A stretch of 64,000 bases of DNA from Candidatus Cloacimonadales bacterium (GCA_963662655.2 CAXXTU010000002.1:2048001-2112000); one strand, 5' to 3'. Positions 1-64,000 are shown, counted from the first letter of the stretch. The notes: a model not told the origin generated them from the letters alone. Translations and numbers: made by a program.

Positions 1-247
1 GATCGTACTCGCTATCGAGTGTGCAGGTCGCGACCGCCAGCTTCGTTGGAAACGCTTCCAGAACTTCCGGTAAAGCTTTGCCTTCAGCGTAATAACCCTG
101 CGCATGGAAATGATTGAATCCAGCGCCATCCGAAATCATAAGGATCACGTTCTTCGGTTCTGCTTCACCTTTATACTGGCAGCAGATGAAGACGATGGTC
201 GCAACAATGGCGACAAAAGCGAGGATGCAGATAATCACTTTATTCAT
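1..247 (-). CDS. Alkaline phosphatase family protein, N-terminal part (runs off the window)
   Basis: Not in the ORF track. Manual translation from ATG at 247 (GGAGG RBS upstream): MNKVIICILAFVAIVATIVFICCQYKGEAEPKNVILMISDGAGFNHF..., i.e. signal/anchor then the PKNVILMIxDG motif. Confidence 0.8.
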   Translation of the reverse strand, partial: MNKVIICILAFVAIVATIVFICCQYKGEAEPKNVILMISDGAGFNHFHAQGYYAEGKALPEVLEAFPTKLAVATCTLDSEYD

Positions 248-318
248 GGAGCCTCCGCTTGATCGGATAATTCGCCTTCGATAATTCGTCAATATAAAAG
301 GTGTGCTCTGCGATTCCC

Positions 319-502
319 GCACGGCGGGGACGGCGCAGGAAGCCTCGTTGCCAAACACATACCCTCCTTCCGAATTTCATCCGATATACGGGCATGTGTT
401 TGGCTTTTGAAGAGGCTTCCTGATTCGCATCCCGGGAGGGCTCAATGAGCCCTCCCGGGATGCGAATCGTGCGCGGTAGCGCACGCGCCGTCCCCGCCGT
501 GC
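319..502. repeat. Four-way-junction structured element, family A, copy 1 (inverted relative to copies 2 and 3)
   Basis: Abutting stems 319-336/485-502 (18 bp perfect), 337-346/412-421 plus 350-360/394-404, 422-443/447-468 (22 bp perfect), 469-474/479-484. Confidence 0.85.
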
Positions 503-654
503 TGAGCATGTGCCATGCTCTTCTCTTCTCTCTCTGACCGACGACCGAAGCAGAATCGGGAAACTTTATTTGACAGACAGTTACGGACTGTGAAAAATGG
601 ATTTAACTTGCACAATGCAAGTTTGCAAAAATACATAATCAGGATTATAAAGCC

Positions 655-1896
655 ATGAAATACAGAAAATTAGGAATCCCCATCATCGTTGCAGCGCTTG
701 CGTTGACGATTGTCATCATGCTTGTAAAATGCTCCGCAGTGCCGGAAGAACAGGAAATCATCCAGCAGGAAAATACGTACATCCCCGAGCCGACCCATAT
801 CATGAAAGAGATTCAGAAGGGTGAAAGCATCTATCAGGTACTCACGGAGATGGGCGTAACCAACGACGCGGTCGCCGATTTCATTATATTCATGGGTGAA
901 TACGTTGATATCAGCACCATACAGCCCGGCGACTCCCTCAAGGTCAAGTTCGCCACGGATGGCGCAACAATCGAGGAGATCATCTACAAGCCCGACCTTA
1001 CCACGTCTCACATCATGTATAACTACGGCGATTCTCTCTCCTACGGCTACATTCAGGAGCCGGTGGAGGAAAAGCTCAGGATGATAACCGGTGAGGTAGA
1101 GAACACGCTCGATGCAGCCCTTTTGAGCGCCGGACTAGAAGCGGCCGTCAAGCAGGCGGTGAACAACACGCTGGAAGCCTCGATCAGCTTTCAGACAGAT
1201 ACCCGCAAGGGCGACGTATTCCACGTACTGCTTAAAGAACGCTATTTTCATGGCGAAAAACTGCCTCGGGCCAAGCTGGTCTACGCCTCCTACAAGGGCA
1301 AGGTTGCAGGATTCAAGGAGGCCTTCCGTTACAATGACGACGATGTCTCTTCCGCGCTGAACGGCATGTTCAGTCCCGAGGGAAAAGCGCTTGTTCACAA
1401 CGCCGTGCGCACCCCGCTCGATTACATGCACGTGACCTCGCCTTTCGGAAAAAGAATCCACCCGATCTCCCGCAAGTGGAAGATGCATCTGGGCATGGAC
1501 CTCAGGGCCAGAGTAGGAACCCCGGTCTATGCCGTTGCGGCGGGAAAAGTAACCAGCGCAGGGCCGAACGGCGGTAATGGCAAGGAAGTCCGGATCAAGC
1601 ACAACGACATGCTCACGCACTACGCCCATCTGAGCAAGGTATATGTCAGAAAGGGCCAGGTCGTCAAGAAGGGCACGAAGATCGGTCTTACGGGCAATAC
1701 CGGTTATTCGGCGGCTCCACACCTTCATTTCGGTTTGCAGAAGAACGGGAAGTGGATCAACCCGAAGAATCTCCGCATGGTCGGGGCGCAGAAGCTCAGC
1801 GGAGACAAGCTTGACCGTTTCAAGGGACAAATGGCGATTATTAAGCAGGATGTTTCCCGCCTCTCCCCTGCGGATGAGAATGTCTTCCCGCTGTAA
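655..1896 (+). CDS. M23 family metallopeptidase (MepM/OapA-like, membrane anchored)
   Basis: N-terminal TM helix; HLGMD (HxxxD), YAHLS and PHLHF (HxH) motifs. Confidence 0.92.
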   Translation: MKYRKLGIPIIVAALALTIVIMLVKCSAVPEEQEIIQQENTYIPEPTHIMKEIQKGESIYQVLTEMGVTNDAVADFIIFMGEYVDISTIQPGDSLKVKFATDGATIEEIIYKPDLTTSHIMYNYGDSLSYGYIQEPVEEKLRMITGEVENTLDAALLSAGLEAAVKQAVNNTLEASISFQTDTRKGDVFHVLLKERYFHGEKLPRAKLVYASYKGKVAGFKEAFRYNDDDVSSALNGMFSPEGKALVHNAVRTPLDYMHVTSPFGKRIHPISRKWKMHLGMDLRARVGTPVYAVAAGKVTSAGPNGGNGKEVRIKHNDMLTHYAHLSKVYVRKGQVVKKGTKIGLTGNTGYSAAPHLHFGLQKNGKWINPKNLRMVGAQKLSGDKLDRFKGQMAIIKQDVSRLSPADENVFPL

Positions 1897-2213
1897 TTAA
1901 TTCCAGAAATATAACATTTAGCCTTTTGTATCAAGAAAAAATTTAATGTGACGATATAACAGTTTCCACGAAAAAGAGATCGTGCTTGTATGCGATATCG
2001 CTCTGAAAAAAAGTCTATTTTTCAGTAACACCCTGAGCGTTTTTCTGTTATATTATTGCTGTATGATCGAATACAATTTCCGTTATGAGAGATTATAACT
2101 TGGGAAAATAGAGGGCGGAAATTGTTATTAGAGAGGATTTTCCGATTGAGATATCCAATGACTAAATGACATCTCATTCGGAAAACCGTACAATTACTTT
2201 CAAGGAGGTACTT

Positions 2214-2345
2214 ATGATTGTTTTGTCAGATTATTCAATAGCTCCTAAACCCAGTACAAACCCGAACCTCCCAAAAGAAAAAGGAAAAAAAGAGCCTGCA
2301 AAAAAAGATTCTGGAAACTCGAAAGAAAAAAACGAGAAGAAGTAA
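2214..2345 (+). CDS. Small Lys-rich protein, 43 aa (MIVLSDYSIAPKPSTNPNLPKEKGKKEPAKKDSGNSKEKNEKK)
   Basis: AAGGAGG RBS at 2202-2208, ATG 2214, TAA 2343-2345, followed by an intrinsic terminator; below the ORF-track length cut-off. Confidence 0.55.
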   Translation: MIVLSDYSIAPKPSTNPNLPKEKGKKEPAKKDSGNSKEKNEKK

Positions 2346-2368
2346 AAACTGCAGTTGCCATTTATATG

Positions 2369-2409
2369 AAAGGCGATCGATATCGGTCGCCTTTTTCTTT
2401 TGTTTTTTT
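2369..2409 (+). terminator. Intrinsic terminator
   Basis: AAAGGCGATCGA-TA-TCGGTCGCCTTT stem followed by a T-rich tail. Confidence 0.8.
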
Positions 2410-2530
2410 ATCTTGTCACATGCCGTTCGATCCCCTCTCTAATGGGATCGTCAATTATAAATCTCTGAAATCGTTTTCGTATATCGCCCTCAACCCTTGA
2501 CAATTTTCGGAATAAAAAATCAATGACCCT

Positions 2531-2629
2531 ATCGCCGAGCTCAGCCCACCTAAACGGTAATGATCCGCACGGTACTGAGCCGATAGGGTAACTCGGGAAA
2601 CCGGATTGCCTCCCTTTTGGAAAGGCGAG
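2531..2629 (+). promoter_or_regulatory. Moco/Tuco-class riboswitch aptamer (MOCO RNA motif, P3-less variant)
   Basis: P1 TCGCC/GGCGA; CCGAGC..ACCTAA..GGT..GCCGATAGGG; P2 GCTCAG/CTGAGC; GAAA-capped P4; 3' signature GCCTCCC-TTTT-GGAAAGG matching the moaA-leader consensus GCCTCCCGTATTTGGAAAGG as recalled. Confidence 0.8.
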
Positions 2630-2673
2630 AGCTTATCTCGTACTCCAAAGCAATTTTTTTTTTGGAGGAAATA

Positions 2674-4305
2674 ATGAATAACACTGTATTTCATCTTGAA
2701 GTACCCCAGAATGAACCGATTCTCTCGTACGCTCCCGGCACATCCGAGAGAAAGCTTCTGAAAACTGAACTCGAGCGCCAGGAATCCACGCAGATCGAAA
2801 TTCCTCTGATTATCGGAGGCAAAGAGGTTCGAACCGGCAACACCGACAACGTCGTCATGCCATGCGATCACAAACACGTTCTTGCGACCTACCACAAGGC
2901 CGGTGAGGCCGAGATCAAGCTGGCTATCGAGTCGGCCCTTAAAGCGAAGAAGGACTGGGAAAACCTCTCGTGGGTGGAAAGGGCCTCCATCCAGTTGAGG
3001 GCGGCAAACCTGCTCTCTACCAAATATCGCTGGCTGATCAATGCATCGACCATGCTCGGGCAGGGCAAGAACCCATTCCAGGCCGAAATCGATTCCGCAT
3101 GCGAAACCATCGATTTCCTGCGCTACAACGCCTACTTCGCATCCCAGATTTACTCGAACCAGCCCAAATCGGGCTTCGACCAGCTCAACCGTCTCGAGTA
3201 TCGCCCCTTGGAAGGATTCATCCTGACCGTTACGCCGTTCAACTTCACGGCAATCGCCTCAAACCTCAACATGTCCGTCGCGCTTATGGGAAACACAACG
3301 GTCTGGAAACCGGCGACGACCGCGCTCCTCTCCAACTACTATCTCATGAAGGTATACCAGGAAGCCGGAATGCCGGATGGCGTTATCAACTTCATACCGG
3401 GCAGCGGCGCGCTGATCGGAAACGTCTCTCTCTCCGATCCAAGCGTCTCGGGCGTCCACTTTACAGGCTCAAACAACACCTTCAACCACATCTGGAAAAC
3501 CGTTTCCAAAAACCTGAGTTCCCTGCATTCCTACCCTCGCCTCGTTGGCGAAACCGGCGGCAAGGACTTCATCTTCGTCCACAATTCGTCCGATCCGGCG
3601 CAAGTCGCAACCGCCATCGTGCGAGGATCTTTCGAGTACCAGGGACAGAAGTGCTCCGCTGCCTCCCGCGGATACATCCCCCGCTCGATGTGGAAGGAAG
3701 TTCGCGGTCTGCTTGAGTCCATGATCGGCGAGATCAAGATGGGCGACGTCCGTGACTTCAGCAACTTCGTCAACGCCGTCATAGACGAGAAAGCCTTCGA
3801 CAGCATCATGGGCTACATCGATAAAGCCAAGAATGCGGACGACGCGGAAGTCATCATCGGCGGAAACGGCGACAAGTCGGAAGGTTACTACATCGAGCCG
3901 ACCATCATCCTCACCGAAAATCCCAACTTCGTCACCATGGAAGAAGAAATCTTCGGCCCCGTCATGACCATCTACGTCTACGACGACGAGAAGTTCGAGG
4001 AAACGCTGGACATCTGCGACAAGACGTCCCCGTACGCTCTCACCGGCGCGGTTTTCTCCAACGATCGCTACGCCTTCGTGAAAGCATGTCAGAAACTCCG
4101 ATACGCCGCCGGCAACTTCTACATCAACGACAAGCCGACCGGCGCAATCGTAGGGCTCCAACCCTTCGGCGGATCTCGAGCCTCCGGTACAAACGACAAG
4201 GCCGGCGGACCGCTCAACCTCATGCGCTGGGTCAGCCCACGCACCATCAAGGAAACCTACAACCCGCCTACCCATTTCAGGTACCCATTCCTGGAATCGG
4301 AATAA
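2674..4305 (+). CDS. pruA: L-glutamate gamma-semialdehyde (1-pyrroline-5-carboxylate) dehydrogenase
   Basis: PQNEPILSYAPG start, PFNFTAI, FTGS, GETGGKDF, FEYQGQKCSAASR, QPFGGSRASGTNDKAG; GGAGG RBS before ATG 2674 (ORF-track start 2617 looks too long). Confidence 0.96.
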   Translation: MNNTVFHLEVPQNEPILSYAPGTSERKLLKTELERQESTQIEIPLIIGGKEVRTGNTDNVVMPCDHKHVLATYHKAGEAEIKLAIESALKAKKDWENLSWVERASIQLRAANLLSTKYRWLINASTMLGQGKNPFQAEIDSACETIDFLRYNAYFASQIYSNQPKSGFDQLNRLEYRPLEGFILTVTPFNFTAIASNLNMSVALMGNTTVWKPATTALLSNYYLMKVYQEAGMPDGVINFIPGSGALIGNVSLSDPSVSGVHFTGSNNTFNHIWKTVSKNLSSLHSYPRLVGETGGKDFIFVHNSSDPAQVATAIVRGSFEYQGQKCSAASRGYIPRSMWKEVRGLLESMIGEIKMGDVRDFSNFVNAVIDEKAFDSIMGYIDKAKNADDAEVIIGGNGDKSEGYYIEPTIILTENPNFVTMEEEIFGPVMTIYVYDDEKFEETLDICDKTSPYALTGAVFSNDRYAFVKACQKLRYAAGNFYINDKPTGAIVGLQPFGGSRASGTNDKAGGPLNLMRWVSPRTIKETYNPPTHFRYPFLESE

Positions 4306-4321
4306 ATCGCTTTCTCGCTCC

Positions 4322-4354
4322 AACGCCCGACATCAGTCGGGCGTTTCCTTTTTT
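4322..4354 (+). terminator. Intrinsic terminator after pruA
   Basis: AACGCCCGAC-ATCA-GTCGGGCGTT followed by TCCTTTTTT. Confidence 0.8.
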
Positions 4355-4371
4355 CGCGCAGCACTTCCAGT

Positions 4372-4494
4372 TCGCGAGCAGATTGGTTCGATCCTCTCTT
4401 CAACGTGGTGTTCCACAGCGTAGCTTTTTTTCAACACTCCTTTCGGAGCTGTGGTATATCCACGTTGAAGAGAGGATCGGGCGAAGATGCCGCG
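4372..4494 (-). repeat. Long stem-loop element, family B, short divergent copy
   Basis: Reverse complement reads CGCGGCATCTTCGCCCGATC...AACGTGGATATA...AACACCACGT...GATCGAACCAATCTGCTCGCG, matching both ends of the 41190 and 47680 repeats. Confidence 0.8.
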
Positions 4495-4531
4495 AACGTC
4501 CCACGCTTGCTTACATCCAGGATACAACGTG

Positions 4532-4564
4532 AAAAGAGCCGCAGAATAATGATTCCGGCGGCTC
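4532..4564 (-). terminator. Probable terminator of the CotH-domain gene
   Basis: AGAGCCGC/GCGGCTCT stem with an A-run on its left (U tail on the minus strand). Confidence 0.55.
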
Positions 4565-4591
4565 TCGGTGCATTGGGATTTCCTGACAATA

Positions 4592-6940
4592 CTACTTCAT
4601 GAGTAGCGCTTTCCTGATTTTTGTGCTTTCGTCTGTCTGAAGCTTGAAAAAATACACACCGCTCGAAACCGCTGATCCACTCTCGTTCGTACCATTCCAC
4701 GTCACCTGATGCGTTCCCGCAGGCATTACGGCATCGATCAGATTCACGACCCTCTGCCCTCTGATATTATAAACCGCGAGCTTCACATTACCCTGTTTTA
4801 TAGTGAATGAGACTGTCGTGGATGGATTGAACGGATTGGGGTAGATCATTATTTCAGTTGAAACAGGAACGATATCCTCTTCGTCTTCGCTCATGTTGCT
4901 GTTGGCTGCACCCGGAGTACCATAATTCATACTCGAAGCCTGCCAGCTTTCAGCGAGCGCGTTGTCGCTCTCGGGATCCATCAGTTCAAGAGTCGGGCCA
5001 TTGCCATCCGGCTCTGTCGGCCAGGGAGATTCGTCATCGTATTCGACAGAATCGATCAGATTTTCGTTCGTGTCGTACAATCGAAGAAGTTCGCCACCTC
5101 CGCTCAATCCGAAACCGACATCTCCCACATAATTGCTCACCCCGGGGAAATACTGCATGAACAGTTCTTCGCTCTCACACAATACGAGATATGCGTTCGC
5201 GTCAAGAATCGTGCCGTCGGGAATCTGGAATGCATGGCTGTCGTCCTCATCCTTGAATACCCAGCCCGAAAGGTTTACCGATTCAGAGCCGGGATTGTAT
5301 AACTCGATCCAGTCCTCGGTATCGTGGTCGTCCGGCGAATTGTAATTGATCTCGTTGATCACGACATCGCCTGTTTCGCCTTCCACATCGATCGTTTCGA
5401 ACTCGTACTGTGCTCTTGCCGGAAAAAAGGCCCCCTGATTCGCATTCTCAGCATAGATATAGTAGTCAATATCGCAATACCCGGCTGTTAAAAACGTTCC
5501 ATACACGCCGTCCCCGGATGCGCCGTCATCGTGTGCTCCATCATCGTACATTGCCACCTCGGTGAACGGGTCGGACGCGTTACCGCGGTACCCGAGAGAA
5601 ACGTTCAAGGCATCGTCCACCTCGACGGTAATCGTAATCTGCTCGTCGGGAGATGCGGAAGCCGGATCAGTTGCAACATTCGCGATCTCGGGTACCGTCC
5701 CCTGGAATGCTGATGAACCAAGAAGGTAATCGACGCGTACATCCATCAATTGCACAATCCCGACAATAGCTCCACCACCGCCGCCGCCGCCGCTATATAC
5801 AGTTGAATTTACATTCGCCTGGAAATTGGCAAACGAGTAGAAGAAATTGGGGTCGTTCTGCACATCGTTCTCAATCATGTCCTGAAGCTCGTTTGCCCGT
5901 GTTTCGTACCAGCCGTTCTCGAACACTTCTTCGATCATCGTTCTCATGTGGGCAATATATCTTCTTTTATATGTATTGTTGCTCAGGACATTGCCGATGA
6001 TCGGATAGTATGAGCTGTTGATATTATGCAGCGGGTCGAGGTGCTGCAATTCCGTGGTACTCTGCTCGTCGTAGGGCAGGAACCGCGTGAAACCGCCGAA
6101 CGCCATATTCATGTCCCACAGGATGGGATTGAAATGATCGGATGCATCCTGAAACAGGTAGTAGTTGTGACCGAAATTGATGGGACTGTCCAAATGCACC
6201 AGAAGATTGGAGAACGCGAGAAACCACAGATGGTTATCGATATTTAACACATCCTCAATATAGTCTGTGTCGTTGTTGAACACGTTGAGGAAGTTGATCA
6301 GCTCGTCCCAGCCGGTATCCGATTCCAACTCGTAATGATCGTAGTACGATGTTGAATCCGCGCCCTCGTATCCCCAGATCGGGAACATGCTGTTCGGGCC
6401 GTCGCTCACTTCCCCTTTGAAACGAGCTTTCTCACTTGTGTTGAAGTGGCTACTCATGAAATACTTGTCCACATCCTGACAACTCGTGTAGATACCGATC
6501 AGCTCGCCATTGACATAAACATTGGCGTAATTCGCCAGACCGGCCGGCATGTAGTTGCGAGCAATCTCGTAAGCGAGCGTCTCACGCACCAGCGAAGGAT
6601 CGTGAAAGCCGTTAGCCAGCTTGATCGTGCCGTAGTTGTCGATCAATTGATCGTCGATCACATAGTCGAGCTTGATGTTAAACGGGTTTTTTTCACGGTT
6701 TGGCGAGTAAGAGCTATTCCCCTTATATCGAACGCCAACGCTGTCGTATTGTACACCGTTGATCACGACTGTCCCCAGGAGGCGATCCTCACCGACTGCG
6801 TAAAGCTGGTCGAGAATCTGATCCCAGTTGTCTTGCTCGAATGTAAGCTCGATCTCGTTTATCTGCTCAATATCGTAAAAATCCTGCGCTGAAATCTGAA
6901 ACAGGGTTATCATCATTATTACTAGAAAAGTCCACTTCAT
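4592..6940 (-). CDS. Secreted CotH kinase family protein with lamin-tail domain and C-terminal sorting-like domain
   Basis: Signal peptide; VGVRYKGNSS, HNYYL and PILWDMNMAFG (CotH); MYDDGAHDDGASGDGVYG; VVINEINYN..DWIELYN (LTD); YPNPFNPST...RKALLMK. Confidence 0.9.
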   Translation of the reverse strand: MKWTFLVIMMITLFQISAQDFYDIEQINEIELTFEQDNWDQILDQLYAVGEDRLLGTVVINGVQYDSVGVRYKGNSSYSPNREKNPFNIKLDYVIDDQLIDNYGTIKLANGFHDPSLVRETLAYEIARNYMPAGLANYANVYVNGELIGIYTSCQDVDKYFMSSHFNTSEKARFKGEVSDGPNSMFPIWGYEGADSTSYYDHYELESDTGWDELINFLNVFNNDTDYIEDVLNIDNHLWFLAFSNLLVHLDSPINFGHNYYLFQDASDHFNPILWDMNMAFGGFTRFLPYDEQSTTELQHLDPLHNINSSYYPIIGNVLSNNTYKRRYIAHMRTMIEEVFENGWYETRANELQDMIENDVQNDPNFFYSFANFQANVNSTVYSGGGGGGGAIVGIVQLMDVRVDYLLGSSAFQGTVPEIANVATDPASASPDEQITITVEVDDALNVSLGYRGNASDPFTEVAMYDDGAHDDGASGDGVYGTFLTAGYCDIDYYIYAENANQGAFFPARAQYEFETIDVEGETGDVVINEINYNSPDDHDTEDWIELYNPGSESVNLSGWVFKDEDDSHAFQIPDGTILDANAYLVLCESEELFMQYFPGVSNYVGDVGFGLSGGGELLRLYDTNENLIDSVEYDDESPWPTEPDGNGPTLELMDPESDNALAESWQASSMNYGTPGAANSNMSEDEEDIVPVSTEIMIYPNPFNPSTTVSFTIKQGNVKLAVYNIRGQRVVNLIDAVMPAGTHQVTWNGTNESGSAVSSGVYFFKLQTDESTKIRKALLMK

Positions 6941-7089
6941 TTATCCTCCCGTGCATGGCCTCTTTATACCCAGCACGTTATTAGTGACATACCCTTACAG
7001 AAAATACTGCGATATATTTGCCAAAAACACACATTTTAAATTCGGTTCTGTATTGAATTGTCGGCGCAGGAGTGAAACACGGTCGGCTA

Positions 7090-7557
7090 TTAGCTAGCTG
7101 TATGGTTATTCCAGGTTCCGGGCTCATCGACGATAAAATCGGCACAAACCTTGTAGAAAGGCAATCGGGCTGTGTAGAGATCATGGATATCCTGCTCTGT
7201 TTTCCCCTGTAAAAGTGGCCTGTCGCTGTTTCTGATACGATTCCAGAGTAAATCCCAAGGAACATCGAGGAAGATCGTCGTGTGCTCCGGTCGCATCAGA
7301 AAGTCACGGTTCGTTTCCGATTCGACGATTCCCCCACCGGTCGCGCAGATCCCATCACCGGTCATGGTTTCAAGGAGTTCCGATTCGATCTCGCGGAAAA
7401 ACTTTTCGCCGCGCTCCCGGAAAATCACGGGGATCGTCATGCCGGTCTTTTCCTCGATCAGTCTGTCCAGATCATAGAACGGGCAGCCATGTTTCTCGGA
7501 GAGGCGCTTTCCTGCGGTGCTTTTCCCACAACCCATGAAGCCAATCAGAAATACCAC
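7090..7557 (-). CDS. aroK: Shikimate kinase
   Basis: FLIGFMGCGKST, DLD, GEKFFREIE, ATGGG, RPLL. Confidence 0.93.
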   Translation of the reverse strand: MVFLIGFMGCGKSTAGKRLSEKHGCPFYDLDRLIEEKTGMTIPVIFRERGEKFFREIESELLETMTGDGICATGGGIVESETNRDFLMRPEHTTIFLDVPWDLLWNRIRNSDRPLLQGKTEQDIHDLYTARLPFYKVCADFIVDEPGTWNNHTAS

Positions 7558-7568
7558 ATCATCCTCAC

Positions 7569-7599
7569 AAAAAAAGGGCGGTCTGAAACAACCGCCCTC
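7569..7599 (-). terminator. Terminator-like hairpin between rpsA and aroK
   Basis: AGGGCGGT/ACCGCCCT stem with A-run on its left. Confidence 0.65.
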
Positions 7600-7613
7600 T
7601 ATATTCCAACAGA

Positions 7614-9731
7614 TTATTTCTGTTCTTCTTCTTCTTCAGGTTCTTCAGGAGTTTCTTCCGAAACTTCTTCCTCAACCTCTTCCACAGATTCTTCAGCAAC
7701 CTCTTCCTCAGCCTCTTCCACAGATTCTTCAGCAACTTCTTCCATTTCTTCAGTTACTTCAACCGCCTCTTCAGCAGCGATTTCTTCCATTGCTTCTACC
7801 GCGTCTTCAGTAGGATCGTCGAACCTGGTGTCATTGGCGTCTTCCTCGTAAGGATAATCGTCGATGACGTGCTCTTCTTCCTCTTTAGCAGTCTGGTCTT
7901 TCGCGCGTTTCTTGGCAGCTTTGTTTTCTTCGCGCTTCTGAGCGGCTTCCTTGCGTTCCTGGATGCGCTCTTCGTGTTCACGAAGGAACTCTGCCTTTTC
8001 TTCGCGCGCTCTTCCAAAGAAGAAGGCCTTCACGCTGAGGATGAGACGCCGGTTTTCGGTGTCGAGCTCGATGACCTTCAGCGGAAGTTCCTCGCCGATA
8101 TCAAAAGCGAACTGAAGCTTGTCGATGCGTGGGATCGCCAGATGTGACATCGGGACGAATCCTTCCACGACGGAACCGTTCGCAGGAACATCTACCAGGA
8201 TTCCTTTGGGGATCAGCTTGCTGATGGTACCGGATATCTCGGTGTTGACCGGAAGCAGGTGATCCAGGTTCTCCCACGGATCGTCATGCATTTGCTTCAC
8301 ACCAAGAGCGATACGATGGAGCGCTTTATCGATGGAAAGCACTTTCGCTTCCACTTCCTGACCTACGCGGTACACTTCCTTCGGGTGGTAGATACGCTTG
8401 GTCCAGGAGATATCCGAAATATGCACCAGACCGTCGATATCGTCTTCGATCTCCACGAATACGCCAAACGGAGTAATACTCTTGATCTTACGCGTGATGA
8501 TCGTACCGATGGGGTAACGTTCGTCGATCGTAAGCCATGGGTTTGCTTCCATCTGCTTCATACCGAGAGAGATGCGTTGATCTTCCTTGGAAACGGAGAG
8601 CACGATCGCGTTGATCGAGTCGCCGGTCTTCAGAATCTGATTCGGGTGATTGATCTTCTTGGTCCATGACATTTCCGATACATGAACCAGGCCTTCGACG
8701 CCCGGCTCGAGTTCGATGAATGCACCGTAGTTGGTTATATTCACGACCTTGCCGCTAACCTTCGTTCCTTCGGGATATTTCGCTTCGATATTCTCCCATG
8801 GATGCGGCACGAGCTGTTTCAGGCCAAGCGACACGCGATCGGTGTCTTCATCGAAGCCGATCACTTTGACTTTCAGCCTGTCGCCGATGTTGAGCATTTC
8901 GGACGGATGTTTGATCCTGCCGTAGGACATGTCCGTGATGTGCAGAAGCCCGTCGATTCCACCGAGGTCGATGAATGCGCCGTAGTCGGTGATATTCTTG
9001 ACTTCGCCGTCAAGCTCAGCGTTGAGCTGAATCTTATCCCGCAATTCACCTTTCCTCTTCTCGAGGTCTTGTTCCAAAACTTGCTTCCTGGAGACAATGA
9101 TGTTACGGCGGTCTTCATCCAGCTTGATGATCAGGAAGTCGCTTTCTTTCCCGATGAACTGATCAAGATTCGGAATCGGCTTGAGTGATATCTGAGATCC
9201 GGGCAGGAATGCTTCCAGACCCATGATTTCAGCAATCATACCACCTTTGACACGACGCTTGAGAACACCGGTGACTGTTTTGTGGCTCTTATACATTTCT
9301 TTCAGCTCTTCGAGATGACGGAAGAAATCGGCTTTCTTCTTGGAAAGCTTCACTTTTCCTTCACCATCTTCGATCGCGTTGATAAAAACCATCACCTTGG
9401 AATGTCGCTTCGGAAGATCCGTATTGGTGAACTCGCCGATCGGGATGGTTCCTTCTGACTTGAAACCGATATCGACAAGCACTTCCTTCTCGCTGATCTC
9501 CACAACTTCACCTTCGATAATCTGCCCTGGTTTGTAGTTATTGAAGGTTTGCTCGTACATTTGCAACATCTTTTCTTCATCCGTAAGAGCTTTGGGAGCT
9601 TCTTCCTTCTTGCTTTCAACCTCTGCAGACTGCTCGGGTGTCGCTTCCGGCGTAGCCACATCCTTTTGCATTTCTTCCTGCTCGTGTGTTTCGACGATTT
9701 GTTTTTGTTCGTCATTGTCCAGATACATCAT
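7614..9731 (-). CDS. rpsA: 30S ribosomal protein S1 with long acidic C-terminal tail
   Basis: Six S1 repeats (DIGFKSEG, AFLPGSQ, YGAFIDLGGIDGLLHITDM, GVEGLVHVSEMSW). Confidence 0.97.
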   Translation of the reverse strand: MMYLDNDEQKQIVETHEQEEMQKDVATPEATPEQSAEVESKKEEAPKALTDEEKMLQMYEQTFNNYKPGQIIEGEVVEISEKEVLVDIGFKSEGTIPIGEFTNTDLPKRHSKVMVFINAIEDGEGKVKLSKKKADFFRHLEELKEMYKSHKTVTGVLKRRVKGGMIAEIMGLEAFLPGSQISLKPIPNLDQFIGKESDFLIIKLDEDRRNIIVSRKQVLEQDLEKRKGELRDKIQLNAELDGEVKNITDYGAFIDLGGIDGLLHITDMSYGRIKHPSEMLNIGDRLKVKVIGFDEDTDRVSLGLKQLVPHPWENIEAKYPEGTKVSGKVVNITNYGAFIELEPGVEGLVHVSEMSWTKKINHPNQILKTGDSINAIVLSVSKEDQRISLGMKQMEANPWLTIDERYPIGTIITRKIKSITPFGVFVEIEDDIDGLVHISDISWTKRIYHPKEVYRVGQEVEAKVLSIDKALHRIALGVKQMHDDPWENLDHLLPVNTEISGTISKLIPKGILVDVPANGSVVEGFVPMSHLAIPRIDKLQFAFDIGEELPLKVIELDTENRRLILSVKAFFFGRAREEKAEFLREHEERIQERKEAAQKREENKAAKKRAKDQTAKEEEEHVIDDYPYEEDANDTRFDDPTEDAVEAMEEIAAEEAVEVTEEMEEVAEESVEEAEEEVAEESVEEVEEEVSEETPEEPEEEEEQK

Positions 9732-10627
9732 TCCTCCTTGTAACCGGGGATATCTTCGACGTTTATAGCCTTCAAATCCCTTGCACCTATATTTTCGATT
9801 ATTTCTTTATATACATCAAGGATAATCCAGTCGGGCGTCGACGCCCCTGCGGTTATCCCTATATGTTTCTTGTTTGCAAACCACGAAGTCTCGATCTCGT
9901 CCGCGGTTTCGATGTGAAACGTTTCAGCCCAGCGCTGGCTGATTCTGGCCAGCATCTTGGTGTTCGAGCTGTTCCTTCCGCCAACGACAATCATCAGGTC
10001 ACTCTGCTTCGCCAAATGGAGCGTCGATTCCTGCCTGATGTTGGTCGCATTGCAGATCGTATTGATCAAGTGAATCTCGTCGCAGTAAGGAACCGCCTTG
10101 CTGACCAGTTCCTGCAATTTCTCGACCGACTGCGTCGTCTGCGAGACGATCCCCAGCTTGCGAAACCGCTTTTCCGTAAGCTCGGAGGCATTCGCGACGA
10201 TCGTCGCATCTCCCTGCACGTACGACTTCAGAGCGATCACTTCCGGATGCTTCGCGTCTCCGAGGATCATCACGTCATAGCCGTCCTTCTTCAACGCTTC
10301 GGCATGCCGGAACGTCTTCGACACGTACGGGCAAGTCGCATCGATGATTTTGACATCCCTCGATTTCAGCTCTTTCATCACCTCGAGCGTCACGCCGTGA
10401 GACCGGATGATCACTGTCGCTCCATCCGGAATCTCCTCAAGCGAATCAATGTGATCGACTCCGTGCGACCTGAGTTTCTCCACCATCTGCGGATTGTGAA
10501 TGATCGGGCCCAGCGTGACAATCCTGTCACTGCTGGTAGTGGCTTCAATCGCCATATTTATCGCGCGCTTCACACCGAAACAGAATCCGGAGTTCCGCGC
10601 GAGCTTTACACTAATTTCCGAGCTCAT
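9728..10627 (-). CDS. ispH: 4-hydroxy-3-methylbut-2-enyl diphosphate reductase
   Basis: GFCFGVKRA, DATCPYV, NTICNAT, SSNT, GITAGASTP. Confidence 0.97.
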   Translation of the reverse strand: MSSEISVKLARNSGFCFGVKRAINMAIEATTSSDRIVTLGPIIHNPQMVEKLRSHGVDHIDSLEEIPDGATVIIRSHGVTLEVMKELKSRDVKIIDATCPYVSKTFRHAEALKKDGYDVMILGDAKHPEVIALKSYVQGDATIVANASELTEKRFRKLGIVSQTTQSVEKLQELVSKAVPYCDEIHLINTICNATNIRQESTLHLAKQSDLMIVVGGRNSSNTKMLARISQRWAETFHIETADEIETSWFANKKHIGITAGASTPDWIILDVYKEIIENIGARDLKAINVEDIPGYKEE

Positions 10628-11255
10628 TGATACGATCCAGAATCATCTCCGAAAGCGCACGATAGCCGTCTTTCGTGTCGGGATATTCGGAAACCTTCTC
10701 GACCGGGATGGTTTCACCCACGATGATCCGAAGCTTCTTTACTCGAAAGAAACATCCCAACAACTTCTGCGTGTTCTCGATCTTCACGGGTATGATGGGC
10801 TTCTGCGAGCTTATCGCGACCATTCCGATGCCTGGCCTCGCCTTGAACTTCTTCCTGCTGCCTTCCGGAAAGATTAAAACGGAACCGCCCTGTTCCAGAC
10901 GCTCCAGAACCGTGTTGGTTGAATGACGATCGATCATTCCCCTGCGGATCGGGATTGCGTTCACACCGTGGAATATCTTCCCGAGCAGTGGATTCGCGAA
11001 TATCTCGCTCTTCGCAAGATAGCTGATTTCATAAGGAATAACCGAACCGATAAACGGCGGATCTGGATACGCCAGATGGTTCGAGGCGATAATGGCGTTT
11101 TCAGTATGCAAAAATCGTTCCCGATTTATAACTTTACCACCATAAACGATGAAAAAGAAGAAACGGAATATTGCCTGAATGCTTCCGTAAACTGCCCTCG
11201 GTTTACCGCCAAATCTTTCTAAGGTTTTGTCGTCCACTTTGTTATCGCTTTTCAC
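10611..11255 (-). CDS. plsC: 1-acyl-sn-glycerol-3-phosphate acyltransferase
   Basis: NHLAYPD (NHxxxxD), LAKSE, IFPEGSR; position between cmk and ispH. Confidence 0.9.
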   Translation of the reverse strand: MKSDNKVDDKTLERFGGKPRAVYGSIQAIFRFFFFIVYGGKVINRERFLHTENAIIASNHLAYPDPPFIGSVIPYEISYLAKSEIFANPLLGKIFHGVNAIPIRRGMIDRHSTNTVLERLEQGGSVLIFPEGSRKKFKARPGIGMVAISSQKPIIPVKIENTQKLLGCFFRVKKLRIIVGETIPVEKVSEYPDTKDGYRALSEMILDRINELGN

Positions 11256-11925
11256 AATGATCTTTTATATATTGATAAAGAACTTTTACCTGCTCATCGA
11301 TCGTTAAATCCGAGGTATCCACCCGGATGGCGTCGTCCGCTTGCCTCAGCGGAGCAATCTCGCGACTGCTGTCGTTACGATCCCGCCACTCGAGCTCTTC
11401 CTCGATCTTATCGAGCGGTGTATCCACGCCTTTGTCGAGAAGCTCTTTCCAGCGCCTCTTCGCCCGTGTGCGAACATCGGCCGTCATGAAGAACTTAAAA
11501 TCGGCATTCGGGAAAACCACGGTGCCGATGTCTCTTCCATCCATGATCACGCCGCCGTTGAGTCCGAGAGCGCGCTGCAAGTCCACCATTCTCTCCCTCA
11601 CGACTCCGATTACAGCAATCTCTGAAGCCAGCCGAGAGATATGTTCCTTGCGTATCTCGCCCGTCACGTCCTCGCCATCGAGAATCAGGCGATTACCGTC
11701 CGTCTGGTAGCGGATGTCGATCGATATCGAATTTAGCATTTCGGTGAGAGCGTCAACATCCGTAAGCTTGATGTTATCGTTGTGCGAGCGCAAAGCACAA
11801 GCTCTGTACATAGCGCCCGTATCGATGTAAACGTATGCCAGTTCAGCAGCTAGTTTACGCGCCGTTGTGCTCTTTCCCGAAGATGCGGGCCCATCTATTG
11901 CAATAATATACTTTCTTTCATTCAT
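11242..11925 (-). CDS. cmk: Cytidylate kinase
   Basis: IAIDGPASSGKST, DTGAMYR, MDGRDIGTVVFP. Confidence 0.97.
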   Translation of the reverse strand: MNERKYIIAIDGPASSGKSTTARKLAAELAYVYIDTGAMYRACALRSHNDNIKLTDVDALTEMLNSISIDIRYQTDGNRLILDGEDVTGEIRKEHISRLASEIAVIGVVRERMVDLQRALGLNGGVIMDGRDIGTVVFPNADFKFFMTADVRTRAKRRWKELLDKGVDTPLDKIEEELEWRDRNDSSREIAPLRQADDAIRVDTSDLTIDEQVKVLYQYIKDHCEKR

Positions 11926-12225
11926 ACCATTTTTCCAGTGAAAAGCAATTTGCTTTATTCGTCTATATTCGTCAATATTTTTTTAGAAACGCCTGAAATT
12001 GCACGGAAATAAGAACCTTTACGGTCGCCAGAAAACGCTTGATTCACCGCAAACGGCGATCTTCCGGGTGCCGCAAAAATTCCGTTGAAACCTCGCAACA
12101 AATGAATCCCACGCAATATTTTCAACTACTCTCGCGGTACAATCTCGTGTTAAATCTTCGTGAAGCAGCGATTTTACTTTACTCATTTTTGCACATATTG
12201 TATTTTTCCGTTCAGGAGAATTTTT

Positions 12226-13524
12226 ATGAGCCACATCGACGATTTGAAGAAGCAGTTACAGGATTCCGAAGGCGCCCAGCGCTTGCAGATATTGAACGAT
12301 CTGTGCTACGAATGCTGGTACAGCAACCCCGAAACAGGGGTGGTTTTCGGCAAGGAGGCTATCGCGCTGGCGCAATCCCTCAACATTCCCAAGGCAATAG
12401 CCAAGGCGCATTACCTGACATCGACCAACCTCGTACAGAACGGTGAGCCTGAGGCGGCTATCGATCATGGCCTGAAATCGTTGTGGCTTTACGAGGAAAT
12501 CGACTTCGAAGAGGGGATCGGCGATGCGCTGAACAACCTCGGGATGATCTACAAAACGATCGGGCAGCACGAGAAAGCGCTCGACTACATGCTTCAGGCT
12601 ATCCCTTACTACAACAAGAAGGAAAACCAGGCTCATCTGCGAAACACCTACAACAACATCGGAACCTGTTACCAGGATTTGAAAAAGCTCGATCCAGCAA
12701 AAAAATTCCTCGGGATCGCTCTCGGCCTTTCTCAATTGATCGGAGACGAGCGTTTCACAGCGCGGATATTCAATAATTTCGGAATCATTCAGGCGATGGA
12801 AGGCGATCTGGATGGGGCCATCGCCTATTTCAGGCAAGCGATCGAGATCAAAGAAAGCCTCGACGACAAAACGGGGATCGTCTCCACCCTGCACAACCTG
12901 GGCATTTGCTGCCTGCGGAACAACGATCCCGAAGGAACCAGGAAGTACTACCAGAAAGCGCTCGATCTTTCGGAAGAGCTCCACGCAAAGGATTTGATCT
13001 GGCGATGCAAACACGCCTTCTTCGAACTCCACTATCAGATGGACGAGCACTCGAAAGCGCTGGAGTATCTCCTCGAGGCTACATCACTCAAGGAGCAGGT
13101 CATCAACGAGAAAAGCAACCAGCGAATCGTGGAGCTCCACAAAAAATACGAGAGCGAGAAAAGAGACAAGGAAGCCGAGATATTCCGGCTGAAGAACATC
13201 GAACTCGCCGAGGCCAATCGCAAGCTCAAGCAGACACAGGAAGAATTGATCGAGCTCGAGAGAAAAGGCGCGGTGCTGGCCATGGCTGTCACGGCGAACC
13301 ACGAGATCAATCAACCCCTCATGGTGTGCCGCGGGAATCTTGAGATGCTCACCGATTCCATGGAAGCTCCGGACGATAACCAGAAACGCTATCTCAATCG
13401 TATCTCTCTGGGGCTCGATAAAATCCAGGCGATCCTGGAGGCATTCAGGCGGGAGAATATCCGCTACGAGGAATACAGCGAAGACGTTCAGATGGTTATC
13501 TTCGAGGAAGAGGAAAGCAAGTAG
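12226..13524 (+). CDS. TPR-repeat protein with coiled coil and C-terminal HisKA-like H-box, no HATPase domain
   Basis: Repeated xNNLG/NNIG/HNLG TPR units; ANHEINQPL H-box; protein ends ~70 aa later; AGGAG RBS before ATG 12226. Confidence 0.8.
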   Translation: MSHIDDLKKQLQDSEGAQRLQILNDLCYECWYSNPETGVVFGKEAIALAQSLNIPKAIAKAHYLTSTNLVQNGEPEAAIDHGLKSLWLYEEIDFEEGIGDALNNLGMIYKTIGQHEKALDYMLQAIPYYNKKENQAHLRNTYNNIGTCYQDLKKLDPAKKFLGIALGLSQLIGDERFTARIFNNFGIIQAMEGDLDGAIAYFRQAIEIKESLDDKTGIVSTLHNLGICCLRNNDPEGTRKYYQKALDLSEELHAKDLIWRCKHAFFELHYQMDEHSKALEYLLEATSLKEQVINEKSNQRIVELHKKYESEKRDKEAEIFRLKNIELAEANRKLKQTQEELIELERKGAVLAMAVTANHEINQPLMVCRGNLEMLTDSMEAPDDNQKRYLNRISLGLDKIQAILEAFRRENIRYEEYSEDVQMVIFEEEESK

Positions 13525-13646
13525 AAAATAACAAGTACCATCACCTTTCACAACCAAAACCAACCATACATTACCCTATACCCATAAATTTCTTGACATC
13601 TCATTAATTAATAGGCGTATTTTAAGCGAATTATATGGAGGGTAAT

Positions 13647-14072
13647 ATGAAAACACCATGGGCATTTGCATTCATGTTTCTTGCTGTCTTGCTGGCGGCG
13701 GAAATGCAGTTCACACAGCGGAACACGATCCCGGTCGCTGGAGACGAATTCTCTTATGCCGAGATCAAGAGCTACCAGGACGAAGACCGGATTCTGGTAT
13801 ATTCGCAGACAGCCGAAGAAGTTGTTATCACGGTCTGCGATCTGGAAGGCAACACCATCGAGAATCACGCAATTGCCATGAGCGACAGCACGCTGGAAAG
13901 GAAGATGAGTTGTTTTGAACATGGAGGCACGCCATATCTCGTTATGAACAAGGTGATTACCGATCCAAAAGAATATGACGAAGACGATTGGGAGCAGATA
14001 AGACACTACTGTGTAGACATCTTCAATCTGGATGACGGAGAACGTATCTTTCCGCATATATCGGCTCAATGA
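13647..14072 (+). pseudogene. N-terminal part (with signal peptide) of a probably frameshifted secreted protein
   Basis: GGAGG RBS, signal peptide MKTPWAFAFMFLAVLLAA; TGA overlaps the ATG of the next ORF, which lacks a signal peptide. Confidence 0.55.
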
Positions 14073-15190
14073 GGAGTTATTACATCATATACTTTTCAGG
14101 AAGTGCAAGCCTGAGCAGCATTCCCACAGCGCTGCAACCGGTCACGTACATGGGAGACCAGTATAGAGAAGTTCTGCGAATACCTTTCAGGCACGATTAT
14201 GGCGCTTCCTCATACGATGAAGTCGCCTTTTCAGAGAGTTCTAGAGATTACTTCACCTATCAAATCATCTTCGATCCGGAGAATATTCAACTCCAGTTTA
14301 TTGCTAATCAAGGACTGGACACCATTCTAGGCGTTGATCCTGAATATCCCACCGTGACTACTGGAATGAGGGCGTCCGCATACAATCATGGCGACATGGA
14401 CGAGGGTGCAAGCGTCTCGAAATACCTCTATTCAGATCATCTCATCGAATCCGCAAACCAGAGCTCATGGTGTTCGTACAGCTTCCAGTTTTACAAAAAA
14501 GTACGTTACCAACTCCTGTCCGACAACTACCCTAATTGGCCGCAATCCATTACATACCTGTCTATCGACTCAGGACCGATGGCTCCGACCTTCAATGAGA
14601 TTGACATGTCCGGGAATCTTATCTGGTCTGATTCGTTGAGCTATCTGGATGAGGAAGTGCTCATATCCGGTATTTGCGAATCGAGCTGTTTCCGGGGCAA
14701 TAACAATGAGCCATATACCATCTATTTCGCTCCCGGCACTGGCGCATGGGAAGTCAGGAATCGCCTGAGCGGATCGATCGACGGGCACGGCGAAGCCCCG
14801 TTCGTTCCCGCGAACATCGAGCGAATTGGCGACAACACACTCATCTTTCTCGCTGCCGACAGCCTGGGCGTCGAAGTATGGTACGGCAGTTACACGGTTG
14901 GCGTGAACGATCCCTGCCAAATTCCAGCTCCTCAATTGACTGCGAAATGCTACCCCAACCCGTTCAATCCCGAAACGACGATCTCTTACAGTATTCCCGA
15001 AAAAGGCACTGTTGAGATTGATGTGTATAATGTTAGAGGACAGAAGGTTGCATCGCTATTGCATGAGACGCAAGATGCCGGTGAACATGAAGTTGTCTGG
15101 GACGCGAACGACCAGGCCAGCGGCATCTATTTCATCCGACTGCGAACCGCCGGTGAAACCCGTATCAACAAGGCGTTGTTGCTGAAATAA
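14069..15190 (+). pseudogene. C-terminal part of the same secreted protein, carrying the sorting-like domain
   Basis: YPNPFNPETTISY...SGIYFIRL...NKALLLK; no signal peptide; frame is open upstream only to 14036. Confidence 0.6.
14953..15088 (+). repeat. 136-bp direct repeat, copy 1 (sorting-domain coding segment)
   Basis: Matches 17601-17736 with 3 mismatches by manual alignment. Confidence 0.9.
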
Positions 15191-15267
15191 AACTTACCAT
15201 GAGTTTCCCCTTCTCCCCCTCTTCATTTCGAAGAGGGGGTTGGGGGGAGTTTCCCAAGGAGTCCCTC

Positions 15268-17853
15268 ATGCGAAACATGATCCTGATTCTGTTGCTCGCA
15301 CTTTTCTCGTTAATGGACGCGACCACCCTTATCGTAGCCCAGGACGGCAGCGGTGACTACACTGATATCCAATCTGCAATTAACGTTTCTGCCGATGGCG
15401 ACACCGTTCTTGTTCACCCAGGAACCTACTACGAGAACGTCACCTACGACGGTCACAACATCACCCTCGCAAGCCTGGAGCTGACTACTGGCGATTCCCA
15501 GTACATCCATACTACCATCATCGACGGGAATCATCAGAACAGTTGCGTGCGTATCATTGGAGCGTATGGAGGTGCAACATTAAGGGGTTTTACCCTTATT
15601 CATGGCTCAGGAAGTCCTTATTATAATGGAACAACAACAGGAGGAGGAGGCGTTTTTGCATACTCGACTGGAGATGTACAGCTGATTAACTGCCAAATCA
15701 AATACAATGCAGCAACTCATGGTGGGGGAGCGTTCTTCTATTACTCAGGTGGTGTATTTTTATCAGGGACTTCAATTCATGATAATCAAGGATCTCCAGG
15801 AGGACTTTTTTTCAACGATCAAATTGATCCCATTGAATTTGATGCTGAAAATTACTGTTGTGTTTACAATAACTGGGGGGCATCTCCAGATATATATTGT
15901 ATGAATATAAACGAATGTCATGTTATTCTTGATACTTTTTCAGTAGTTCAGCCGCAACATTATTATGCAAATTATGGATGGTGGCGAACCGCGTACGAAA
16001 ATCATGATCCCTATTCATTCGATATCCAGCATGGTTATTTGGAACCTATAAATCATGACCTATACGTCTCGCCCAATGGGAACGATAATAATGATGGATT
16101 ATCAGTAGCAACTCCACTGAAAAATATTGCTGTTGCATTGCATCGTATTGAATCGGACAGTCTAAATCCCAAAACGGTTCATCTTGCGGAAGGAACATAT
16201 AATCTTTGGGATGGCGAGTGCTACTATATGGTTGTGATAAAACAATATGTGAACATTATTGGCTCGGGAATGGAGTTAACTATCATTGACGCCAATGGCT
16301 ATAATTGTGCGGCCAGTATGTTACGAGAGAGTGGCGACAACCTTTTGAAAGATTTTTGCGTACAGGGAGTCAGTACTCAATCAAACAGTGCTGCGATTAA
16401 CTGTTATCGGTCAGCGAATACAATATTTCGTAATTTGATTGTTCGCAATAATACCACAGACAGTCACGCAGGGCACCATTTCAACCATGGAGAGAATGTT
16501 CTGTACCAGAACGTTCATTTTCTGGGCAATGTAAGTACAGGCTGGTATGGTGGTATGGAGTTCGAGGGAAAAGATGTAACTTTCGATGGATGTGTGTTCG
16601 ATGGAAATATTGCTGGTGGGTACGAAGAAGTAGCAAGGTCTGCGTTGTACTGTGACTATATCCAGGGTGATTTAATCCTTCGCAATTGCATCTTTCGCAA
16701 CAACGGGAGTTCTGGGAATTCACAGGATGATCGGATCGTATTGTTGGATTTACACCCCCTTTACGAAGAAGAGAGTCGTATCATCGTAGAGAATAATCTC
16801 TTCTATAATAACGAATTGGAGAATGGTATAATCTTCAGGGTTACCAATGGCGAAGGAGAAGCCCATTTTGCAGGTAACACCTTCGTGAACAATTCAACGC
16901 CGGTTGCGATCCTTTCGCAATATGGCGGAGGTGAATATTATAACAACATTGTCTGGGATAACCACGATTATGAATATCTGTTCAGTATCAGCGACGCAGC
17001 TCCGTATAACGATGTCATTCTCGATTACAACGATATCGAAGACGGGCTCGAAAATGTATATCATTATAACGGCTCAGCATATCTTCTCTGGGGCGAGCAC
17101 AATCTCGACATCGATCCGCAATTCTCAAGTCAGTTCGGCTACGAATACATGTTGAGCGCGGATTCGCCTCTGATCGATCAGGGGCAGCCCGAGCCCTGGG
17201 AAGAGTTGTTTCCGTATGATCTCATCGGCAACGAGCGCATCTGGGACGGCGATGGTGATGACATCGCACGGCTGGACATCGGTTGCTGCGAATACCAGTA
17301 CATGGTGGCACCGGAGGAGCTTTCGGCTGTTCAGGAAGGTCAGGATGTCCTTCTGACCTGGGATCACCCGGTGCGCAGCCTTCATCACTGGAATGTGTAT
17401 CGGGACAGCACCTGGATCGACCTTTCTTCTCCCGAGAACGGCACGGAATACTACGATCGGGACGCCCCCACCGGAGATCACACGTACTACGTCACCGCAC
17501 AATACGGCAACATCGAATCGACACCCTCCAATACAGTGCCAATAAACGTTTTATCCGCTGAAGATGGAATACCAAAACCCGCATTTCGCCAATCCAATCA
17601 CCCCAATCCGTTCAATCCCGAAACGACGATCTCTTACAGTATTCCCGAAAAAGACACTGTTGAGATTGATGTGTATAATGTTAGAGGACAGAAGGTTGCA
17701 TCGCTATTGCATGAGACGCAAGAAGCCGGTGAACATTCTGTTGTATGGAGCGGCGAAGATAACATTGGTAAAGCCTGTTCATCAGGAATTTACTATTACA
17801 AAATCACTGCCGGATCAAGAACTACGACGAGAAAAATGCTGCTGCTGAAATAG
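15268..17853 (+). CDS. Secreted parallel beta-helix (pectin-lyase-like/DUF1565-like) protein with FN3-like and C-terminal sorting-like domains
   Basis: Signal peptide; VAQDGSGDYTDIQSAI, GDTVLVHPGTYYE, LYVSPNGNDNNDG, SPLIDQG, HPNPFNPET...RKMLLLK; AAGGAG RBS before ATG 15268. Confidence 0.85.
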   Translation: MRNMILILLLALFSLMDATTLIVAQDGSGDYTDIQSAINVSADGDTVLVHPGTYYENVTYDGHNITLASLELTTGDSQYIHTTIIDGNHQNSCVRIIGAYGGATLRGFTLIHGSGSPYYNGTTTGGGGVFAYSTGDVQLINCQIKYNAATHGGGAFFYYSGGVFLSGTSIHDNQGSPGGLFFNDQIDPIEFDAENYCCVYNNWGASPDIYCMNINECHVILDTFSVVQPQHYYANYGWWRTAYENHDPYSFDIQHGYLEPINHDLYVSPNGNDNNDGLSVATPLKNIAVALHRIESDSLNPKTVHLAEGTYNLWDGECYYMVVIKQYVNIIGSGMELTIIDANGYNCAASMLRESGDNLLKDFCVQGVSTQSNSAAINCYRSANTIFRNLIVRNNTTDSHAGHHFNHGENVLYQNVHFLGNVSTGWYGGMEFEGKDVTFDGCVFDGNIAGGYEEVARSALYCDYIQGDLILRNCIFRNNGSSGNSQDDRIVLLDLHPLYEEESRIIVENNLFYNNELENGIIFRVTNGEGEAHFAGNTFVNNSTPVAILSQYGGGEYYNNIVWDNHDYEYLFSISDAAPYNDVILDYNDIEDGLENVYHYNGSAYLLWGEHNLDIDPQFSSQFGYEYMLSADSPLIDQGQPEPWEELFPYDLIGNERIWDGDGDDIARLDIGCCEYQYMVAPEELSAVQEGQDVLLTWDHPVRSLHHWNVYRDSTWIDLSSPENGTEYYDRDAPTGDHTYYVTAQYGNIESTPSNTVPINVLSAEDGIPKPAFRQSNHPNPFNPETTISYSIPEKDTVEIDVYNVRGQKVASLLHETQEAGEHSVVWSGEDNIGKACSSGIYYYKITAGSRTTTRKMLLLK
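17601..17736 (+). repeat. 136-bp direct repeat, copy 2
   Basis: Matches 14953-15088. Confidence 0.9.
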
Positions 17854-17854
17854 A

Positions 17855-20185
17855 TTACTCGTACTTTAGCGCTTTGACAGGATTGGACATCGCCGTAACG
17901 ATGGAATGAAAACTCACCGTCGCAACGGCGATAAGCAGCGAGAACAATCCGGACACAACGAATATCCCGATACCAATGGATGCTTTGTAAGCGAAGCTTT
18001 CCAGCCATTTCTGCATAAGCAGCCAAGCGAGAGGCCACGCGATGACGACCGATACGACGACCCATCTGCTGAAGCTTTTCGTCAGGAGATATGTAATACC
18101 TCCGATGCTGGCTCCAAGAACTTTGCGGATTCCGATCTCCTTCGTGCGCTGCTGCGTGATAAACGATGCCATGCCGAAAAGCCCGAGGCAGGAGATGATG
18201 ATCGCAAGTATGGTGAAACCGTGCAGCAGCTTGCTCAACTGCACATCGCTCTTGTAAGTAGCCTCGTAATCCGCATCCAGAAAGCTGTATTCGAAAGGAA
18301 AATCAGGCGCGAATTTGTCGCCGACCGCTTCGACCTTCGCAAGGATGCTCTCGATATCGGGCGAATTGAATTTGATGGCGATGTAGTTGTCCCACTCGGG
18401 AATCGCTAGGATCGCCAGAGGTTGCAGCGGTCGGTGTATCGACCAGTATTGGAAATCGTTCACAACGCCCACGATCACGCCGTCGGCAAACTGTTTGCCG
18501 ATGGGATCCTCCATGCCGGTCAAACGCAACGCCGTTTCGTTGATCACATACCCGAAGGGCTCGTCCTCGCCGTATGAGTTCTTGCGGTGGAATTCACCGA
18601 TGCTCATCGACAAACCGAAAGTTCTCAGGAAATCCCTGTCACCCGTAATAATGGGTAGCGACATCTCCCCCTCTTTGTTTCCATCCCACCCGCGGACACC
18701 GATGGACCACTTGGGACCAAGCCCAAGCTTGCTCGATGTGGTCGTGACGTTGAGGATCTCGGGGATATTCAGTAATTCCTCTTTAAACGATTCCAGCTTC
18801 TCGACATAGCTGTTGTTCAGCGGCAGATAAAGAACGTTCTCCCTGCTGAAACCGAGATCGTATTTCCGTGCATAACCGAGCTGCTTCGCCATAACCAGCG
18901 TGCAGAAAACAAGGATCGTCGCCATCGCGAACTGAAATACCACCAGCGCCGTGCGCATGACCGCGCTGCTTCGCTTGCGATTCCCCTTGATCGCCTCCAC
19001 AGGCTCGAACGACGACAAGAGGAACGCGGGGTATATTCCCGCAATGATACCGGTCAGCGCCGTGATTCCCATGATCAGTAGAACCAGGCCACCAGATAGT
19101 ATCGAAAACGAAAGCTCCTTGCCGGTGACCTCGTTGAAAAAGGGTGTGAGCAGCTCCGCAATTCCGATCGCGATGATCAACGAGAGAAACGACATCAACA
19201 GCGATTCACCGATGAATTGCAGACGCAACTGACTCCGCTCCGCGCCCGAAATTTTCCGAATGCCGATTTCGCGAGCCCTTTTCACCGAGCGGACAGTGGA
19301 GAGATTCATGAAGTTGATGCACGCCAGCATGAGAATAAATACCGCGATCGATGAGAAGACATACACATAAAGCATTGCACCCATGCTGCCGTCGAGCTCG
19401 TAAAGATGGATGTCAACCAGCGGTTGCAGGAAGAATTTCCTGCCCAGCTCAGGAATCATTTCGTCAAACATCGTATTGATGTCGGACTCCGTCTGCGAGG
19501 TTCCCGCTCCTTCTTTCAGCAGCACGAACGTGTTGTAGCCGAAATCGCCCCAATCGTCAGCGGGATAGCCGGTTATCTTGCTCATCGCGGAAAGCGGTAT
19601 CAGGAAATCGAACTGCAAATGACTTCTCGATGGCAGATCGTCGATGACGCCGGTCACCGTCATATCCATCTGTCGATCCACATCGATCACCTTACCCACA
19701 GGATTCTCCGATCCGAACAGGGTTTCAGCCGTATCGCGCGAGAGCACGATTGATTCGGGGCTGCTCAGCGCAGTGGCCGGATCGCCCCGGAGAAATTCGA
19801 AGGTGAAGATTTCGAACAGCTCCTCCGTGGAATAGCCCGGCTTGAACTTGATCGCGCTCTCGTCCCGTGCGAGCAGCACCATTCCTTCGCTGTAATAGCA
19901 CACGGCGTTTTCGATATCGGGATATTGATCGCGGATTGCCGGAGCCATGGGCGTGGGGGTTCGCCAGTGCTGCTTGCCTTCACCGTTGGAGATGTAGTTG
20001 AACACCACGCGGTAGATGCGGTCGGCGTTCTCGTGGAACCGGTCGTAGTTGTACTCATCCTGAACCCAGAGCAGAATCAGGATGCAAACGGCAAGTCCGC
20101 TGGCAAGCCCGACAATGTTGATGATGGAGAAAAGCTTCTGCCTCGTCATGTTCCTGAAGGCTATTTTGAGATAGTTGAAGAACAT
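17855..20185 (-). CDS. ABC transporter permease, duplicated MacB/FtsX type
   Basis: MFFNYLKIAFRN, SIINIVGLA, INFMNLS..RAREIGIRK, RTKEIGIRKVLGAS, NPVKALKYE; GGGGAG RBS before ATG 20185. Confidence 0.93.
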   Translation of the reverse strand: MFFNYLKIAFRNMTRQKLFSIINIVGLASGLAVCILILLWVQDEYNYDRFHENADRIYRVVFNYISNGEGKQHWRTPTPMAPAIRDQYPDIENAVCYYSEGMVLLARDESAIKFKPGYSTEELFEIFTFEFLRGDPATALSSPESIVLSRDTAETLFGSENPVGKVIDVDRQMDMTVTGVIDDLPSRSHLQFDFLIPLSAMSKITGYPADDWGDFGYNTFVLLKEGAGTSQTESDINTMFDEMIPELGRKFFLQPLVDIHLYELDGSMGAMLYVYVFSSIAVFILMLACINFMNLSTVRSVKRAREIGIRKISGAERSQLRLQFIGESLLMSFLSLIIAIGIAELLTPFFNEVTGKELSFSILSGGLVLLIMGITALTGIIAGIYPAFLLSSFEPVEAIKGNRKRSSAVMRTALVVFQFAMATILVFCTLVMAKQLGYARKYDLGFSRENVLYLPLNNSYVEKLESFKEELLNIPEILNVTTTSSKLGLGPKWSIGVRGWDGNKEGEMSLPIITGDRDFLRTFGLSMSIGEFHRKNSYGEDEPFGYVINETALRLTGMEDPIGKQFADGVIVGVVNDFQYWSIHRPLQPLAILAIPEWDNYIAIKFNSPDIESILAKVEAVGDKFAPDFPFEYSFLDADYEATYKSDVQLSKLLHGFTILAIIISCLGLFGMASFITQQRTKEIGIRKVLGASIGGITYLLTKSFSRWVVVSVVIAWPLAWLLMQKWLESFAYKASIGIGIFVVSGLFSLLIAVATVSFHSIVTAMSNPVKALKYE

Positions 20186-20241
20186 AGATGACTCCCCCTT
20201 GCGGAAAGCTCGTGAATTCATGTTTATTGAAGAAATGAATT

Positions 20242-20258
20242 TGCATTTCCCATGCCAG
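20242..20258 (-). promoter_or_regulatory. Sigma54 -24/-12 promoter of the permease
   Basis: Minus strand CTGGCATGGGAAATGCA, GG-N10-GC spacing, ~55 bp before the start codon. Confidence 0.65.
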
Positions 20259-20464
20259 TGTATCGCTACTCGATAACGCAATTTACATGATCATTGTGTT
20301 CGCTTTGGCCACTGCCCGTACGAGTACGAACAGTGAAGGTAAACGGTGTTCGGGCAATCGCGCAGGCAGCCGAGCAAATCCTGTATGTTTTTCTTGACAG
20401 CGCTTTCGCGTCATTCATGCTACTTTATTGCTGGAAGCTCCTATAAATATTGTAAGGAATGACC

Positions 20465-23400
20465 ATGAGACAACTCGTCCCGCATTATATTCTCGAAAAC
20501 GCCGCAGAGTCAAGATACAGCGGCAGCTTTCAAGCCTGCACCATGTTCATCGATGTGTCCGGCTTCACCCAAATGACACATGCGCTGATGAAAAACGGCA
20601 AGGAAGGCGCGGAAATCCTCACGGATATCATCAATCGGGTATTCACCCCCGCTATCGATACAATATACAACCATCGTGGCTTCGTGTCCACGTTTGCCGG
20701 CGACGCCTTCACCGCCATTTTCCCACTCGATCAGACGGACGAAATCGCACCGGCGATGTCCGCAACGCAAATCCTGCAAACGTTCGAAGTCATCGGAGAA
20801 CAGCAGACCCGTTTCGGGACATTCAATCTTTCGGTCAAAATTGGCATCTCGAAAGGCGAAGTCGAGTGGAAGACCGTCCAAAGCGACGAGCAGAATTCAT
20901 TTTTCTTCCGTGGCACAGCGATTGATGGCGCGGCGGCGTGTGAGAAGAAATGCTCGGTTGGAAATGCAATCCTCGATTTCCCGATTCAGGATTCCCGCCT
21001 TCTCGTCCATTCACATGGAGAAGGTTTTTACCGGATCGAGTACGTTTCGGAGATCATCGCTAACAACGTTCGGGTCACAGCCGCAATGACCGATGGCCTG
21101 GATCGATTCGCTCCTCGCGCCGTACTGAGTCTCACCATTCCGGGAGAATTCCGCGACATCGTGTCGCTCTTCGTCTCCTTCGACGAAAGGTGCGAACTTG
21201 CGCACACCCTGCCCGAGATGATTCGCCTGACCATGCAGTACGGCGGATATTTCAACAAGATCGATTTCGGCGATAAGGGCGGCATCGCGTTAATCCTCTT
21301 CGGTGCGCCGGTTGGACGAGAAAAGATGTTTGCCCGGGCCTGCGATTGCGCGCTCGCTCTTCGCCAAATCCCCGGGATGCGACTGCGGATCGGAATGACG
21401 TTCGGCACTGCGTTCACCGGATTTGTCGGCAGCAAAACCCGTTGCGAATACACCGCATTGGGCATGGTGGTGAATCTTTCGGCCCGTTTCGCGATGGGAG
21501 CCCAGTGGAGTGAGATATACGTCGATCGCTACTTTGCGGCGAATCTCTCGCAGGATTATCAGATCGATTTCATCGATGAGAGGGCGTTCAAGGGATTCCC
21601 GGAGGCGATTCCGGTGTACTCGTTGAAGCAGCGGATCAAGCGCAAGCAACAGGTGAAGTTTACCGGGAGCTTCGTGGGTCGCAAGGGCGAAATCGCGAGA
21701 CTGGAGGAATTTCTTGAGCCGCTTGGCAACCATAGATTCGGCGGAATCATCTACCTCGATGGCGCAGCTGGAACCGGCAAAAGCAGGATTGTTCATGAGC
21801 TGTCGAGTCACATGGACGAGTTCCGCTGGATCGACATGCCGTGCGACGGCATCCTGCGGAAAAGCTTCAATCCGGTCCAGCATTTCCTGGAGATATGGTT
21901 CGAGCAAGACGAGTACAGCTCTCCCGAGGTCAACCGCGTGACGTTCGATCGCCTCTTCGATGCCTTTCTCAAGCAGGTGATCGACCAGGGAATTCGCAAC
22001 GAGCTTCAACGCACACGGTCGGTAATCGGCGGCTTGCTTGGGCTTCAATGGGAGAACTCGCTCTACGAGCAACTCGATGCCCGTGGACGCTACGAGAACA
22101 CCCTCTACGCGCTCAAGACACTCATCATCGCCATCAGCAACCTGAATCCGCTCGTCATCGTTTTCGATGACGCCCACTACATGGACCCCGACACCATTAA
22201 CTGGCTTAAAACCCTCACCAGAAACGTGAATGACGAATCGTTCGCAATCATCCTGCCGTGTCGCTTTCAGGATAACGGAGCGTCCTGCGATTACTCGATC
22301 GAATCAGAGAGAAACCATCGCGTTCAGATCGATAACCTCGACGAGAAGACGGCGCTGGAAATGGTCGCCAGATTCTTCGGGAAAGCCGTCAAGGATATCC
22401 CATCGTCCACCTTCAGGCTCGTATGGAGTAAGAGCTCTGGAAACCCCTTCTACATCGAGCAGATATTGCTCTATCTGCAAGAAAACGATCTGGTCTCGGA
22501 AAATCTAACGCTGAACGAAAGCAATATCGATATCCCTTCGAAAATCAACGAAATCATCATCGCGCGTGTCGATCGCCTGACCGGACAGGTGCGGCAGGCC
22601 GTACAGACCGCGTCCGTTCTGGGCAGGGAATTTCCGGTAAACATCCTTTCGAAAATGCTTCTTTCCTTCACCAGAGCCATTGAGGGTGGCGAGTTTGAAG
22701 ACATCGTCGAAGAGGCCAGACGAGAGAACATCTGGCTGCCGCTTCAAAAACTGCGTTACATCTTCAGCAACACCCTGATTCGGGAGGTTGTTTACGGCAC
22801 TCAACTCAAACAGCGTTTGCGCGATTTGCACAAGCTCGCCGCAGAGACGATCCGGGAGGCATTCGCAGCGGACATCGAGCAACATTTCAGCGATCTGGCT
22901 TTCCACTACGAGCACGCCGAAATCAACGCCATAGCAATCGAATACCTCGAAAAGGCGTCCAACCATGCCAAACGCAATTACCAAAACGATGCCGCATTGC
23001 AGTTCCGCACCCGGCAAATCAAGCTGTTCCAGGAAGTCCTGTCCGATCTGGCAGAAGACGAACATCCCACAAGCGTGCAGCAGAAACAGGTGGGAATGCT
23101 GATTCTGGCGCTGCTCGAAGCGAAGTACTTTCACCAGGTTCTCGGACACATCGACGAAGCAAACGCCGCAGTGGAAAGAGCATCCGGGATTGCCCATAAA
23201 TGGGGGTCCAGGCTGGATATTGCCAAGACCGATCTCGACAAGGCCAACCTGCTCAAGCTGAGTGGTAAATACGATGAATGTGAATCGCTGTTGCAGGAGG
23301 CATTGTCCCTCTTCAAACAAGAAAACGAGCTGAAAATGATGGGACTTACCTACCTCGAACTCGGAGTGCTTAGCTTCTGGCAGGGGAAGCAGAAAGACGC

Positions 23401-24109
23401 ATTCGCATACTTCGAACAGGAACTGGGAGCGTTCGAGCAACTCGGAGAACCATTGCGGGTCGCGGAAGCGCTGGGCAACCTCGGTGTCGTCTATCGCTAT
23501 ACCGGCGATTTCGAGAAGTCGACGGAGTACCTCAAGAAGCAACTGGGCATCGCCGAAAAACAGGGTGACAAGATTCAGATATCGCGTACCCTGGGCAATC
23601 TCGGCTGGGTGCTGGATGGGCAGGAGAAGTATCGCGAGGCCCTCGATTTTTACCGTAAAGCCCTGAAGATCAACCGGGAACTCGGTCTCAAGAGCGAAAT
23701 GATTCGCATGCTGGACAACATCGGCTACGTCTTGCAGTGTATCGGCGAGTACGCCCAAGCGCTCGTGCATCACCAGAGCGCCCTGGAATTTGCCCGTGAA
23801 ACCAACGATATCGAGTCGCTGATCAACATCCACGCCAACATGGCGCTCGCAAGCAAGCTTTCCAGTGACACAAGAAACGCCCACAAGCACTTCGAGATGG
23901 GCCTGGCGCTGATCGAGCAATACGGAATGACTCATTCTCTCCCCGAATTTCTCATCGAAAAAGCCGACCTCCTTCTCACGGAGGGCAAGCGCGACGAAGC
24001 GACGAAGCTCGCGCGCGAAGGTCTGCAAAAGGCGGAAGAGATCAACAACGCTGAATTCGTGGAAAAAGGGAAAAAACTGCTGGAGAAGATCGGCCCAGAT
24101 TCCAAGTAA
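20465..24109 (+). CDS. Tandem class III adenylate/guanylate cyclase + AAA/STAND ATPase + TPR protein
   Basis: MFIDVSGFT, FAGDA, DFGDKG, EYTALGMVVNLSAR; FVGRKGE, Walker A GAAGTGKS, IVFDD, SGNPFYIEQ; C-terminal TPRs. Confidence 0.9.
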   Translation: MRQLVPHYILENAAESRYSGSFQACTMFIDVSGFTQMTHALMKNGKEGAEILTDIINRVFTPAIDTIYNHRGFVSTFAGDAFTAIFPLDQTDEIAPAMSATQILQTFEVIGEQQTRFGTFNLSVKIGISKGEVEWKTVQSDEQNSFFFRGTAIDGAAACEKKCSVGNAILDFPIQDSRLLVHSHGEGFYRIEYVSEIIANNVRVTAAMTDGLDRFAPRAVLSLTIPGEFRDIVSLFVSFDERCELAHTLPEMIRLTMQYGGYFNKIDFGDKGGIALILFGAPVGREKMFARACDCALALRQIPGMRLRIGMTFGTAFTGFVGSKTRCEYTALGMVVNLSARFAMGAQWSEIYVDRYFAANLSQDYQIDFIDERAFKGFPEAIPVYSLKQRIKRKQQVKFTGSFVGRKGEIARLEEFLEPLGNHRFGGIIYLDGAAGTGKSRIVHELSSHMDEFRWIDMPCDGILRKSFNPVQHFLEIWFEQDEYSSPEVNRVTFDRLFDAFLKQVIDQGIRNELQRTRSVIGGLLGLQWENSLYEQLDARGRYENTLYALKTLIIAISNLNPLVIVFDDAHYMDPDTINWLKTLTRNVNDESFAIILPCRFQDNGASCDYSIESERNHRVQIDNLDEKTALEMVARFFGKAVKDIPSSTFRLVWSKSSGNPFYIEQILLYLQENDLVSENLTLNESNIDIPSKINEIIIARVDRLTGQVRQAVQTASVLGREFPVNILSKMLLSFTRAIEGGEFEDIVEEARRENIWLPLQKLRYIFSNTLIREVVYGTQLKQRLRDLHKLAAETIREAFAADIEQHFSDLAFHYEHAEINAIAIEYLEKASNHAKRNYQNDAALQFRTRQIKLFQEVLSDLAEDEHPTSVQQKQVGMLILALLEAKYFHQVLGHIDEANAAVERASGIAHKWGSRLDIAKTDLDKANLLKLSGKYDECESLLQEALSLFKQENELKMMGLTYLELGVLSFWQGKQKDAFAYFEQELGAFEQLGEPLRVAEALGNLGVVYRYTGDFEKSTEYLKKQLGIAEKQGDKIQISRTLGNLGWVLDGQEKYREALDFYRKALKINRELGLKSEMIRMLDNIGYVLQCIGEYAQALVHHQSALEFARETNDIESLINIHANMALASKLSSDTRNAHKHFEMGLALIEQYGMTHSLPEFLIEKADLLLTEGKRDEATKLAREGLQKAEEINNAEFVEKGKKLLEKIGPDSK

Positions 24110-24370
24110 ACAGCATTTCATTCGCTCCAGTTAAGGATAAATCCACTCACGGCGTCTCGCGCCAAAGGACATTTTCATGTCCAGCTTCAGGTGTTTTTTT
24201 TCATCTCTTTCATTTGAAATGGAATTGAGAGAGAAAATACTGACTTCGGCTCAATAATTTACTTTACAATCTGTAATTCCCAGTGCAAGATGGAACTATA
24301 TCGTTGAATTTATAGATCATACAAGAGTCTAATATTCTCCTACAACATATTGAAGAATCAGGGAGGCTAC

Positions 24371-27283
24371 ATGGTAAAAGGAGTATTTGCTTTTTTGCTT
24401 ATCCTTTGTTGCGGAGTCTTGTCCGCGCAACTAAGCGGTTCTTATTCCATCGATCCCTCGGGAGATTTCACGACCCTTTACGCCGCGATCCAGGCGCTGA
24501 ACACACAAGGCGTCGGTAGTGGCGGGGTAACATTCAATCTCACGGCAGGACACACCTATGATGAAGGTAACTACTACGAGGCGTTGACGGTTCAAGGATC
24601 GGAAACCAGTCCCATTGTGTTTCGCAATGCCGGAGTTCCAGGCGTTAACAATCCCGTCCTGACCCGTACGGGATTGGGCACCAACACTTACGGTATTCTC
24701 ATCGACGGAGGTGAATGGATCACCTTCGACGGACTGGACATTCAGTGTACAGCAACAAGCGACATGCCGCGGATGGAGATCGGTTACTGGATCGATAACG
24801 GAGCGAATCACATCACAATTAAAAACTGCACCGTTGCCCTGAGCGCCGAGAACACCAACGAAACCGAAGGCATCAAGTGCGGAACCTACACAACCACCGA
24901 TTCAGGCTACATGCACGACCTCCGCTTCGTCAACAACGTGATTCGTGACTGCTATCATGGGTACTGGATATGCGGCAACAACCTCTACTGCATCGACAAT
25001 CTGTTCATCGGCACCGAGAACGGCGGCGAGCACATCGTTGAGTTCTCGGAATTCCCGAACCAGACCTACCCCTGCGCGGTTAATGTACTGAATACCAACG
25101 GTTTCGTTATCTCCGATATCGAAGTGACCTCCAGTGTTCCCGCGACGTATCTGAGCGACATCGTTATCGAAGGAATCAGCGTGGGAAGCGATTGCCACGA
25201 TTTCGAAATCTCGGGTTGCGAAATCCACGATATCCGTTGCGGAGCCTCGATCAGGGCAATCATGATTTACGGCTACGATGGCGACATTTACGGCAATCGT
25301 ATCTACAACCTCCGTTCATCCAACACAGTGACCGACCGCCAGGTTATCGGCGTGGAGATCATGGCGATCAACGAGATATACAACAACATGATCTGGGGAC
25401 TGGAAGCTCCCAATTCGAGAAACAATATCGATGGCGCGGTCATCGGCATCCATGTGAAATGGGGCGTTGGGCACATTTACTACAACACGATTCTGCTCGA
25501 TTACGATATTTTCTCCATGGGCGGTCACGCTAGTTTCTGCTGCTACCTGAACGGGTACGGCGATCTTCGCAACAACATCTTCGTGAACAACACGTCCGTC
25601 GATGTTCTCAGCTATCCCGATTACAGTTCCATCGCCGTGCTGGGATCCACGCAAACGAACCCCGCCACACGGCTGCAAGCCACCACGAACAACAATATCT
25701 ATTACGCCGGTGTGCCGGACGCTCTTCATGCCATCTTCTACAAGAACTACCTGAACAAGCTGATCACACTGGAAGACTATAAAACGCAAGTCAATCCTAT
25801 GGACGCCAATACGCTGTCCGAGTTCCCGGCGTTTGTCAGCAGTGCCTACCCTGTCGATCTGCACATCTCGGCATCAGCCGTAACCAGCGTCGAAAGCAAT
25901 GCCTTCCCCGTGGTTGGCGTCACCACAGACATCGATGGCGACACGCGGGATTACTCTCACTCCGATATCGGAGCTGATGAAGGAGACTTCCTGGAATCCG
26001 GAGGTGGCGGAGGCGGAACTGGAACCGGCGGCTACTACTTTGCAAGCACGTTCGGGGGAACCGTGGCTTTCGACTGGCAATTGCCGATCGCTCCGTCCGA
26101 AGTCCTCGGCCTTACCGACGACTCATGGTCGGGCTGGATCGCACTGCCTTTCACCTTCCGATTCTACGGGATCGACTACGATCAGTTCGGCATCAACTCC
26201 AACGGCGTAATCACCCTCTTCGAGGAATCCTCATCGCCCTTTAACCTGCCCATTCCCTACTCTGTGGGCACAACGGGATTCATTGCGTGGTTCTGGGACG
26301 ATCTGGACCCGAGCAATTCCGCTCCCGGCGAAACCAGCATCCAGTACGGCCTGAACGATAACGGTAACTTCGTTGTCACCTTTACCCGTTACCCGGTGAA
26401 AGACGCCGACGCGAACGGCTGGATCACCGCGCAGGTCGTTCTGTACAACGACCCGGGCGAGGACAACGATCGCATCCTCTTCCAGTACGATGATCATGGA
26501 AGCAGCATGCCGCTCGATTCGTGCACCATCGGTATCGAAAGCCACAGCGGGATCGAGGGCATCCAGTATCACTACAACGGTACCGGTGGCTCGATTTTCT
26601 CGGGAGGAAGAGCTCCCCTCGCGATCATGTTCGGGGTCGACGACTCGACGCTCCCCGTCACCATGTCATCCTTCACGGCTACGACAACCGCGGAATCGTA
26701 TGTGCAACTCGACTGGATTACCCAAAGCGAGAGCAACATGGTGGGATACCATGTCCAGCGCAATCAAGAGGATAACCTGGACTTTGCAATGAGGTTGACC
26801 ACCTCTCCCATCACAGCGATCAATCAACCTTCCGAGACAGCGTATCGCTTCGTCGATGACGACGTCAACGAGGGAAGCACATACTGGTACTGGCTTGAAA
26901 GCATCGAGATGGATGGAACCACCCGTTTCTTCGGACCGGTCACTGTCGCCATCGATGAGGAGACTCAGGAACAGCCACCGGCGTACTTCGAATCGACGAC
27001 CCTCAAGGGGAATTTCCCGAACCCGTTCAACCCCGAGACGACCATTCGATACAGCCTGAGCGGTACGGAGAATGAACCGGAAAACATAACGATTGCCATT
27101 TATAACACAAAAGGGCAGAAAATCCGCACGCTGATCGACGGACCGGAGGAACCCGGCGAAGAGAAATCGATTGCATGGAATGGCAGAGACGACCAGGGAA
27201 GAATCGTCGCCAGCGGCGTTTACTTCATTCGCATGAAAACGGATAATCACGCCGAGACGCGCAAAGCGCTGCTCATGAAATAG
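24371..27283 (+). CDS. Large secreted beta-helix protein with nidogen-like region and C-terminal sorting-like domain
   Basis: Signal peptide, AQLSGSYSI, Asn-rich beta-helix repeats, DIGADE, LPFTFRFYG..INSNG..FWDDL, LPVTMSSFTA, FPNPFNPET...RKALLMK. Confidence 0.85.
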   Translation: MVKGVFAFLLILCCGVLSAQLSGSYSIDPSGDFTTLYAAIQALNTQGVGSGGVTFNLTAGHTYDEGNYYEALTVQGSETSPIVFRNAGVPGVNNPVLTRTGLGTNTYGILIDGGEWITFDGLDIQCTATSDMPRMEIGYWIDNGANHITIKNCTVALSAENTNETEGIKCGTYTTTDSGYMHDLRFVNNVIRDCYHGYWICGNNLYCIDNLFIGTENGGEHIVEFSEFPNQTYPCAVNVLNTNGFVISDIEVTSSVPATYLSDIVIEGISVGSDCHDFEISGCEIHDIRCGASIRAIMIYGYDGDIYGNRIYNLRSSNTVTDRQVIGVEIMAINEIYNNMIWGLEAPNSRNNIDGAVIGIHVKWGVGHIYYNTILLDYDIFSMGGHASFCCYLNGYGDLRNNIFVNNTSVDVLSYPDYSSIAVLGSTQTNPATRLQATTNNNIYYAGVPDALHAIFYKNYLNKLITLEDYKTQVNPMDANTLSEFPAFVSSAYPVDLHISASAVTSVESNAFPVVGVTTDIDGDTRDYSHSDIGADEGDFLESGGGGGGTGTGGYYFASTFGGTVAFDWQLPIAPSEVLGLTDDSWSGWIALPFTFRFYGIDYDQFGINSNGVITLFEESSSPFNLPIPYSVGTTGFIAWFWDDLDPSNSAPGETSIQYGLNDNGNFVVTFTRYPVKDADANGWITAQVVLYNDPGEDNDRILFQYDDHGSSMPLDSCTIGIESHSGIEGIQYHYNGTGGSIFSGGRAPLAIMFGVDDSTLPVTMSSFTATTTAESYVQLDWITQSESNMVGYHVQRNQEDNLDFAMRLTTSPITAINQPSETAYRFVDDDVNEGSTYWYWLESIEMDGTTRFFGPVTVAIDEETQEQPPAYFESTTLKGNFPNPFNPETTIRYSLSGTENEPENITIAIYNTKGQKIRTLIDGPEEPGEEKSIAWNGRDDQGRIVASGVYFIRMKTDNHAETRKALLMK

Positions 27284-27301
27284 AGGTTTTCTGAAAAAAT
27301 C

Positions 27302-27330
27302 AAGCCGCCCGATCGTGGGCGGCTTTTTTT
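27302..27330 (+). terminator. Intrinsic terminator
   Basis: AAGCCGCCC-GATCGT-GGGCGGCTT followed by a T run. Confidence 0.85.
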
Positions 27331-27445
27331 AAATTGAAGACATATTTGAAAATCGCGCTTAATCTCCTCAAGAAAAGCAAGACGGGCTTGACAGAATCAG
27401 ACAGATACCTCCAACTTATCTTCATTATTCTCAATTGGAGACAGA

Positions 27446-28921
27446 ATGAAGCGATTTATGATTCTTATCGTAGCGATGCTCATGCTTATAGGCGTTATCC
27501 ATGCTAATGGCAAAATGGAAGAGCGTTATTATAAACGGCAGGAAGGAATCAATCAGTCCTTTTCGGAATACTACTACACGAACTTCGATCTCATATACGG
27601 ATTGGACGCTCCAACGTATCTACACGTGATGGATTCTCTGCAAGCGGATTTCGATTCGCTGATCGTATCATTCAGAGAAGACTATCCAGATAGCCATCAG
27701 GCCTTTTTCGATCTGGAGAAACAGAACATACGCTACAGCTTCGATAACTTCATCGTAATGTACCCCTACTACCACCAGCGGATAGCCGGAACGGGCTCGC
27801 TGATCAATGATGAAATCGAGCAAAGACTTGAGAACGATATCGCTAAAATCAACCATCCGGCTTTACTGGCGAACGAAAGTTTCCGTGATTTTACGCGCTC
27901 CTATCTTTATATTAAAACGAAGATCGCCCTTGTGGATCCAGCCTATCAGAAAAGCGACAACCAGCAACTCAAGGCGACTCTGGATGCCATAAGCCAATGG
28001 ATCGACAATCGCGAAGTTGCCGAATACTACAACACCGATTACCTCCGCGACCACATCGACCGGTTCGGGATCAAGAACATCGATGCATGGGTCGATGCCT
28101 GCCCCGATTCGGCCGTTCACGCCATGTACGAGCAGGAACGCATGGGGAGAGAAGGGCACCGGATCGAGACTTACAAGACGGTGGACGGCTTCGATCTCGA
28201 CCTCCATATTTTCCTGCCCGAGCAAGCCGAACAGTCAGAGAAACACCCGGCGATGGTTTACTTCCACGGCGGCAGCTGGACAGAAGGAAAACCGGACTGG
28301 TCTTTCCCCGCCTGTGGATATTATGCGAAAAAAGGATGGATCGGCATCGCTGTGGAATATCGCATCAGTCAACGACACGGATCATTGCCCTTCGAATCGG
28401 TTATGGACGCTAAATCCGCCATCCGCTGGCTTAGATCCCACGCCGAAGAACTGAACCTCGACGCGGACAGTATCGTTGTTTCAGGAAACAGCGCTGGCGG
28501 TCACCTCGCGATGGCCTGTGCAATGGTGGAAAACTGGAACGATCCGCAGGATGATCTCCGCTTTAACTCCGTTCCTGACCTGATTTTGATTAACTCCGGA
28601 GTTTACGACCTTACGGATGTCAACAACTGGATCCGGCAGGGTTTACGAGAACGGGGAAAAGATGAGGAACTTGTTCGCGAAATTTCTCCTTTATATCTCG
28701 TCAGGGAGAAGTTACCGCCCATGTTGATCATCCATGGTGAACAGGACCGCAATATTTCATTTCAATCGGCCAGTACATTTGCCGGGAAAATGACTCAACG
28801 GGGCAATCAGATCGAGTTCCACGCCATTCCGAACGCGAATCATTTTATCTGGTTCGGCCCATACGCCCAGCAAGTAGCATCCATTAGAAAAGCCTTTTTG
28901 AAAAAACATGGATATGAATAG
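27446..28921 (+). CDS. Secreted alpha/beta hydrolase (HSL/BD-FAE-like esterase) with N-terminal extension
   Basis: Signal peptide; FHGGSW, GNSAGGHLA nucleophile elbow, HGEQD, ANH. Confidence 0.88.
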   Translation: MKRFMILIVAMLMLIGVIHANGKMEERYYKRQEGINQSFSEYYYTNFDLIYGLDAPTYLHVMDSLQADFDSLIVSFREDYPDSHQAFFDLEKQNIRYSFDNFIVMYPYYHQRIAGTGSLINDEIEQRLENDIAKINHPALLANESFRDFTRSYLYIKTKIALVDPAYQKSDNQQLKATLDAISQWIDNREVAEYYNTDYLRDHIDRFGIKNIDAWVDACPDSAVHAMYEQERMGREGHRIETYKTVDGFDLDLHIFLPEQAEQSEKHPAMVYFHGGSWTEGKPDWSFPACGYYAKKGWIGIAVEYRISQRHGSLPFESVMDAKSAIRWLRSHAEELNLDADSIVVSGNSAGGHLAMACAMVENWNDPQDDLRFNSVPDLILINSGVYDLTDVNNWIRQGLRERGKDEELVREISPLYLVREKLPPMLIIHGEQDRNISFQSASTFAGKMTQRGNQIEFHAIPNANHFIWFGPYAQQVASIRKAFLKKHGYE

Positions 28922-29022
28922 CGCCATACAGCAATCGTGCAAAAGACTTTGATATCTGTCTTGTTATAGAAAAAGGCTCTATTGCAAATCTGGTGGGTTA
29001 TTGTATCTCAGCCCTTCCTTAA

Positions 29023-29129
29023 TGTCATCCTGAGCGGAGTCGAAGGATGGATTCAGCATTGAATGATCCTTCGACTCCGCTCAGGATGACAGAGACTGTG
29101 GCAAGCCTTCGATTCCGCTCAGGATGACA
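29023..29129. repeat. REP-like palindromic units (three copies)
   Basis: TGTCATCCTGAGCGGAGTCGAAGGAT (29023-29048), its perfect inverse (29066-29091) and a third inverse copy (29106-29129), between convergent genes. Confidence 0.85.
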
Positions 29130-29214
29130 GAATAGGGAAATTCAGGATAATACGCTTCATTAGATGCTTATCCACGCCGTTTGAAAGAGAGTCAAACATA
29201 ATACCCTGATACGC

Positions 29215-29682
29215 TCATTTCATAATCGGAAGATGGATATCCAGAACCAGCGTATCCATATCGCTTCCGCCCAGATGCTTCTCCATCCACTGGTGCGTCG
29301 CATGGGAGTAGTCGCTCTGATCGACCCACTCCATCAGGCCCATCCATGTCTTCATGATCATGGAAGGATCGCCCTTGGGCTCACATCGTGCAACCGCGTA
29401 CAAGCCACCGTAGAAATCCACGATCCGCATATCGCCTTCCGGGATGACTTCTTTATCGATCTCCAGCAGAAACTCGTAGCCGTACGTTGCGCCTTCGCAA
29501 CACGGATTCGGATTGTTGAAGCCCATGATCGTGCGGGATGAGAGGTCTTGATACCGGGGATTCTCTTTCACCCAATTCTCGAGCTTCCTCCACGCGTTCA
29601 TCTCAGGCTCTTCGCCAAAGTGGTAAAAACTTGCGCACCGCATGTGCGGTAATTCAACAATATTCACAGGTAAATTCGTCAT
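29215..29682 (-). CDS. GyrI-like small-molecule-binding domain protein
   Basis: VNIVELP, EPEMNAW, GFNNP, YGYE, GGLYAV, LDIHLPI. Confidence 0.85.
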   Translation of the reverse strand: MTNLPVNIVELPHMRCASFYHFGEEPEMNAWRKLENWVKENPRYQDLSSRTIMGFNNPNPCCEGATYGYEFLLEIDKEVIPEGDMRIVDFYGGLYAVARCEPKGDPSMIMKTWMGLMEWVDQSDYSHATHQWMEKHLGGSDMDTLVLDIHLPIMK

Positions 29683-29718
29683 GATGCCTCCCTTGAAACA
29701 TTCTATATTACAGATGCT

Positions 29719-31719
<2,001 letters not shown>

Positions 31720-31924
31720 GCTGCCTCACTTGTTGCGATAATGTTATCAGTTCCATTTATGGAACGAGGGGGAAATCTGGCAAGAACTTTCTCTTGATTA
31801 ATATAGACGTTGAATGTTCTGCTTCCGGGCAGTTTCCTGAAACGACAAGAGACACAAAACATTGACACACCTGCGACCTTCAATATAGCATACAACCAAC
31901 TAGCTTAAAAACGCTGGAGGAATC

Positions 31925-32806
31925 ATGAGGTATTTACTTCTCTCTATCGTGTTAATGGCTTGCAGCCTGCTTGCAGCCGAAACCTGGATATACGAAAAAA
32001 CCGTCGTCGAGCTTCCCATGGGCGAAGCGGAGAACCAACTGAGTGTACATATTGTACCAAGAGACTATGACTGCTTGGATGAAGGCCCAACAAGTTTCAC
32101 GGTCGATGAGGACGAGAATATCTACGTTCTAACCAGGCGCAAGAACATCATCAAGAAATTCGACAAGGATGGAAACTTCGTTTGTGCCTCGAAATATGAA
32201 GGATGTGCTGGTGACGTAATCCGGTTTCTCGGTTACCATGACGGAATGATTTATACAATGAGCGGAGATATGAGTGTTGTATGTGTCAGGCGATATTCCA
32301 TGAATCTTGAACTTGTTGATTATCATACCGTCAAACAGGATGGTAGATTCTATTATGGTTTCAGTTTCACTGAAAGCTATCAAGGAAAATTCGGATTGCT
32401 CATCTACGATGGACCTCAAGCGATACAAGCAGGCGAACTTGTGCTGCAAAATAACCAATATCATATCAAGAACATGGAGCTGTTCAATTTCACCTACAAG
32501 CCCATAGACCTGAAAAAGGTATGGCGTTCCGATATCGGATATCGATTCATGAACTATGATAGAGATAACTACTTGTATTTCGAAAACTTGGTTGCTCCAT
32601 TGACAGCAACGGAACTCGGCATTGTAACGGAAAATGGCGATTTCATCTCCACGAATGTCGTTTTCGATTCAAATTTAGTTCATGATGTGCATTTCCACGA
32701 TAGAGTTTATCCTTTTATTTCAAAGTCCGGAGTTGCCTATAACCTGGTAGTTTCAAAGGACAAAATTGAGTATATCCGCTGGCATAAGACAGGAGTTGAG
32801 AAATGA
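31925..32806 (+). CDS. Secreted hypothetical protein, possible NHL/beta-propeller start
   Basis: GGAGG RBS, signal peptide, GPTSFTVDEDENIYVL..IKKFDKDG; visibly more AT-rich than uvrB. Confidence 0.7.
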   Translation: MRYLLLSIVLMACSLLAAETWIYEKTVVELPMGEAENQLSVHIVPRDYDCLDEGPTSFTVDEDENIYVLTRRKNIIKKFDKDGNFVCASKYEGCAGDVIRFLGYHDGMIYTMSGDMSVVCVRRYSMNLELVDYHTVKQDGRFYYGFSFTESYQGKFGLLIYDGPQAIQAGELVLQNNQYHIKNMELFNFTYKPIDLKKVWRSDIGYRFMNYDRDNYLYFENLVAPLTATELGIVTENGDFISTNVVFDSNLVHDVHFHDRVYPFISKSGVAYNLVVSKDKIEYIRWHKTGVEK

Positions 32807-32956
32807 TCTTCTAACCATCGATGCCTCACAAATGCTACCATCGAAGATACCCACTTCTGTTTCGCACACCAGCAACTACCATAACCGTCCACATATTTCC
32901 CTTGACCCGAAACAATCGTCTTGATATCCTATTCCAATTGATTATCAGGTGGTTTT

Positions 32957-33772
32957 ATGAAGATCGATTTACATACACATACAAGCTATTCGGACGGCAA
33001 GCTGCACCCGGAAGAGCTGGTCAGGTTATATGCTGAGCACGGCTTCGATGTTATTTCCATTACCGATCACGACAACATCGACGCGCTTGAACCGGCCCGG
33101 AAAGAGGCGGACAAGCTCGGACTCGAATTGATCCCGGGCGTGGAAATCAGCACCCTGTTCGAGGATCGCGATCTGCACATCCTCGGCTACTACGTGGAGC
33201 TGAACAAGGAGATGCTTGATCTCCTCGATTTCATCCGCCACGAACGGGTGTATCGCGCGGAGAAGATGCTGGCGCTGCTCAAGGAGCACTTCAACATCGA
33301 GCTGAAGATGGAACGCCTCTTCGAGATCAGCGGTTCCCGCGATGTCATCGGCAGGCCGCACATCGCCAAGGCCATCCTGGAGGGCGGTTACTGCGATAAT
33401 ATCCAGGACGCCTTCGATCGCTTCATCGGCGACGATTGCCCCGCAAACCTCCCCAAGCAGAGCGTCTCGCCGGAAGAGGCCATCGCCATCATCAAGCGAG
33501 CGGATGGAATCTCCGTCATGGCGCACCCGCTGTACTCCGGCGGGATCACCAACATCAAGGCCATGATCGAAGCCGGTATTCAGGGCGTGGAGATATTCTA
33601 CCCGGGGCAGGAAAACCACCCGGAGTTTGGCAGAACCGCTCGCCGGAACGAACTGGTCATGACCGGCGGCAGCGACTTCCACGGCTTCAAATCGGACTAT
33701 GAAGTGATGAAAACTTTCAGTGCACCCGATTCCTGCGTTCTCGAATTAAAGAAACTCAAAGGAGTGCAATAA
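32957..33772 (+). CDS. PHP-family metal-dependent phosphoesterase (TrpH/YciV-like)
   Basis: DLHTHTSYSDG, ITDHD, PGVEIS, HILGY, GRPHIA, AHP, TGGSDFHG. Confidence 0.93.
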   Translation: MKIDLHTHTSYSDGKLHPEELVRLYAEHGFDVISITDHDNIDALEPARKEADKLGLELIPGVEISTLFEDRDLHILGYYVELNKEMLDLLDFIRHERVYRAEKMLALLKEHFNIELKMERLFEISGSRDVIGRPHIAKAILEGGYCDNIQDAFDRFIGDDCPANLPKQSVSPEEAIAIIKRADGISVMAHPLYSGGITNIKAMIEAGIQGVEIFYPGQENHPEFGRTARRNELVMTGGSDFHGFKSDYEVMKTFSAPDSCVLELKKLKGVQ

Positions 33773-34299
33773 TGCCGGAAAATCGAATCCCGGGCATCCT
33801 TCCCGCGAAAAAAGTGTATCGATTCAACCAGTTCGTGCGCTGGCTCGTGCTGGTGTTTGCCGTTGCGGCGTCAGCCTACGCGGTATGGGTCGCATTCAAT
33901 AAAATCGGTGCGGACACGAAGATATTCTTCAAGATCGTCCCCTTCATTATTGTTTTCCTCGCGGTCAACACAATCATCAAAAACCTCTTCAGCATCAACA
34001 CGGTCCGCTTTACCGCCGGGGCCATCCAGTTCGGCTTTATCGGCAGGGCGAAGGTCGTGATCCCGTGGGAATCGATGAAGAAGATGGAGTTCGTGACCTC
34101 GCGCCAACGCCTCATCCGTATCACGTACGACAAGAACGGCAACGACGCGGTGTTCACCTTCACGACCGCTTTCCCGAAGATTCTCGAAATCCTCAACGGA
34201 ATCCTGGGCATGAAACCGGACATCGAGATGGATGAATTCCTCGACAAGGTTCTGGTCGGTCCACCAACATACAATATAGACGAAAAAGAAGACAAATAA
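33772..34299 (+). CDS. Two-TM membrane protein of unknown function
   Basis: Two hydrophobic helices then a possible PH-like domain (IPWESMK); translationally coupled to the PHP gene. Confidence 0.7.
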   Translation: MPENRIPGILPAKKVYRFNQFVRWLVLVFAVAASAYAVWVAFNKIGADTKIFFKIVPFIIVFLAVNTIIKNLFSINTVRFTAGAIQFGFIGRAKVVIPWESMKKMEFVTSRQRLIRITYDKNGNDAVFTFTTAFPKILEILNGILGMKPDIEMDEFLDKVLVGPPTYNIDEKEDK

Positions 34300-34309
34300 A
34301 GCGAGTGAT

Positions 34310-35434
34310 ATGCGAATCGCTTTCTTAGGTCCCGCCCACCCCATCCGGGGAGGAATCGCTCAATTCATCGCCATTCTGGCCCAGCGACTCCAGAAAAGGG
34401 GCCATGAAGTGAAGGTGTTCTCCTTTCACCGGCAATATCCCAAAATTCTATTCCCGGGCAAGGAGCAGGTCGACCACAGCAAGAAGCGGATCGAGCTGGA
34501 CATCCAGGCCGTTGTAACGCCATACAATCCACTGACGTGGCCTTCCGCGCTACGGCAGATCAAGCGCTGGAAGCCGGATGTCCTCATCATGAAATACTGG
34601 ATACCCTTCTTTGCTCCCATGTACGCGTGGATGGTTCGGAAGCTGAAGAAACACACCGGCATCCGCACCATCTTTGTGATCGACAACATCGAATTTCACG
34701 AGAAATGGATCGCAGGCGATACATTGACTCGCCTGGCCCTGGGCAAAGCTGACAACCTGATCACCATGTCGGACGCGGTGTATCGTTCCGTGGACAAGGT
34801 ACTGCCGGGATTTCCCGCGCATAAGGTCGTTCCGCTCTTCCACCCCAATTACGACTACTATACGGAGCCCGTTACACGCGAGACGGCCAAGGCCCACTTC
34901 CATCTTGGGGAGGGACCGGTCATTCTGTTCTTCGGCTACATCAAGCGATACAAGGGTCTGGACATCCTCCTGGATGCCGTGCCGGAAATTCGCGAGCAAA
35001 TCCCGGACATCCAGCTATTGATCGCCGGAGAGGTCTACGGCGACCCGGGCGAGTACGAGGAGAAAATCGCCTCGCTCGGTGACTGCGTGAATTTCCAGAA
35101 TCGTTTCATCAACAACGAAGAGGTGCCTTATTTCTTCAACGCCAGCGACGTGGTGGTTCTCCCCTATCGTAGCGCTACGCAGAGCGGAATAACGCAACTC
35201 GCTTTCGCTTTCGACAAACCAGTCGTGGCGACGGATGTTGGAGGGCTTTCTGAAGTGATTCACGACGGGAAGAACGGATTCCTCGTCGAAGCGGAGAATA
35301 CTTCCGCTGTCGCTGAGGGCGTTGTGAGGTTCTTCAAGGAAAACCGGGGAGAGGCGTTTGCGAACGAAATCCGCATGGAGAAGGCGAAATACGACTGGGA
35401 GCCTTTCGTGGATGAAGTGGAGAAACTGCTTTGA
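34310..35434 (+). CDS. GT4 glycosyltransferase
   Basis: RGGIAQF, LFFGYIKRYKGLD, VLPYRSATQSG, PVVATDVGGL. Confidence 0.92.
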   Translation: MRIAFLGPAHPIRGGIAQFIAILAQRLQKRGHEVKVFSFHRQYPKILFPGKEQVDHSKKRIELDIQAVVTPYNPLTWPSALRQIKRWKPDVLIMKYWIPFFAPMYAWMVRKLKKHTGIRTIFVIDNIEFHEKWIAGDTLTRLALGKADNLITMSDAVYRSVDKVLPGFPAHKVVPLFHPNYDYYTEPVTRETAKAHFHLGEGPVILFFGYIKRYKGLDILLDAVPEIREQIPDIQLLIAGEVYGDPGEYEEKIASLGDCVNFQNRFINNEEVPYFFNASDVVVLPYRSATQSGITQLAFAFDKPVVATDVGGLSEVIHDGKNGFLVEAENTSAVAEGVVRFFKENRGEAFANEIRMEKAKYDWEPFVDEVEKLL

Positions 35435-36696
35435 AACGATGCCTGCTTCTCACCTACTATTTCCCGCCTTGCGGGGGAGCCGGAGTCCAGCGCTGGGTAC
35501 GCTTCCTGCGCTACCTGCCACAAAACGGCTGGCTGCCGACGGTTATAACTACAAAAGACGGAGACTACCCCGTAATCGATGACAGCCTTCTCACCACGAT
35601 CCCGCCAGAGATCGAGATCATCCGCACGCACACACCGTCTTATGCGGGATTGTTCCGTAAACTCGCCGGCAAGAAGGCGCAGATTCCCTACGGGGATTTC
35701 AGCACAAGCAAGAAGGATTCACCCCTTAAGCGATTAGCCTTTTTCCTTCGACTCCACACCGTTGCGCCGGACATGCGCATCCTATGGAATCCATACCTTT
35801 ACAGGGCCGCGCTGGAAGAGCTTCGAACGAAGAAGTACGATTGCATCCTCACCACCGCTCCACCCCACTCGACGCATCTGGTGGCGAAGAAGCTGAAAAA
35901 GAGATTCGGGATCCCCTGGCTGGCCGATTTCCGCGATCCGTGGACCAAGGTCTTCTACCTCCAGCAGCAAAAACAGAATCCCGTAATCCGGGCCATCAAC
36001 AACCGTATGGAGAGAGGCGTTGTCGGAAACGCCGACGTGAATCTGATCATCACGAAGTATATCGCGGACGAGCTTCCCAATGGCAACAAGGTTGTGCTTT
36101 ATAACGGATACGATCAGCAGGATTTCGAGAAGGCGGAATACCGGAAATCGGAGAAATTTCGTCTGAAATTCATCGGAAAGGTCACCCAGGGGCAGGACAT
36201 CGCCGCAGCGATTTCGGCAATCGAGGAGCTGCGTAACGATGGCTTGGACAAGCTCGAGGCGGTCTTTATTGGAACGTGGAACAAGGGGCAGGAACCGTTC
36301 GGGCAAAGCTTCATCCGCTATCTCCCACAGCAGCCGCACGCTGAAGCCGTTCGGCAGATCGTGGATGCGGAAGCTCTGCTGCTGCTGATCAACCAGTATG
36401 AAGGTAGCAAAGGCATGCTCACCACGAAGCTGTTCGAGTACGTTGGAGCGAAAACGCCGATCGTAGCGCTTGGCGATACGCGAGGGGAAGCAAACGCGGT
36501 TCTGCGTGATTATGGCGCAGGAAAGATGTTCGAATACAACGACGCGAAGAATTTCAAGCAGGAAATCGGAAGATTGTATCGTGCCTGGGAAAGCGGCCGG
36601 GCAATCCGCAATCAGAAAGACGTGGCATCCCTATCTGCCAGGGAACAAACGAAAGAATTGGCGGACATCCTCAATCGGATGCTCCCTCTTCCTTGA
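35431..36696 (+). CDS. GT4-like glycosyltransferase
   Basis: TYYFPPCGGAGVQRW, TAPPHSTH, WLADFRDPW, YNGYD, KLFEY; TTG start. Confidence 0.88.
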   Translation: MKRCLLLTYYFPPCGGAGVQRWVRFLRYLPQNGWLPTVITTKDGDYPVIDDSLLTTIPPEIEIIRTHTPSYAGLFRKLAGKKAQIPYGDFSTSKKDSPLKRLAFFLRLHTVAPDMRILWNPYLYRAALEELRTKKYDCILTTAPPHSTHLVAKKLKKRFGIPWLADFRDPWTKVFYLQQQKQNPVIRAINNRMERGVVGNADVNLIITKYIADELPNGNKVVLYNGYDQQDFEKAEYRKSEKFRLKFIGKVTQGQDIAAAISAIEELRNDGLDKLEAVFIGTWNKGQEPFGQSFIRYLPQQPHAEAVRQIVDAEALLLLINQYEGSKGMLTTKLFEYVGAKTPIVALGDTRGEANAVLRDYGAGKMFEYNDAKNFKQEIGRLYRAWESGRAIRNQKDVASLSAREQTKELADILNRMLPLP

Positions 36697-36943
36697 AACG
36701 CTCGATAATCGTGTAGTACTCCGGCGCGGTTTTCTTCGAAACATTCCCCACCGGTATCTTTTCTATCTTGAGCTTCGTGTTCCAACCGAACACCGAGTAT
36801 TCTATCTCGTCTCCATCGGAAACGATCGTGCTTGCCTTGGAAACTTTTCCGTTGAGCTTTACCAGATTGCTGTCGCAGGCTTTCTTCGCCATGCTGCGTG
36901 TCTTCATCAGGCACAATGTGTTAAGCAGTTGATCGATGCGCAT
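36671..36943 (-). CDS. S4-domain RNA-binding protein (Hsp15/RqcP-like)
   Basis: MRIDQLL..KTRSMAKKAC..VKLNG..K.S..V..GD. Confidence 0.88.
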   Translation of the reverse strand: MRIDQLLNTLCLMKTRSMAKKACDSNLVKLNGKVSKASTIVSDGDEIEYSVFGWNTKLKIEKIPVGNVSKKTAPEYYTIIERFKEEGASD

Positions 36944-37066
36944 ATAAACCCCTGTTATTCTTTTGTGCCACCTTTATCAAATATTATCTGGCAGGCAATT
37001 TTTTTCCTTGCCAGATTTTCCTGTATCGTGATTTTGGCTTTCACATGAATTGTAAGGAGCTTGTAA

Positions 37067-37627
37067 ATGGCTGGAATGAATGATCTCCGTAACGGAATGG
37101 TTATTAACTGGCGTGGCAAACTTTGGGAAGTTGTTGAATTTCTCCATGTGAAGCCAGGCAAAGGCGCCGCTTTCGTGCGCTCGAAAATCAAGGATGTCAT
37201 GACGGGGCAGGTGATTGAAAACACCTGGCGCTCCAGCGACAAGTTTGACGAAGTTCGCATCGAAAAGGTGAATAAGCAATATCTCTATTTCGATGGAAGC
37301 TTCTATGTGTTTATGGACAACGACACCTACGAACAGATGTCTGTCCCGGAAGAAGTGATTGGCGACATTGCACCTTACATGATCGAGAACATCGAAGTGT
37401 GGATGCGCATCGATCCGAATGGCAAGATCATCGGTATCGAGCTTCCCATCACGATCGAGATGGAAATCACGGAATGTGAACCGAATGTGAAAGGTAACAC
37501 GGCCTCGGGTGGCGGCAAGGGCGCGGTCACACAAACCGGCCTGAAAGTTACAGTTCCCTTCTTCATCGAAGTTGGCGACCATATAAAAATTGATACTCGT
37601 TCAGGCGAGTATCTGGAACGTGTATAA
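37067..37627 (+). CDS. efp: Elongation factor P (Lys-type loop)
   Basis: HVKPGKGAAFVR, QYLY, FMDNDTYEQ, KGNTA, VPFFIEVGD.IKIDTR.GEYLER. Confidence 0.97.
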   Translation: MAGMNDLRNGMVINWRGKLWEVVEFLHVKPGKGAAFVRSKIKDVMTGQVIENTWRSSDKFDEVRIEKVNKQYLYFDGSFYVFMDNDTYEQMSVPEEVIGDIAPYMIENIEVWMRIDPNGKIIGIELPITIEMEITECEPNVKGNTASGGGKGAVTQTGLKVTVPFFIEVGDHIKIDTRSGEYLERV

Positions 37628-37693
37628 AAATAAAAAAATACTTGACAACCTACTCGATGTAGATCAAATTATCTATGTTGATGCGGAGGAAAA

Positions 37694-37900
37694 ATGGCTA
37701 AAGGTAGATCTTTCTCAGCAAAATTGGCACATGAAATCTCAACCGAAGGTAAAGTGATTTGCCCGGTTTGCAACACTGAAGTGAAACAAGTGAAACTGAT
37801 TCGGGCTAGAAAATCCAAAAGCGAAAGCTGGGCCCCACGGTATGAGTTCATTAAAATGTGCAAATGCAACGAAAATGATGTTATGAGCGGTAAAGTTTAG
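37694..37900 (+). CDS. Small basic CxxC/CxC protein, possible zinc-binding bL38/DUF4295-like ribosomal protein
   Basis: GGAGG RBS; MAKGRSF..., CPVC and CKC, Lys-rich; follows efp. Confidence 0.7.
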   Translation: MAKGRSFSAKLAHEISTEGKVICPVCNTEVKQVKLIRARKSKSESWAPRYEFIKMCKCNENDVMSGKV

Positions 37901-37935
37901 AGTTCTCACACCCTACATAAAATGCCCTCCTAGCG

Positions 37936-37969
37936 AATACCCTCTAATCGCCCGATTAGAGGGTATTTC
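37936..37969 (+). terminator. Hairpin / possible terminator
   Basis: AATACCCTCTAATCG-CC-CGATTAGAGGGTATT perfect stem, short U tail. Confidence 0.55.
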
Positions 37970-38054
37970 CATTTTAGAAATCCTCTTCTCTTTGCAGTCT
38001 CTCTTACAAATTCTCCATACAGCACCAGAAAACCCGGCATCGCACAACCATACA

Positions 38055-38234
38055 GCGCGCAGACGGCGTGTGTGCATAGCACACGAGAATGCATCCCTAC
38101 TCATCCCCAATAAATGAGCAGGGATGCATTCTCAGAAAGCCCCCAAAAAGCCCCGACAACATGCTTCATCCACCAGTTGTTACCGGTTTGATTCATGTTG
38201 TCGGGGCGTATGGGCTTCCACGCCGTCCGCGCGC
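38055..38234. repeat. Four-way-junction structured element, family A, copy 2
   Basis: Stems 38055-38069/38220-38234, GTGTGC-ATA-GCACAC, 38085-38104/38114-38133, AAGCCC..GCCCCGACAACATG/CATGTTGTCGGGGC..GGGCTT. Confidence 0.85.
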
Positions 38235-38251
38235 GGCAAGCAGGTCGAAAC

Positions 38252-39151
38252 CTATTTCACTTTCACAAGCTTGTCCATCGGAACGCGCATGATATCCTTC
38301 TGTTCGTTGGTCACGATCAATTCGTCACCGTCCCAGCAAATTCCCTCGCATTGCCTTGCCTTGATCGGCAAATACTCAACGCTTCCGGTAAGCCATTCAC
38401 CCGGCGTGTCTGCCGTGAACACCCAGAGATTCAAATACGTGAGTACTGCCAGCTTCCTGCCGTCGGGCGTACAATCCGCACCGGTAACGTTCCCGATCTT
38501 GACGTCGAAGGTTTCAAGCTTGGTGAGAACGTTTTCTTCAAGCTGATTCTCGCTTTCCAGCCTGTACAGCGTCGTGTTTGTATCGGAGCGGTTCTTACTC
38601 AGCAGATAGATATGTCCACCAGCGTAGAATACGGCTTCGCAGTCGTAATTGCGCATTTTGGGCGGAAACTCCTCCTGGTCGGGATAACGGAACGGTATCT
38701 TCTTCGAGTACCGGCAGGCAATCGTGTTGTCCGGAACCGGCTCTTCGACAATGTACAACGCAAGATCCTTGCGCGTATTGCCGTTGTTGCCGCAAGCTCC
38801 GATAATCAGATTCCCCCTATCGTCGGCAGCGATATCCTCCCAATCGATATTCACCGCGTCGGGAATTGAGATGCCTTCAAACTCGGGGTACCATTCCGGC
38901 TTGAAGCAATCTCCCTTCAGATCGAACGGAAAGATGCGCGCCTTGTCACCGCTGTCATTCAGCGTCCAGAAAACACCGTCGTACTGCCGGCTCTTAACAA
39001 TCGCGCTCGATTCATCGATCTCCGCATGCGAGAAAGCCGTGACAGGCTTAAGATACACCGTATCGACCACAGGTACTTCAATCGAAATCACATCCTGCGC
39101 CATGATGGCGCACACGAGCATCAAAAAAGTAATTAAAATTGCGTATTTCAT
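38252..39151 (-). CDS. Secreted beta-propeller-like hypothetical protein
   Basis: Signal peptide; ESSAI, WTLNDSG, DWEDIA, GNNGNTR, DCEA, VTGAD, QCEGI motifs. Confidence 0.8.
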   Translation of the reverse strand: MKYAILITFLMLVCAIMAQDVISIEVPVVDTVYLKPVTAFSHAEIDESSAIVKSRQYDGVFWTLNDSGDKARIFPFDLKGDCFKPEWYPEFEGISIPDAVNIDWEDIAADDRGNLIIGACGNNGNTRKDLALYIVEEPVPDNTIACRYSKKIPFRYPDQEEFPPKMRNYDCEAVFYAGGHIYLLSKNRSDTNTTLYRLESENQLEENVLTKLETFDVKIGNVTGADCTPDGRKLAVLTYLNLWVFTADTPGEWLTGSVEYLPIKARQCEGICWDGDELIVTNEQKDIMRVPMDKLVKVK

Positions 39152-39260
39152 ACTCCCACTCCTCAATTGCATCATGCGGCAGCATCCCATTCCGAAATCT
39201 TCTTGTCAAGGAGAAGCATTCAACGTGAAATGGGTCTCAAGAGAACCCACAGGAGTGATT

Positions 39261-39986
39261 ATGGACCACGTAGCACACTATAAAACGGATGCAGAACTTT
39301 TCGATTATTTCGATGAAGAATTCGTCTCTCCCGACGAACAACGACGACGTCAGGTAGTTTTCCACCTTTGTCGGCCAGGTCTCGGAGAGAAAATACTCGA
39401 CGTTGGATCCGGCAGCGGCTGGTTCTCCATCGAGATGGCGCAACGAGGATTCGACATTACGGCCCTAGACCTCTCCGAGAAGAATCTCGAGCGTATTAAG
39501 CAAAGCGCTCCAGCCGTCAAGACAGCAGCGGCTGACGCTTACAAAACGCCCTTCGAGTCGGGCAGCTTCGACTGGGTCATCGCCAACGAGATTATAGAAC
39601 ACCTCGAGAATCCGGTAGAAGCCCTTAAAGAGTGGCGCAGGATCCTCAAACCCGGTGGAAAAGTCCTGTTGGCAACACCCTATCGCGAAAAAATCCTGTA
39701 CGCGCTATGCATCCACTGCAATCGCAAAACGCCGCTCCATGCGCATCTTCATTCCTGGACGAAAGTATCGCTACGTGAAGCATTCGTCGAAGGCGGATTC
39801 AAACGCGGCTGCATGGTGCCCTTTTTCAACCAATACCTCTCTCATTTCAGGATCAACACACTCCTGCAAAAGATTCCATTCCTTTGCTGGTTCCTGCTGG
39901 ATCGCGTCATGAACAAATGGACCGACAAACCCCGTTTCATCGCCGTCATTGCTCGGAAATCAATGGAGGAACCATGCCAACAGTAA
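39261..39986 (+). CDS. Class I SAM-dependent methyltransferase
   Basis: ILDVGSGSG, PFESGSFD, EIIEHL, RILKPGG; AGGAG RBS before ATG 39261. Confidence 0.9.
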   Translation: MDHVAHYKTDAELFDYFDEEFVSPDEQRRRQVVFHLCRPGLGEKILDVGSGSGWFSIEMAQRGFDITALDLSEKNLERIKQSAPAVKTAAADAYKTPFESGSFDWVIANEIIEHLENPVEALKEWRRILKPGGKVLLATPYREKILYALCIHCNRKTPLHAHLHSWTKVSLREAFVEGGFKRGCMVPFFNQYLSHFRINTLLQKIPFLCWFLLDRVMNKWTDKPRFIAVIARKSMEEPCQQ

Positions 39987-41062
39987 AAGATATTGCCGCT
40001 ATCGTTCACCGATTCGCCCCCCCGGCTCTCGCTTACGAGTGGGACAATCCGGGATTGCAAGTGGGCGACTGGTCGCAGGAAGTTACCAAAATCCTCGTAG
40101 CGCTCGATGTGACACCCAGCGCACTCGATTACGCGCTGGAGATCGGCGCAAATATGATCATTTCCCATCATCCGCTGATCTTCCGGAAAATCCGCAACAT
40201 CACCGATCCCTTCCTTCTCGATCTCATCCGGAATAACATCGCCGTCCTCAGCGCGCACACCAACCTCGATGTCACCATCGATGGCGTGAATCATGAGCTC
40301 GCGAAAACGCTTGGCATTGGTAATCTGAAGTACATCAGCAACGAAAGCGGCGCCGGATATTTCCATATTGCTGTATACGTGCCGGAAGATAATCTGGAAT
40401 TACTTGCAGAAGCCGTTTACAAAACCGGCGCGGGTCGCATCGGCGAGTACAGGGATTGCGGAACGCAGCACCCGGTTAAAGGAAGATTCGAGCCGCTTAC
40501 CGGAGCAAATCCAACGATCGGCGAAATCGGGCGTAAAGAAACCGTGCGCGAGATGAAGTTCGAGTTCTTCGCCGACAGTACAAACCTGAACGCTGCGATC
40601 AGCGCCATGAAATCGGTACACCCCTACGAAGAACCGATTTTTGCAATATACCCACAGCATCAGAGCAGTCCGAACTACGGCCTCGGCCTGATAGGCACAC
40701 TCGATTCACCAATGTCCCTCAGCGATTTCGCTCAGTACGTGAAAGGCTGCTTGCATGCGCCATTTGTCAGACTATGGGATGCTGGCAAGTCACATCAAAC
40801 TCCCATATCAAAAGTCGCGCTCTGTGGCGGTTCAGGTTCCTCGCTCCTCGGGAAGGCATCTGGAAAAGCCGACGTTTTTATCTCCGGCGACTTCACTTAC
40901 CACACTTTGCTCGATTCCAGAATGCCCATCATCGATGCCGGACACTTCTATACGGAGTTCCCCTCACTCCAAATTATAAAAAAAATTCTCACCCACTGCG
41001 AAGTGGACATCGAAATACTAGCTCTTGAAAACCACGAGGGATCAAGGCTCCTCTCTGTATAA
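39974..41062 (+). CDS. Nif3-like dinuclear metal centre protein (YqfO type with PII-like insert)
   Basis: WDNPGLQVG, ISHHPLIF, AHTNLD, HPYEEP, CGGSG, DAGHFYTE; GGAGG RBS. Confidence 0.93.
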   Translation: MPTVKDIAAIVHRFAPPALAYEWDNPGLQVGDWSQEVTKILVALDVTPSALDYALEIGANMIISHHPLIFRKIRNITDPFLLDLIRNNIAVLSAHTNLDVTIDGVNHELAKTLGIGNLKYISNESGAGYFHIAVYVPEDNLELLAEAVYKTGAGRIGEYRDCGTQHPVKGRFEPLTGANPTIGEIGRKETVREMKFEFFADSTNLNAAISAMKSVHPYEEPIFAIYPQHQSSPNYGLGLIGTLDSPMSLSDFAQYVKGCLHAPFVRLWDAGKSHQTPISKVALCGGSGSSLLGKASGKADVFISGDFTYHTLLDSRMPIIDAGHFYTEFPSLQIIKKILTHCEVDIEILALENHEGSRLLSV

Positions 41063-41189
41063 GAAATGCGCTCATTAATGGGAGGGTGGGCGCATGGAAT
41101 TGGAAATGGATTTGCCGACTTCGCAAATCCAGTTTCAAATCCATGCGGGACCGCTTCTCTCCAAGCGCATTTCGTCAATAATCGCACGA

Positions 41190-41371
41190 CGTGGCATCTT
41201 CGCCCGATCGTGCCGCTCCAACGTGGATATAATGCACCTTTGATCTCCACTAACATGATTTCGAGGAACGAAATCACAACGCTCAGGTTTTCGTTTTAAC
41301 TACGTCAAAGCCGAAAATAGGTGCATAACACCACGTCTCCGCGGCAGATCGAACGAATCTACTCACGTCTC
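41190..41371 (+). repeat. 182-bp structured repeat, family B, left flank of the flagellar module
   Basis: Aligns without gaps to 47680-47861 with ~9 mismatches (manual count). Confidence 0.92.
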
Positions 41372-41377
41372 ATTCTG

Positions 41378-41409
41378 AAAAAAAAGGAGCGATCTCTACC
41401 AATCGCTCC
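41378..41409 (-). terminator. Terminator of the flagellar operon
   Basis: GGAGCGAT/ATCGCTCC stem with a long A-run on its left. Confidence 0.75.
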
Positions 41410-41455
41410 CTAATACTTATCTGATTCTTCGAATCGACCGAAGGATTTACTCCAT

Positions 41456-41902
41456 TCATCCGGCCTTTGCCACGGCATCATCCGATAGCAGGCGGTATTT
41501 CAGATCGTAGTCCGGGTGGTCCAGCACAACCTGTTTACCCAGGTTATTCTCCGTATTGATCAGTAGAGGACCCTTCATATTGGCGGTCATCTTGGCTGGA
41601 TCCTTCGGAACGGTAACAATGACCAACTGCGCGACGCGAGTCGGATCACTGACTTTGATTTCTTCCAGGTCCGAGCGATACAGCCGTATCTGATAATCTG
41701 GCTTGAAAATCAGTGGATCGGTAACCACAAACGCCAGATCGGGAGAATCCATGCTCTGAAGCCATTTGAGAGGAGATTTTTTATTGGCGTCGATCAGGAC
41801 AAAGTCCTTGTATCCGGAAAATCCAAGCAATCCACTCGGAAAAGTGATTTTCGTTTTCGGATCGATTTCGATCTCGCCGAATCGTTTCGTCATGATTTTC
41901 AT
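41456..41902 (-). CDS. fliW: Flagellar assembly factor FliW
   Basis: TKRFGEI, ITFPSGLLGF, WLQS, TANMKGPLLIN, GKQVVL. Confidence 0.95.
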   Translation of the reverse strand: MKIMTKRFGEIEIDPKTKITFPSGLLGFSGYKDFVLIDANKKSPLKWLQSMDSPDLAFVVTDPLIFKPDYQIRLYRSDLEEIKVSDPTRVAQLVIVTVPKDPAKMTANMKGPLLINTENNLGKQVVLDHPDYDLKYRLLSDDAVAKAG

Positions 41903-41919
41903 GTTACTTCCCTCTTTCC

Positions 41920-43092
41920 TTAGATATAGTTTAGCAGACTGTCAGTAAGAATACTACCAAGCACCGATGTAGACGAAGATAACGCAGATTCGACCATCGA
42001 GAGTTCCGATATCACCTCGATGAGATCGGGCTGAGAGACATTCTCGATATTCGTAAGCAAGTTTTCTTCGGTTGCAACCATGTTGTTTCGTGCAACTTCC
42101 ACACGGCTCATGCGCAGCCCCGTTTCGGCCAGGACATTCTCGAATGTGTCCTGCACCGCGCGGAGGTCTTCCAGCGCTTGAGATATGGCAGCGGTATCGT
42201 TGTTTTCCAATGCGATCTTAAGATTGTACATCGTGTCGATCATACCGGTATTTTCAGCAGCTTCCAGCCCTGTCACATTGGTCGTTACACGGGTATTCCG
42301 GCTCATATTGAAGTCGATCTTCCCGTCATCGCCATTATAACTGCCGGCGCGAACATAAACCTTGAATTCATCTCCCTCGGCAAAGGTCCCACTGGTAAAG
42401 CTTGCCTGAACGCCAAGATCCTCACCATTCACATCATCGTAGACCGCAATGTTCCCAGTCAAAGTCAACTCACTGCCCCAGGTCTCTCCCCCATCTTCGG
42501 AAATCTGATACTGTGCCGTACCGATATCCCCACCGGAAATGATCCGGACAAGATACTCCTTCTCCGAATTACCGGTGAAATCTCCCGAAGTGGTCATCTC
42601 ACCTTCGTAGGTGTTGGCGGATGAAGCGTATCCCGGCAGAATCCTGCCGTAATCCTGGTACGCCTGTTCACCCGTATTGTATCCTGAAAAGAGGTAGCGA
42701 TTATTCTGCTTTGTATTTAATGTCTGGAACATCTGTTCGAGGATATCGCCTATTTCTGTCGAGCCAACCTGATGGACTGTTGAATCAGCGGTCTCAGTAG
42801 CATTCAATTCAGCAACTTCCCTCGCTTGGGTAAGCAGGGTACTGAGGTCCTGCAAACACTGCTCCGTCGCCGTCAGGTATTGATCGGCGTCATCCATGTT
42901 TTCCTGATAGCGCAGCGTAGCCGAGAGGTCGATTTGAAACCGCGTGTACATGGACGTACCGGTGGGATCATCCGACGGACTAAGCAAACTCCGCTCCTTG
43001 CTGATTTCCTCTTGCAGTTCCCTGTATCTCTCCAGGTTCTTGCTGACCTGGCCATACAGGTTCTGAAATGCCATCTGGGTTGTAACTCGCAC
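41920..43092 (-). CDS. flgL: Flagellar hook-associated protein 3
   Basis: MRVT, PSDDP, RYLFSG, YNGD, flagellin-like C-terminus ending SLLNYI. Confidence 0.9.
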   Translation of the reverse strand: MRVTTQMAFQNLYGQVSKNLERYRELQEEISKERSLLSPSDDPTGTSMYTRFQIDLSATLRYQENMDDADQYLTATEQCLQDLSTLLTQAREVAELNATETADSTVHQVGSTEIGDILEQMFQTLNTKQNNRYLFSGYNTGEQAYQDYGRILPGYASSANTYEGEMTTSGDFTGNSEKEYLVRIISGGDIGTAQYQISEDGGETWGSELTLTGNIAVYDDVNGEDLGVQASFTSGTFAEGDEFKVYVRAGSYNGDDGKIDFNMSRNTRVTTNVTGLEAAENTGMIDTMYNLKIALENNDTAAISQALEDLRAVQDTFENVLAETGLRMSRVEVARNNMVATEENLLTNIENVSQPDLIEVISELSMVESALSSSTSVLGSILTDSLLNYI

Positions 43093-43093
43093 G

Positions 43094-43339
43094 TTATCCT
43101 CCCATCTTACCGCTCAGCAGCTCGTTCAGTTTGTCGAACGCTGTCTGATCGATAGCTGTCTTTGATGCCTTCTGGTTTTCTCTAAGGATCTTCTCGTAAA
43201 CTTCTTTTCTATATACCGGCAGCGCTTTGGGCGCTCGTATTCCGATTCTTGCTGATGTTTTGTTCATTTCCGCGAGTACGATCTCTATGTCGTCGCCGAC
43301 GATGATCGACTCACCGATTTTTCTGGTTAAAATTAACAT
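43094..43339 (-). CDS. csrA: Carbon storage regulator
   Basis: MLILTRKIGESIIVGDDIEI..RIGIRAPK..VYRKEVY. Confidence 0.96.
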   Translation of the reverse strand: MLILTRKIGESIIVGDDIEIVLAEMNKTSARIGIRAPKALPVYRKEVYEKILRENQKASKTAIDQTAFDKLNELLSGKMGG

Positions 43340-43399
43340 CTTTCACCTTCCTTGGTGCCTTTGTATTGCCCGCAGGCGTTATAAACCTTCCCTGGTTGA

Positions 43400-44776
43400 T
43401 CAGCCGACCAGGCCTATAATTGTTCCTATAAGCCCATCAGCCATTTCGACGACCTTGGCAGCAGCCTGATAAGACCTCTGGTAACTGATCAGGTTTACCG
43501 ATTCCTCATCGATCGACACTCCTTTTACCGACTCGCGGTAATTGCCGATTTGCGTTGCCGTCATTTCAAGCATCTCACTCTGGTTAGCAGCGTTGGCGGA
43601 ATCCCTACCAATTGCCGAGAGCATGGATCCATAATACTCTCCAAAAGATTGAGACCCCATCGTCGCGTCGCTCCGGAGCGATGATATCTGTAGGGCGATT
43701 CGATTATCGCCTTCCGCTCCGCCCATCGAGGCGGCTATTTTATTCGGTGATGCGGCGATCGCGTCGGATATTCTGAAGTCCGCGGCGCCGGTCACATCCG
43801 ATGCAAAGAAATCAAGATTGGTTGAGGGAGGATCGCCAAGTCCATATCCCTGGCGATGGATCGCGTTGACCTGCTGGCTGAGGTTCACCGCGAGGTTGTC
43901 CAGCCTGTCGAGATAACCGGCAAGCTGCTCGTCCCGGAGCATCATGAGCCCCTTGAGCTCTCCCTTCTGAAGTCCGTTGATGCCTGTATTGGTGTCGTTC
44001 CAAACAAGCTCGCTCGTCTCGAGCCCATCGACCGTCTCGCTCTTGACACGAAGATGGCGCGAGGAGTCGTGGGTAACCAACTGATCCGAGCCGAAATACA
44101 CGACCCTGCTTCCGTCATCGTGATTCTTGACTTTCACCTCGCCGTATTCCGAGAGGTCGTCCAGCAGCTTGTCCCACTTGTCCAGGAGGTCGTTGGGAGC
44201 ACTTCCCGACTGCTCTGCCATAGTGATCTGCTTATTCAGGGCCGCGAGTTGCTCGCCGATGCTGTTCACCTCGGCGGCGATGGTTTCGATCTCGTCGTTG
44301 ACCTCGGTGTACTTGTCGGTAATCGTCGCGTGAACACGTGCAAAAGATTCCGAAAGATTTTGCGCCGATTCGAGCAGGTCGAGGCGGAAGAGGTTGTCCA
44401 TCGGATTGTCCGAGAGGGCCTCCCACTTATCCCAGAATTCGTTGAGATCGACGGATAGGCCATAGTCGGTGAGCTCGTTCAATTCCGCTTCCAGCTCCGA
44501 GAGTTTCTCGGAAGAGCGTCCCCAGTAATTGAGCTCCGTGTTTTCTTCGCGGTAGGAGTCGTCCAGATAGAGGTCACGCATACGTTCGATACGCACGGCT
44601 TCGACGCCGGTACCGTATGAAAAGTGACAATCGGAGATCGGATCGCTGTTCGTCTGCACGACTCGTTGCCGGCTGTAGCCTTCGGTGTTCACGTTCGCGA
44701 TGTTGTGACCCGCCGTCTGCAAATGCTGTTCGGCATTTTCGAGCGCTTTACGTCCGATGGAAAGAATGTTGAACAT
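43400..44776 (-). CDS. flgK: Flagellar hook-associated protein 1
   Basis: GHNIANVNTEGYSRQ, GTGV..RMRD, PNDLLD, GELKG, GVSIDEE..YQRSYQAAAK. Confidence 0.95.
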   Translation of the reverse strand: MFNILSIGRKALENAEQHLQTAGHNIANVNTEGYSRQRVVQTNSDPISDCHFSYGTGVEAVRIERMRDLYLDDSYREENTELNYWGRSSEKLSELEAELNELTDYGLSVDLNEFWDKWEALSDNPMDNLFRLDLLESAQNLSESFARVHATITDKYTEVNDEIETIAAEVNSIGEQLAALNKQITMAEQSGSAPNDLLDKWDKLLDDLSEYGEVKVKNHDDGSRVVYFGSDQLVTHDSSRHLRVKSETVDGLETSELVWNDTNTGINGLQKGELKGLMMLRDEQLAGYLDRLDNLAVNLSQQVNAIHRQGYGLGDPPSTNLDFFASDVTGAADFRISDAIAASPNKIAASMGGAEGDNRIALQISSLRSDATMGSQSFGEYYGSMLSAIGRDSANAANQSEMLEMTATQIGNYRESVKGVSIDEESVNLISYQRSYQAAAKVVEMADGLIGTIIGLVG

Positions 44777-44810
44777 AGCTTTACATCCTACTCGTCTGAT
44801 GAGAAGTCGA

Positions 44811-45311
44811 TCAGATCCTCTTGTTAAGAAGGATCGAGCTTCTCTTCTGGTTAATCATTCCCACGCGACTGTAAACGCGGTCGCGGTCGATGATATCCGC
44901 AATCATTTCCAGGTTGTCGCCCACCATCTCAAGTCCTGTGCGGATCAGTTCCTTGTTCTCCGCCGAAAGCTTGTCGATGGTTTTAAGCGTGTTGGCAAAG
45001 ACCTTGAAAAACACTTGCGCCTTCTCCTGATCTTCCGGCTCGATGAATATCCGGTCGATGTTCTTCAGTGAGGTTTCGTCGATCTCCACGCCCACGGTGA
45101 GCATCAAGGCTTCCATGAGATCGTTTCGCTCGTTGGTGGTGTTGTGTGCTTTTCCGATCAGTAGCGCAGCTCGCTGACTGACTTCCTGAAATTGACGGAT
45201 ATCCCACTTCATCAGAGCGTATTTTTGCTCCGAGAGTACCAGTGCTACTTCCTGGTAGGCGGCAATCTCTTCCTCCCAGGCGTTGAAAAAATCTTTCTTC
45301 AGGGCATCCAT
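44811..45311 (-). CDS. flgN: Flagellar export chaperone FlgN-like
   Basis: Helical 166-aa protein directly before flgK; N..LI...L and C-terminal YSRVG pattern. Confidence 0.65.
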   Translation of the reverse strand: MDALKKDFFNAWEEEIAAYQEVALVLSEQKYALMKWDIRQFQEVSQRAALLIGKAHNTTNERNDLMEALMLTVGVEIDETSLKNIDRIFIEPEDQEKAQVFFKVFANTLKTIDKLSAENKELIRTGLEMVGDNLEMIADIIDRDRVYSRVGMINQKRSSILLNKRI

Positions 45312-45324
45312 CTTGACTCCTTAT

Positions 45325-46176
45325 TTATTGCATCGATTTGTAATAATCCATGACTCTTCGCACGTAGTGCTGCGTTTCCTTGAATGGCGGAATGCCGTTG
45401 TATTTATCCACATTACCGGGGCCGGCGTTGTAAGCCGCCAGAGCCAGATCCACATCGTCGTAGCGATCGAGCATCATCTTGAGGTAGCGAACGCCGCCAC
45501 GGATGTTCTGCTCGGGATCGAAGGAATCGGTTACACCCAATCCTTCCGCCGTCTTGTCCATCAACTGCATCAGCCCCTTTGCTCCCGCGTGGGATTCCGC
45601 ATTCGGATTGCCGTAGCTTTCCTGTGCGATAACCGCTTTCACGAGGTTCTCGTCGACGCCGAACTGCTCGGCCATATCGACGATAATCGGGTTGAACTGC
45701 TCCAACCGCTGTGAAAGGGTTTTACCCAGCGGTGCGGGGGCTTCCTCTAACCGAGCTGATGATTCTTCGATCTGAGCCGCCTTCGACGATTTGCTTTCCA
45801 GGGCAGTCGTGTGAATGAAATCGTTCTCCGAGAGGTCGCGCAGACTCTGGACAGGAACATCCTGCCGGATGTCCAGTTGACCGAGTATCTGACGTGAGAG
45901 TCCCAGCTCTCCCTTCTCGGCGATGTTCATTGCAACTTCTTGCAGAAACATCTCCTGATACCAGTCACTTCCGGGACCAGTGCCCAACATGGAGTCGTCC
46001 TCCAGCGTTTCGGTCATCGCGCTGAGCATCTGCCGTACGAAGATCGCCTCGAACTCCTGCGCTGCCTTCTCCGCTTCTCCGCGGTCGTACTCTTTCAGCT
46101 TCTCACCGAGCTTCTTGAAATCATCGGTGTTCAGCTTTCGGAGCTGCATTGCCTGGGTTTGCTCGAGGTCTATCAT
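45325..46176 (-). CDS. flgJ: FlgJ rod-binding domain fused to SLT lytic transglycosylase
   Basis: AAQEFEAIFVRQMLSAM..GLSRQILGQL (rod-binding); QESYGNPNA.SHAGAKGLMQLM, LAAYNAGPG, ETQHYV (SLT). Confidence 0.85.
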   Translation of the reverse strand: MIDLEQTQAMQLRKLNTDDFKKLGEKLKEYDRGEAEKAAQEFEAIFVRQMLSAMTETLEDDSMLGTGPGSDWYQEMFLQEVAMNIAEKGELGLSRQILGQLDIRQDVPVQSLRDLSENDFIHTTALESKSSKAAQIEESSARLEEAPAPLGKTLSQRLEQFNPIIVDMAEQFGVDENLVKAVIAQESYGNPNAESHAGAKGLMQLMDKTAEGLGVTDSFDPEQNIRGGVRYLKMMLDRYDDVDLALAAYNAGPGNVDKYNGIPPFKETQHYVRRVMDYYKSMQ

Positions 46177-46185
46177 TGTTATCTC

Positions 46186-47271
46186 CTACATAATCACGAG
46201 CTCGGCCTGTAACGCGCCGGCTGCTTTAAGAGACTGGAAAATCGATATGAGGTCGCGCGGAGTGACTTTAATGCTATTGAGCGCTCGAGCCAGTTCCTGA
46301 ACCGTGCTCGATTCGAGAACCATAACCCGCGCCGGTTCGTTGATCGCCGCAACGGTGCTGTACTCGCTGCTTTCCTCGACCATTCCGAACCCGTAGCTCT
46401 CGCTCTCGGAATAGGTATTAATCTTGATCATGAGGTTCCCATGCGCCACAGCGACTTCAGAAAGCTCCACATTGCCTCCGGCAACGATGGTGCCGGTGCG
46501 TTCGTTGATCACGACACGGGCTTTCTGCTCGGGAACCACTTCGAGGTTTTCGATGGATGAAATGAAACTGATCAGCTTCTTCTGTACCAGAACCGAATCC
46601 GGCACGACAATCTGCACGGAGCTGGCGTCTTCCGGTGCCGCAAGTCGATATTCGAAATGCTCGTTGATTGCCGTCGCAACCCTTTGAGCAGTTGTGAAAT
46701 CGGGATTGTGCAGATTAACGAGAAGCTCGCCATTGTAGATCATCTGGCTGTAAACTTCCTTTTCAACGACCGCTCCGTCGGGGATTCTGCCGACCAGCGC
46801 GAAGTTCTTGCGGAGCTTCGTTCCGCTCGCGCTCGAGTTGAATCCTCCGATCGATACCGCACCCTGCGCCATGGCGTAGAGCTCTTCATCGACGCTCAGC
46901 AGCGGCGTCATGAGTAGCGTTCCGCCTTCAAGGCTTTTCGCGTCTCCCACAGAGGAGACCGTGACGTCGAAATGACTGCCTTGCTTTGCGAACGCCGGTA
47001 GGGTCGCTGTTACGATCACGGCAGCAATGTTGTTGGGACGAATCTTGTTTTGCGCGATGGTCAGGCCAAAGCGTTCCATCATGTTCTTGATGGATTGAAT
47101 CGTCATCTGACTGCTGCTGCCGTCGCCGGTCCCGTCCAAGCCAACCACCAGGCCGTAGCCGATGAGTTGCTTCGATTCCAAACCGCTGAAACCGGCGATG
47201 TCCTTCAACCGGACCTGCGCCTGCATGAGCGCTATGCTCAGAAGAAACGCAAGAAACACGGTCTTTTTCAT
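46186..47271 (-). CDS. flgI: Flagellar P-ring protein
   Basis: RLKDIA, LIGYGLVVGLDGTGD, GDAKSLEGGTLLMTPL, PDFTTA, INERTGTIV, AGALQAEL. Confidence 0.97.
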   Translation of the reverse strand: MKKTVFLAFLLSIALMQAQVRLKDIAGFSGLESKQLIGYGLVVGLDGTGDGSSSQMTIQSIKNMMERFGLTIAQNKIRPNNIAAVIVTATLPAFAKQGSHFDVTVSSVGDAKSLEGGTLLMTPLLSVDEELYAMAQGAVSIGGFNSSASGTKLRKNFALVGRIPDGAVVEKEVYSQMIYNGELLVNLHNPDFTTAQRVATAINEHFEYRLAAPEDASSVQIVVPDSVLVQKKLISFISSIENLEVVPEQKARVVINERTGTIVAGGNVELSEVAVAHGNLMIKINTYSESESYGFGMVEESSEYSTVAAINEPARVMVLESSTVQELARALNSIKVTPRDLISIFQSLKAAGALQAELVIM

Positions 47272-47501
47272 TCTTCACCTCATAAATTGGTACTTTTCAG
47301 AGCACGCCGAGTGTGCTCCGATTCAGGCCGAATGCTTCGTTGCCGAGACGATGCGTCAGCCATTTTAAAAAACCCGAACCAGATGGGCTGTGAGAAAATA
47401 TCCGTTGATATGTTGTCTCTCGTAATCAACAGATCACATTTTGATGTATGTCCACCGTCGCGGACGTCATCTTGTTACACATTCTATGCATCGTATCATT
47501 T

Positions 47502-47518
47502 TGCATGAGCTATGCCAA
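47502..47518 (-). promoter_or_regulatory. Sigma54-type promoter of the flagellar operon
   Basis: Minus strand TTGGCATAGCTCATGCA, GG-N10-GC spacing, ~230 bp before flgI. Confidence 0.55.
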
Positions 47519-47679
47519 ACGATTCCACAAGCTCGTTACTTATTGTATAGAAGTTGTTTACGCTAACATTGCAGAAGTATTTCACAATGGGAAATGAGTG
47601 GTTTTTTATTCCATAGTGGAAAGATTTTCCTGTACTATTTTACCGGGCATCAGCGAGGAAACGGCAACTTGCTTTCCGT

Positions 47680-47861
47680 CGTGGCATCTTCGCCCGATCG
47701 TGCCGCACCAACGTGGATATAATGCACCCTCGATCTCCACTAACATGATTTCGAGGAACGAAATCATAACGTTCAGGTTTTCGTTTTGACTACGTCAAAG
47801 CCGAAAATAGGTGCATAACACCACGTCTCCGTGGCAGATCGAACGAATCTGCTCACGACTC
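47680..47861 (+). repeat. 182-bp structured repeat, family B, right flank of the flagellar module
   Basis: Direct repeat of 41190-41371. Confidence 0.92.
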
Positions 47862-47913
47862 GCGGTGAAGCGGGATCATCAAGAATGATTCAAAGGTGGG
47901 AAATGTGTAAGAA

Positions 47914-49944
47914 TCAGGGGTGCAAAGCTTTGTGGAGCAAGTGAGAAATTTTAACCCAGTCCAGTGGTTTTTCGATCACATTGTCGGTGATATCCTTGAG
48001 TTTGGGTAGTTCCTGATAGTAAGCGGTAATAATGAAAACGGGCAACTGGGGGTACATCTCGCGGAGTTCCTGAATCATCTGAACGCCGTCGGGTTCCGGC
48101 ATGGCGTAATCGAGGAGGACGGCATCGATACGGGCGCCGTGCTCCTTCATGAATTGCATGGCCTTGCTGGAGTCCTGGAACGTGTCGATATCGTAGCCGT
48201 AGCTTTCGAGCATCATGCGGCCGATCTGCAGGATGGAATCTTCATCGTCAACGAGCACAAGACGCGCGCCGTCACTGTACACGGCTTCCGAGACACCGCT
48301 TTCCAATTCAGCCGGGAGTGTTTCGCTAATGGGCAATTTGACGATAATCGATGTTCCTTCCCCCATCTCCGAGCTGATTTCGATGGTACCGCCAAGCTCT
48401 TTCACGACGCTGTATACAATCGCCAAACCCAGACCGGAATGATGCTGGTGATCCTTCGTGGTGAAAAATGGCTCGAAAATCTTTCCCCTCACAGCCGGAG
48501 CGATACCGCTTCCGGTATCCGAAACAACCAGTTGCACGTCACGATAGACTTTTTCGTCCACATTCTGCTCGATCCGACTCAGCGAAACGCTGAGCGTTCC
48601 GCTCGATCCCATTGCCTGGGAGGCGTTATGCAAGAGATTAATGAGGATTTGCTGGATTTGAACCGGGTCTCCGAAAACGGCAGGAATCTCGTCGGCGATA
48701 TCGGAGACGACTTTGATCTTGTGCGGCAAATTCTTCTTGAACTGCTTCAGTACCTGGCGCACCTGATTGGCGATCACGATCGGGCGCGGCTCCAGCTCAA
48801 CCTGCCGCGAGAACATCATGATCTGGCGCACAAGCTCTTTTGCGCGATCGCCCGATTTCAGAATGGACTGGACGTGGTTCATCACTTCCGGCTTATCCTG
48901 CGCCTGCATTCGCGCCAACTCGGCAGAGCCGATGACCGACGAGAGAATGTTGTTGAAATCGTGTGCAATGCCGCTGGCGAGGGATTCCATCGCCTCGAGC
49001 TTCTGGACGTGGTAAAGCTTCTCGCGTGCTTTACGCATCTCCTTCTCGTACTCTTTCTGTTGCGTGATATCCTGCACGATGCAGAAGATATATATGTGCC
49101 CGAATAGGGTAACCGTTGTCAGATAGATATTTACGTTCCGCGTGCTTCCGTCCGCCAAACGATTCACGCTGAAGAAAGATTGAACCCCCTTGTGGTCGAG
49201 ATTCCGGATGGCCGAAATCATCTCGTCTTCAGAGGAAAGATTGATCTCGGCGAAGCGCATCATCTTGAGCTGGCCGGGAGAATAACCGTAGAACTCCGCT
49301 GCGCCCATGCTGGCGTCTTCGATGCGACCGTTGTTCGGATTGATCATGAGGATGATGGCGTGATTGTTGTCCAAAAGCGAGTGGTAGAACCGATTGCTCT
49401 CTTCAAGCTTCTTGCGCTGCTCCATCGAGGTGAGATCGGCATCCAGGCAACGCTCGACAGCCGTCCCGAGCATCTTGAACAACGAGCGCATATTGCGAGC
49501 GAAGTCACGCGGTATTTCCACGATTTTGCTCAGCGAATGGCGGTACGAATCGCTATCGAAACCAAAGCGACGGGAGGTTCTCTCCACCTTCTTCGGATCA
49601 ACTGGTTCGAAGGTGTATCCGCAAGCTACAAGCATCCCGAGAGAGCCGTTACTCGCCTGAATAGAATAGCACAACACGGGGTATCCGAAGGGGCACAGAG
49701 GCTCAGCAAGCTTTGCGTCACCCGTTTTGACGGACAGCTCTTCCGCCCATTCACGTAGAAATCCACCGCCAGCCGGATGACTGAAATGGAATTTCTCGCA
49801 AACCGTCTCGTCTCCCAGATTCAGAAACAGCTCACCTTTCGGTGAAACCAGCATCACGTGCGTTCCCGTTCCCGATTCAAAATCAGCAAACAATCTCAGA
49901 ATTATTTCCACATTCACAGCTTCAGGCAAGAAGGCTTTCTTCAT
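47914..49944 (-). CDS. Cytoplasmic hybrid histidine kinase (PocR-like, PAS, HisKA, HATPase, REC)
   Basis: CEKFH..CPFG (PocR-like), FYGYS (PAS), GIAHDFNNIL, NLLHNA, DTGSGI, FEPFFTTK, GLGL, LVDDE, LLDYAMP. Confidence 0.92.
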   Translation of the reverse strand: MKKAFLPEAVNVEIILRLFADFESGTGTHVMLVSPKGELFLNLGDETVCEKFHFSHPAGGGFLREWAEELSVKTGDAKLAEPLCPFGYPVLCYSIQASNGSLGMLVACGYTFEPVDPKKVERTSRRFGFDSDSYRHSLSKIVEIPRDFARNMRSLFKMLGTAVERCLDADLTSMEQRKKLEESNRFYHSLLDNNHAIILMINPNNGRIEDASMGAAEFYGYSPGQLKMMRFAEINLSSEDEMISAIRNLDHKGVQSFFSVNRLADGSTRNVNIYLTTVTLFGHIYIFCIVQDITQQKEYEKEMRKAREKLYHVQKLEAMESLASGIAHDFNNILSSVIGSAELARMQAQDKPEVMNHVQSILKSGDRAKELVRQIMMFSRQVELEPRPIVIANQVRQVLKQFKKNLPHKIKVVSDIADEIPAVFGDPVQIQQILINLLHNASQAMGSSGTLSVSLSRIEQNVDEKVYRDVQLVVSDTGSGIAPAVRGKIFEPFFTTKDHQHHSGLGLAIVYSVVKELGGTIEISSEMGEGTSIIVKLPISETLPAELESGVSEAVYSDGARLVLVDDEDSILQIGRMMLESYGYDIDTFQDSSKAMQFMKEHGARIDAVLLDYAMPEPDGVQMIQELREMYPQLPVFIITAYYQELPKLKDITDNVIEKPLDWVKISHLLHKALHP

Positions 49945-50017
49945 TTATCGTCATGCTCCATTCTTTATTTACATTAAGATACGCTTTTCTCGCTCGAAGT
50001 CAAGCATAACTTGCGAT

Positions 50018-50464
50018 TCACTGATTTCGTTTCGCGTCCATCCGCTTCTGCAGAACCTTTTTGAAATCGATCTTCTCCTGAAGCTTATAGCCGCAATCCT
50101 CGTCGAGCCTCCCGCCATGCCGGAACATCCAGATGTTGGGAAACTCACGGCAGATGTCCGGGCGTTCCTCGTATCGAGTGCAACGCCCGTCATCGCCAAC
50201 AAGTTTACAGGAAAAAATCAAAATACCTGCCTCATCCCTGCCGATAATCTCCATATTGCGGTAGAAAGGGCTCCTCTTCTGAAGCTTGCGGAAATATCGC
50301 CTGGACCGTACAACGCCATGCGTCTCGATCAGCATCAGGCTGCGGCAGCAATCTCCGCATTGCTTGCATTCGCCAATGACCTCGAGCTTCTCCGGCGAGA
50401 ACCGATAGAGCCACTCACGCTTCAAGCGCAGCAACAGAAACCGGGCAAAATCGGTTACACGCAT
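50018..50464 (-). CDS. YkgJ-family cysteine-cluster protein
   Basis: CKQCGDCC, CKLV..GRCTRYEERPDICREFP. Confidence 0.88.
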   Translation of the reverse strand: MRVTDFARFLLLRLKREWLYRFSPEKLEVIGECKQCGDCCRSLMLIETHGVVRSRRYFRKLQKRSPFYRNMEIIGRDEAGILIFSCKLVGDDGRCTRYEERPDICREFPNIWMFRHGGRLDEDCGYKLQEKIDFKKVLQKRMDAKRNQ

Positions 50465-50467
50465 CGC

Positions 50468-52984
50468 TTATCGCAGGAGAACGATCTTCTTCACCAGCGA
50501 ACGCTCGCTGCTCTCGATCCGCGCGAAATAGATACCGCTACCAACTCTCTTGCCCGACTGGTCGGTTCCGTTCCACTGAATCATGTATCTGCCACCGGCG
50601 TCTTTCTCCGGTTTCCACGACTGGATTTTCTGCCCCTTCACGTTGTAGAGGCTAACGGTGGGTACTTTCGAGGATGCGATGCTCATCGAGATTCCGCTTC
50701 CGCTTGCAAGGTTGGTCGGATTCGGGAATATGTGCGCCGCAAGGAATTTCTCCGGCGTGGGATCAGGCTCGTCGCCGATGCTCTGGATGTTTATCTCCAG
50801 GGTGTTGGTCGAATAGGATTCACCTTGTTCTGTAATTGCTGCAATATAGTATTCATTATTGCCCGACGGCACTTCTACGTATGTCCAAAAACCTGTAAAG
50901 TCAAGCATCTCTTCAACATCGCCGTTTCGGTAGAGCCAATATCCCGTGAAAGGATCCGCCGAATCAAGGAACGGTGGGTCCCACATGAATAGGTAAAGAT
51001 TGTCATGCTGATGCCACGCAGTGAGATTCATGGGGCCTTCGTGATCCATGTCCCGGACGAAGCCCCAATAATTTCCTTCACAAAGCGGCATATAGCCTTC
51101 GCCGCCATTCAAGTAGCAGCCCTCGGCCTGGTAATCGTTTTCGAGACACCAGGATAAATACTCCTTCTCGTTCATGAGGCCGAAATCCTCTACGAATCGC
51201 CGCCGGTACAAAATTTCTTGGTTGTATTCGTAGTAATCGACAATTAACTCACCTGTTTCTCCATACGGTGTAACCAGGGCATTCAGGTAGTTGACCGTTA
51301 AATCGTCGCCCAAATCTGCAGAAACCCATGTATCTCCTGGTTCCAGATCATCGTTGCGAACCAACCAGCAAGTTTGTGCGATCCACAGGGTCTCGGGGAA
51401 GGTCGGTTCATAATCTACGAGACCGACAATCTGAACGCCTTCATCAGCATCGACCAGTAAATAGTCTTTCTCCCAGAAGATGAGGTGGGAGTATCGGTAC
51501 GGATAGATTTCCATGCCGTCGTGCGTGAATGGGGCATAGATTGTTCGGGAGATTGGTAACTCCTCAACAAACTCCCTGATGTCGATACCGGTGGTGATGG
51601 TTTCCTCTTCGATATGAAGAACGTCCGGATCGCTAATACCGTCGTATATACTCTTCAACGGGTTGTCCTCGACGTCCTCTTCAACGTACACGAAGTAGTT
51701 GCCGGCAAAGGGAACCGGTAGGAAATAGGTGCTATCGGAGGTTGAATGCCCGGTCGCGACGATGTCTCGGGTTTCCTCTTCCACGAGATAAACGTTAACT
51801 TCCGGATTCACCAGGTTGCTGACCTTCCCGGTAATAAAGGCTCTGGCCAGACAATCCGTCGTATAGATCGGATCGTAATCCACGGAACCGGTGATGGTTT
51901 CTTCGATCTCCGCCGGAATGACGGTACCCCAGAAGCAGTTTTCCGCCTTGATTTCGTGCGATGAACCGGAATAGATACTGTGGGTGGTCCCCGATCCGTC
52001 GATATTATCGTAGATTATATTGCGGCCTGTGCCGAGTGTGGTATTACCCAAATCCCCGTTCGCGTTGTTTATAATGTAGAATCCCGTATAGTTTCCGGTG
52101 ATGATGTTCTGGCTGAAGGTTGGATATGTCGTCGCGCCGTAGAGCATCACTCCCGCGCCGGAATTGGCGTTTCCAGGTACGAAATTGTTGCGGATTATGT
52201 TATTCTCGAAGTAACCGGAGGCATCGTAGAGATAGATGCCCGTCAGGTTTTCCTCGATCAGGTTCCCTCTGACGGTTGGGGAAATATCGCCGCTTGCGTA
52301 GATATCCCAGGCCGTTATCCCCTGCCAGACGTTGTTGTGGATGTGGTTGTCATAAATCTGCGGGTGGCAGATACCGCCATCGCTCTGGCAGGCCATCTGA
52401 ATGGCTGCTCTGGGCGATTCGTCCAGCGCGCACTGCGTGATCTCGTTATTCGTGATGATCGGATTGTGTTCGTAGATCATGATGCCGTTTTGCTGGCAAT
52501 TCTCGATCAGGTTTTCGTTGATGATCACCTCGGGCGGATTGGAGTTCCCCAGCCCGTAGACATGGATTCCCGTAACGTTGTTGTCGAAGTGGCAGTTGGT
52601 AATTTCCAGCTGCGTATTGAGGGTGTTGATTCCATTATCCGCGTGTTCGATATAGCAAAAGCTGAAGAAACTTCCCTGGCTGCTATTATCCAGCCGAATA
52701 CCGCCCCAAACACTTTCGTCCGGTGAATAAAAGTGAATAAGACTGGTCGCGGTTCCCTCTGCCGTGATGGCTCCTTCGACGTTGATGCGATAATCGCCCA
52801 TCGCTTCAACGTTCACACCGGGGTGGATCGTCAATGTGTTCCCGGCCGAAACCGTTATGTCGCCAACAACCTGGTAGGGATTGTTATCCATAGTCCATGT
52901 ACCGCTCTGATTTCCTGAGACGTCGGTACCGCTCAATATGCTGACGCATAGGAACACTGAAATCAATATCAAAGCCTTTTTCAT
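50468..52984 (-). CDS. Secreted beta-helix protein with C-terminal sorting-like domain
   Basis: Signal peptide MKKALILI, DVSGNQSGTWT..NPY, LTIHPGV, Asn-rich repeats, FPNPTN...SGIYFAR..KKIVLLR. Confidence 0.85.
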   Translation of the reverse strand: MKKALILISVFLCVSILSGTDVSGNQSGTWTMDNNPYQVVGDITVSAGNTLTIHPGVNVEAMGDYRINVEGAITAEGTATSLIHFYSPDESVWGGIRLDNSSQGSFFSFCYIEHADNGINTLNTQLEITNCHFDNNVTGIHVYGLGNSNPPEVIINENLIENCQQNGIMIYEHNPIITNNEITQCALDESPRAAIQMACQSDGGICHPQIYDNHIHNNVWQGITAWDIYASGDISPTVRGNLIEENLTGIYLYDASGYFENNIIRNNFVPGNANSGAGVMLYGATTYPTFSQNIITGNYTGFYIINNANGDLGNTTLGTGRNIIYDNIDGSGTTHSIYSGSSHEIKAENCFWGTVIPAEIEETITGSVDYDPIYTTDCLARAFITGKVSNLVNPEVNVYLVEEETRDIVATGHSTSDSTYFLPVPFAGNYFVYVEEDVEDNPLKSIYDGISDPDVLHIEEETITTGIDIREFVEELPISRTIYAPFTHDGMEIYPYRYSHLIFWEKDYLLVDADEGVQIVGLVDYEPTFPETLWIAQTCWLVRNDDLEPGDTWVSADLGDDLTVNYLNALVTPYGETGELIVDYYEYNQEILYRRRFVEDFGLMNEKEYLSWCLENDYQAEGCYLNGGEGYMPLCEGNYWGFVRDMDHEGPMNLTAWHQHDNLYLFMWDPPFLDSADPFTGYWLYRNGDVEEMLDFTGFWTYVEVPSGNNEYYIAAITEQGESYSTNTLEINIQSIGDEPDPTPEKFLAAHIFPNPTNLASGSGISMSIASSKVPTVSLYNVKGQKIQSWKPEKDAGGRYMIQWNGTDQSGKRVGSGIYFARIESSERSLVKKIVLLR

Positions 52985-53028
52985 GTTACCTTCAATATGA
53001 GTATGTTGCATCTATGTCAGTTTCTATG

Positions 53029-53745
53029 TTATTCCTTTATTTTCTCTTCGAATAAGTACTCGATTTTCGAAAGGTTGTCTCGAATGAACGATTGCGCGAT
53101 GAACTCGGCGAAGATATCGAGGATGATCAGCGCGTTGATGTGGGTGTCCTTCGCTCGTTGAGACTTTATACGTTTCATCAACGTTGTATTGACCTGATGG
53201 ATCTGGTCGAGATCGGTTGTCAACTCCTGAAGGTCCCAATCGGGCTTCTGCCCCTTTTTCTTGCGGAAGAACTGGCGAACGAGGTACATGGAAATCCAGC
53301 GGTACATGGTCTCTTCCAGCGATGCGAACGGGAGATGGAATCGAACCATCGGGCGCAACGTCGAAAGTACCGGGCAGCCGCAGGTGACAGTGAATATACC
53401 CATTATCGAACTAACACCCTTTTGGAGATCGATCAGTTGCAGGTAGGTTCTTTCCTTCGCTTCCACCCGAACTTCCGCTTTCTCGAAGGATACCAGATTC
53501 TTGAAATAATCGATGATATCCACCAAGCTCGCCGCCACCGGGCAATAGAGATGTTCCTCTTTCGTAAGTGTGCAATTGGGACACTTGTGGAACTCGAGCT
53601 TTGTCCAATCCGGTAGGTCCACGTAAGGCTCTCTTACGAGCTCAAGCGTATCCGGCTTGAGGAAGATATCGATATTCTGCATTTCTCCGTTTTTAAATAT
53701 GAACGTATATGTGAATTTAATTAGCTGCGGGGACATTGCTTGCAT
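53029..53745 (-). CDS. Conserved hypothetical protein (DUF6901-like, Cys motifs)
   Basis: PDWTKLEFHKCPNC, CPVA, GCP..LRPMVRFHLPFA. Confidence 0.75.
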   Translation of the reverse strand: MQAMSPQLIKFTYTFIFKNGEMQNIDIFLKPDTLELVREPYVDLPDWTKLEFHKCPNCTLTKEEHLYCPVAASLVDIIDYFKNLVSFEKAEVRVEAKERTYLQLIDLQKGVSSIMGIFTVTCGCPVLSTLRPMVRFHLPFASLEETMYRWISMYLVRQFFRKKKGQKPDWDLQELTTDLDQIHQVNTTLMKRIKSQRAKDTHINALIILDIFAEFIAQSFIRDNLSKIEYLFEEKIKE

Positions 53746-53891
53746 TTCATTACCTCAGTGTCATAGAACGCAATTAAATTATCAGTGTGTCAAGAAAGAA
53801 TTGCAATGCGTCTTTGCATCGCTCCTGAACGTTCGTGTTCGGAACTGAACGGCACAAACCAGAATTATCACATTTAAACCGAACTTGACAG

Positions 53892-53908
53892 ATGGCATGC
53901 GACTTGCA
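53892..53908 (+). promoter_or_regulatory. Sigma54 -24/-12 promoter of the second permease
   Basis: ATGGCATGCGACTTGCA, GG-N10-GC spacing with TTGC. Confidence 0.7.
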
Positions 53909-53984
53909 TAAATGATATAGGATGATTTTTGCTGAGAAGAGATGTCGGCGACAATCATTTGACTCAATTTTTACCGGAGGTCGG

Positions 53985-56351
53985 ATGTTTCGTAACTACC
54001 TGGTGATCGCTGTCAGGAACATTGTACGCTACAAGCTGCATTCGCTGATCAATATCATGGGATTGGCGATTAGCTTCGCCGTTTCGATCCTGATCGCGTT
54101 TTGGGTCATGCACGAGTACTCGTACGACAAATTCCACGAGCATATCGACAACATTTACCTCGTGCCGAGTTATGTTTACTATGGGCCTCAGAAGAATTTC
54201 AACACCGGCAGTCCCCCTGCTCTCGCCCATGCTATCGAAACGGAATATCCGGAGGTGATTCGGGCAGGACGTCTTTACAACAGCGATACGAACGTCCTGA
54301 TCCAGGTCGGGCAGGATTCCTTCAAAGAGAAGCTGAACTTCCTTGATCCAGCACTCTTCGATATATTCACGTTTCCATTTGTCAGCGGAGATTTCAAGGC
54401 CGGCGAGATAGATCCCTATTCCCTGGTTGTTTCGGAGACCATCGCGAAGAAATTGTTCGGAGACGTGAATCCGGTCGGGAAAACGGTGGATATCGACGAG
54501 AGGTTCACGTTTACCATTACGGGCGTCTTCCAAGATATCCCCGGGAACTCAACCATCACATTCTCGATGGCCGCGCCCATTATCTTCCTCGAGAATTATT
54601 ATGACAGAGAAGGATACACGCAAACGTGGTATAATTGCAGTTTCCGGTCATACGCCCTGCTGAAGGACAATTTCGATGTAGTGCCGTTTCTGGAGAAGCT
54701 TTCCGGGCGCTGCAAGGAATCGCGACCCGAGAGCGATATCGAGCCATTCCTCTATCCCTATAAAGACCTGTATCTCGTGTTGTACGGTTATTCACGATAC
54801 ACCATGATATTCATCAACATCTGCCTGTTCATTATCTTGATCGCGATGATCAATTTCGCCAACCTCTCGACGGCTTCCGCTTTGCGGAGATCGCGGGAGA
54901 TCGGAATTCGCAAGATATACGGCAGCAGCAGAAAAAGGCTCATGTTTCAATTCATTGGAGAATCGATTCTACTGGCGTTTTTATCTCTCTTCATCAGCAT
55001 TTTCCTGGTCGAGTTCACGCTACCGCTGTTTAACAACCTGACAAACGAGACCTTCTCTTTCAGGAATTTCTTCACTTTCAAACTGGGGTTGATCGGCTTC
55101 GGAATCACCCTCCTCACCGGGCTTCTGGCGGGAATCTATCCTGCTTTCTTGCTTTCGAGATTCAATCCGATTGATGTGCTGAAGAACCCGGATTTCCGTG
55201 TTGGAGGGAAATCGGTGCTGCGCATCATTCTGGTGATTACCCAGTTCATGCTCAGCTCCATTATGTTTATATCCCTCATGTTTGTCATGCAGCAAACCCG
55301 ATACATGATACATAAAAACTTGGGCTTCGATAAGGAAAACCTCGTTGTGATCCCGGTCGAGGGCAATTTGATCGAGCACGCCGAGACCTGGAAGCACGAT
55401 CTGGTGTCGCATCCGGACATCGCTTCAGGAACTCTCTCGTCTCACCTGCCTACCGGTATCTGGTACAACAGCTCCGGCTGGGATTGGGAGGGGCGTCCTG
55501 AAGACCTCGTTTTTCTCGTTACATTCCTTAACATCGATTACGATTACCTCAAGACGATGGACATCGACATGAAGTTGGGTAGCTTCTTCTCGCCTGAGAA
55601 AAACCCGCAAAATTCGTCGAATGTGGTTATAAACGAAGCTTTCGCAGAGAAAATTGGCGTGGAGAATCCGACGGGAATGACGCTTCACTATTCCGGCATC
55701 GACGTGACGGTGATCGGCGTTGTGAACAATTTTAATTACAAGACCCTCGAGTACGAGCTCGGGCCGCTATTGATGCAGTGCACCAACAATGAAGACTTGT
55801 TCGGTTCCATTAAATACAACTACCTCACTTTACGGGTGATAGATAGCGATATTCCCAAGACCATCGAGTACATCGAGAAAGTGACGCGGAAGTTCAATCC
55901 GAGCTACCCCTTCACCTACTTTTTCCTGGACGATCTCCTGCAGAGCCGATACAGAACAAGTCAGAGATTTATGCAGATGGTGGGAAGCTTCACGGTCTTG
56001 GCGCTCTTTATCTCCAGTCTGGGACTGTTCGGACTCGCTTCGTACATGACTCGGCAGCGCACAAGGGAGATCAGTATCAAAAAAGTTCTGGGGGCATCCA
56101 TCACACGCATCAGTCTTACCATGATTTTCGATTTCTGCAAATGGGTTCTTCTGGCGAATATTCTTGCGTGGCCCATCGCATGGTATCTGGTCCGCAAATT
56201 CCTGGAGGCTTATCCGTACAGGATTGATATCGGGCTCCATCCCTTTATGCTTTCGACCCTTATCACCTTCTTCATTGCGGCACTCACCGTAAGTTGGCAA
56301 ACCATCCGCGTCGCCTTTATGACGACAACAAAATCCTTGCAAAACGAATAG
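53985..56351 (+). CDS. ABC transporter permease, duplicated MacB/FtsX type
   Basis: MFRNYLVIAVRN, INIMGLA, INFANLSTA..RSREIGIRK, RTREISIKKVLGAS; GGAGG RBS before ATG 53985. Confidence 0.93.
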   Translation: MFRNYLVIAVRNIVRYKLHSLINIMGLAISFAVSILIAFWVMHEYSYDKFHEHIDNIYLVPSYVYYGPQKNFNTGSPPALAHAIETEYPEVIRAGRLYNSDTNVLIQVGQDSFKEKLNFLDPALFDIFTFPFVSGDFKAGEIDPYSLVVSETIAKKLFGDVNPVGKTVDIDERFTFTITGVFQDIPGNSTITFSMAAPIIFLENYYDREGYTQTWYNCSFRSYALLKDNFDVVPFLEKLSGRCKESRPESDIEPFLYPYKDLYLVLYGYSRYTMIFINICLFIILIAMINFANLSTASALRRSREIGIRKIYGSSRKRLMFQFIGESILLAFLSLFISIFLVEFTLPLFNNLTNETFSFRNFFTFKLGLIGFGITLLTGLLAGIYPAFLLSRFNPIDVLKNPDFRVGGKSVLRIILVITQFMLSSIMFISLMFVMQQTRYMIHKNLGFDKENLVVIPVEGNLIEHAETWKHDLVSHPDIASGTLSSHLPTGIWYNSSGWDWEGRPEDLVFLVTFLNIDYDYLKTMDIDMKLGSFFSPEKNPQNSSNVVINEAFAEKIGVENPTGMTLHYSGIDVTVIGVVNNFNYKTLEYELGPLLMQCTNNEDLFGSIKYNYLTLRVIDSDIPKTIEYIEKVTRKFNPSYPFTYFFLDDLLQSRYRTSQRFMQMVGSFTVLALFISSLGLFGLASYMTRQRTREISIKKVLGASITRISLTMIFDFCKWVLLANILAWPIAWYLVRKFLEAYPYRIDIGLHPFMLSTLITFFIAALTVSWQTIRVAFMTTTKSLQNE

Positions 56352-56376
56352 GACACTCGAGATCGGCACCCAACCA

Positions 56377-56558
56377 GCGCGGCGGGGCGGCGGGTGTGCT
56401 TCGCACACGATCCACTCCTCTTGCATGCGACCCCGCTTGCAAGAGGAGTGGATTAAAAGCCATTTCTCAGCGCTGCGACATGACTCGCCGACCGGATGCA
56501 ATTCGGGATGGACTGGCATGTCGCAGAGCGAAAGGGCTTTTCCGCCGCCCCGCCGCGC
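56377..56558. repeat. Four-way-junction structured element, family A, copy 3
   Basis: Stems 56377-56393/56542-56558 (17 bp perfect), GTGTGC-TTC-GCACAC, 56409-56429/56434-56454, AAAAGCC..CTGCGACATG/CATGTCGCAG..GGCTTTT. Confidence 0.85.
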
Positions 56559-56647
56559 GGACGTACGAGCAAATCCCGGATTGCAGCTTCTCTCAAAAAG
56601 AGAAGCGCGTCTTTCGACGCGCTTCGATATGATACGATTCTAATTAC

Positions 56648-59452
56648 TTACTGACTTGGGAATGCGTTGATCAGGAACGTCAGATGGAAGGTCGAAAGTG
56701 CGGTTCCAACAATCGTGAAAACGATGATTAGGAACTTGGCCGCGTCCTGTGCCTTCAGGGTACCCAAAGTCAATGGTTCCTTCGAAAGGTATGCCGAAGC
56801 TGCGTAAAGCTCTTCACCGATCAGCGTGTAGTCGCAAGTCGTGATGAAGAACGGAATCTGCGTAACCGCGTCCGTACCGGCGATCTGCACACAACCCGCG
56901 GCGTTCCCGGTCTCGGTCATGATCAACGCTTCCGCGAAGAACATACCCATGTAGAAGTTGGTTGCAGTCCGCTCACGAAGCATGATACCGTTCACGCCGG
57001 CAACGTACGCAAACTGGCGTTCCGCAATGAAGAACACGTCGTTGCTGTTGTACGCATCGGGACGACCGGCCTCATAGCAAGCTTCCTTCACGATTTCCTG
57101 CGCGACAGGAAGAACGATGTAGTCGCACACAGGAACTAGAATTCTGCTGTCGTACTCGGCAGCTCTTCTTGCCACGTGACCGAGGATGGAAAGCCCCGCC
57201 AGAGTCGCAACGTCATCGATCGAAGAAAGCCCTGGGACAAACAGCATCGGCCTGCCCATTTCGGTAGCGCGGCCGATCGCGTTGTCGATCTCGGCAAGAC
57301 CGGCAATAGGTCTCACGAAGAATTCTTTTCCGCGCCGTGCCATGAAAATGAACAACCACACAAAGAAACCGAAAAGCAGCGTTGCGATCAGCATCGGATT
57401 CTTGGTGGTGTCAAACCACTCCGATTTCGGGAAAAGGAAGGACTCACCATCGTGCGTGTAAGTCTCCGAAAGCGTGAAGCGTCCCTTGTCGTCGCTCTTG
57501 CAGAACTGATACTCGAAGCTTCTCTTCATCCTGTGACGGAACTCGGAGAGCATTCGCATACGAGCCTTGCCATTTTCGATCTGGTTCGCCTTGCTGATAT
57601 TGGGATCCTCATTCTGCATCCATATCAACGAGCGATAGTACTCCTCGGCTTCTCCGTAATAAGCTTTCTGTTCCTCCGTTTCGGCAGTTGCAACCGAATC
57701 GGCATAAGCGTCCGCTTCTTTCGTCCACTCGGCCATCGACTTCTTTACTTCATCGCCGAAGATCGTCGTTTCGACCATCGTTTTCTTATCGCGATTGTAG
57801 TATACTGTCAAACTCGGTGAAACCAGCAAGATGTCCTTATCAGCATCGAAACGATTCACCAACTTGAAAATGGAATCTTCATAAGGAATGTTATCGTCGT
57901 GGAAACGCTGGTATGGACTCAGCTTTTTCGCGGTACGGTAAACCACGTCCGCAGCGGCTCGTTTGTACAGCTTGTAAACGTAGTTCTGAACGATTTCGCC
58001 ATCAACGGTTAACGGCGCAATCTGGAAATCCTTGAAATCGATGTTGTAGCTTACATTCTGCGTAAGAACGTAATCCTCGGGAACAGCCGTCTTGCCAGTC
58101 TTCAGCTTCATTGACACCAGCAATCCCTTCTCGACCGTTTCATGGTCAGGAACCTTGATGCGAATGATGTTGTCCTGGTAAAACTCGTTCACGTGATCCA
58201 GTAGATTTCCTTCCGCGTCATACACGTCGAAGTAGATATTCTTGATGCGATAATTGTCGTTGATACTGATCTCGTAATTCAAGGTGACGACATCCTCGCT
58301 CGCATAGGAAGCGCTCGATATCTGCACCAATGGCTTTCCGAACACCAGTTCGTTGTACTCGCCCTTGTCATTCGCCTTGTCACGAATGGCAAACTCCGGA
58401 AGCGAGGGAAGCTTCTCGGAAGTTATCGTGTCGAGGGGTACAGGAGACGAGAAAGTCTCTCTTCCGTAGTAATCGATCAGCGAAATCACGAACATCCATG
58501 ACTTCTGCGGATCGTACACGACATCGATGCCGTGATCCTCATCGACAATCCTGCCATCTCTAACATCGACCTGCGCCAGGTCCATGGAAGAATATGGGAA
58601 CGCCGTCTGACGACGGAAGATCATTTGAGCCGGATTCTCCACGGTAAGCGTTGTATCGCCCTGAGCAGCCGCAAACTGGTTGAACTGAGCAACATTCTCC
58701 TGCTCAACCATGTAGATGCTGTGGTACTGGATGTCATCCTTGAATATCGGGAGTTCCCACTCGAACTGCAACCGGTTGGAATCGCTCACATACACGGCAT
58801 TGAGTTTGTGTATCTTCTCAGGGTAGTTATCCTCTGGTGAACCGCTTTCAATCCCGCATGGAGGATAGTGCTTACCCGATTTGTCCACAACGCCGACGGC
58901 GTAGTAGTACGTGTTCCCGGCAAGCAAAGTCGCGTACAGCCCGTCGAACTGGTACAATCCCAGTCCCGCGGAAACGTCTTCGTCTTCCCCTACGATCTTC
59001 TGAGCGCGGTAGTAAAACTCATCGTTGATGATCACGCCCAAAATATAGAAATGCTCCAGCATCGGCCCATACACGTTGATATCGCGCGGTATCTGCCGGT
59101 AGAACGGTGGATCGAGCTGCGTATCCGCCTTCATTGAAGCAGGGGAATACACGGACACGAAATCGAGGAAACCGCGATCGTAGAAATACATCTTATCGCC
59201 GCTTACACCGGTCTTCGCGTTCACCTCGATGCTTCCCATCAGGAAAAGGCTGTCGGGAGTGATTCCACGGTAGATTCGGTACTCGATGATCCGTTGTTCC
59301 TTGGGAAGCGGAGTCCAGCTCAGCATCAAGCCGGAGCCGTCATCGTTGGGAACATCTTCAATTTGTAAGTTTTTGACTTGGTAATCAGCTATGTCTATAG
59401 CGCATATTTGCATTGCTACAACCAGTAGCAGCGCACATAGAAGTCTTTTCAT
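56648..59452 (-). CDS. Signal-peptide, FN3-like periplasmic region and C-terminal DUF6754-like membrane domain protein
   Basis: DVPNDDGS..LSW; TM; RPIAGL..IDNAIGRATEMGRP, QFAYVAGV, QIPFFITTCDYTLIGEELYAASAYL, QDAAK. Confidence 0.8.
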   Translation of the reverse strand: MKRLLCALLLVVAMQICAIDIADYQVKNLQIEDVPNDDGSGLMLSWTPLPKEQRIIEYRIYRGITPDSLFLMGSIEVNAKTGVSGDKMYFYDRGFLDFVSVYSPASMKADTQLDPPFYRQIPRDINVYGPMLEHFYILGVIINDEFYYRAQKIVGEDEDVSAGLGLYQFDGLYATLLAGNTYYYAVGVVDKSGKHYPPCGIESGSPEDNYPEKIHKLNAVYVSDSNRLQFEWELPIFKDDIQYHSIYMVEQENVAQFNQFAAAQGDTTLTVENPAQMIFRRQTAFPYSSMDLAQVDVRDGRIVDEDHGIDVVYDPQKSWMFVISLIDYYGRETFSSPVPLDTITSEKLPSLPEFAIRDKANDKGEYNELVFGKPLVQISSASYASEDVVTLNYEISINDNYRIKNIYFDVYDAEGNLLDHVNEFYQDNIIRIKVPDHETVEKGLLVSMKLKTGKTAVPEDYVLTQNVSYNIDFKDFQIAPLTVDGEIVQNYVYKLYKRAAADVVYRTAKKLSPYQRFHDDNIPYEDSIFKLVNRFDADKDILLVSPSLTVYYNRDKKTMVETTIFGDEVKKSMAEWTKEADAYADSVATAETEEQKAYYGEAEEYYRSLIWMQNEDPNISKANQIENGKARMRMLSEFRHRMKRSFEYQFCKSDDKGRFTLSETYTHDGESFLFPKSEWFDTTKNPMLIATLLFGFFVWLFIFMARRGKEFFVRPIAGLAEIDNAIGRATEMGRPMLFVPGLSSIDDVATLAGLSILGHVARRAAEYDSRILVPVCDYIVLPVAQEIVKEACYEAGRPDAYNSNDVFFIAERQFAYVAGVNGIMLRERTATNFYMGMFFAEALIMTETGNAAGCVQIAGTDAVTQIPFFITTCDYTLIGEELYAASAYLSKEPLTLGTLKAQDAAKFLIIVFTIVGTALSTFHLTFLINAFPSQ

Positions 59453-59572
59453 ATACAACCTCGTAACAACATCATTTCGGGCTCATAGCCCGAGAACCGG
59501 AAGCATATTCAATGAATAACGGAGTGCCCACAGCGGGACACTCCGCATGAAATATGACAGCGGTTGTATCCG

Positions 59573-60172
59573 CTATTTTATCAGACCGAGCCAGTCTCCC
59601 ATCAGGAACTGGATACGACCGATCAGAAGCGAGATACGCGCCATAACGGTATAACCGAATGATGCGCCGAATCCGATCATCATGTACCAGACACCAATCT
59701 TGGAAACCTTGCCGTACCATCCGGTATGCGCCTTCGAGAAATAGAAGTACATGAGGATAGTTACCGTTCCGACGAAAATCAGAGCGGTGTTGATGTTGTC
59801 GATAGGCAGCATTGCGCTACGCATCTGAACCAGAACCTGCGCGTTCATCGAGAGAGGAACGAACATACCGGTGGAGCACATGAAGATAACCATCGGGTAG
59901 CGTGATAGCCAGCTCAGGTTTTTGCTGAAGCGCGTGAGATACAGGATACCGAGCAGAGTCGGAATCAGGATGATGTATTTATGCTGCAGGAATATCGGTG
60001 TGTAGACGTACGGCAGGTAAACCGAGTCGTAAATCAACGGAATCGCATATCCCATTGAGACACCGACGAACAGATGCTCCGCGAACCGGTAGAAGGGGTT
60101 GTCCTTGTACAGGAACGAGAAGATCGATAACGTCAAAAGAGCTGCTACTGTATTACTGACGAGTTCAAACAT
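59573..60172 (-). CDS. Conserved multi-TM membrane protein
   Basis: SFLYKDNPFYRFAEHLFVG...MIGFGASFGYTVMARISLL; about six hydrophobic helices. Confidence 0.85.
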   Translation of the reverse strand: MFELVSNTVAALLTLSIFSFLYKDNPFYRFAEHLFVGVSMGYAIPLIYDSVYLPYVYTPIFLQHKYIILIPTLLGILYLTRFSKNLSWLSRYPMVIFMCSTGMFVPLSMNAQVLVQMRSAMLPIDNINTALIFVGTVTILMYFYFSKAHTGWYGKVSKIGVWYMMIGFGASFGYTVMARISLLIGRIQFLMGDWLGLIK

Positions 60173-60183
60173 ATCTTCCTCCC

Positions 60184-61515
60184 TTATTTCCCAAGCTTTT
60201 CGCGGCGTTTCTGCAGGAAGAACCCTATGTTACCGAGGATGATGAACAGGATGATCATCAAGTGGGCAACCGTCTGGGCATTCATGCCGATACGAGCCAT
60301 TTTGAATTTGTAGAGGACGTTTTCGCCGGTGATCGTGATGCCCTCGTCGGCGTCTTTCACGATTTCCTTGCTGAAACGTCTCGAGTCGGGAATCAACATA
60401 TCGTCGCCGGCCATAACGTAGCGATCGAATCGATTGATCTTCTTCTCGTCACCGGTCTGCTTTTTTTCTTTCATCGCCTTGGTGATGTAGAAACCTTCGT
60501 CGTTTCTTACCAGGTTGGTGCCATCGACCTTTACCAGGTTACCACCAAAGTCGCGAACGCGACGAGCATTCTCAGAGAGGACAACGTTTCCGTTTTCATC
60601 TTTGATATGGAAGCCGTCCTTACGTTCGTAGATGCTCATGCCGACTTCGTCGAAGGTCTTGTCTTCGATGCGGCCCATGAACTGAGGCTTTTTCACCTTT
60701 ACCAGATTTCCGTCGTAATCGCGGATAAGGTTCTTGCCGGTAGCTTCGAGTTTGTGGTTGGCAAACACGTCAACCAGCTCTTCGTACTCGGCAGCGCCCT
60801 TGAGACCGCCGAGGATACCCACGAGCTGGCCTGTCTGAATGTAGGGATACTGGTCGGCAGCCATAACGGCGGTGATACCCGCGGCAACCTTCGCGCCGAA
60901 GCGTGCACGGGCGAATGTGTACCATGTACCGCCGGCAGAGGATGCCGAGAACTCGATGATGAAGTTCATCTCGTTGTAGTTGGTGATATCCTTCATGGCA
61001 TCGAGGTTTTCAATGTTGCGACCCTCGGCGTCCGTTTCCACGGCCTTGGCGATGTTGTCGCCCATACCGAGAACGATCGGCATGTAAAGGGCGGCGGGTT
61101 TGTAGCCGAAGTTGATATAGTCTTCACCCGATTTGATGTTCGGGAATTCTTCTTTCACGGTGGTGATCGCGAAGTCCATCAGCGGAGAAGCGACCGGAGT
61201 GAAGCAGAGTGTGAAGACGCGAACTTTACGCAGGAAGCAGTGACGCAATACGGAGACTTCCATCGGGAAGAGCTCCGGCATGGTTCCGGCATCGTGCGAG
61301 AACACGAGAAGAACGGCCTTTTCCTGGAATTCCTTTTCACCTTCCTCGGTGATCCGGCCGGCGTAGGAATCGATAAGCTGATAGATGTTCTCCACCGGCT
61401 CCGTCGTGTAGGTACGCTGGTTGAACGGAATCAGGAACGGAATAATGATAGCGAGCGCGACCACGATATAGATGTATCGTCTATCGAGGTGTTGAAGTTT
61501 GTCGAATAAGTTCAT
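60184..61515 (-). CDS. Membrane-anchored conserved protein with a large repeat-containing insertion
   Basis: DRRYIY TM, DYINFGYKP, TAVMAAD.YPY..TGQL.G..GGLKGAAEYE, AQTVAHL..ILGNI; AAGGAGG RBS before ATG 61515. Confidence 0.82.
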   Translation of the reverse strand: MNLFDKLQHLDRRYIYIVVALAIIIPFLIPFNQRTYTTEPVENIYQLIDSYAGRITEEGEKEFQEKAVLLVFSHDAGTMPELFPMEVSVLRHCFLRKVRVFTLCFTPVASPLMDFAITTVKEEFPNIKSGEDYINFGYKPAALYMPIVLGMGDNIAKAVETDAEGRNIENLDAMKDITNYNEMNFIIEFSASSAGGTWYTFARARFGAKVAAGITAVMAADQYPYIQTGQLVGILGGLKGAAEYEELVDVFANHKLEATGKNLIRDYDGNLVKVKKPQFMGRIEDKTFDEVGMSIYERKDGFHIKDENGNVVLSENARRVRDFGGNLVKVDGTNLVRNDEGFYITKAMKEKKQTGDEKKINRFDRYVMAGDDMLIPDSRRFSKEIVKDADEGITITGENVLYKFKMARIGMNAQTVAHLMIILFIILGNIGFFLQKRREKLGK

Positions 61516-61529
61516 GGTTCCCCTCCTTA

Positions 61530-62156
61530 TCAATCACCGCCACCCAGATAGGTGCGTTCGATTCCAAGTATGATCTTCAGTGAGGTTGCCACCATGCCCA
61601 GACCAACGCCCAACGCGATACCGCGTTTCGCGGCAAGGTTCGGAACGTTGAGGATCCAGGTCGTCGTTTCGGGAATGCCGATTTTTAGTGCGGCGCCCAG
61701 CGGGATACGTCCCAGCATCACGATGATAGCCGCAACCAGCAGAACGGTTGCCTCGATAGAGCGTGCGCGGAATGCCTTGTACGCAGCCGACGCGATGTAG
61801 AACGCCAGCAGCGAGAACATCGTCGCGCCCAGCGGCATCTGGATATTCTCGAATATCCACATATAGGGCGTTCCATCCTGGCGGCCCCAAATGAAGCCGG
61901 CTGCCGCCGTGCCAATCAGGCCCACGAATACAAATACACTATACTGCCAGTTATGTGCTTTTCTCTGGATTTTTGTGCCGTGAATCATGAACAAGCTCAT
62001 CACACCGAGGAGCACGAGAAACGGCGACATCGCCTTCGTCCATACCAGGTACCATTCGAAATAGAAGTCCTGGGATATCTTATGAGGAATGAAGACATGT
62101 GCCACAAAGGTGAAACCAAGTATGATCACGATCAGTAATGGAATGGTTCGTTTCAT
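61530..62156 (-). CDS. Conserved multi-TM membrane protein
   Basis: PLGATMFSLLAFYIASAAYKAFRAR, MLGRIPLG, PNLAAKRGI, ILGIER. Confidence 0.85.
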   Translation of the reverse strand: MKRTIPLLIVIILGFTFVAHVFIPHKISQDFYFEWYLVWTKAMSPFLVLLGVMSLFMIHGTKIQRKAHNWQYSVFVFVGLIGTAAAGFIWGRQDGTPYMWIFENIQMPLGATMFSLLAFYIASAAYKAFRARSIEATVLLVAAIIVMLGRIPLGAALKIGIPETTTWILNVPNLAAKRGIALGVGLGMVATSLKIILGIERTYLGGGD

Positions 62157-62166
62157 CTATCCTCCT

Positions 62167-64000
62167 CTATTTGTCCGGGAATGCTCTGATGAAGAAGGTC
62201 AGGTGGGACGACGAGAGCGCCGTACCGATGATGACCAGCGCCAGAATAATGAACTTGGCGTAGTCCTGAGCCTTCAGGGTTCCCAGCATCAGGGGCTCGC
62301 GGGCAAGGTAAGCCGCGGCCGCATACAATTCTTCACCGATAAGTGTGTAGTCACAAGTGGTAATAAAGAACGGGATCTGCGTAACCGCGTCCGTTCCGGA
62401 AATCTGAATCGCACCGGTGGTGCTACCGGTTTCGGTCATAATCAGCGATTCGGCGTAGAACATTCCAAGATAGAAGTTCGTTGCAGTTCTCTCGCGGATC
62501 ATGATACCGTTAACGCCGGCAACGTAAGCGAACTGAGACGTCGTCAGGAAGAACACGCTACCTTTATCGTAGGTGTCCGGGCGGCCAGCCTCATAGTGCG
62601 CTTCTTTCACGATTTCCTGTGCAATCGGCATGACGATGTAGTCGCGGCATGGAACGATAAGCTTCGTATCGTATTCGGCCGCCTTCTTCGCCACCTTGCC
62701 CAGAATCGCCAGCGCTGCAAGCGTTGCAACGTCGTTGAGACCAGACATACTCGGTACGAACAGGATCGGACGACCCATCTCCGTAGCGCGTCCGATCGCA
62801 TTATCGATTTCTTCGATACCGGCGATCGGGCGGAGATAGAAGTCGTGGCCCTTGCGTGCGCGACTGATCATGAAGAATACCATCCCACCGAAGATGATGG
62901 TTGCGATCAGCATGGCCCACTTGGAGGTGTCGAACCAGTTCGAGACAGGGAAGAACCTTTCGTTGCCTTTTGCGTCTTTGTAGACTTCCGACATACGGAA
63001 TGCAGCCTGACCGTCCGACTTGATCATGCGGTACTTGAAGTTACGGGCTGCTTTCTCGCGGATCTTCGCGATAAAGTGATTTCTTTTCTTATCGTCTTTA
63101 ATTTGGGCTGCTTTCGCAAGGATTTCGTTGTCAAGCTGTGCCGAGTAGTGATCGATATACATCTGAAAGTGATCTTTTTCGGCATCGGTGGCAGCGGAAT
63201 CTCGCTTTGCAGTGTATTCGTCAACGATCTCCTGAGCATCTTTCTTGTCTTCCTCGAGCACGGATCCGTAGATCGGGATGCTGATGGAAGCCTCGTTCTC
63301 GTAGTCGTAGTTTACAGACAACGAGGTGCTCACCAGGACAATACCTTTGTCCGCGTCATATTCGGAGACGCCTTTGAAGATACTGCGCTCGTAATTAATG
63401 GTGTCGTCGAGCTGACGCATGAAGCCGGAGAGTTTCTTCGCTTCGCGGAAATTGGCCGAGTTTGCCGGCTGCTTTGTGATCATGTAGTAGTAATCATCCA
63501 CGATCTCTGCGCCGTGCATCAACTTCCCTGGTTCCATCGAACGGGAGGTGTCGTTGAAGAAGAGTTCCTGCGTCAACACGTAGTCATCGCCAATCTCTTC
63601 GTCGTGGTTGGTTTTAAAGCGCATCGAGATCGTTACGCCATCCTTCAGATTGTAGCCGTTCGAGGCGGATACCTTGATCTTGTTATCCTGGTAGAACTCG
63701 TTGACGGTGTCAATCTGATTGCCGTCTTTATCAAAGACGTCGAAGTACATATTATAAATCTTGAAATGCTTGTTGGTCTGCGTTTCGTAGTTGACCAAGA
63801 GCTTCTTGATCGTGGAACGAATCAGTTCGCCGTCTTCGTCTTCTTCACGATCTTCGGAAATGATAACCGCTTTGGTAAGGTTCACGATGGGTTTACCCCA
63901 GAAAACGGTGTTGTAATCGCCTTTGTCGTTCTCCTTGTCTTCCACGGTAATGGCCGGAAGAGCTGGGAGGTCGGCATCGGATATCGTCTTTGTAACGATC
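62167..64000 (-). CDS. Second DUF6754-like protein, paralog of 56648-59452 (5' end outside the window)
   Basis: Frame stays open to the window edge; NEFYQDN, IDNAIGRATEMGRP and QIPFFITTCDYTLIGEELYA shared with the paralog. Confidence 0.85.
   Translation of the reverse strand, partial: IVTKTISDADLPALPAITVEDKENDKGDYNTVFWGKPIVNLTKAVIISEDREEDEDGELIRSTIKKLLVNYETQTNKHFKIYNMYFDVFDKDGNQIDTVNEFYQDNKIKVSASNGYNLKDGVTISMRFKTNHDEEIGDDYVLTQELFFNDTSRSMEPGKLMHGAEIVDDYYYMITKQPANSANFREAKKLSGFMRQLDDTINYERSIFKGVSEYDADKGIVLVSTSLSVNYDYENEASISIPIYGSVLEEDKKDAQEIVDEYTAKRDSAATDAEKDHFQMYIDHYSAQLDNEILAKAAQIKDDKKRNHFIAKIREKAARNFKYRMIKSDGQAAFRMSEVYKDAKGNERFFPVSNWFDTSKWAMLIATIIFGGMVFFMISRARKGHDFYLRPIAGIEEIDNAIGRATEMGRPILFVPSMSGLNDVATLAALAILGKVAKKAAEYDTKLIVPCRDYIVMPIAQEIVKEAHYEAGRPDTYDKGSVFFLTTSQFAYVAGVNGIMIRERTATNFYLGMFYAESLIMTETGSTTGAIQISGTDAVTQIPFFITTCDYTLIGEELYAAAAYLAREPLMLGTLKAQDYAKFIILALVIIGTALSSSHLTFFIRAFPDK

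Follow-up and report, generated by a model that had tools for sequence, protein, structure and literature searches.

REP and REPIN elements are GC-rich extragenic palindromes that occur in tens to hundreds of copies, in lineage-specific numbers and without target duplication, the REP unit being a single 20-40-bp hairpin and the REPIN a symmetric pair of such hairpins. Integron attC sites, which stand in tandem cassette arrays and carry R and L boxes, are recombination sites read as a folded single strand, in which shape matters more than sequence and the terminal structure is variable. Classical MITEs originate from DDE-type insertion sequences or are mobilised by them, and target duplications accompany them. 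An excerpt of PMC3184786 describes the MITEs Correia/NEMIS, ERIC, RUP and BOX as non-coding intergenic elements of 100-200 bp with inverted termini and a stable fold if transcribed. The same excerpt presents bcr1, a group A Bacillus cereus repeat, as an interspersed non-coding sequence of ~155 bp whose positions are not conserved between relatives and which has the properties of a non-autonomous mobile element; compensatory base-pair changes keep its cruciform-like fold. Direct repeats of 5 bp flank bcr1, its stem-loops are two independent ones, and it is found in the B. cereus group only (PMC3184786).

Here, we analysed a 64,000-nt stretch of DNA (the window) from a Candidatus Cloacimonadales bacterium, whose genome we refer to as G000. 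An initial annotation had noticed three elements sharing one four-way-junction fold in this window, and unconstrained folding returned the same fold for all of them (Table 1), with minimum free energies of -154.9 (z -18.4), -110.6 (z -14.8) and -133.6 kcal/mol (z -12.6) for copies 1, 2 and 3, respectively; 0 of 200 shuffled sequences folded as well. The components listed at that time, namely CA, a GC-rich closing stem, a GTG(C/T)GC-loop-GC(G/A)CAC hairpin, a 20-22-bp hairpin starting with GA, an AAGCC...GGCTT arm, the closing strand and GG, are all seen in the three stretches, and the apex CGGATG(A/C)AATTCGG can be read in both copies 1 and 3. A covariance model, R1, trained on other copies of G000, matched exactly three loci of the window, 317-504 (-), 38050-38239 (+) and 56374-56561 (+), at 78.5, 66.7 and 81.5 bits; a fourth match, at 49.7 bits, was copy 3 on its opposite strand (-). 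Copy 2, which has the most divergent P1, was missed by a 5'-end nhmmer profile.

Table 1. Positions of the three elements and their parts within the 64,000-nt window.
Feature	Position	Strand	Basis
Copy 1, long form	319-502	-	window sequence, MFE four-way junction, covariance model R1
Copy 1, P1 5' strand	485-502	-	
Copy 1, P2	469-484	-	
Copy 1, P3	422-468	-	
Copy 1, P4	337-421	-	
Copy 1, P1 3' strand	319-336	-	
Copy 2, long form	38055-38234	+	window sequence, MFE four-way junction, model R1
Copy 2, P1 5' strand	38055-38069	+	
Copy 2, P2	38070-38084	+	
Copy 2, P3	38085-38133	+	
Copy 2, P4	38135-38219	+	
Copy 2, P1 3' strand	38220-38234	+	
Copy 3, long form	56377-56558	+	window sequence, MFE four-way junction, model R1
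Copy 3, P1 5' strand	56377-56393	+	
Copy 3, P2	56394-56408	+	
Copy 3, P3	56409-56454	+	
Copy 3, P4	56455-56541	+	
Copy 3, P1 3' strand	56542-56558	+	
Copy 3, 5' flank module: ACTCGAGATCGGCA, then outer imperfect part of the closing stem	56345-56376	+	flank-motif scan

The flanking gene strands agree with the earlier description of one copy between divergent and two between convergent genes: copy 1 is flanked by a gene without known identity (-) and a Peptidase_M23 gene (+), copy 2 by efp (+) and a gene without known identity (-), and copy 3 by a MacB/FtsX permease gene (+) and a DUF6754 gene (-). We also concur that a riboswitch role is improbable. Scanning the window against Rfam at the gathering threshold yielded only a Moco riboswitch at 2521-2643 and no element, none of the 14 matches at E<=10 overlapped an element, and ten loci from Clostridia likewise gave no match at gathering (the best was ar35, whose 28.7 bits fall short of the cut-off of 45), so the elements match no Rfam family, in line with the initial annotation. 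A generic full-text word search, covering journals outside subscription, found no published description of this family.

The count of three copies proved far too low, because the family comprises ~70 copies in G000, all of them GC-rich, 110-207 nt long, intergenic, single and dispersed. A descriptor search of this genome returned 82 candidates, and filtering retained 68; these 68 parsed copies are the basis of all fold, loop and flank counts given below. The R1 search, in which 150 of 1011 candidates were scored, produced 81 matches at E<=0.01, corresponding to 72 loci once nine opposite-strand duplicates were removed. Contig C1 was considered as a plasmid carrier and rejected, since it holds glyS, valS, mnmG, pfk and pta and is thus chromosomal.

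All 68 copies are built alike, with a closing stem P1, a P2 hairpin of 15-17 nt, a hypervariable, near-perfect P3 hairpin and a P4 arm that is either short or long, and in each of them three branches stand inside P1, whether RNA or DNA folding parameters are used. P1 provides terminal inverted repeats, in which a conserved 12-bp core is extended by mostly 5-9 further pairs between the ends, and in about half of the copies the junction is perfect, with no unpaired base. Sequence conservation resides in P1 and P2, with conserved letters in the stems rather than in loops or junction, and the mean pairwise identity is 0.76 in the P1 core versus 0.30-0.32 in P3.

In behaviour, the family resembles bcr1 in that it is interspersed, its positions are not conserved and compensatory changes keep a branched fold. 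However, it is GC-rich, lacks flanking repeats and encloses exactly three hairpins in its closing stem in 68/68 copies, and its hosts, a Cloacimonadales genus and gut Clostridia, belong to two phyla. With REP/REPIN it shares the GC-rich, extragenic and multicopy character, the lineage-specific number and the lack of target duplication, but the hairpins within the closing stem are three different ones in every parsed copy, the element is asymmetric, with P2 on one side only (as reflected in the unequal R1 scores of the two strands of copy 3, 81.5 versus 49.7 bits), and no Y1/RAYT gene is found in four copy-rich genomes. Like MITEs, the elements are non-coding and intergenic, with inverted termini (P1) and a stable fold; unlike them, they have neither a duplication nor a parent insertion sequence with matching ends, and one hypervariable arm lies beside conserved termini. 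The resemblance to attC would lie in a folded single strand in which shape outweighs sequence and part of the structure varies, whereas the elements studied here are single and dispersed and conserve a GC-rich stem together with one hairpin.

Pairing is strongly maintained across the family. Both sides have changed in 29 of the 42 model pairs (229 cells), and the covariation score of 0.373 exceeds that of all 500 shuffles (0.115; 0/500 reach the observed value) and the 0.07-0.14 obtained with slid partners. In ten pairs of copies with 80-90% identity, compensated double changes are seen at 18 of the 508 aligned base pairs, compared to ~1.3 expected. The initial proposal of structural selection is thereby borne out as far as the upkeep of pairing is concerned, although this upkeep may be mutational, by arm-to-arm copying, instead of selective. 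The tight lengths of P3 (mostly 40-52 nt) and of the long P4 (79-95 nt) in the parsed copies suggest selection on shape.

Several features of the family have a direction. The P2 loop is pyrimidine-rich in 59 copies versus 9, and between co-directional genes the sense orientation outnumbers the antisense one (27 versus 11, p=0.014, with crude ORF calls). The motif ACTCGARNTTGCTC lies 26-30 nt 5' of the 12-nt P1 core in 19/68 copies, as opposed to 1.9% of control intergenic windows (copy 3 scores 10.9 for it), and recurs as a direct repeat on the 3' side in only 3/68. A purely double-stranded element would have no need of the strand polarity seen in the P2 loops, the sense bias and the 5'-only flank motif. 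Replication-strand bias is absent (32 versus 33), and a T-run upstream or an A-run downstream accompanies 26/68 copies versus 21% of control intergenic midpoints, a modest excess. The outer flanks pair with their own partners no better than with mismatched ones. A separate repeated 'target' family in these flanks was considered and rejected, as nhmmer flank profiles gave 4 and 0 hits; the sole hit counted as non-adjacent adjoins an element copy outside the list of 68.

Polarity of this kind could be expected of a multicopy structured ncRNA or an mRNA-borne module, the transcribed junction acting as RNA, for example as an RNase III-sensitive or stabilising structure at operon ends, or through protein binding to P1-P2. 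The very stable folds, the strong covariation and the tightly constrained arm lengths accord with such a function, as do the sense excess, the loop polarity, the flank motif at its fixed distance and the P3 stems of ~17-24 bp, a length that falls within the size range of RNase III substrates. The strand tests, however, lend the ncRNA branch of the initial annotation no support. Mismatches of the G:T and A:C types number 124 and 98 genome-wide (p=0.09), or 70 and 59 under stricter counting, so that the lack of strand preference noticed in the window holds for the whole genome, and G:U does not exceed A:C on either strand, also once copies are grouped according to the orientation of the adjacent genes. 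Furthermore, the conserved letters avoid loops and junction, consensus scans found no promoter or terminator framing the three window copies, copies also lie between divergent genes and antisense to their neighbours, congeners make do with one copy versus ~70 in G000, and Rfam holds no match. Weighed against the strong folds and covariation, these observations leave an RNA function unlikely.

The confinement of sequence conservation to double-stranded parts, the strand symmetry of the mismatch types, the perfect junction in about half of the copies and the intergenic position of every copy would also suit a DNA structural site recruited by the host, to be bound or extruded at operon boundaries by nucleoid, gyrase-type or junction-binding proteins. 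Such a role has been proposed for REP/BIME elements. Nevertheless, one copy suffices in sister species, the phyletic distribution is patchy, and the unit stands in unrelated flanks in another species; selfish spread therefore fits better than a housekeeping role, and we regard host recruitment as improbable.

The distribution of the family speaks for mobility. The congeners G001, G002 and G003 carry one locus each, two other genomes of the same taxonomic family have none, and matches were found in 3/121 genomes of the order-level search and in 2/151 of the phylum sample. The G002 copy is 91% identical to the G000 copy at C1:115433-115548 over the 120-nt unit only, with no similarity in the 1.5 kb on either side. 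G001 and G003 have their copy at an orthologous position where G000 lacks one, and no clean empty site could be recovered among the congeners because their intergenic DNA is too diverged. Synteny breaks at all five elements for which both flanks can be placed in congeners, as it also does at ~16 of the ~21 block junctions in the window, as read from the block table, and the elements are therefore not marked out as rearrangement breakpoints.

Beyond this genus, three gut Clostridia MAGs show the same P1-P2 sequence and helix order as G000, with 33, 20 and 4 matches, and no match was found in 150 further genomes from the order to which G121 belongs. A P1-P2 pattern scan of genome contigs gave at least 100 matches, and the 80 listed loci are mostly chance hits in GC-rich genomes; 16 of these listed loci match R1 at E<=0.01, and among them the four-way fold occurs only in the Cloacimonadales record, one Clostridia MAG (7 loci) and Ca. 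Pelethousia. Those weaker R1 matches among the listed loci that were folded form no four-way junction. The pattern hit viral contigs three times, never convincingly (all <=18.5 bits with R1), and a blastn search of plasmids with one element as query was negative. Single copies in sister species, combined with recurrence in unrelated gut Clostridia, imply that these elements are likely small non-coding mobile DNA. Of the three possibilities raised in the initial annotation, namely a multicopy ncRNA, a non-autonomous mobile element and an ssDNA or Holliday-junction-like substrate, the mobile-element branch is the one upheld by the ~70 copies versus one per congener, by the 91% identical unit in unrelated flanks and by the patchy spread across phyla.

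Neither a target duplication nor a linked enzyme emerged from the searches. The longest direct repeats in the flanks show the same distribution as those between mismatched partners, and the junctions of the unit that G000 and G002 have in common bear no direct repeats. The search yielded no autonomous copy; of three copies that seemed to lack the closing strand, two are truncated and gene-free, and the third is complete, closing with mismatches 163 nt further on. Y1_Tnp (PF01797) had no matches in the copy-rich genomes G000, G121, G122 and G125, whereas control genomes responded and the single-element genome G001 gave three matches. The DEDD/IS110 domain (PF01548) is absent from G000, G121 and G122, and the TnpB zinc-ribbon domain (PF07282) from all five genomes searched. 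G000 has a single RVT_1 match, at a distance of ~10 kb from the nearest copy, and the three Clostridia MAGs have none. The multi-copy genes of G000 are ISL3 (11 copies) and IS3-type (8 copies), both with ends unrelated to the elements; 2/11 ISL3 copies lie within ~125 nt of an element, and the two types are otherwise unlinked to the family. Beside 28 Clostridia copies no recombinase recurs, only ABC ATPases.

These searches bear on yet another possibility, that a mobile system working by RNA guidance or reverse transcription uses the element as its accessory RNA, in the manner of a bridge RNA, an omega/reRNA or a retron msr-msd, with the hypervariable arm providing specificity. Retron ncRNAs and guide scaffolds have a layout of a closing stem with small conserved and long variable hairpins, which the present elements resemble in their length of 110-207 nt, their closing stem formed by the ends, and their one small conserved and one long variable hairpin. 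Yet none of the genomes searched for DEDD/IS110, Y1_Tnp or the TnpB zinc ribbon that carry many copies has the respective domain, the single RVT_1 of G000 is distant, and the variable arm is paired with itself, making this the least probable reading, with a very slight chance of being correct. P3 as a guide or captured sequence was likewise discarded, weak matches at other sites of the genome being found for 5/61 arms versus 2 for shuffled arms.

On balance, we favour, by a modest degree of confidence, the explanation that this ~70-copy GC-rich intergenic family is a non-autonomous, structure-defined mobile DNA element and not an RNA gene. P1 and P2 would constitute the putative recognition site of a trans-acting enzyme, the mover presumably being other than Y1/HUH, IS110, TnpB or a shared reverse transcriptase, and insertion would proceed without target duplication. 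Template switching has been proposed to create and maintain hairpins, as stated in an excerpt of 10.1101/2021.04.15.439925. In the present elements, such DNA-level arm-to-arm copying (template switching at quasi-palindromes) is probably the main process that keeps the arms near-perfectly palindromic; it would let arm sequences drift while pairing persists, and selection on shape may add to it. A bolder version, which we consider doubtful, is a cross-phylum 'cloverleaf' transposon in which nothing is fixed except the GC-rich closing stem and a single small hairpin; its mover, an enzyme belonging to none of the HUH, IS110, TnpB, DDE-with-duplication and reverse transcriptase classes, would recognise or cut the folded junction, and the other arms would be free to mutate as long as they remain hairpins.

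If the preferred explanation of a structure-defined mobile element is true, the family would be a clean natural case of repeats that inherit shape and not sequence, with ~70 paralogues that have one fold and arms unrelated in sequence. The compensated changes are ~14-fold above chance at only 9% divergence, and the family would therefore be well suited to telling selection on RNA structure apart from homogenisation of palindromes at the DNA level, a distinction that matters when covariation is taken to indicate functional RNA. On this explanation, such families give strong false signals in structured-RNA screens and are worth cataloguing. Their occurrence in two distant phyla without the usual transposases of small elements would, if true, point to a mobilising activity of another kind.

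The four-way-junction feature is real. For the three copies in the window, the sequence features claimed in the initial annotation were borne out on reading the three stretches, as was the gene context given for them, and unconstrained folding recovered the proposed fold: a closing stem (P1) around three hairpins (the small P2, the hypervariable P3 and P4, a short or long arm), leaving no more than one base unpaired at the junction. The folding energy is −154.9 kcal/mol (z = −18.4) for copy 1, −110.6 kcal/mol (z = −14.8) for copy 2 and −133.6 kcal/mol (z = −12.6) for copy 3, and none of 200 shuffles folded as well. Scans of the window around these copies with promoter and terminator consensus sequences found none framing the elements. 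Rfam returned no match to them at gathering scores or at E ≤ 10 and does not list the family; a Moco riboswitch is the one genuine hit to an RNA family anywhere in the window.

The three copies are genuine members of one family; what did not stand was their number, as the family is far larger than the copies first seen. In the source genome (3.81 Mb, 51% G+C), whose contig C2 contains the window at 2048001–2112000, a profile of the element's 5′ end marked 63 places, and a descriptor search for a 6-bp P2 hairpin after 12 nt whose complement recurs 40–260 nt downstream yielded 82 candidates, 68 of them with a G-rich P1. A covariance model built from 33 short copies gave 81 matches (150 of 1011 candidates scored), corresponding to 72 loci once nine opposite-strand duplicates are removed. 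Exactly three branches lie inside P1 in all 68 parsed copies, with RNA and DNA parameters alike.

Element architecture and locations of features (C1 and C2, contigs of the source genome)
Feature	Location	Strand	Description
P1			Conserved 12-bp core plus mostly 5–9 further pairs
P2			15–17 nt (68 parsed copies)
P3			37–52 nt in 61 parsed copies, 18–20 nt in 7
P4, short form			16–32 nt (33 short copies, each 100–117 nt)
P4, long form			64–95 nt; 79–95 nt in all long copies but two
Copy 1	window 319–502	−	Four-way junction
Copy 2	window 38055–38234	+	Four-way junction
Copy 3	window 56377–56558	+	Four-way junction
Element related to the G002 copy	C1:115433–115548		Four-way junction
RVT_1 (reverse transcriptase) match	C2:981409–981954		One in-frame TGA in a 370-aa open frame
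ISL3 copies near an element	C2:2159353–2160588; C2:2629410–2630645		Distances to a four-way junction about 124 and 38 nt; no element within 1.5 kb of the remaining nine of eleven copies
Moco (molybdenum/tungsten cofactor) riboswitch	window 2521–2643	+	Scores 66.4 bits (gathering score 36)
Second interspersed family	window 4373–4500; 41187–41372; 47657–47871		Long near-perfect hairpins of 125–200 nt with ends in common; 3 to 8 further copies in the source genome
Third repeat	window 28970–29111; C2:2656697; C2:448155; C2:2832627		Hairpin with a perfect stem of ~26 bp; source of weak miRNA-type Rfam matches at window 29022–29092
Repeat of ~120 nt	window 2071–2190		Folds only weakly; also present in G001 (three copies) and G002 (one copy) at 80–84% identity
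Block downstream of efp	window 37628–37976		83–86% identity in all three congeners, ending at ~37976; largest ORFs 55–68 aa; no Rfam match; possibly a small gene, or else an RNA absent from Rfam
Gene order in the genus	window 1–60000; C2:2580001–2596000		Broken at most operon boundaries among four species; coding DNA 66–88% identical despite this

Mean pairwise identity is 0.76 in the P1 core and 0.30–0.32 in P3, the latter being near that of unrelated sequence, and P2 preserves its shape across the stem variants GTGCGC/GCGCAC (n = 41), GTGTGC/GCACAC (n = 13) and GTTTGC/GCAAAC (n = 8). Two-sided changes affect 29 of the 42 pairs (229 cells) in an alignment of the 33 short copies, and the covariation that the initial annotation had proposed to look for is present, with a score of 0.373 against 0.115 for shuffled data (0 of 500 reaching the observed value) and 0.07–0.14 for slid partners. 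Across 508 aligned base pairs from ten copy pairs that are 80–90% identical, there are 18 compensated double changes against about 1.3 expected, alongside 38 changes on one side only, with pairing retained in 14. Six long copies whose P3 arms are unrelated have the P4 apex CGGATGRAATTCGG in common, so either P3 has a faster turnover than the rest of the element or copies exchange it. Members of a subfamily have the base of an arm in common and differ at its tip; P3 begins GACTCC in five copies, and the orthologous copies of two congeneric species, G001 and G003, agree in their arm bases and differ in the sequence and length of their tips.

Under selection, a structured RNA should accept G:U much more readily than A:C. 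The claim that such mismatches favour neither strand holds genome-wide, with transition mismatches being nearly strand-symmetric (G:T 124 versus A:C 98, p = 0.09; 70 versus 59 by a stricter count) and their balance unshifted between copies sense and antisense to their neighbours. The copies are also free of replication-strand bias (32 versus 33), and several tests are in this way without an RNA-type strand signature. The elements do show a polarity: copies between co-directional genes are more often sense than antisense (27 versus 11, p = 0.014, with crude longest-ORF gene calls), 59 of 68 copies have a P2 loop rich in pyrimidines, and the motif ACTCGARNTTGCTC precedes the P1 core by 26–30 nt in 19 of 68, as against 1.9% of controls, and occurs on the 3′ side in only 3 of 68. 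The nine exceptional P2 loops include exact reverse complements of common ones (GAA, GGA and GTA versus TTC, TCC and TAC).

The source genome has 42 occurrences of the exact P1–P2 pattern and three congeners have a single one apiece, while 37 further relatives have none. With 150 candidates scored per genome, the covariance model found one locus each in the congeners G001, G002 and G003 and none in two other genomes of the family; run with stricter filters and 23–29 candidates scored per genome, under which the weak G003 copy was missed, it matched 3 of 121 genomes across the order and 2 of 151 in a phylum sample. The G001 and G003 copies are orthologous in position, with queD/engB on one side and a membrane-protein gene on the other; the source genome has no element at this site. 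The G002 copy and an element on contig C1 of the source genome are 91% identical over the 120-nt unit alone, which takes in P3 and P4, and have nothing in common in 1.5 kb on either side. Because the identity ends with this unit, what moves appears to be the four-way junction as such, running roughly from CAGCGCGG to CCGCGCGG. Flanking direct repeats were found neither at this shared unit nor across the family generally.

Three gut Clostridia MAGs were among the matches listed in a P1–P2 pattern scan of genome contigs, and the covariance model matched them 33, 20 and 4 times. Their copies follow the helix order of the source genome with nearly the same P1–P2 letters (GGGGGCGGCGG, GTGCGC-NNN-GCGCAC), a P3 with the base CAAAG/CTTTG and a variable, compensated interior, and a P4 with the base GTTTGGC. 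For one of these MAGs, 150 further genomes sampled from its order gave no match to the model. Many copies in a handful of scattered lineages are typical of a selfish element that spreads by transfer.

As to candidate movers, none of the four copy-rich genomes has Y1_Tnp; DEDD/IS110 is absent from the source genome and two others of these (G121 and G122), and the TnpB zinc-ribbon domain from all five genomes tested, while RVT_1 occurs once, in the source genome only; no recurrent recombinase stands beside 28 Clostridia copies. ISL3 (11) and IS3-type (8) elements, the multi-copy genes of the source genome, were considered as parents and rejected, their ends being unrelated to the element. A gene-bearing, autonomous copy was likewise sought among the three first parsed without a closing strand, two of which are truncated and geneless and one complete. 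Accounts of the family as REP/REPIN–RAYT, as a DDE-derived MITE or as an RT-, IS110- or TnpB-linked RNA all fail on the defining tests.

A non-autonomous, structure-defined mobile DNA repeat fits these observations best. The conserved P1–P2 would serve as the recognition site of an enzyme, and the arms may be kept as near-perfect palindromes by DNA-level arm-to-arm copying at quasi-palindromes, a process put forward as a source of hairpins and a means of maintaining them (10.1101/2021.04.15.439925; PMC5941160). Consistent with such copying are arms that pair almost perfectly, mismatches balanced between the strands, loops that occur inverted, turnover concentrated at the tips and a high proportion of changes already compensated at low divergence. 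In behaviour, the known kind that comes closest is the B. cereus group repeat bcr1, described as a mobile-like interspersed repeat of ~155 bp in which compensatory changes keep a cruciform-like fold, but which differs in having 5-bp direct repeats and two stem-loops (PMC3184786). Most likely, the family belongs with the structured repeats or MITEs as a variant of them. Its narrow range of arm lengths, together with its signs of polarity, would still allow the folded strand to have a function, whether as RNA or as ssDNA.
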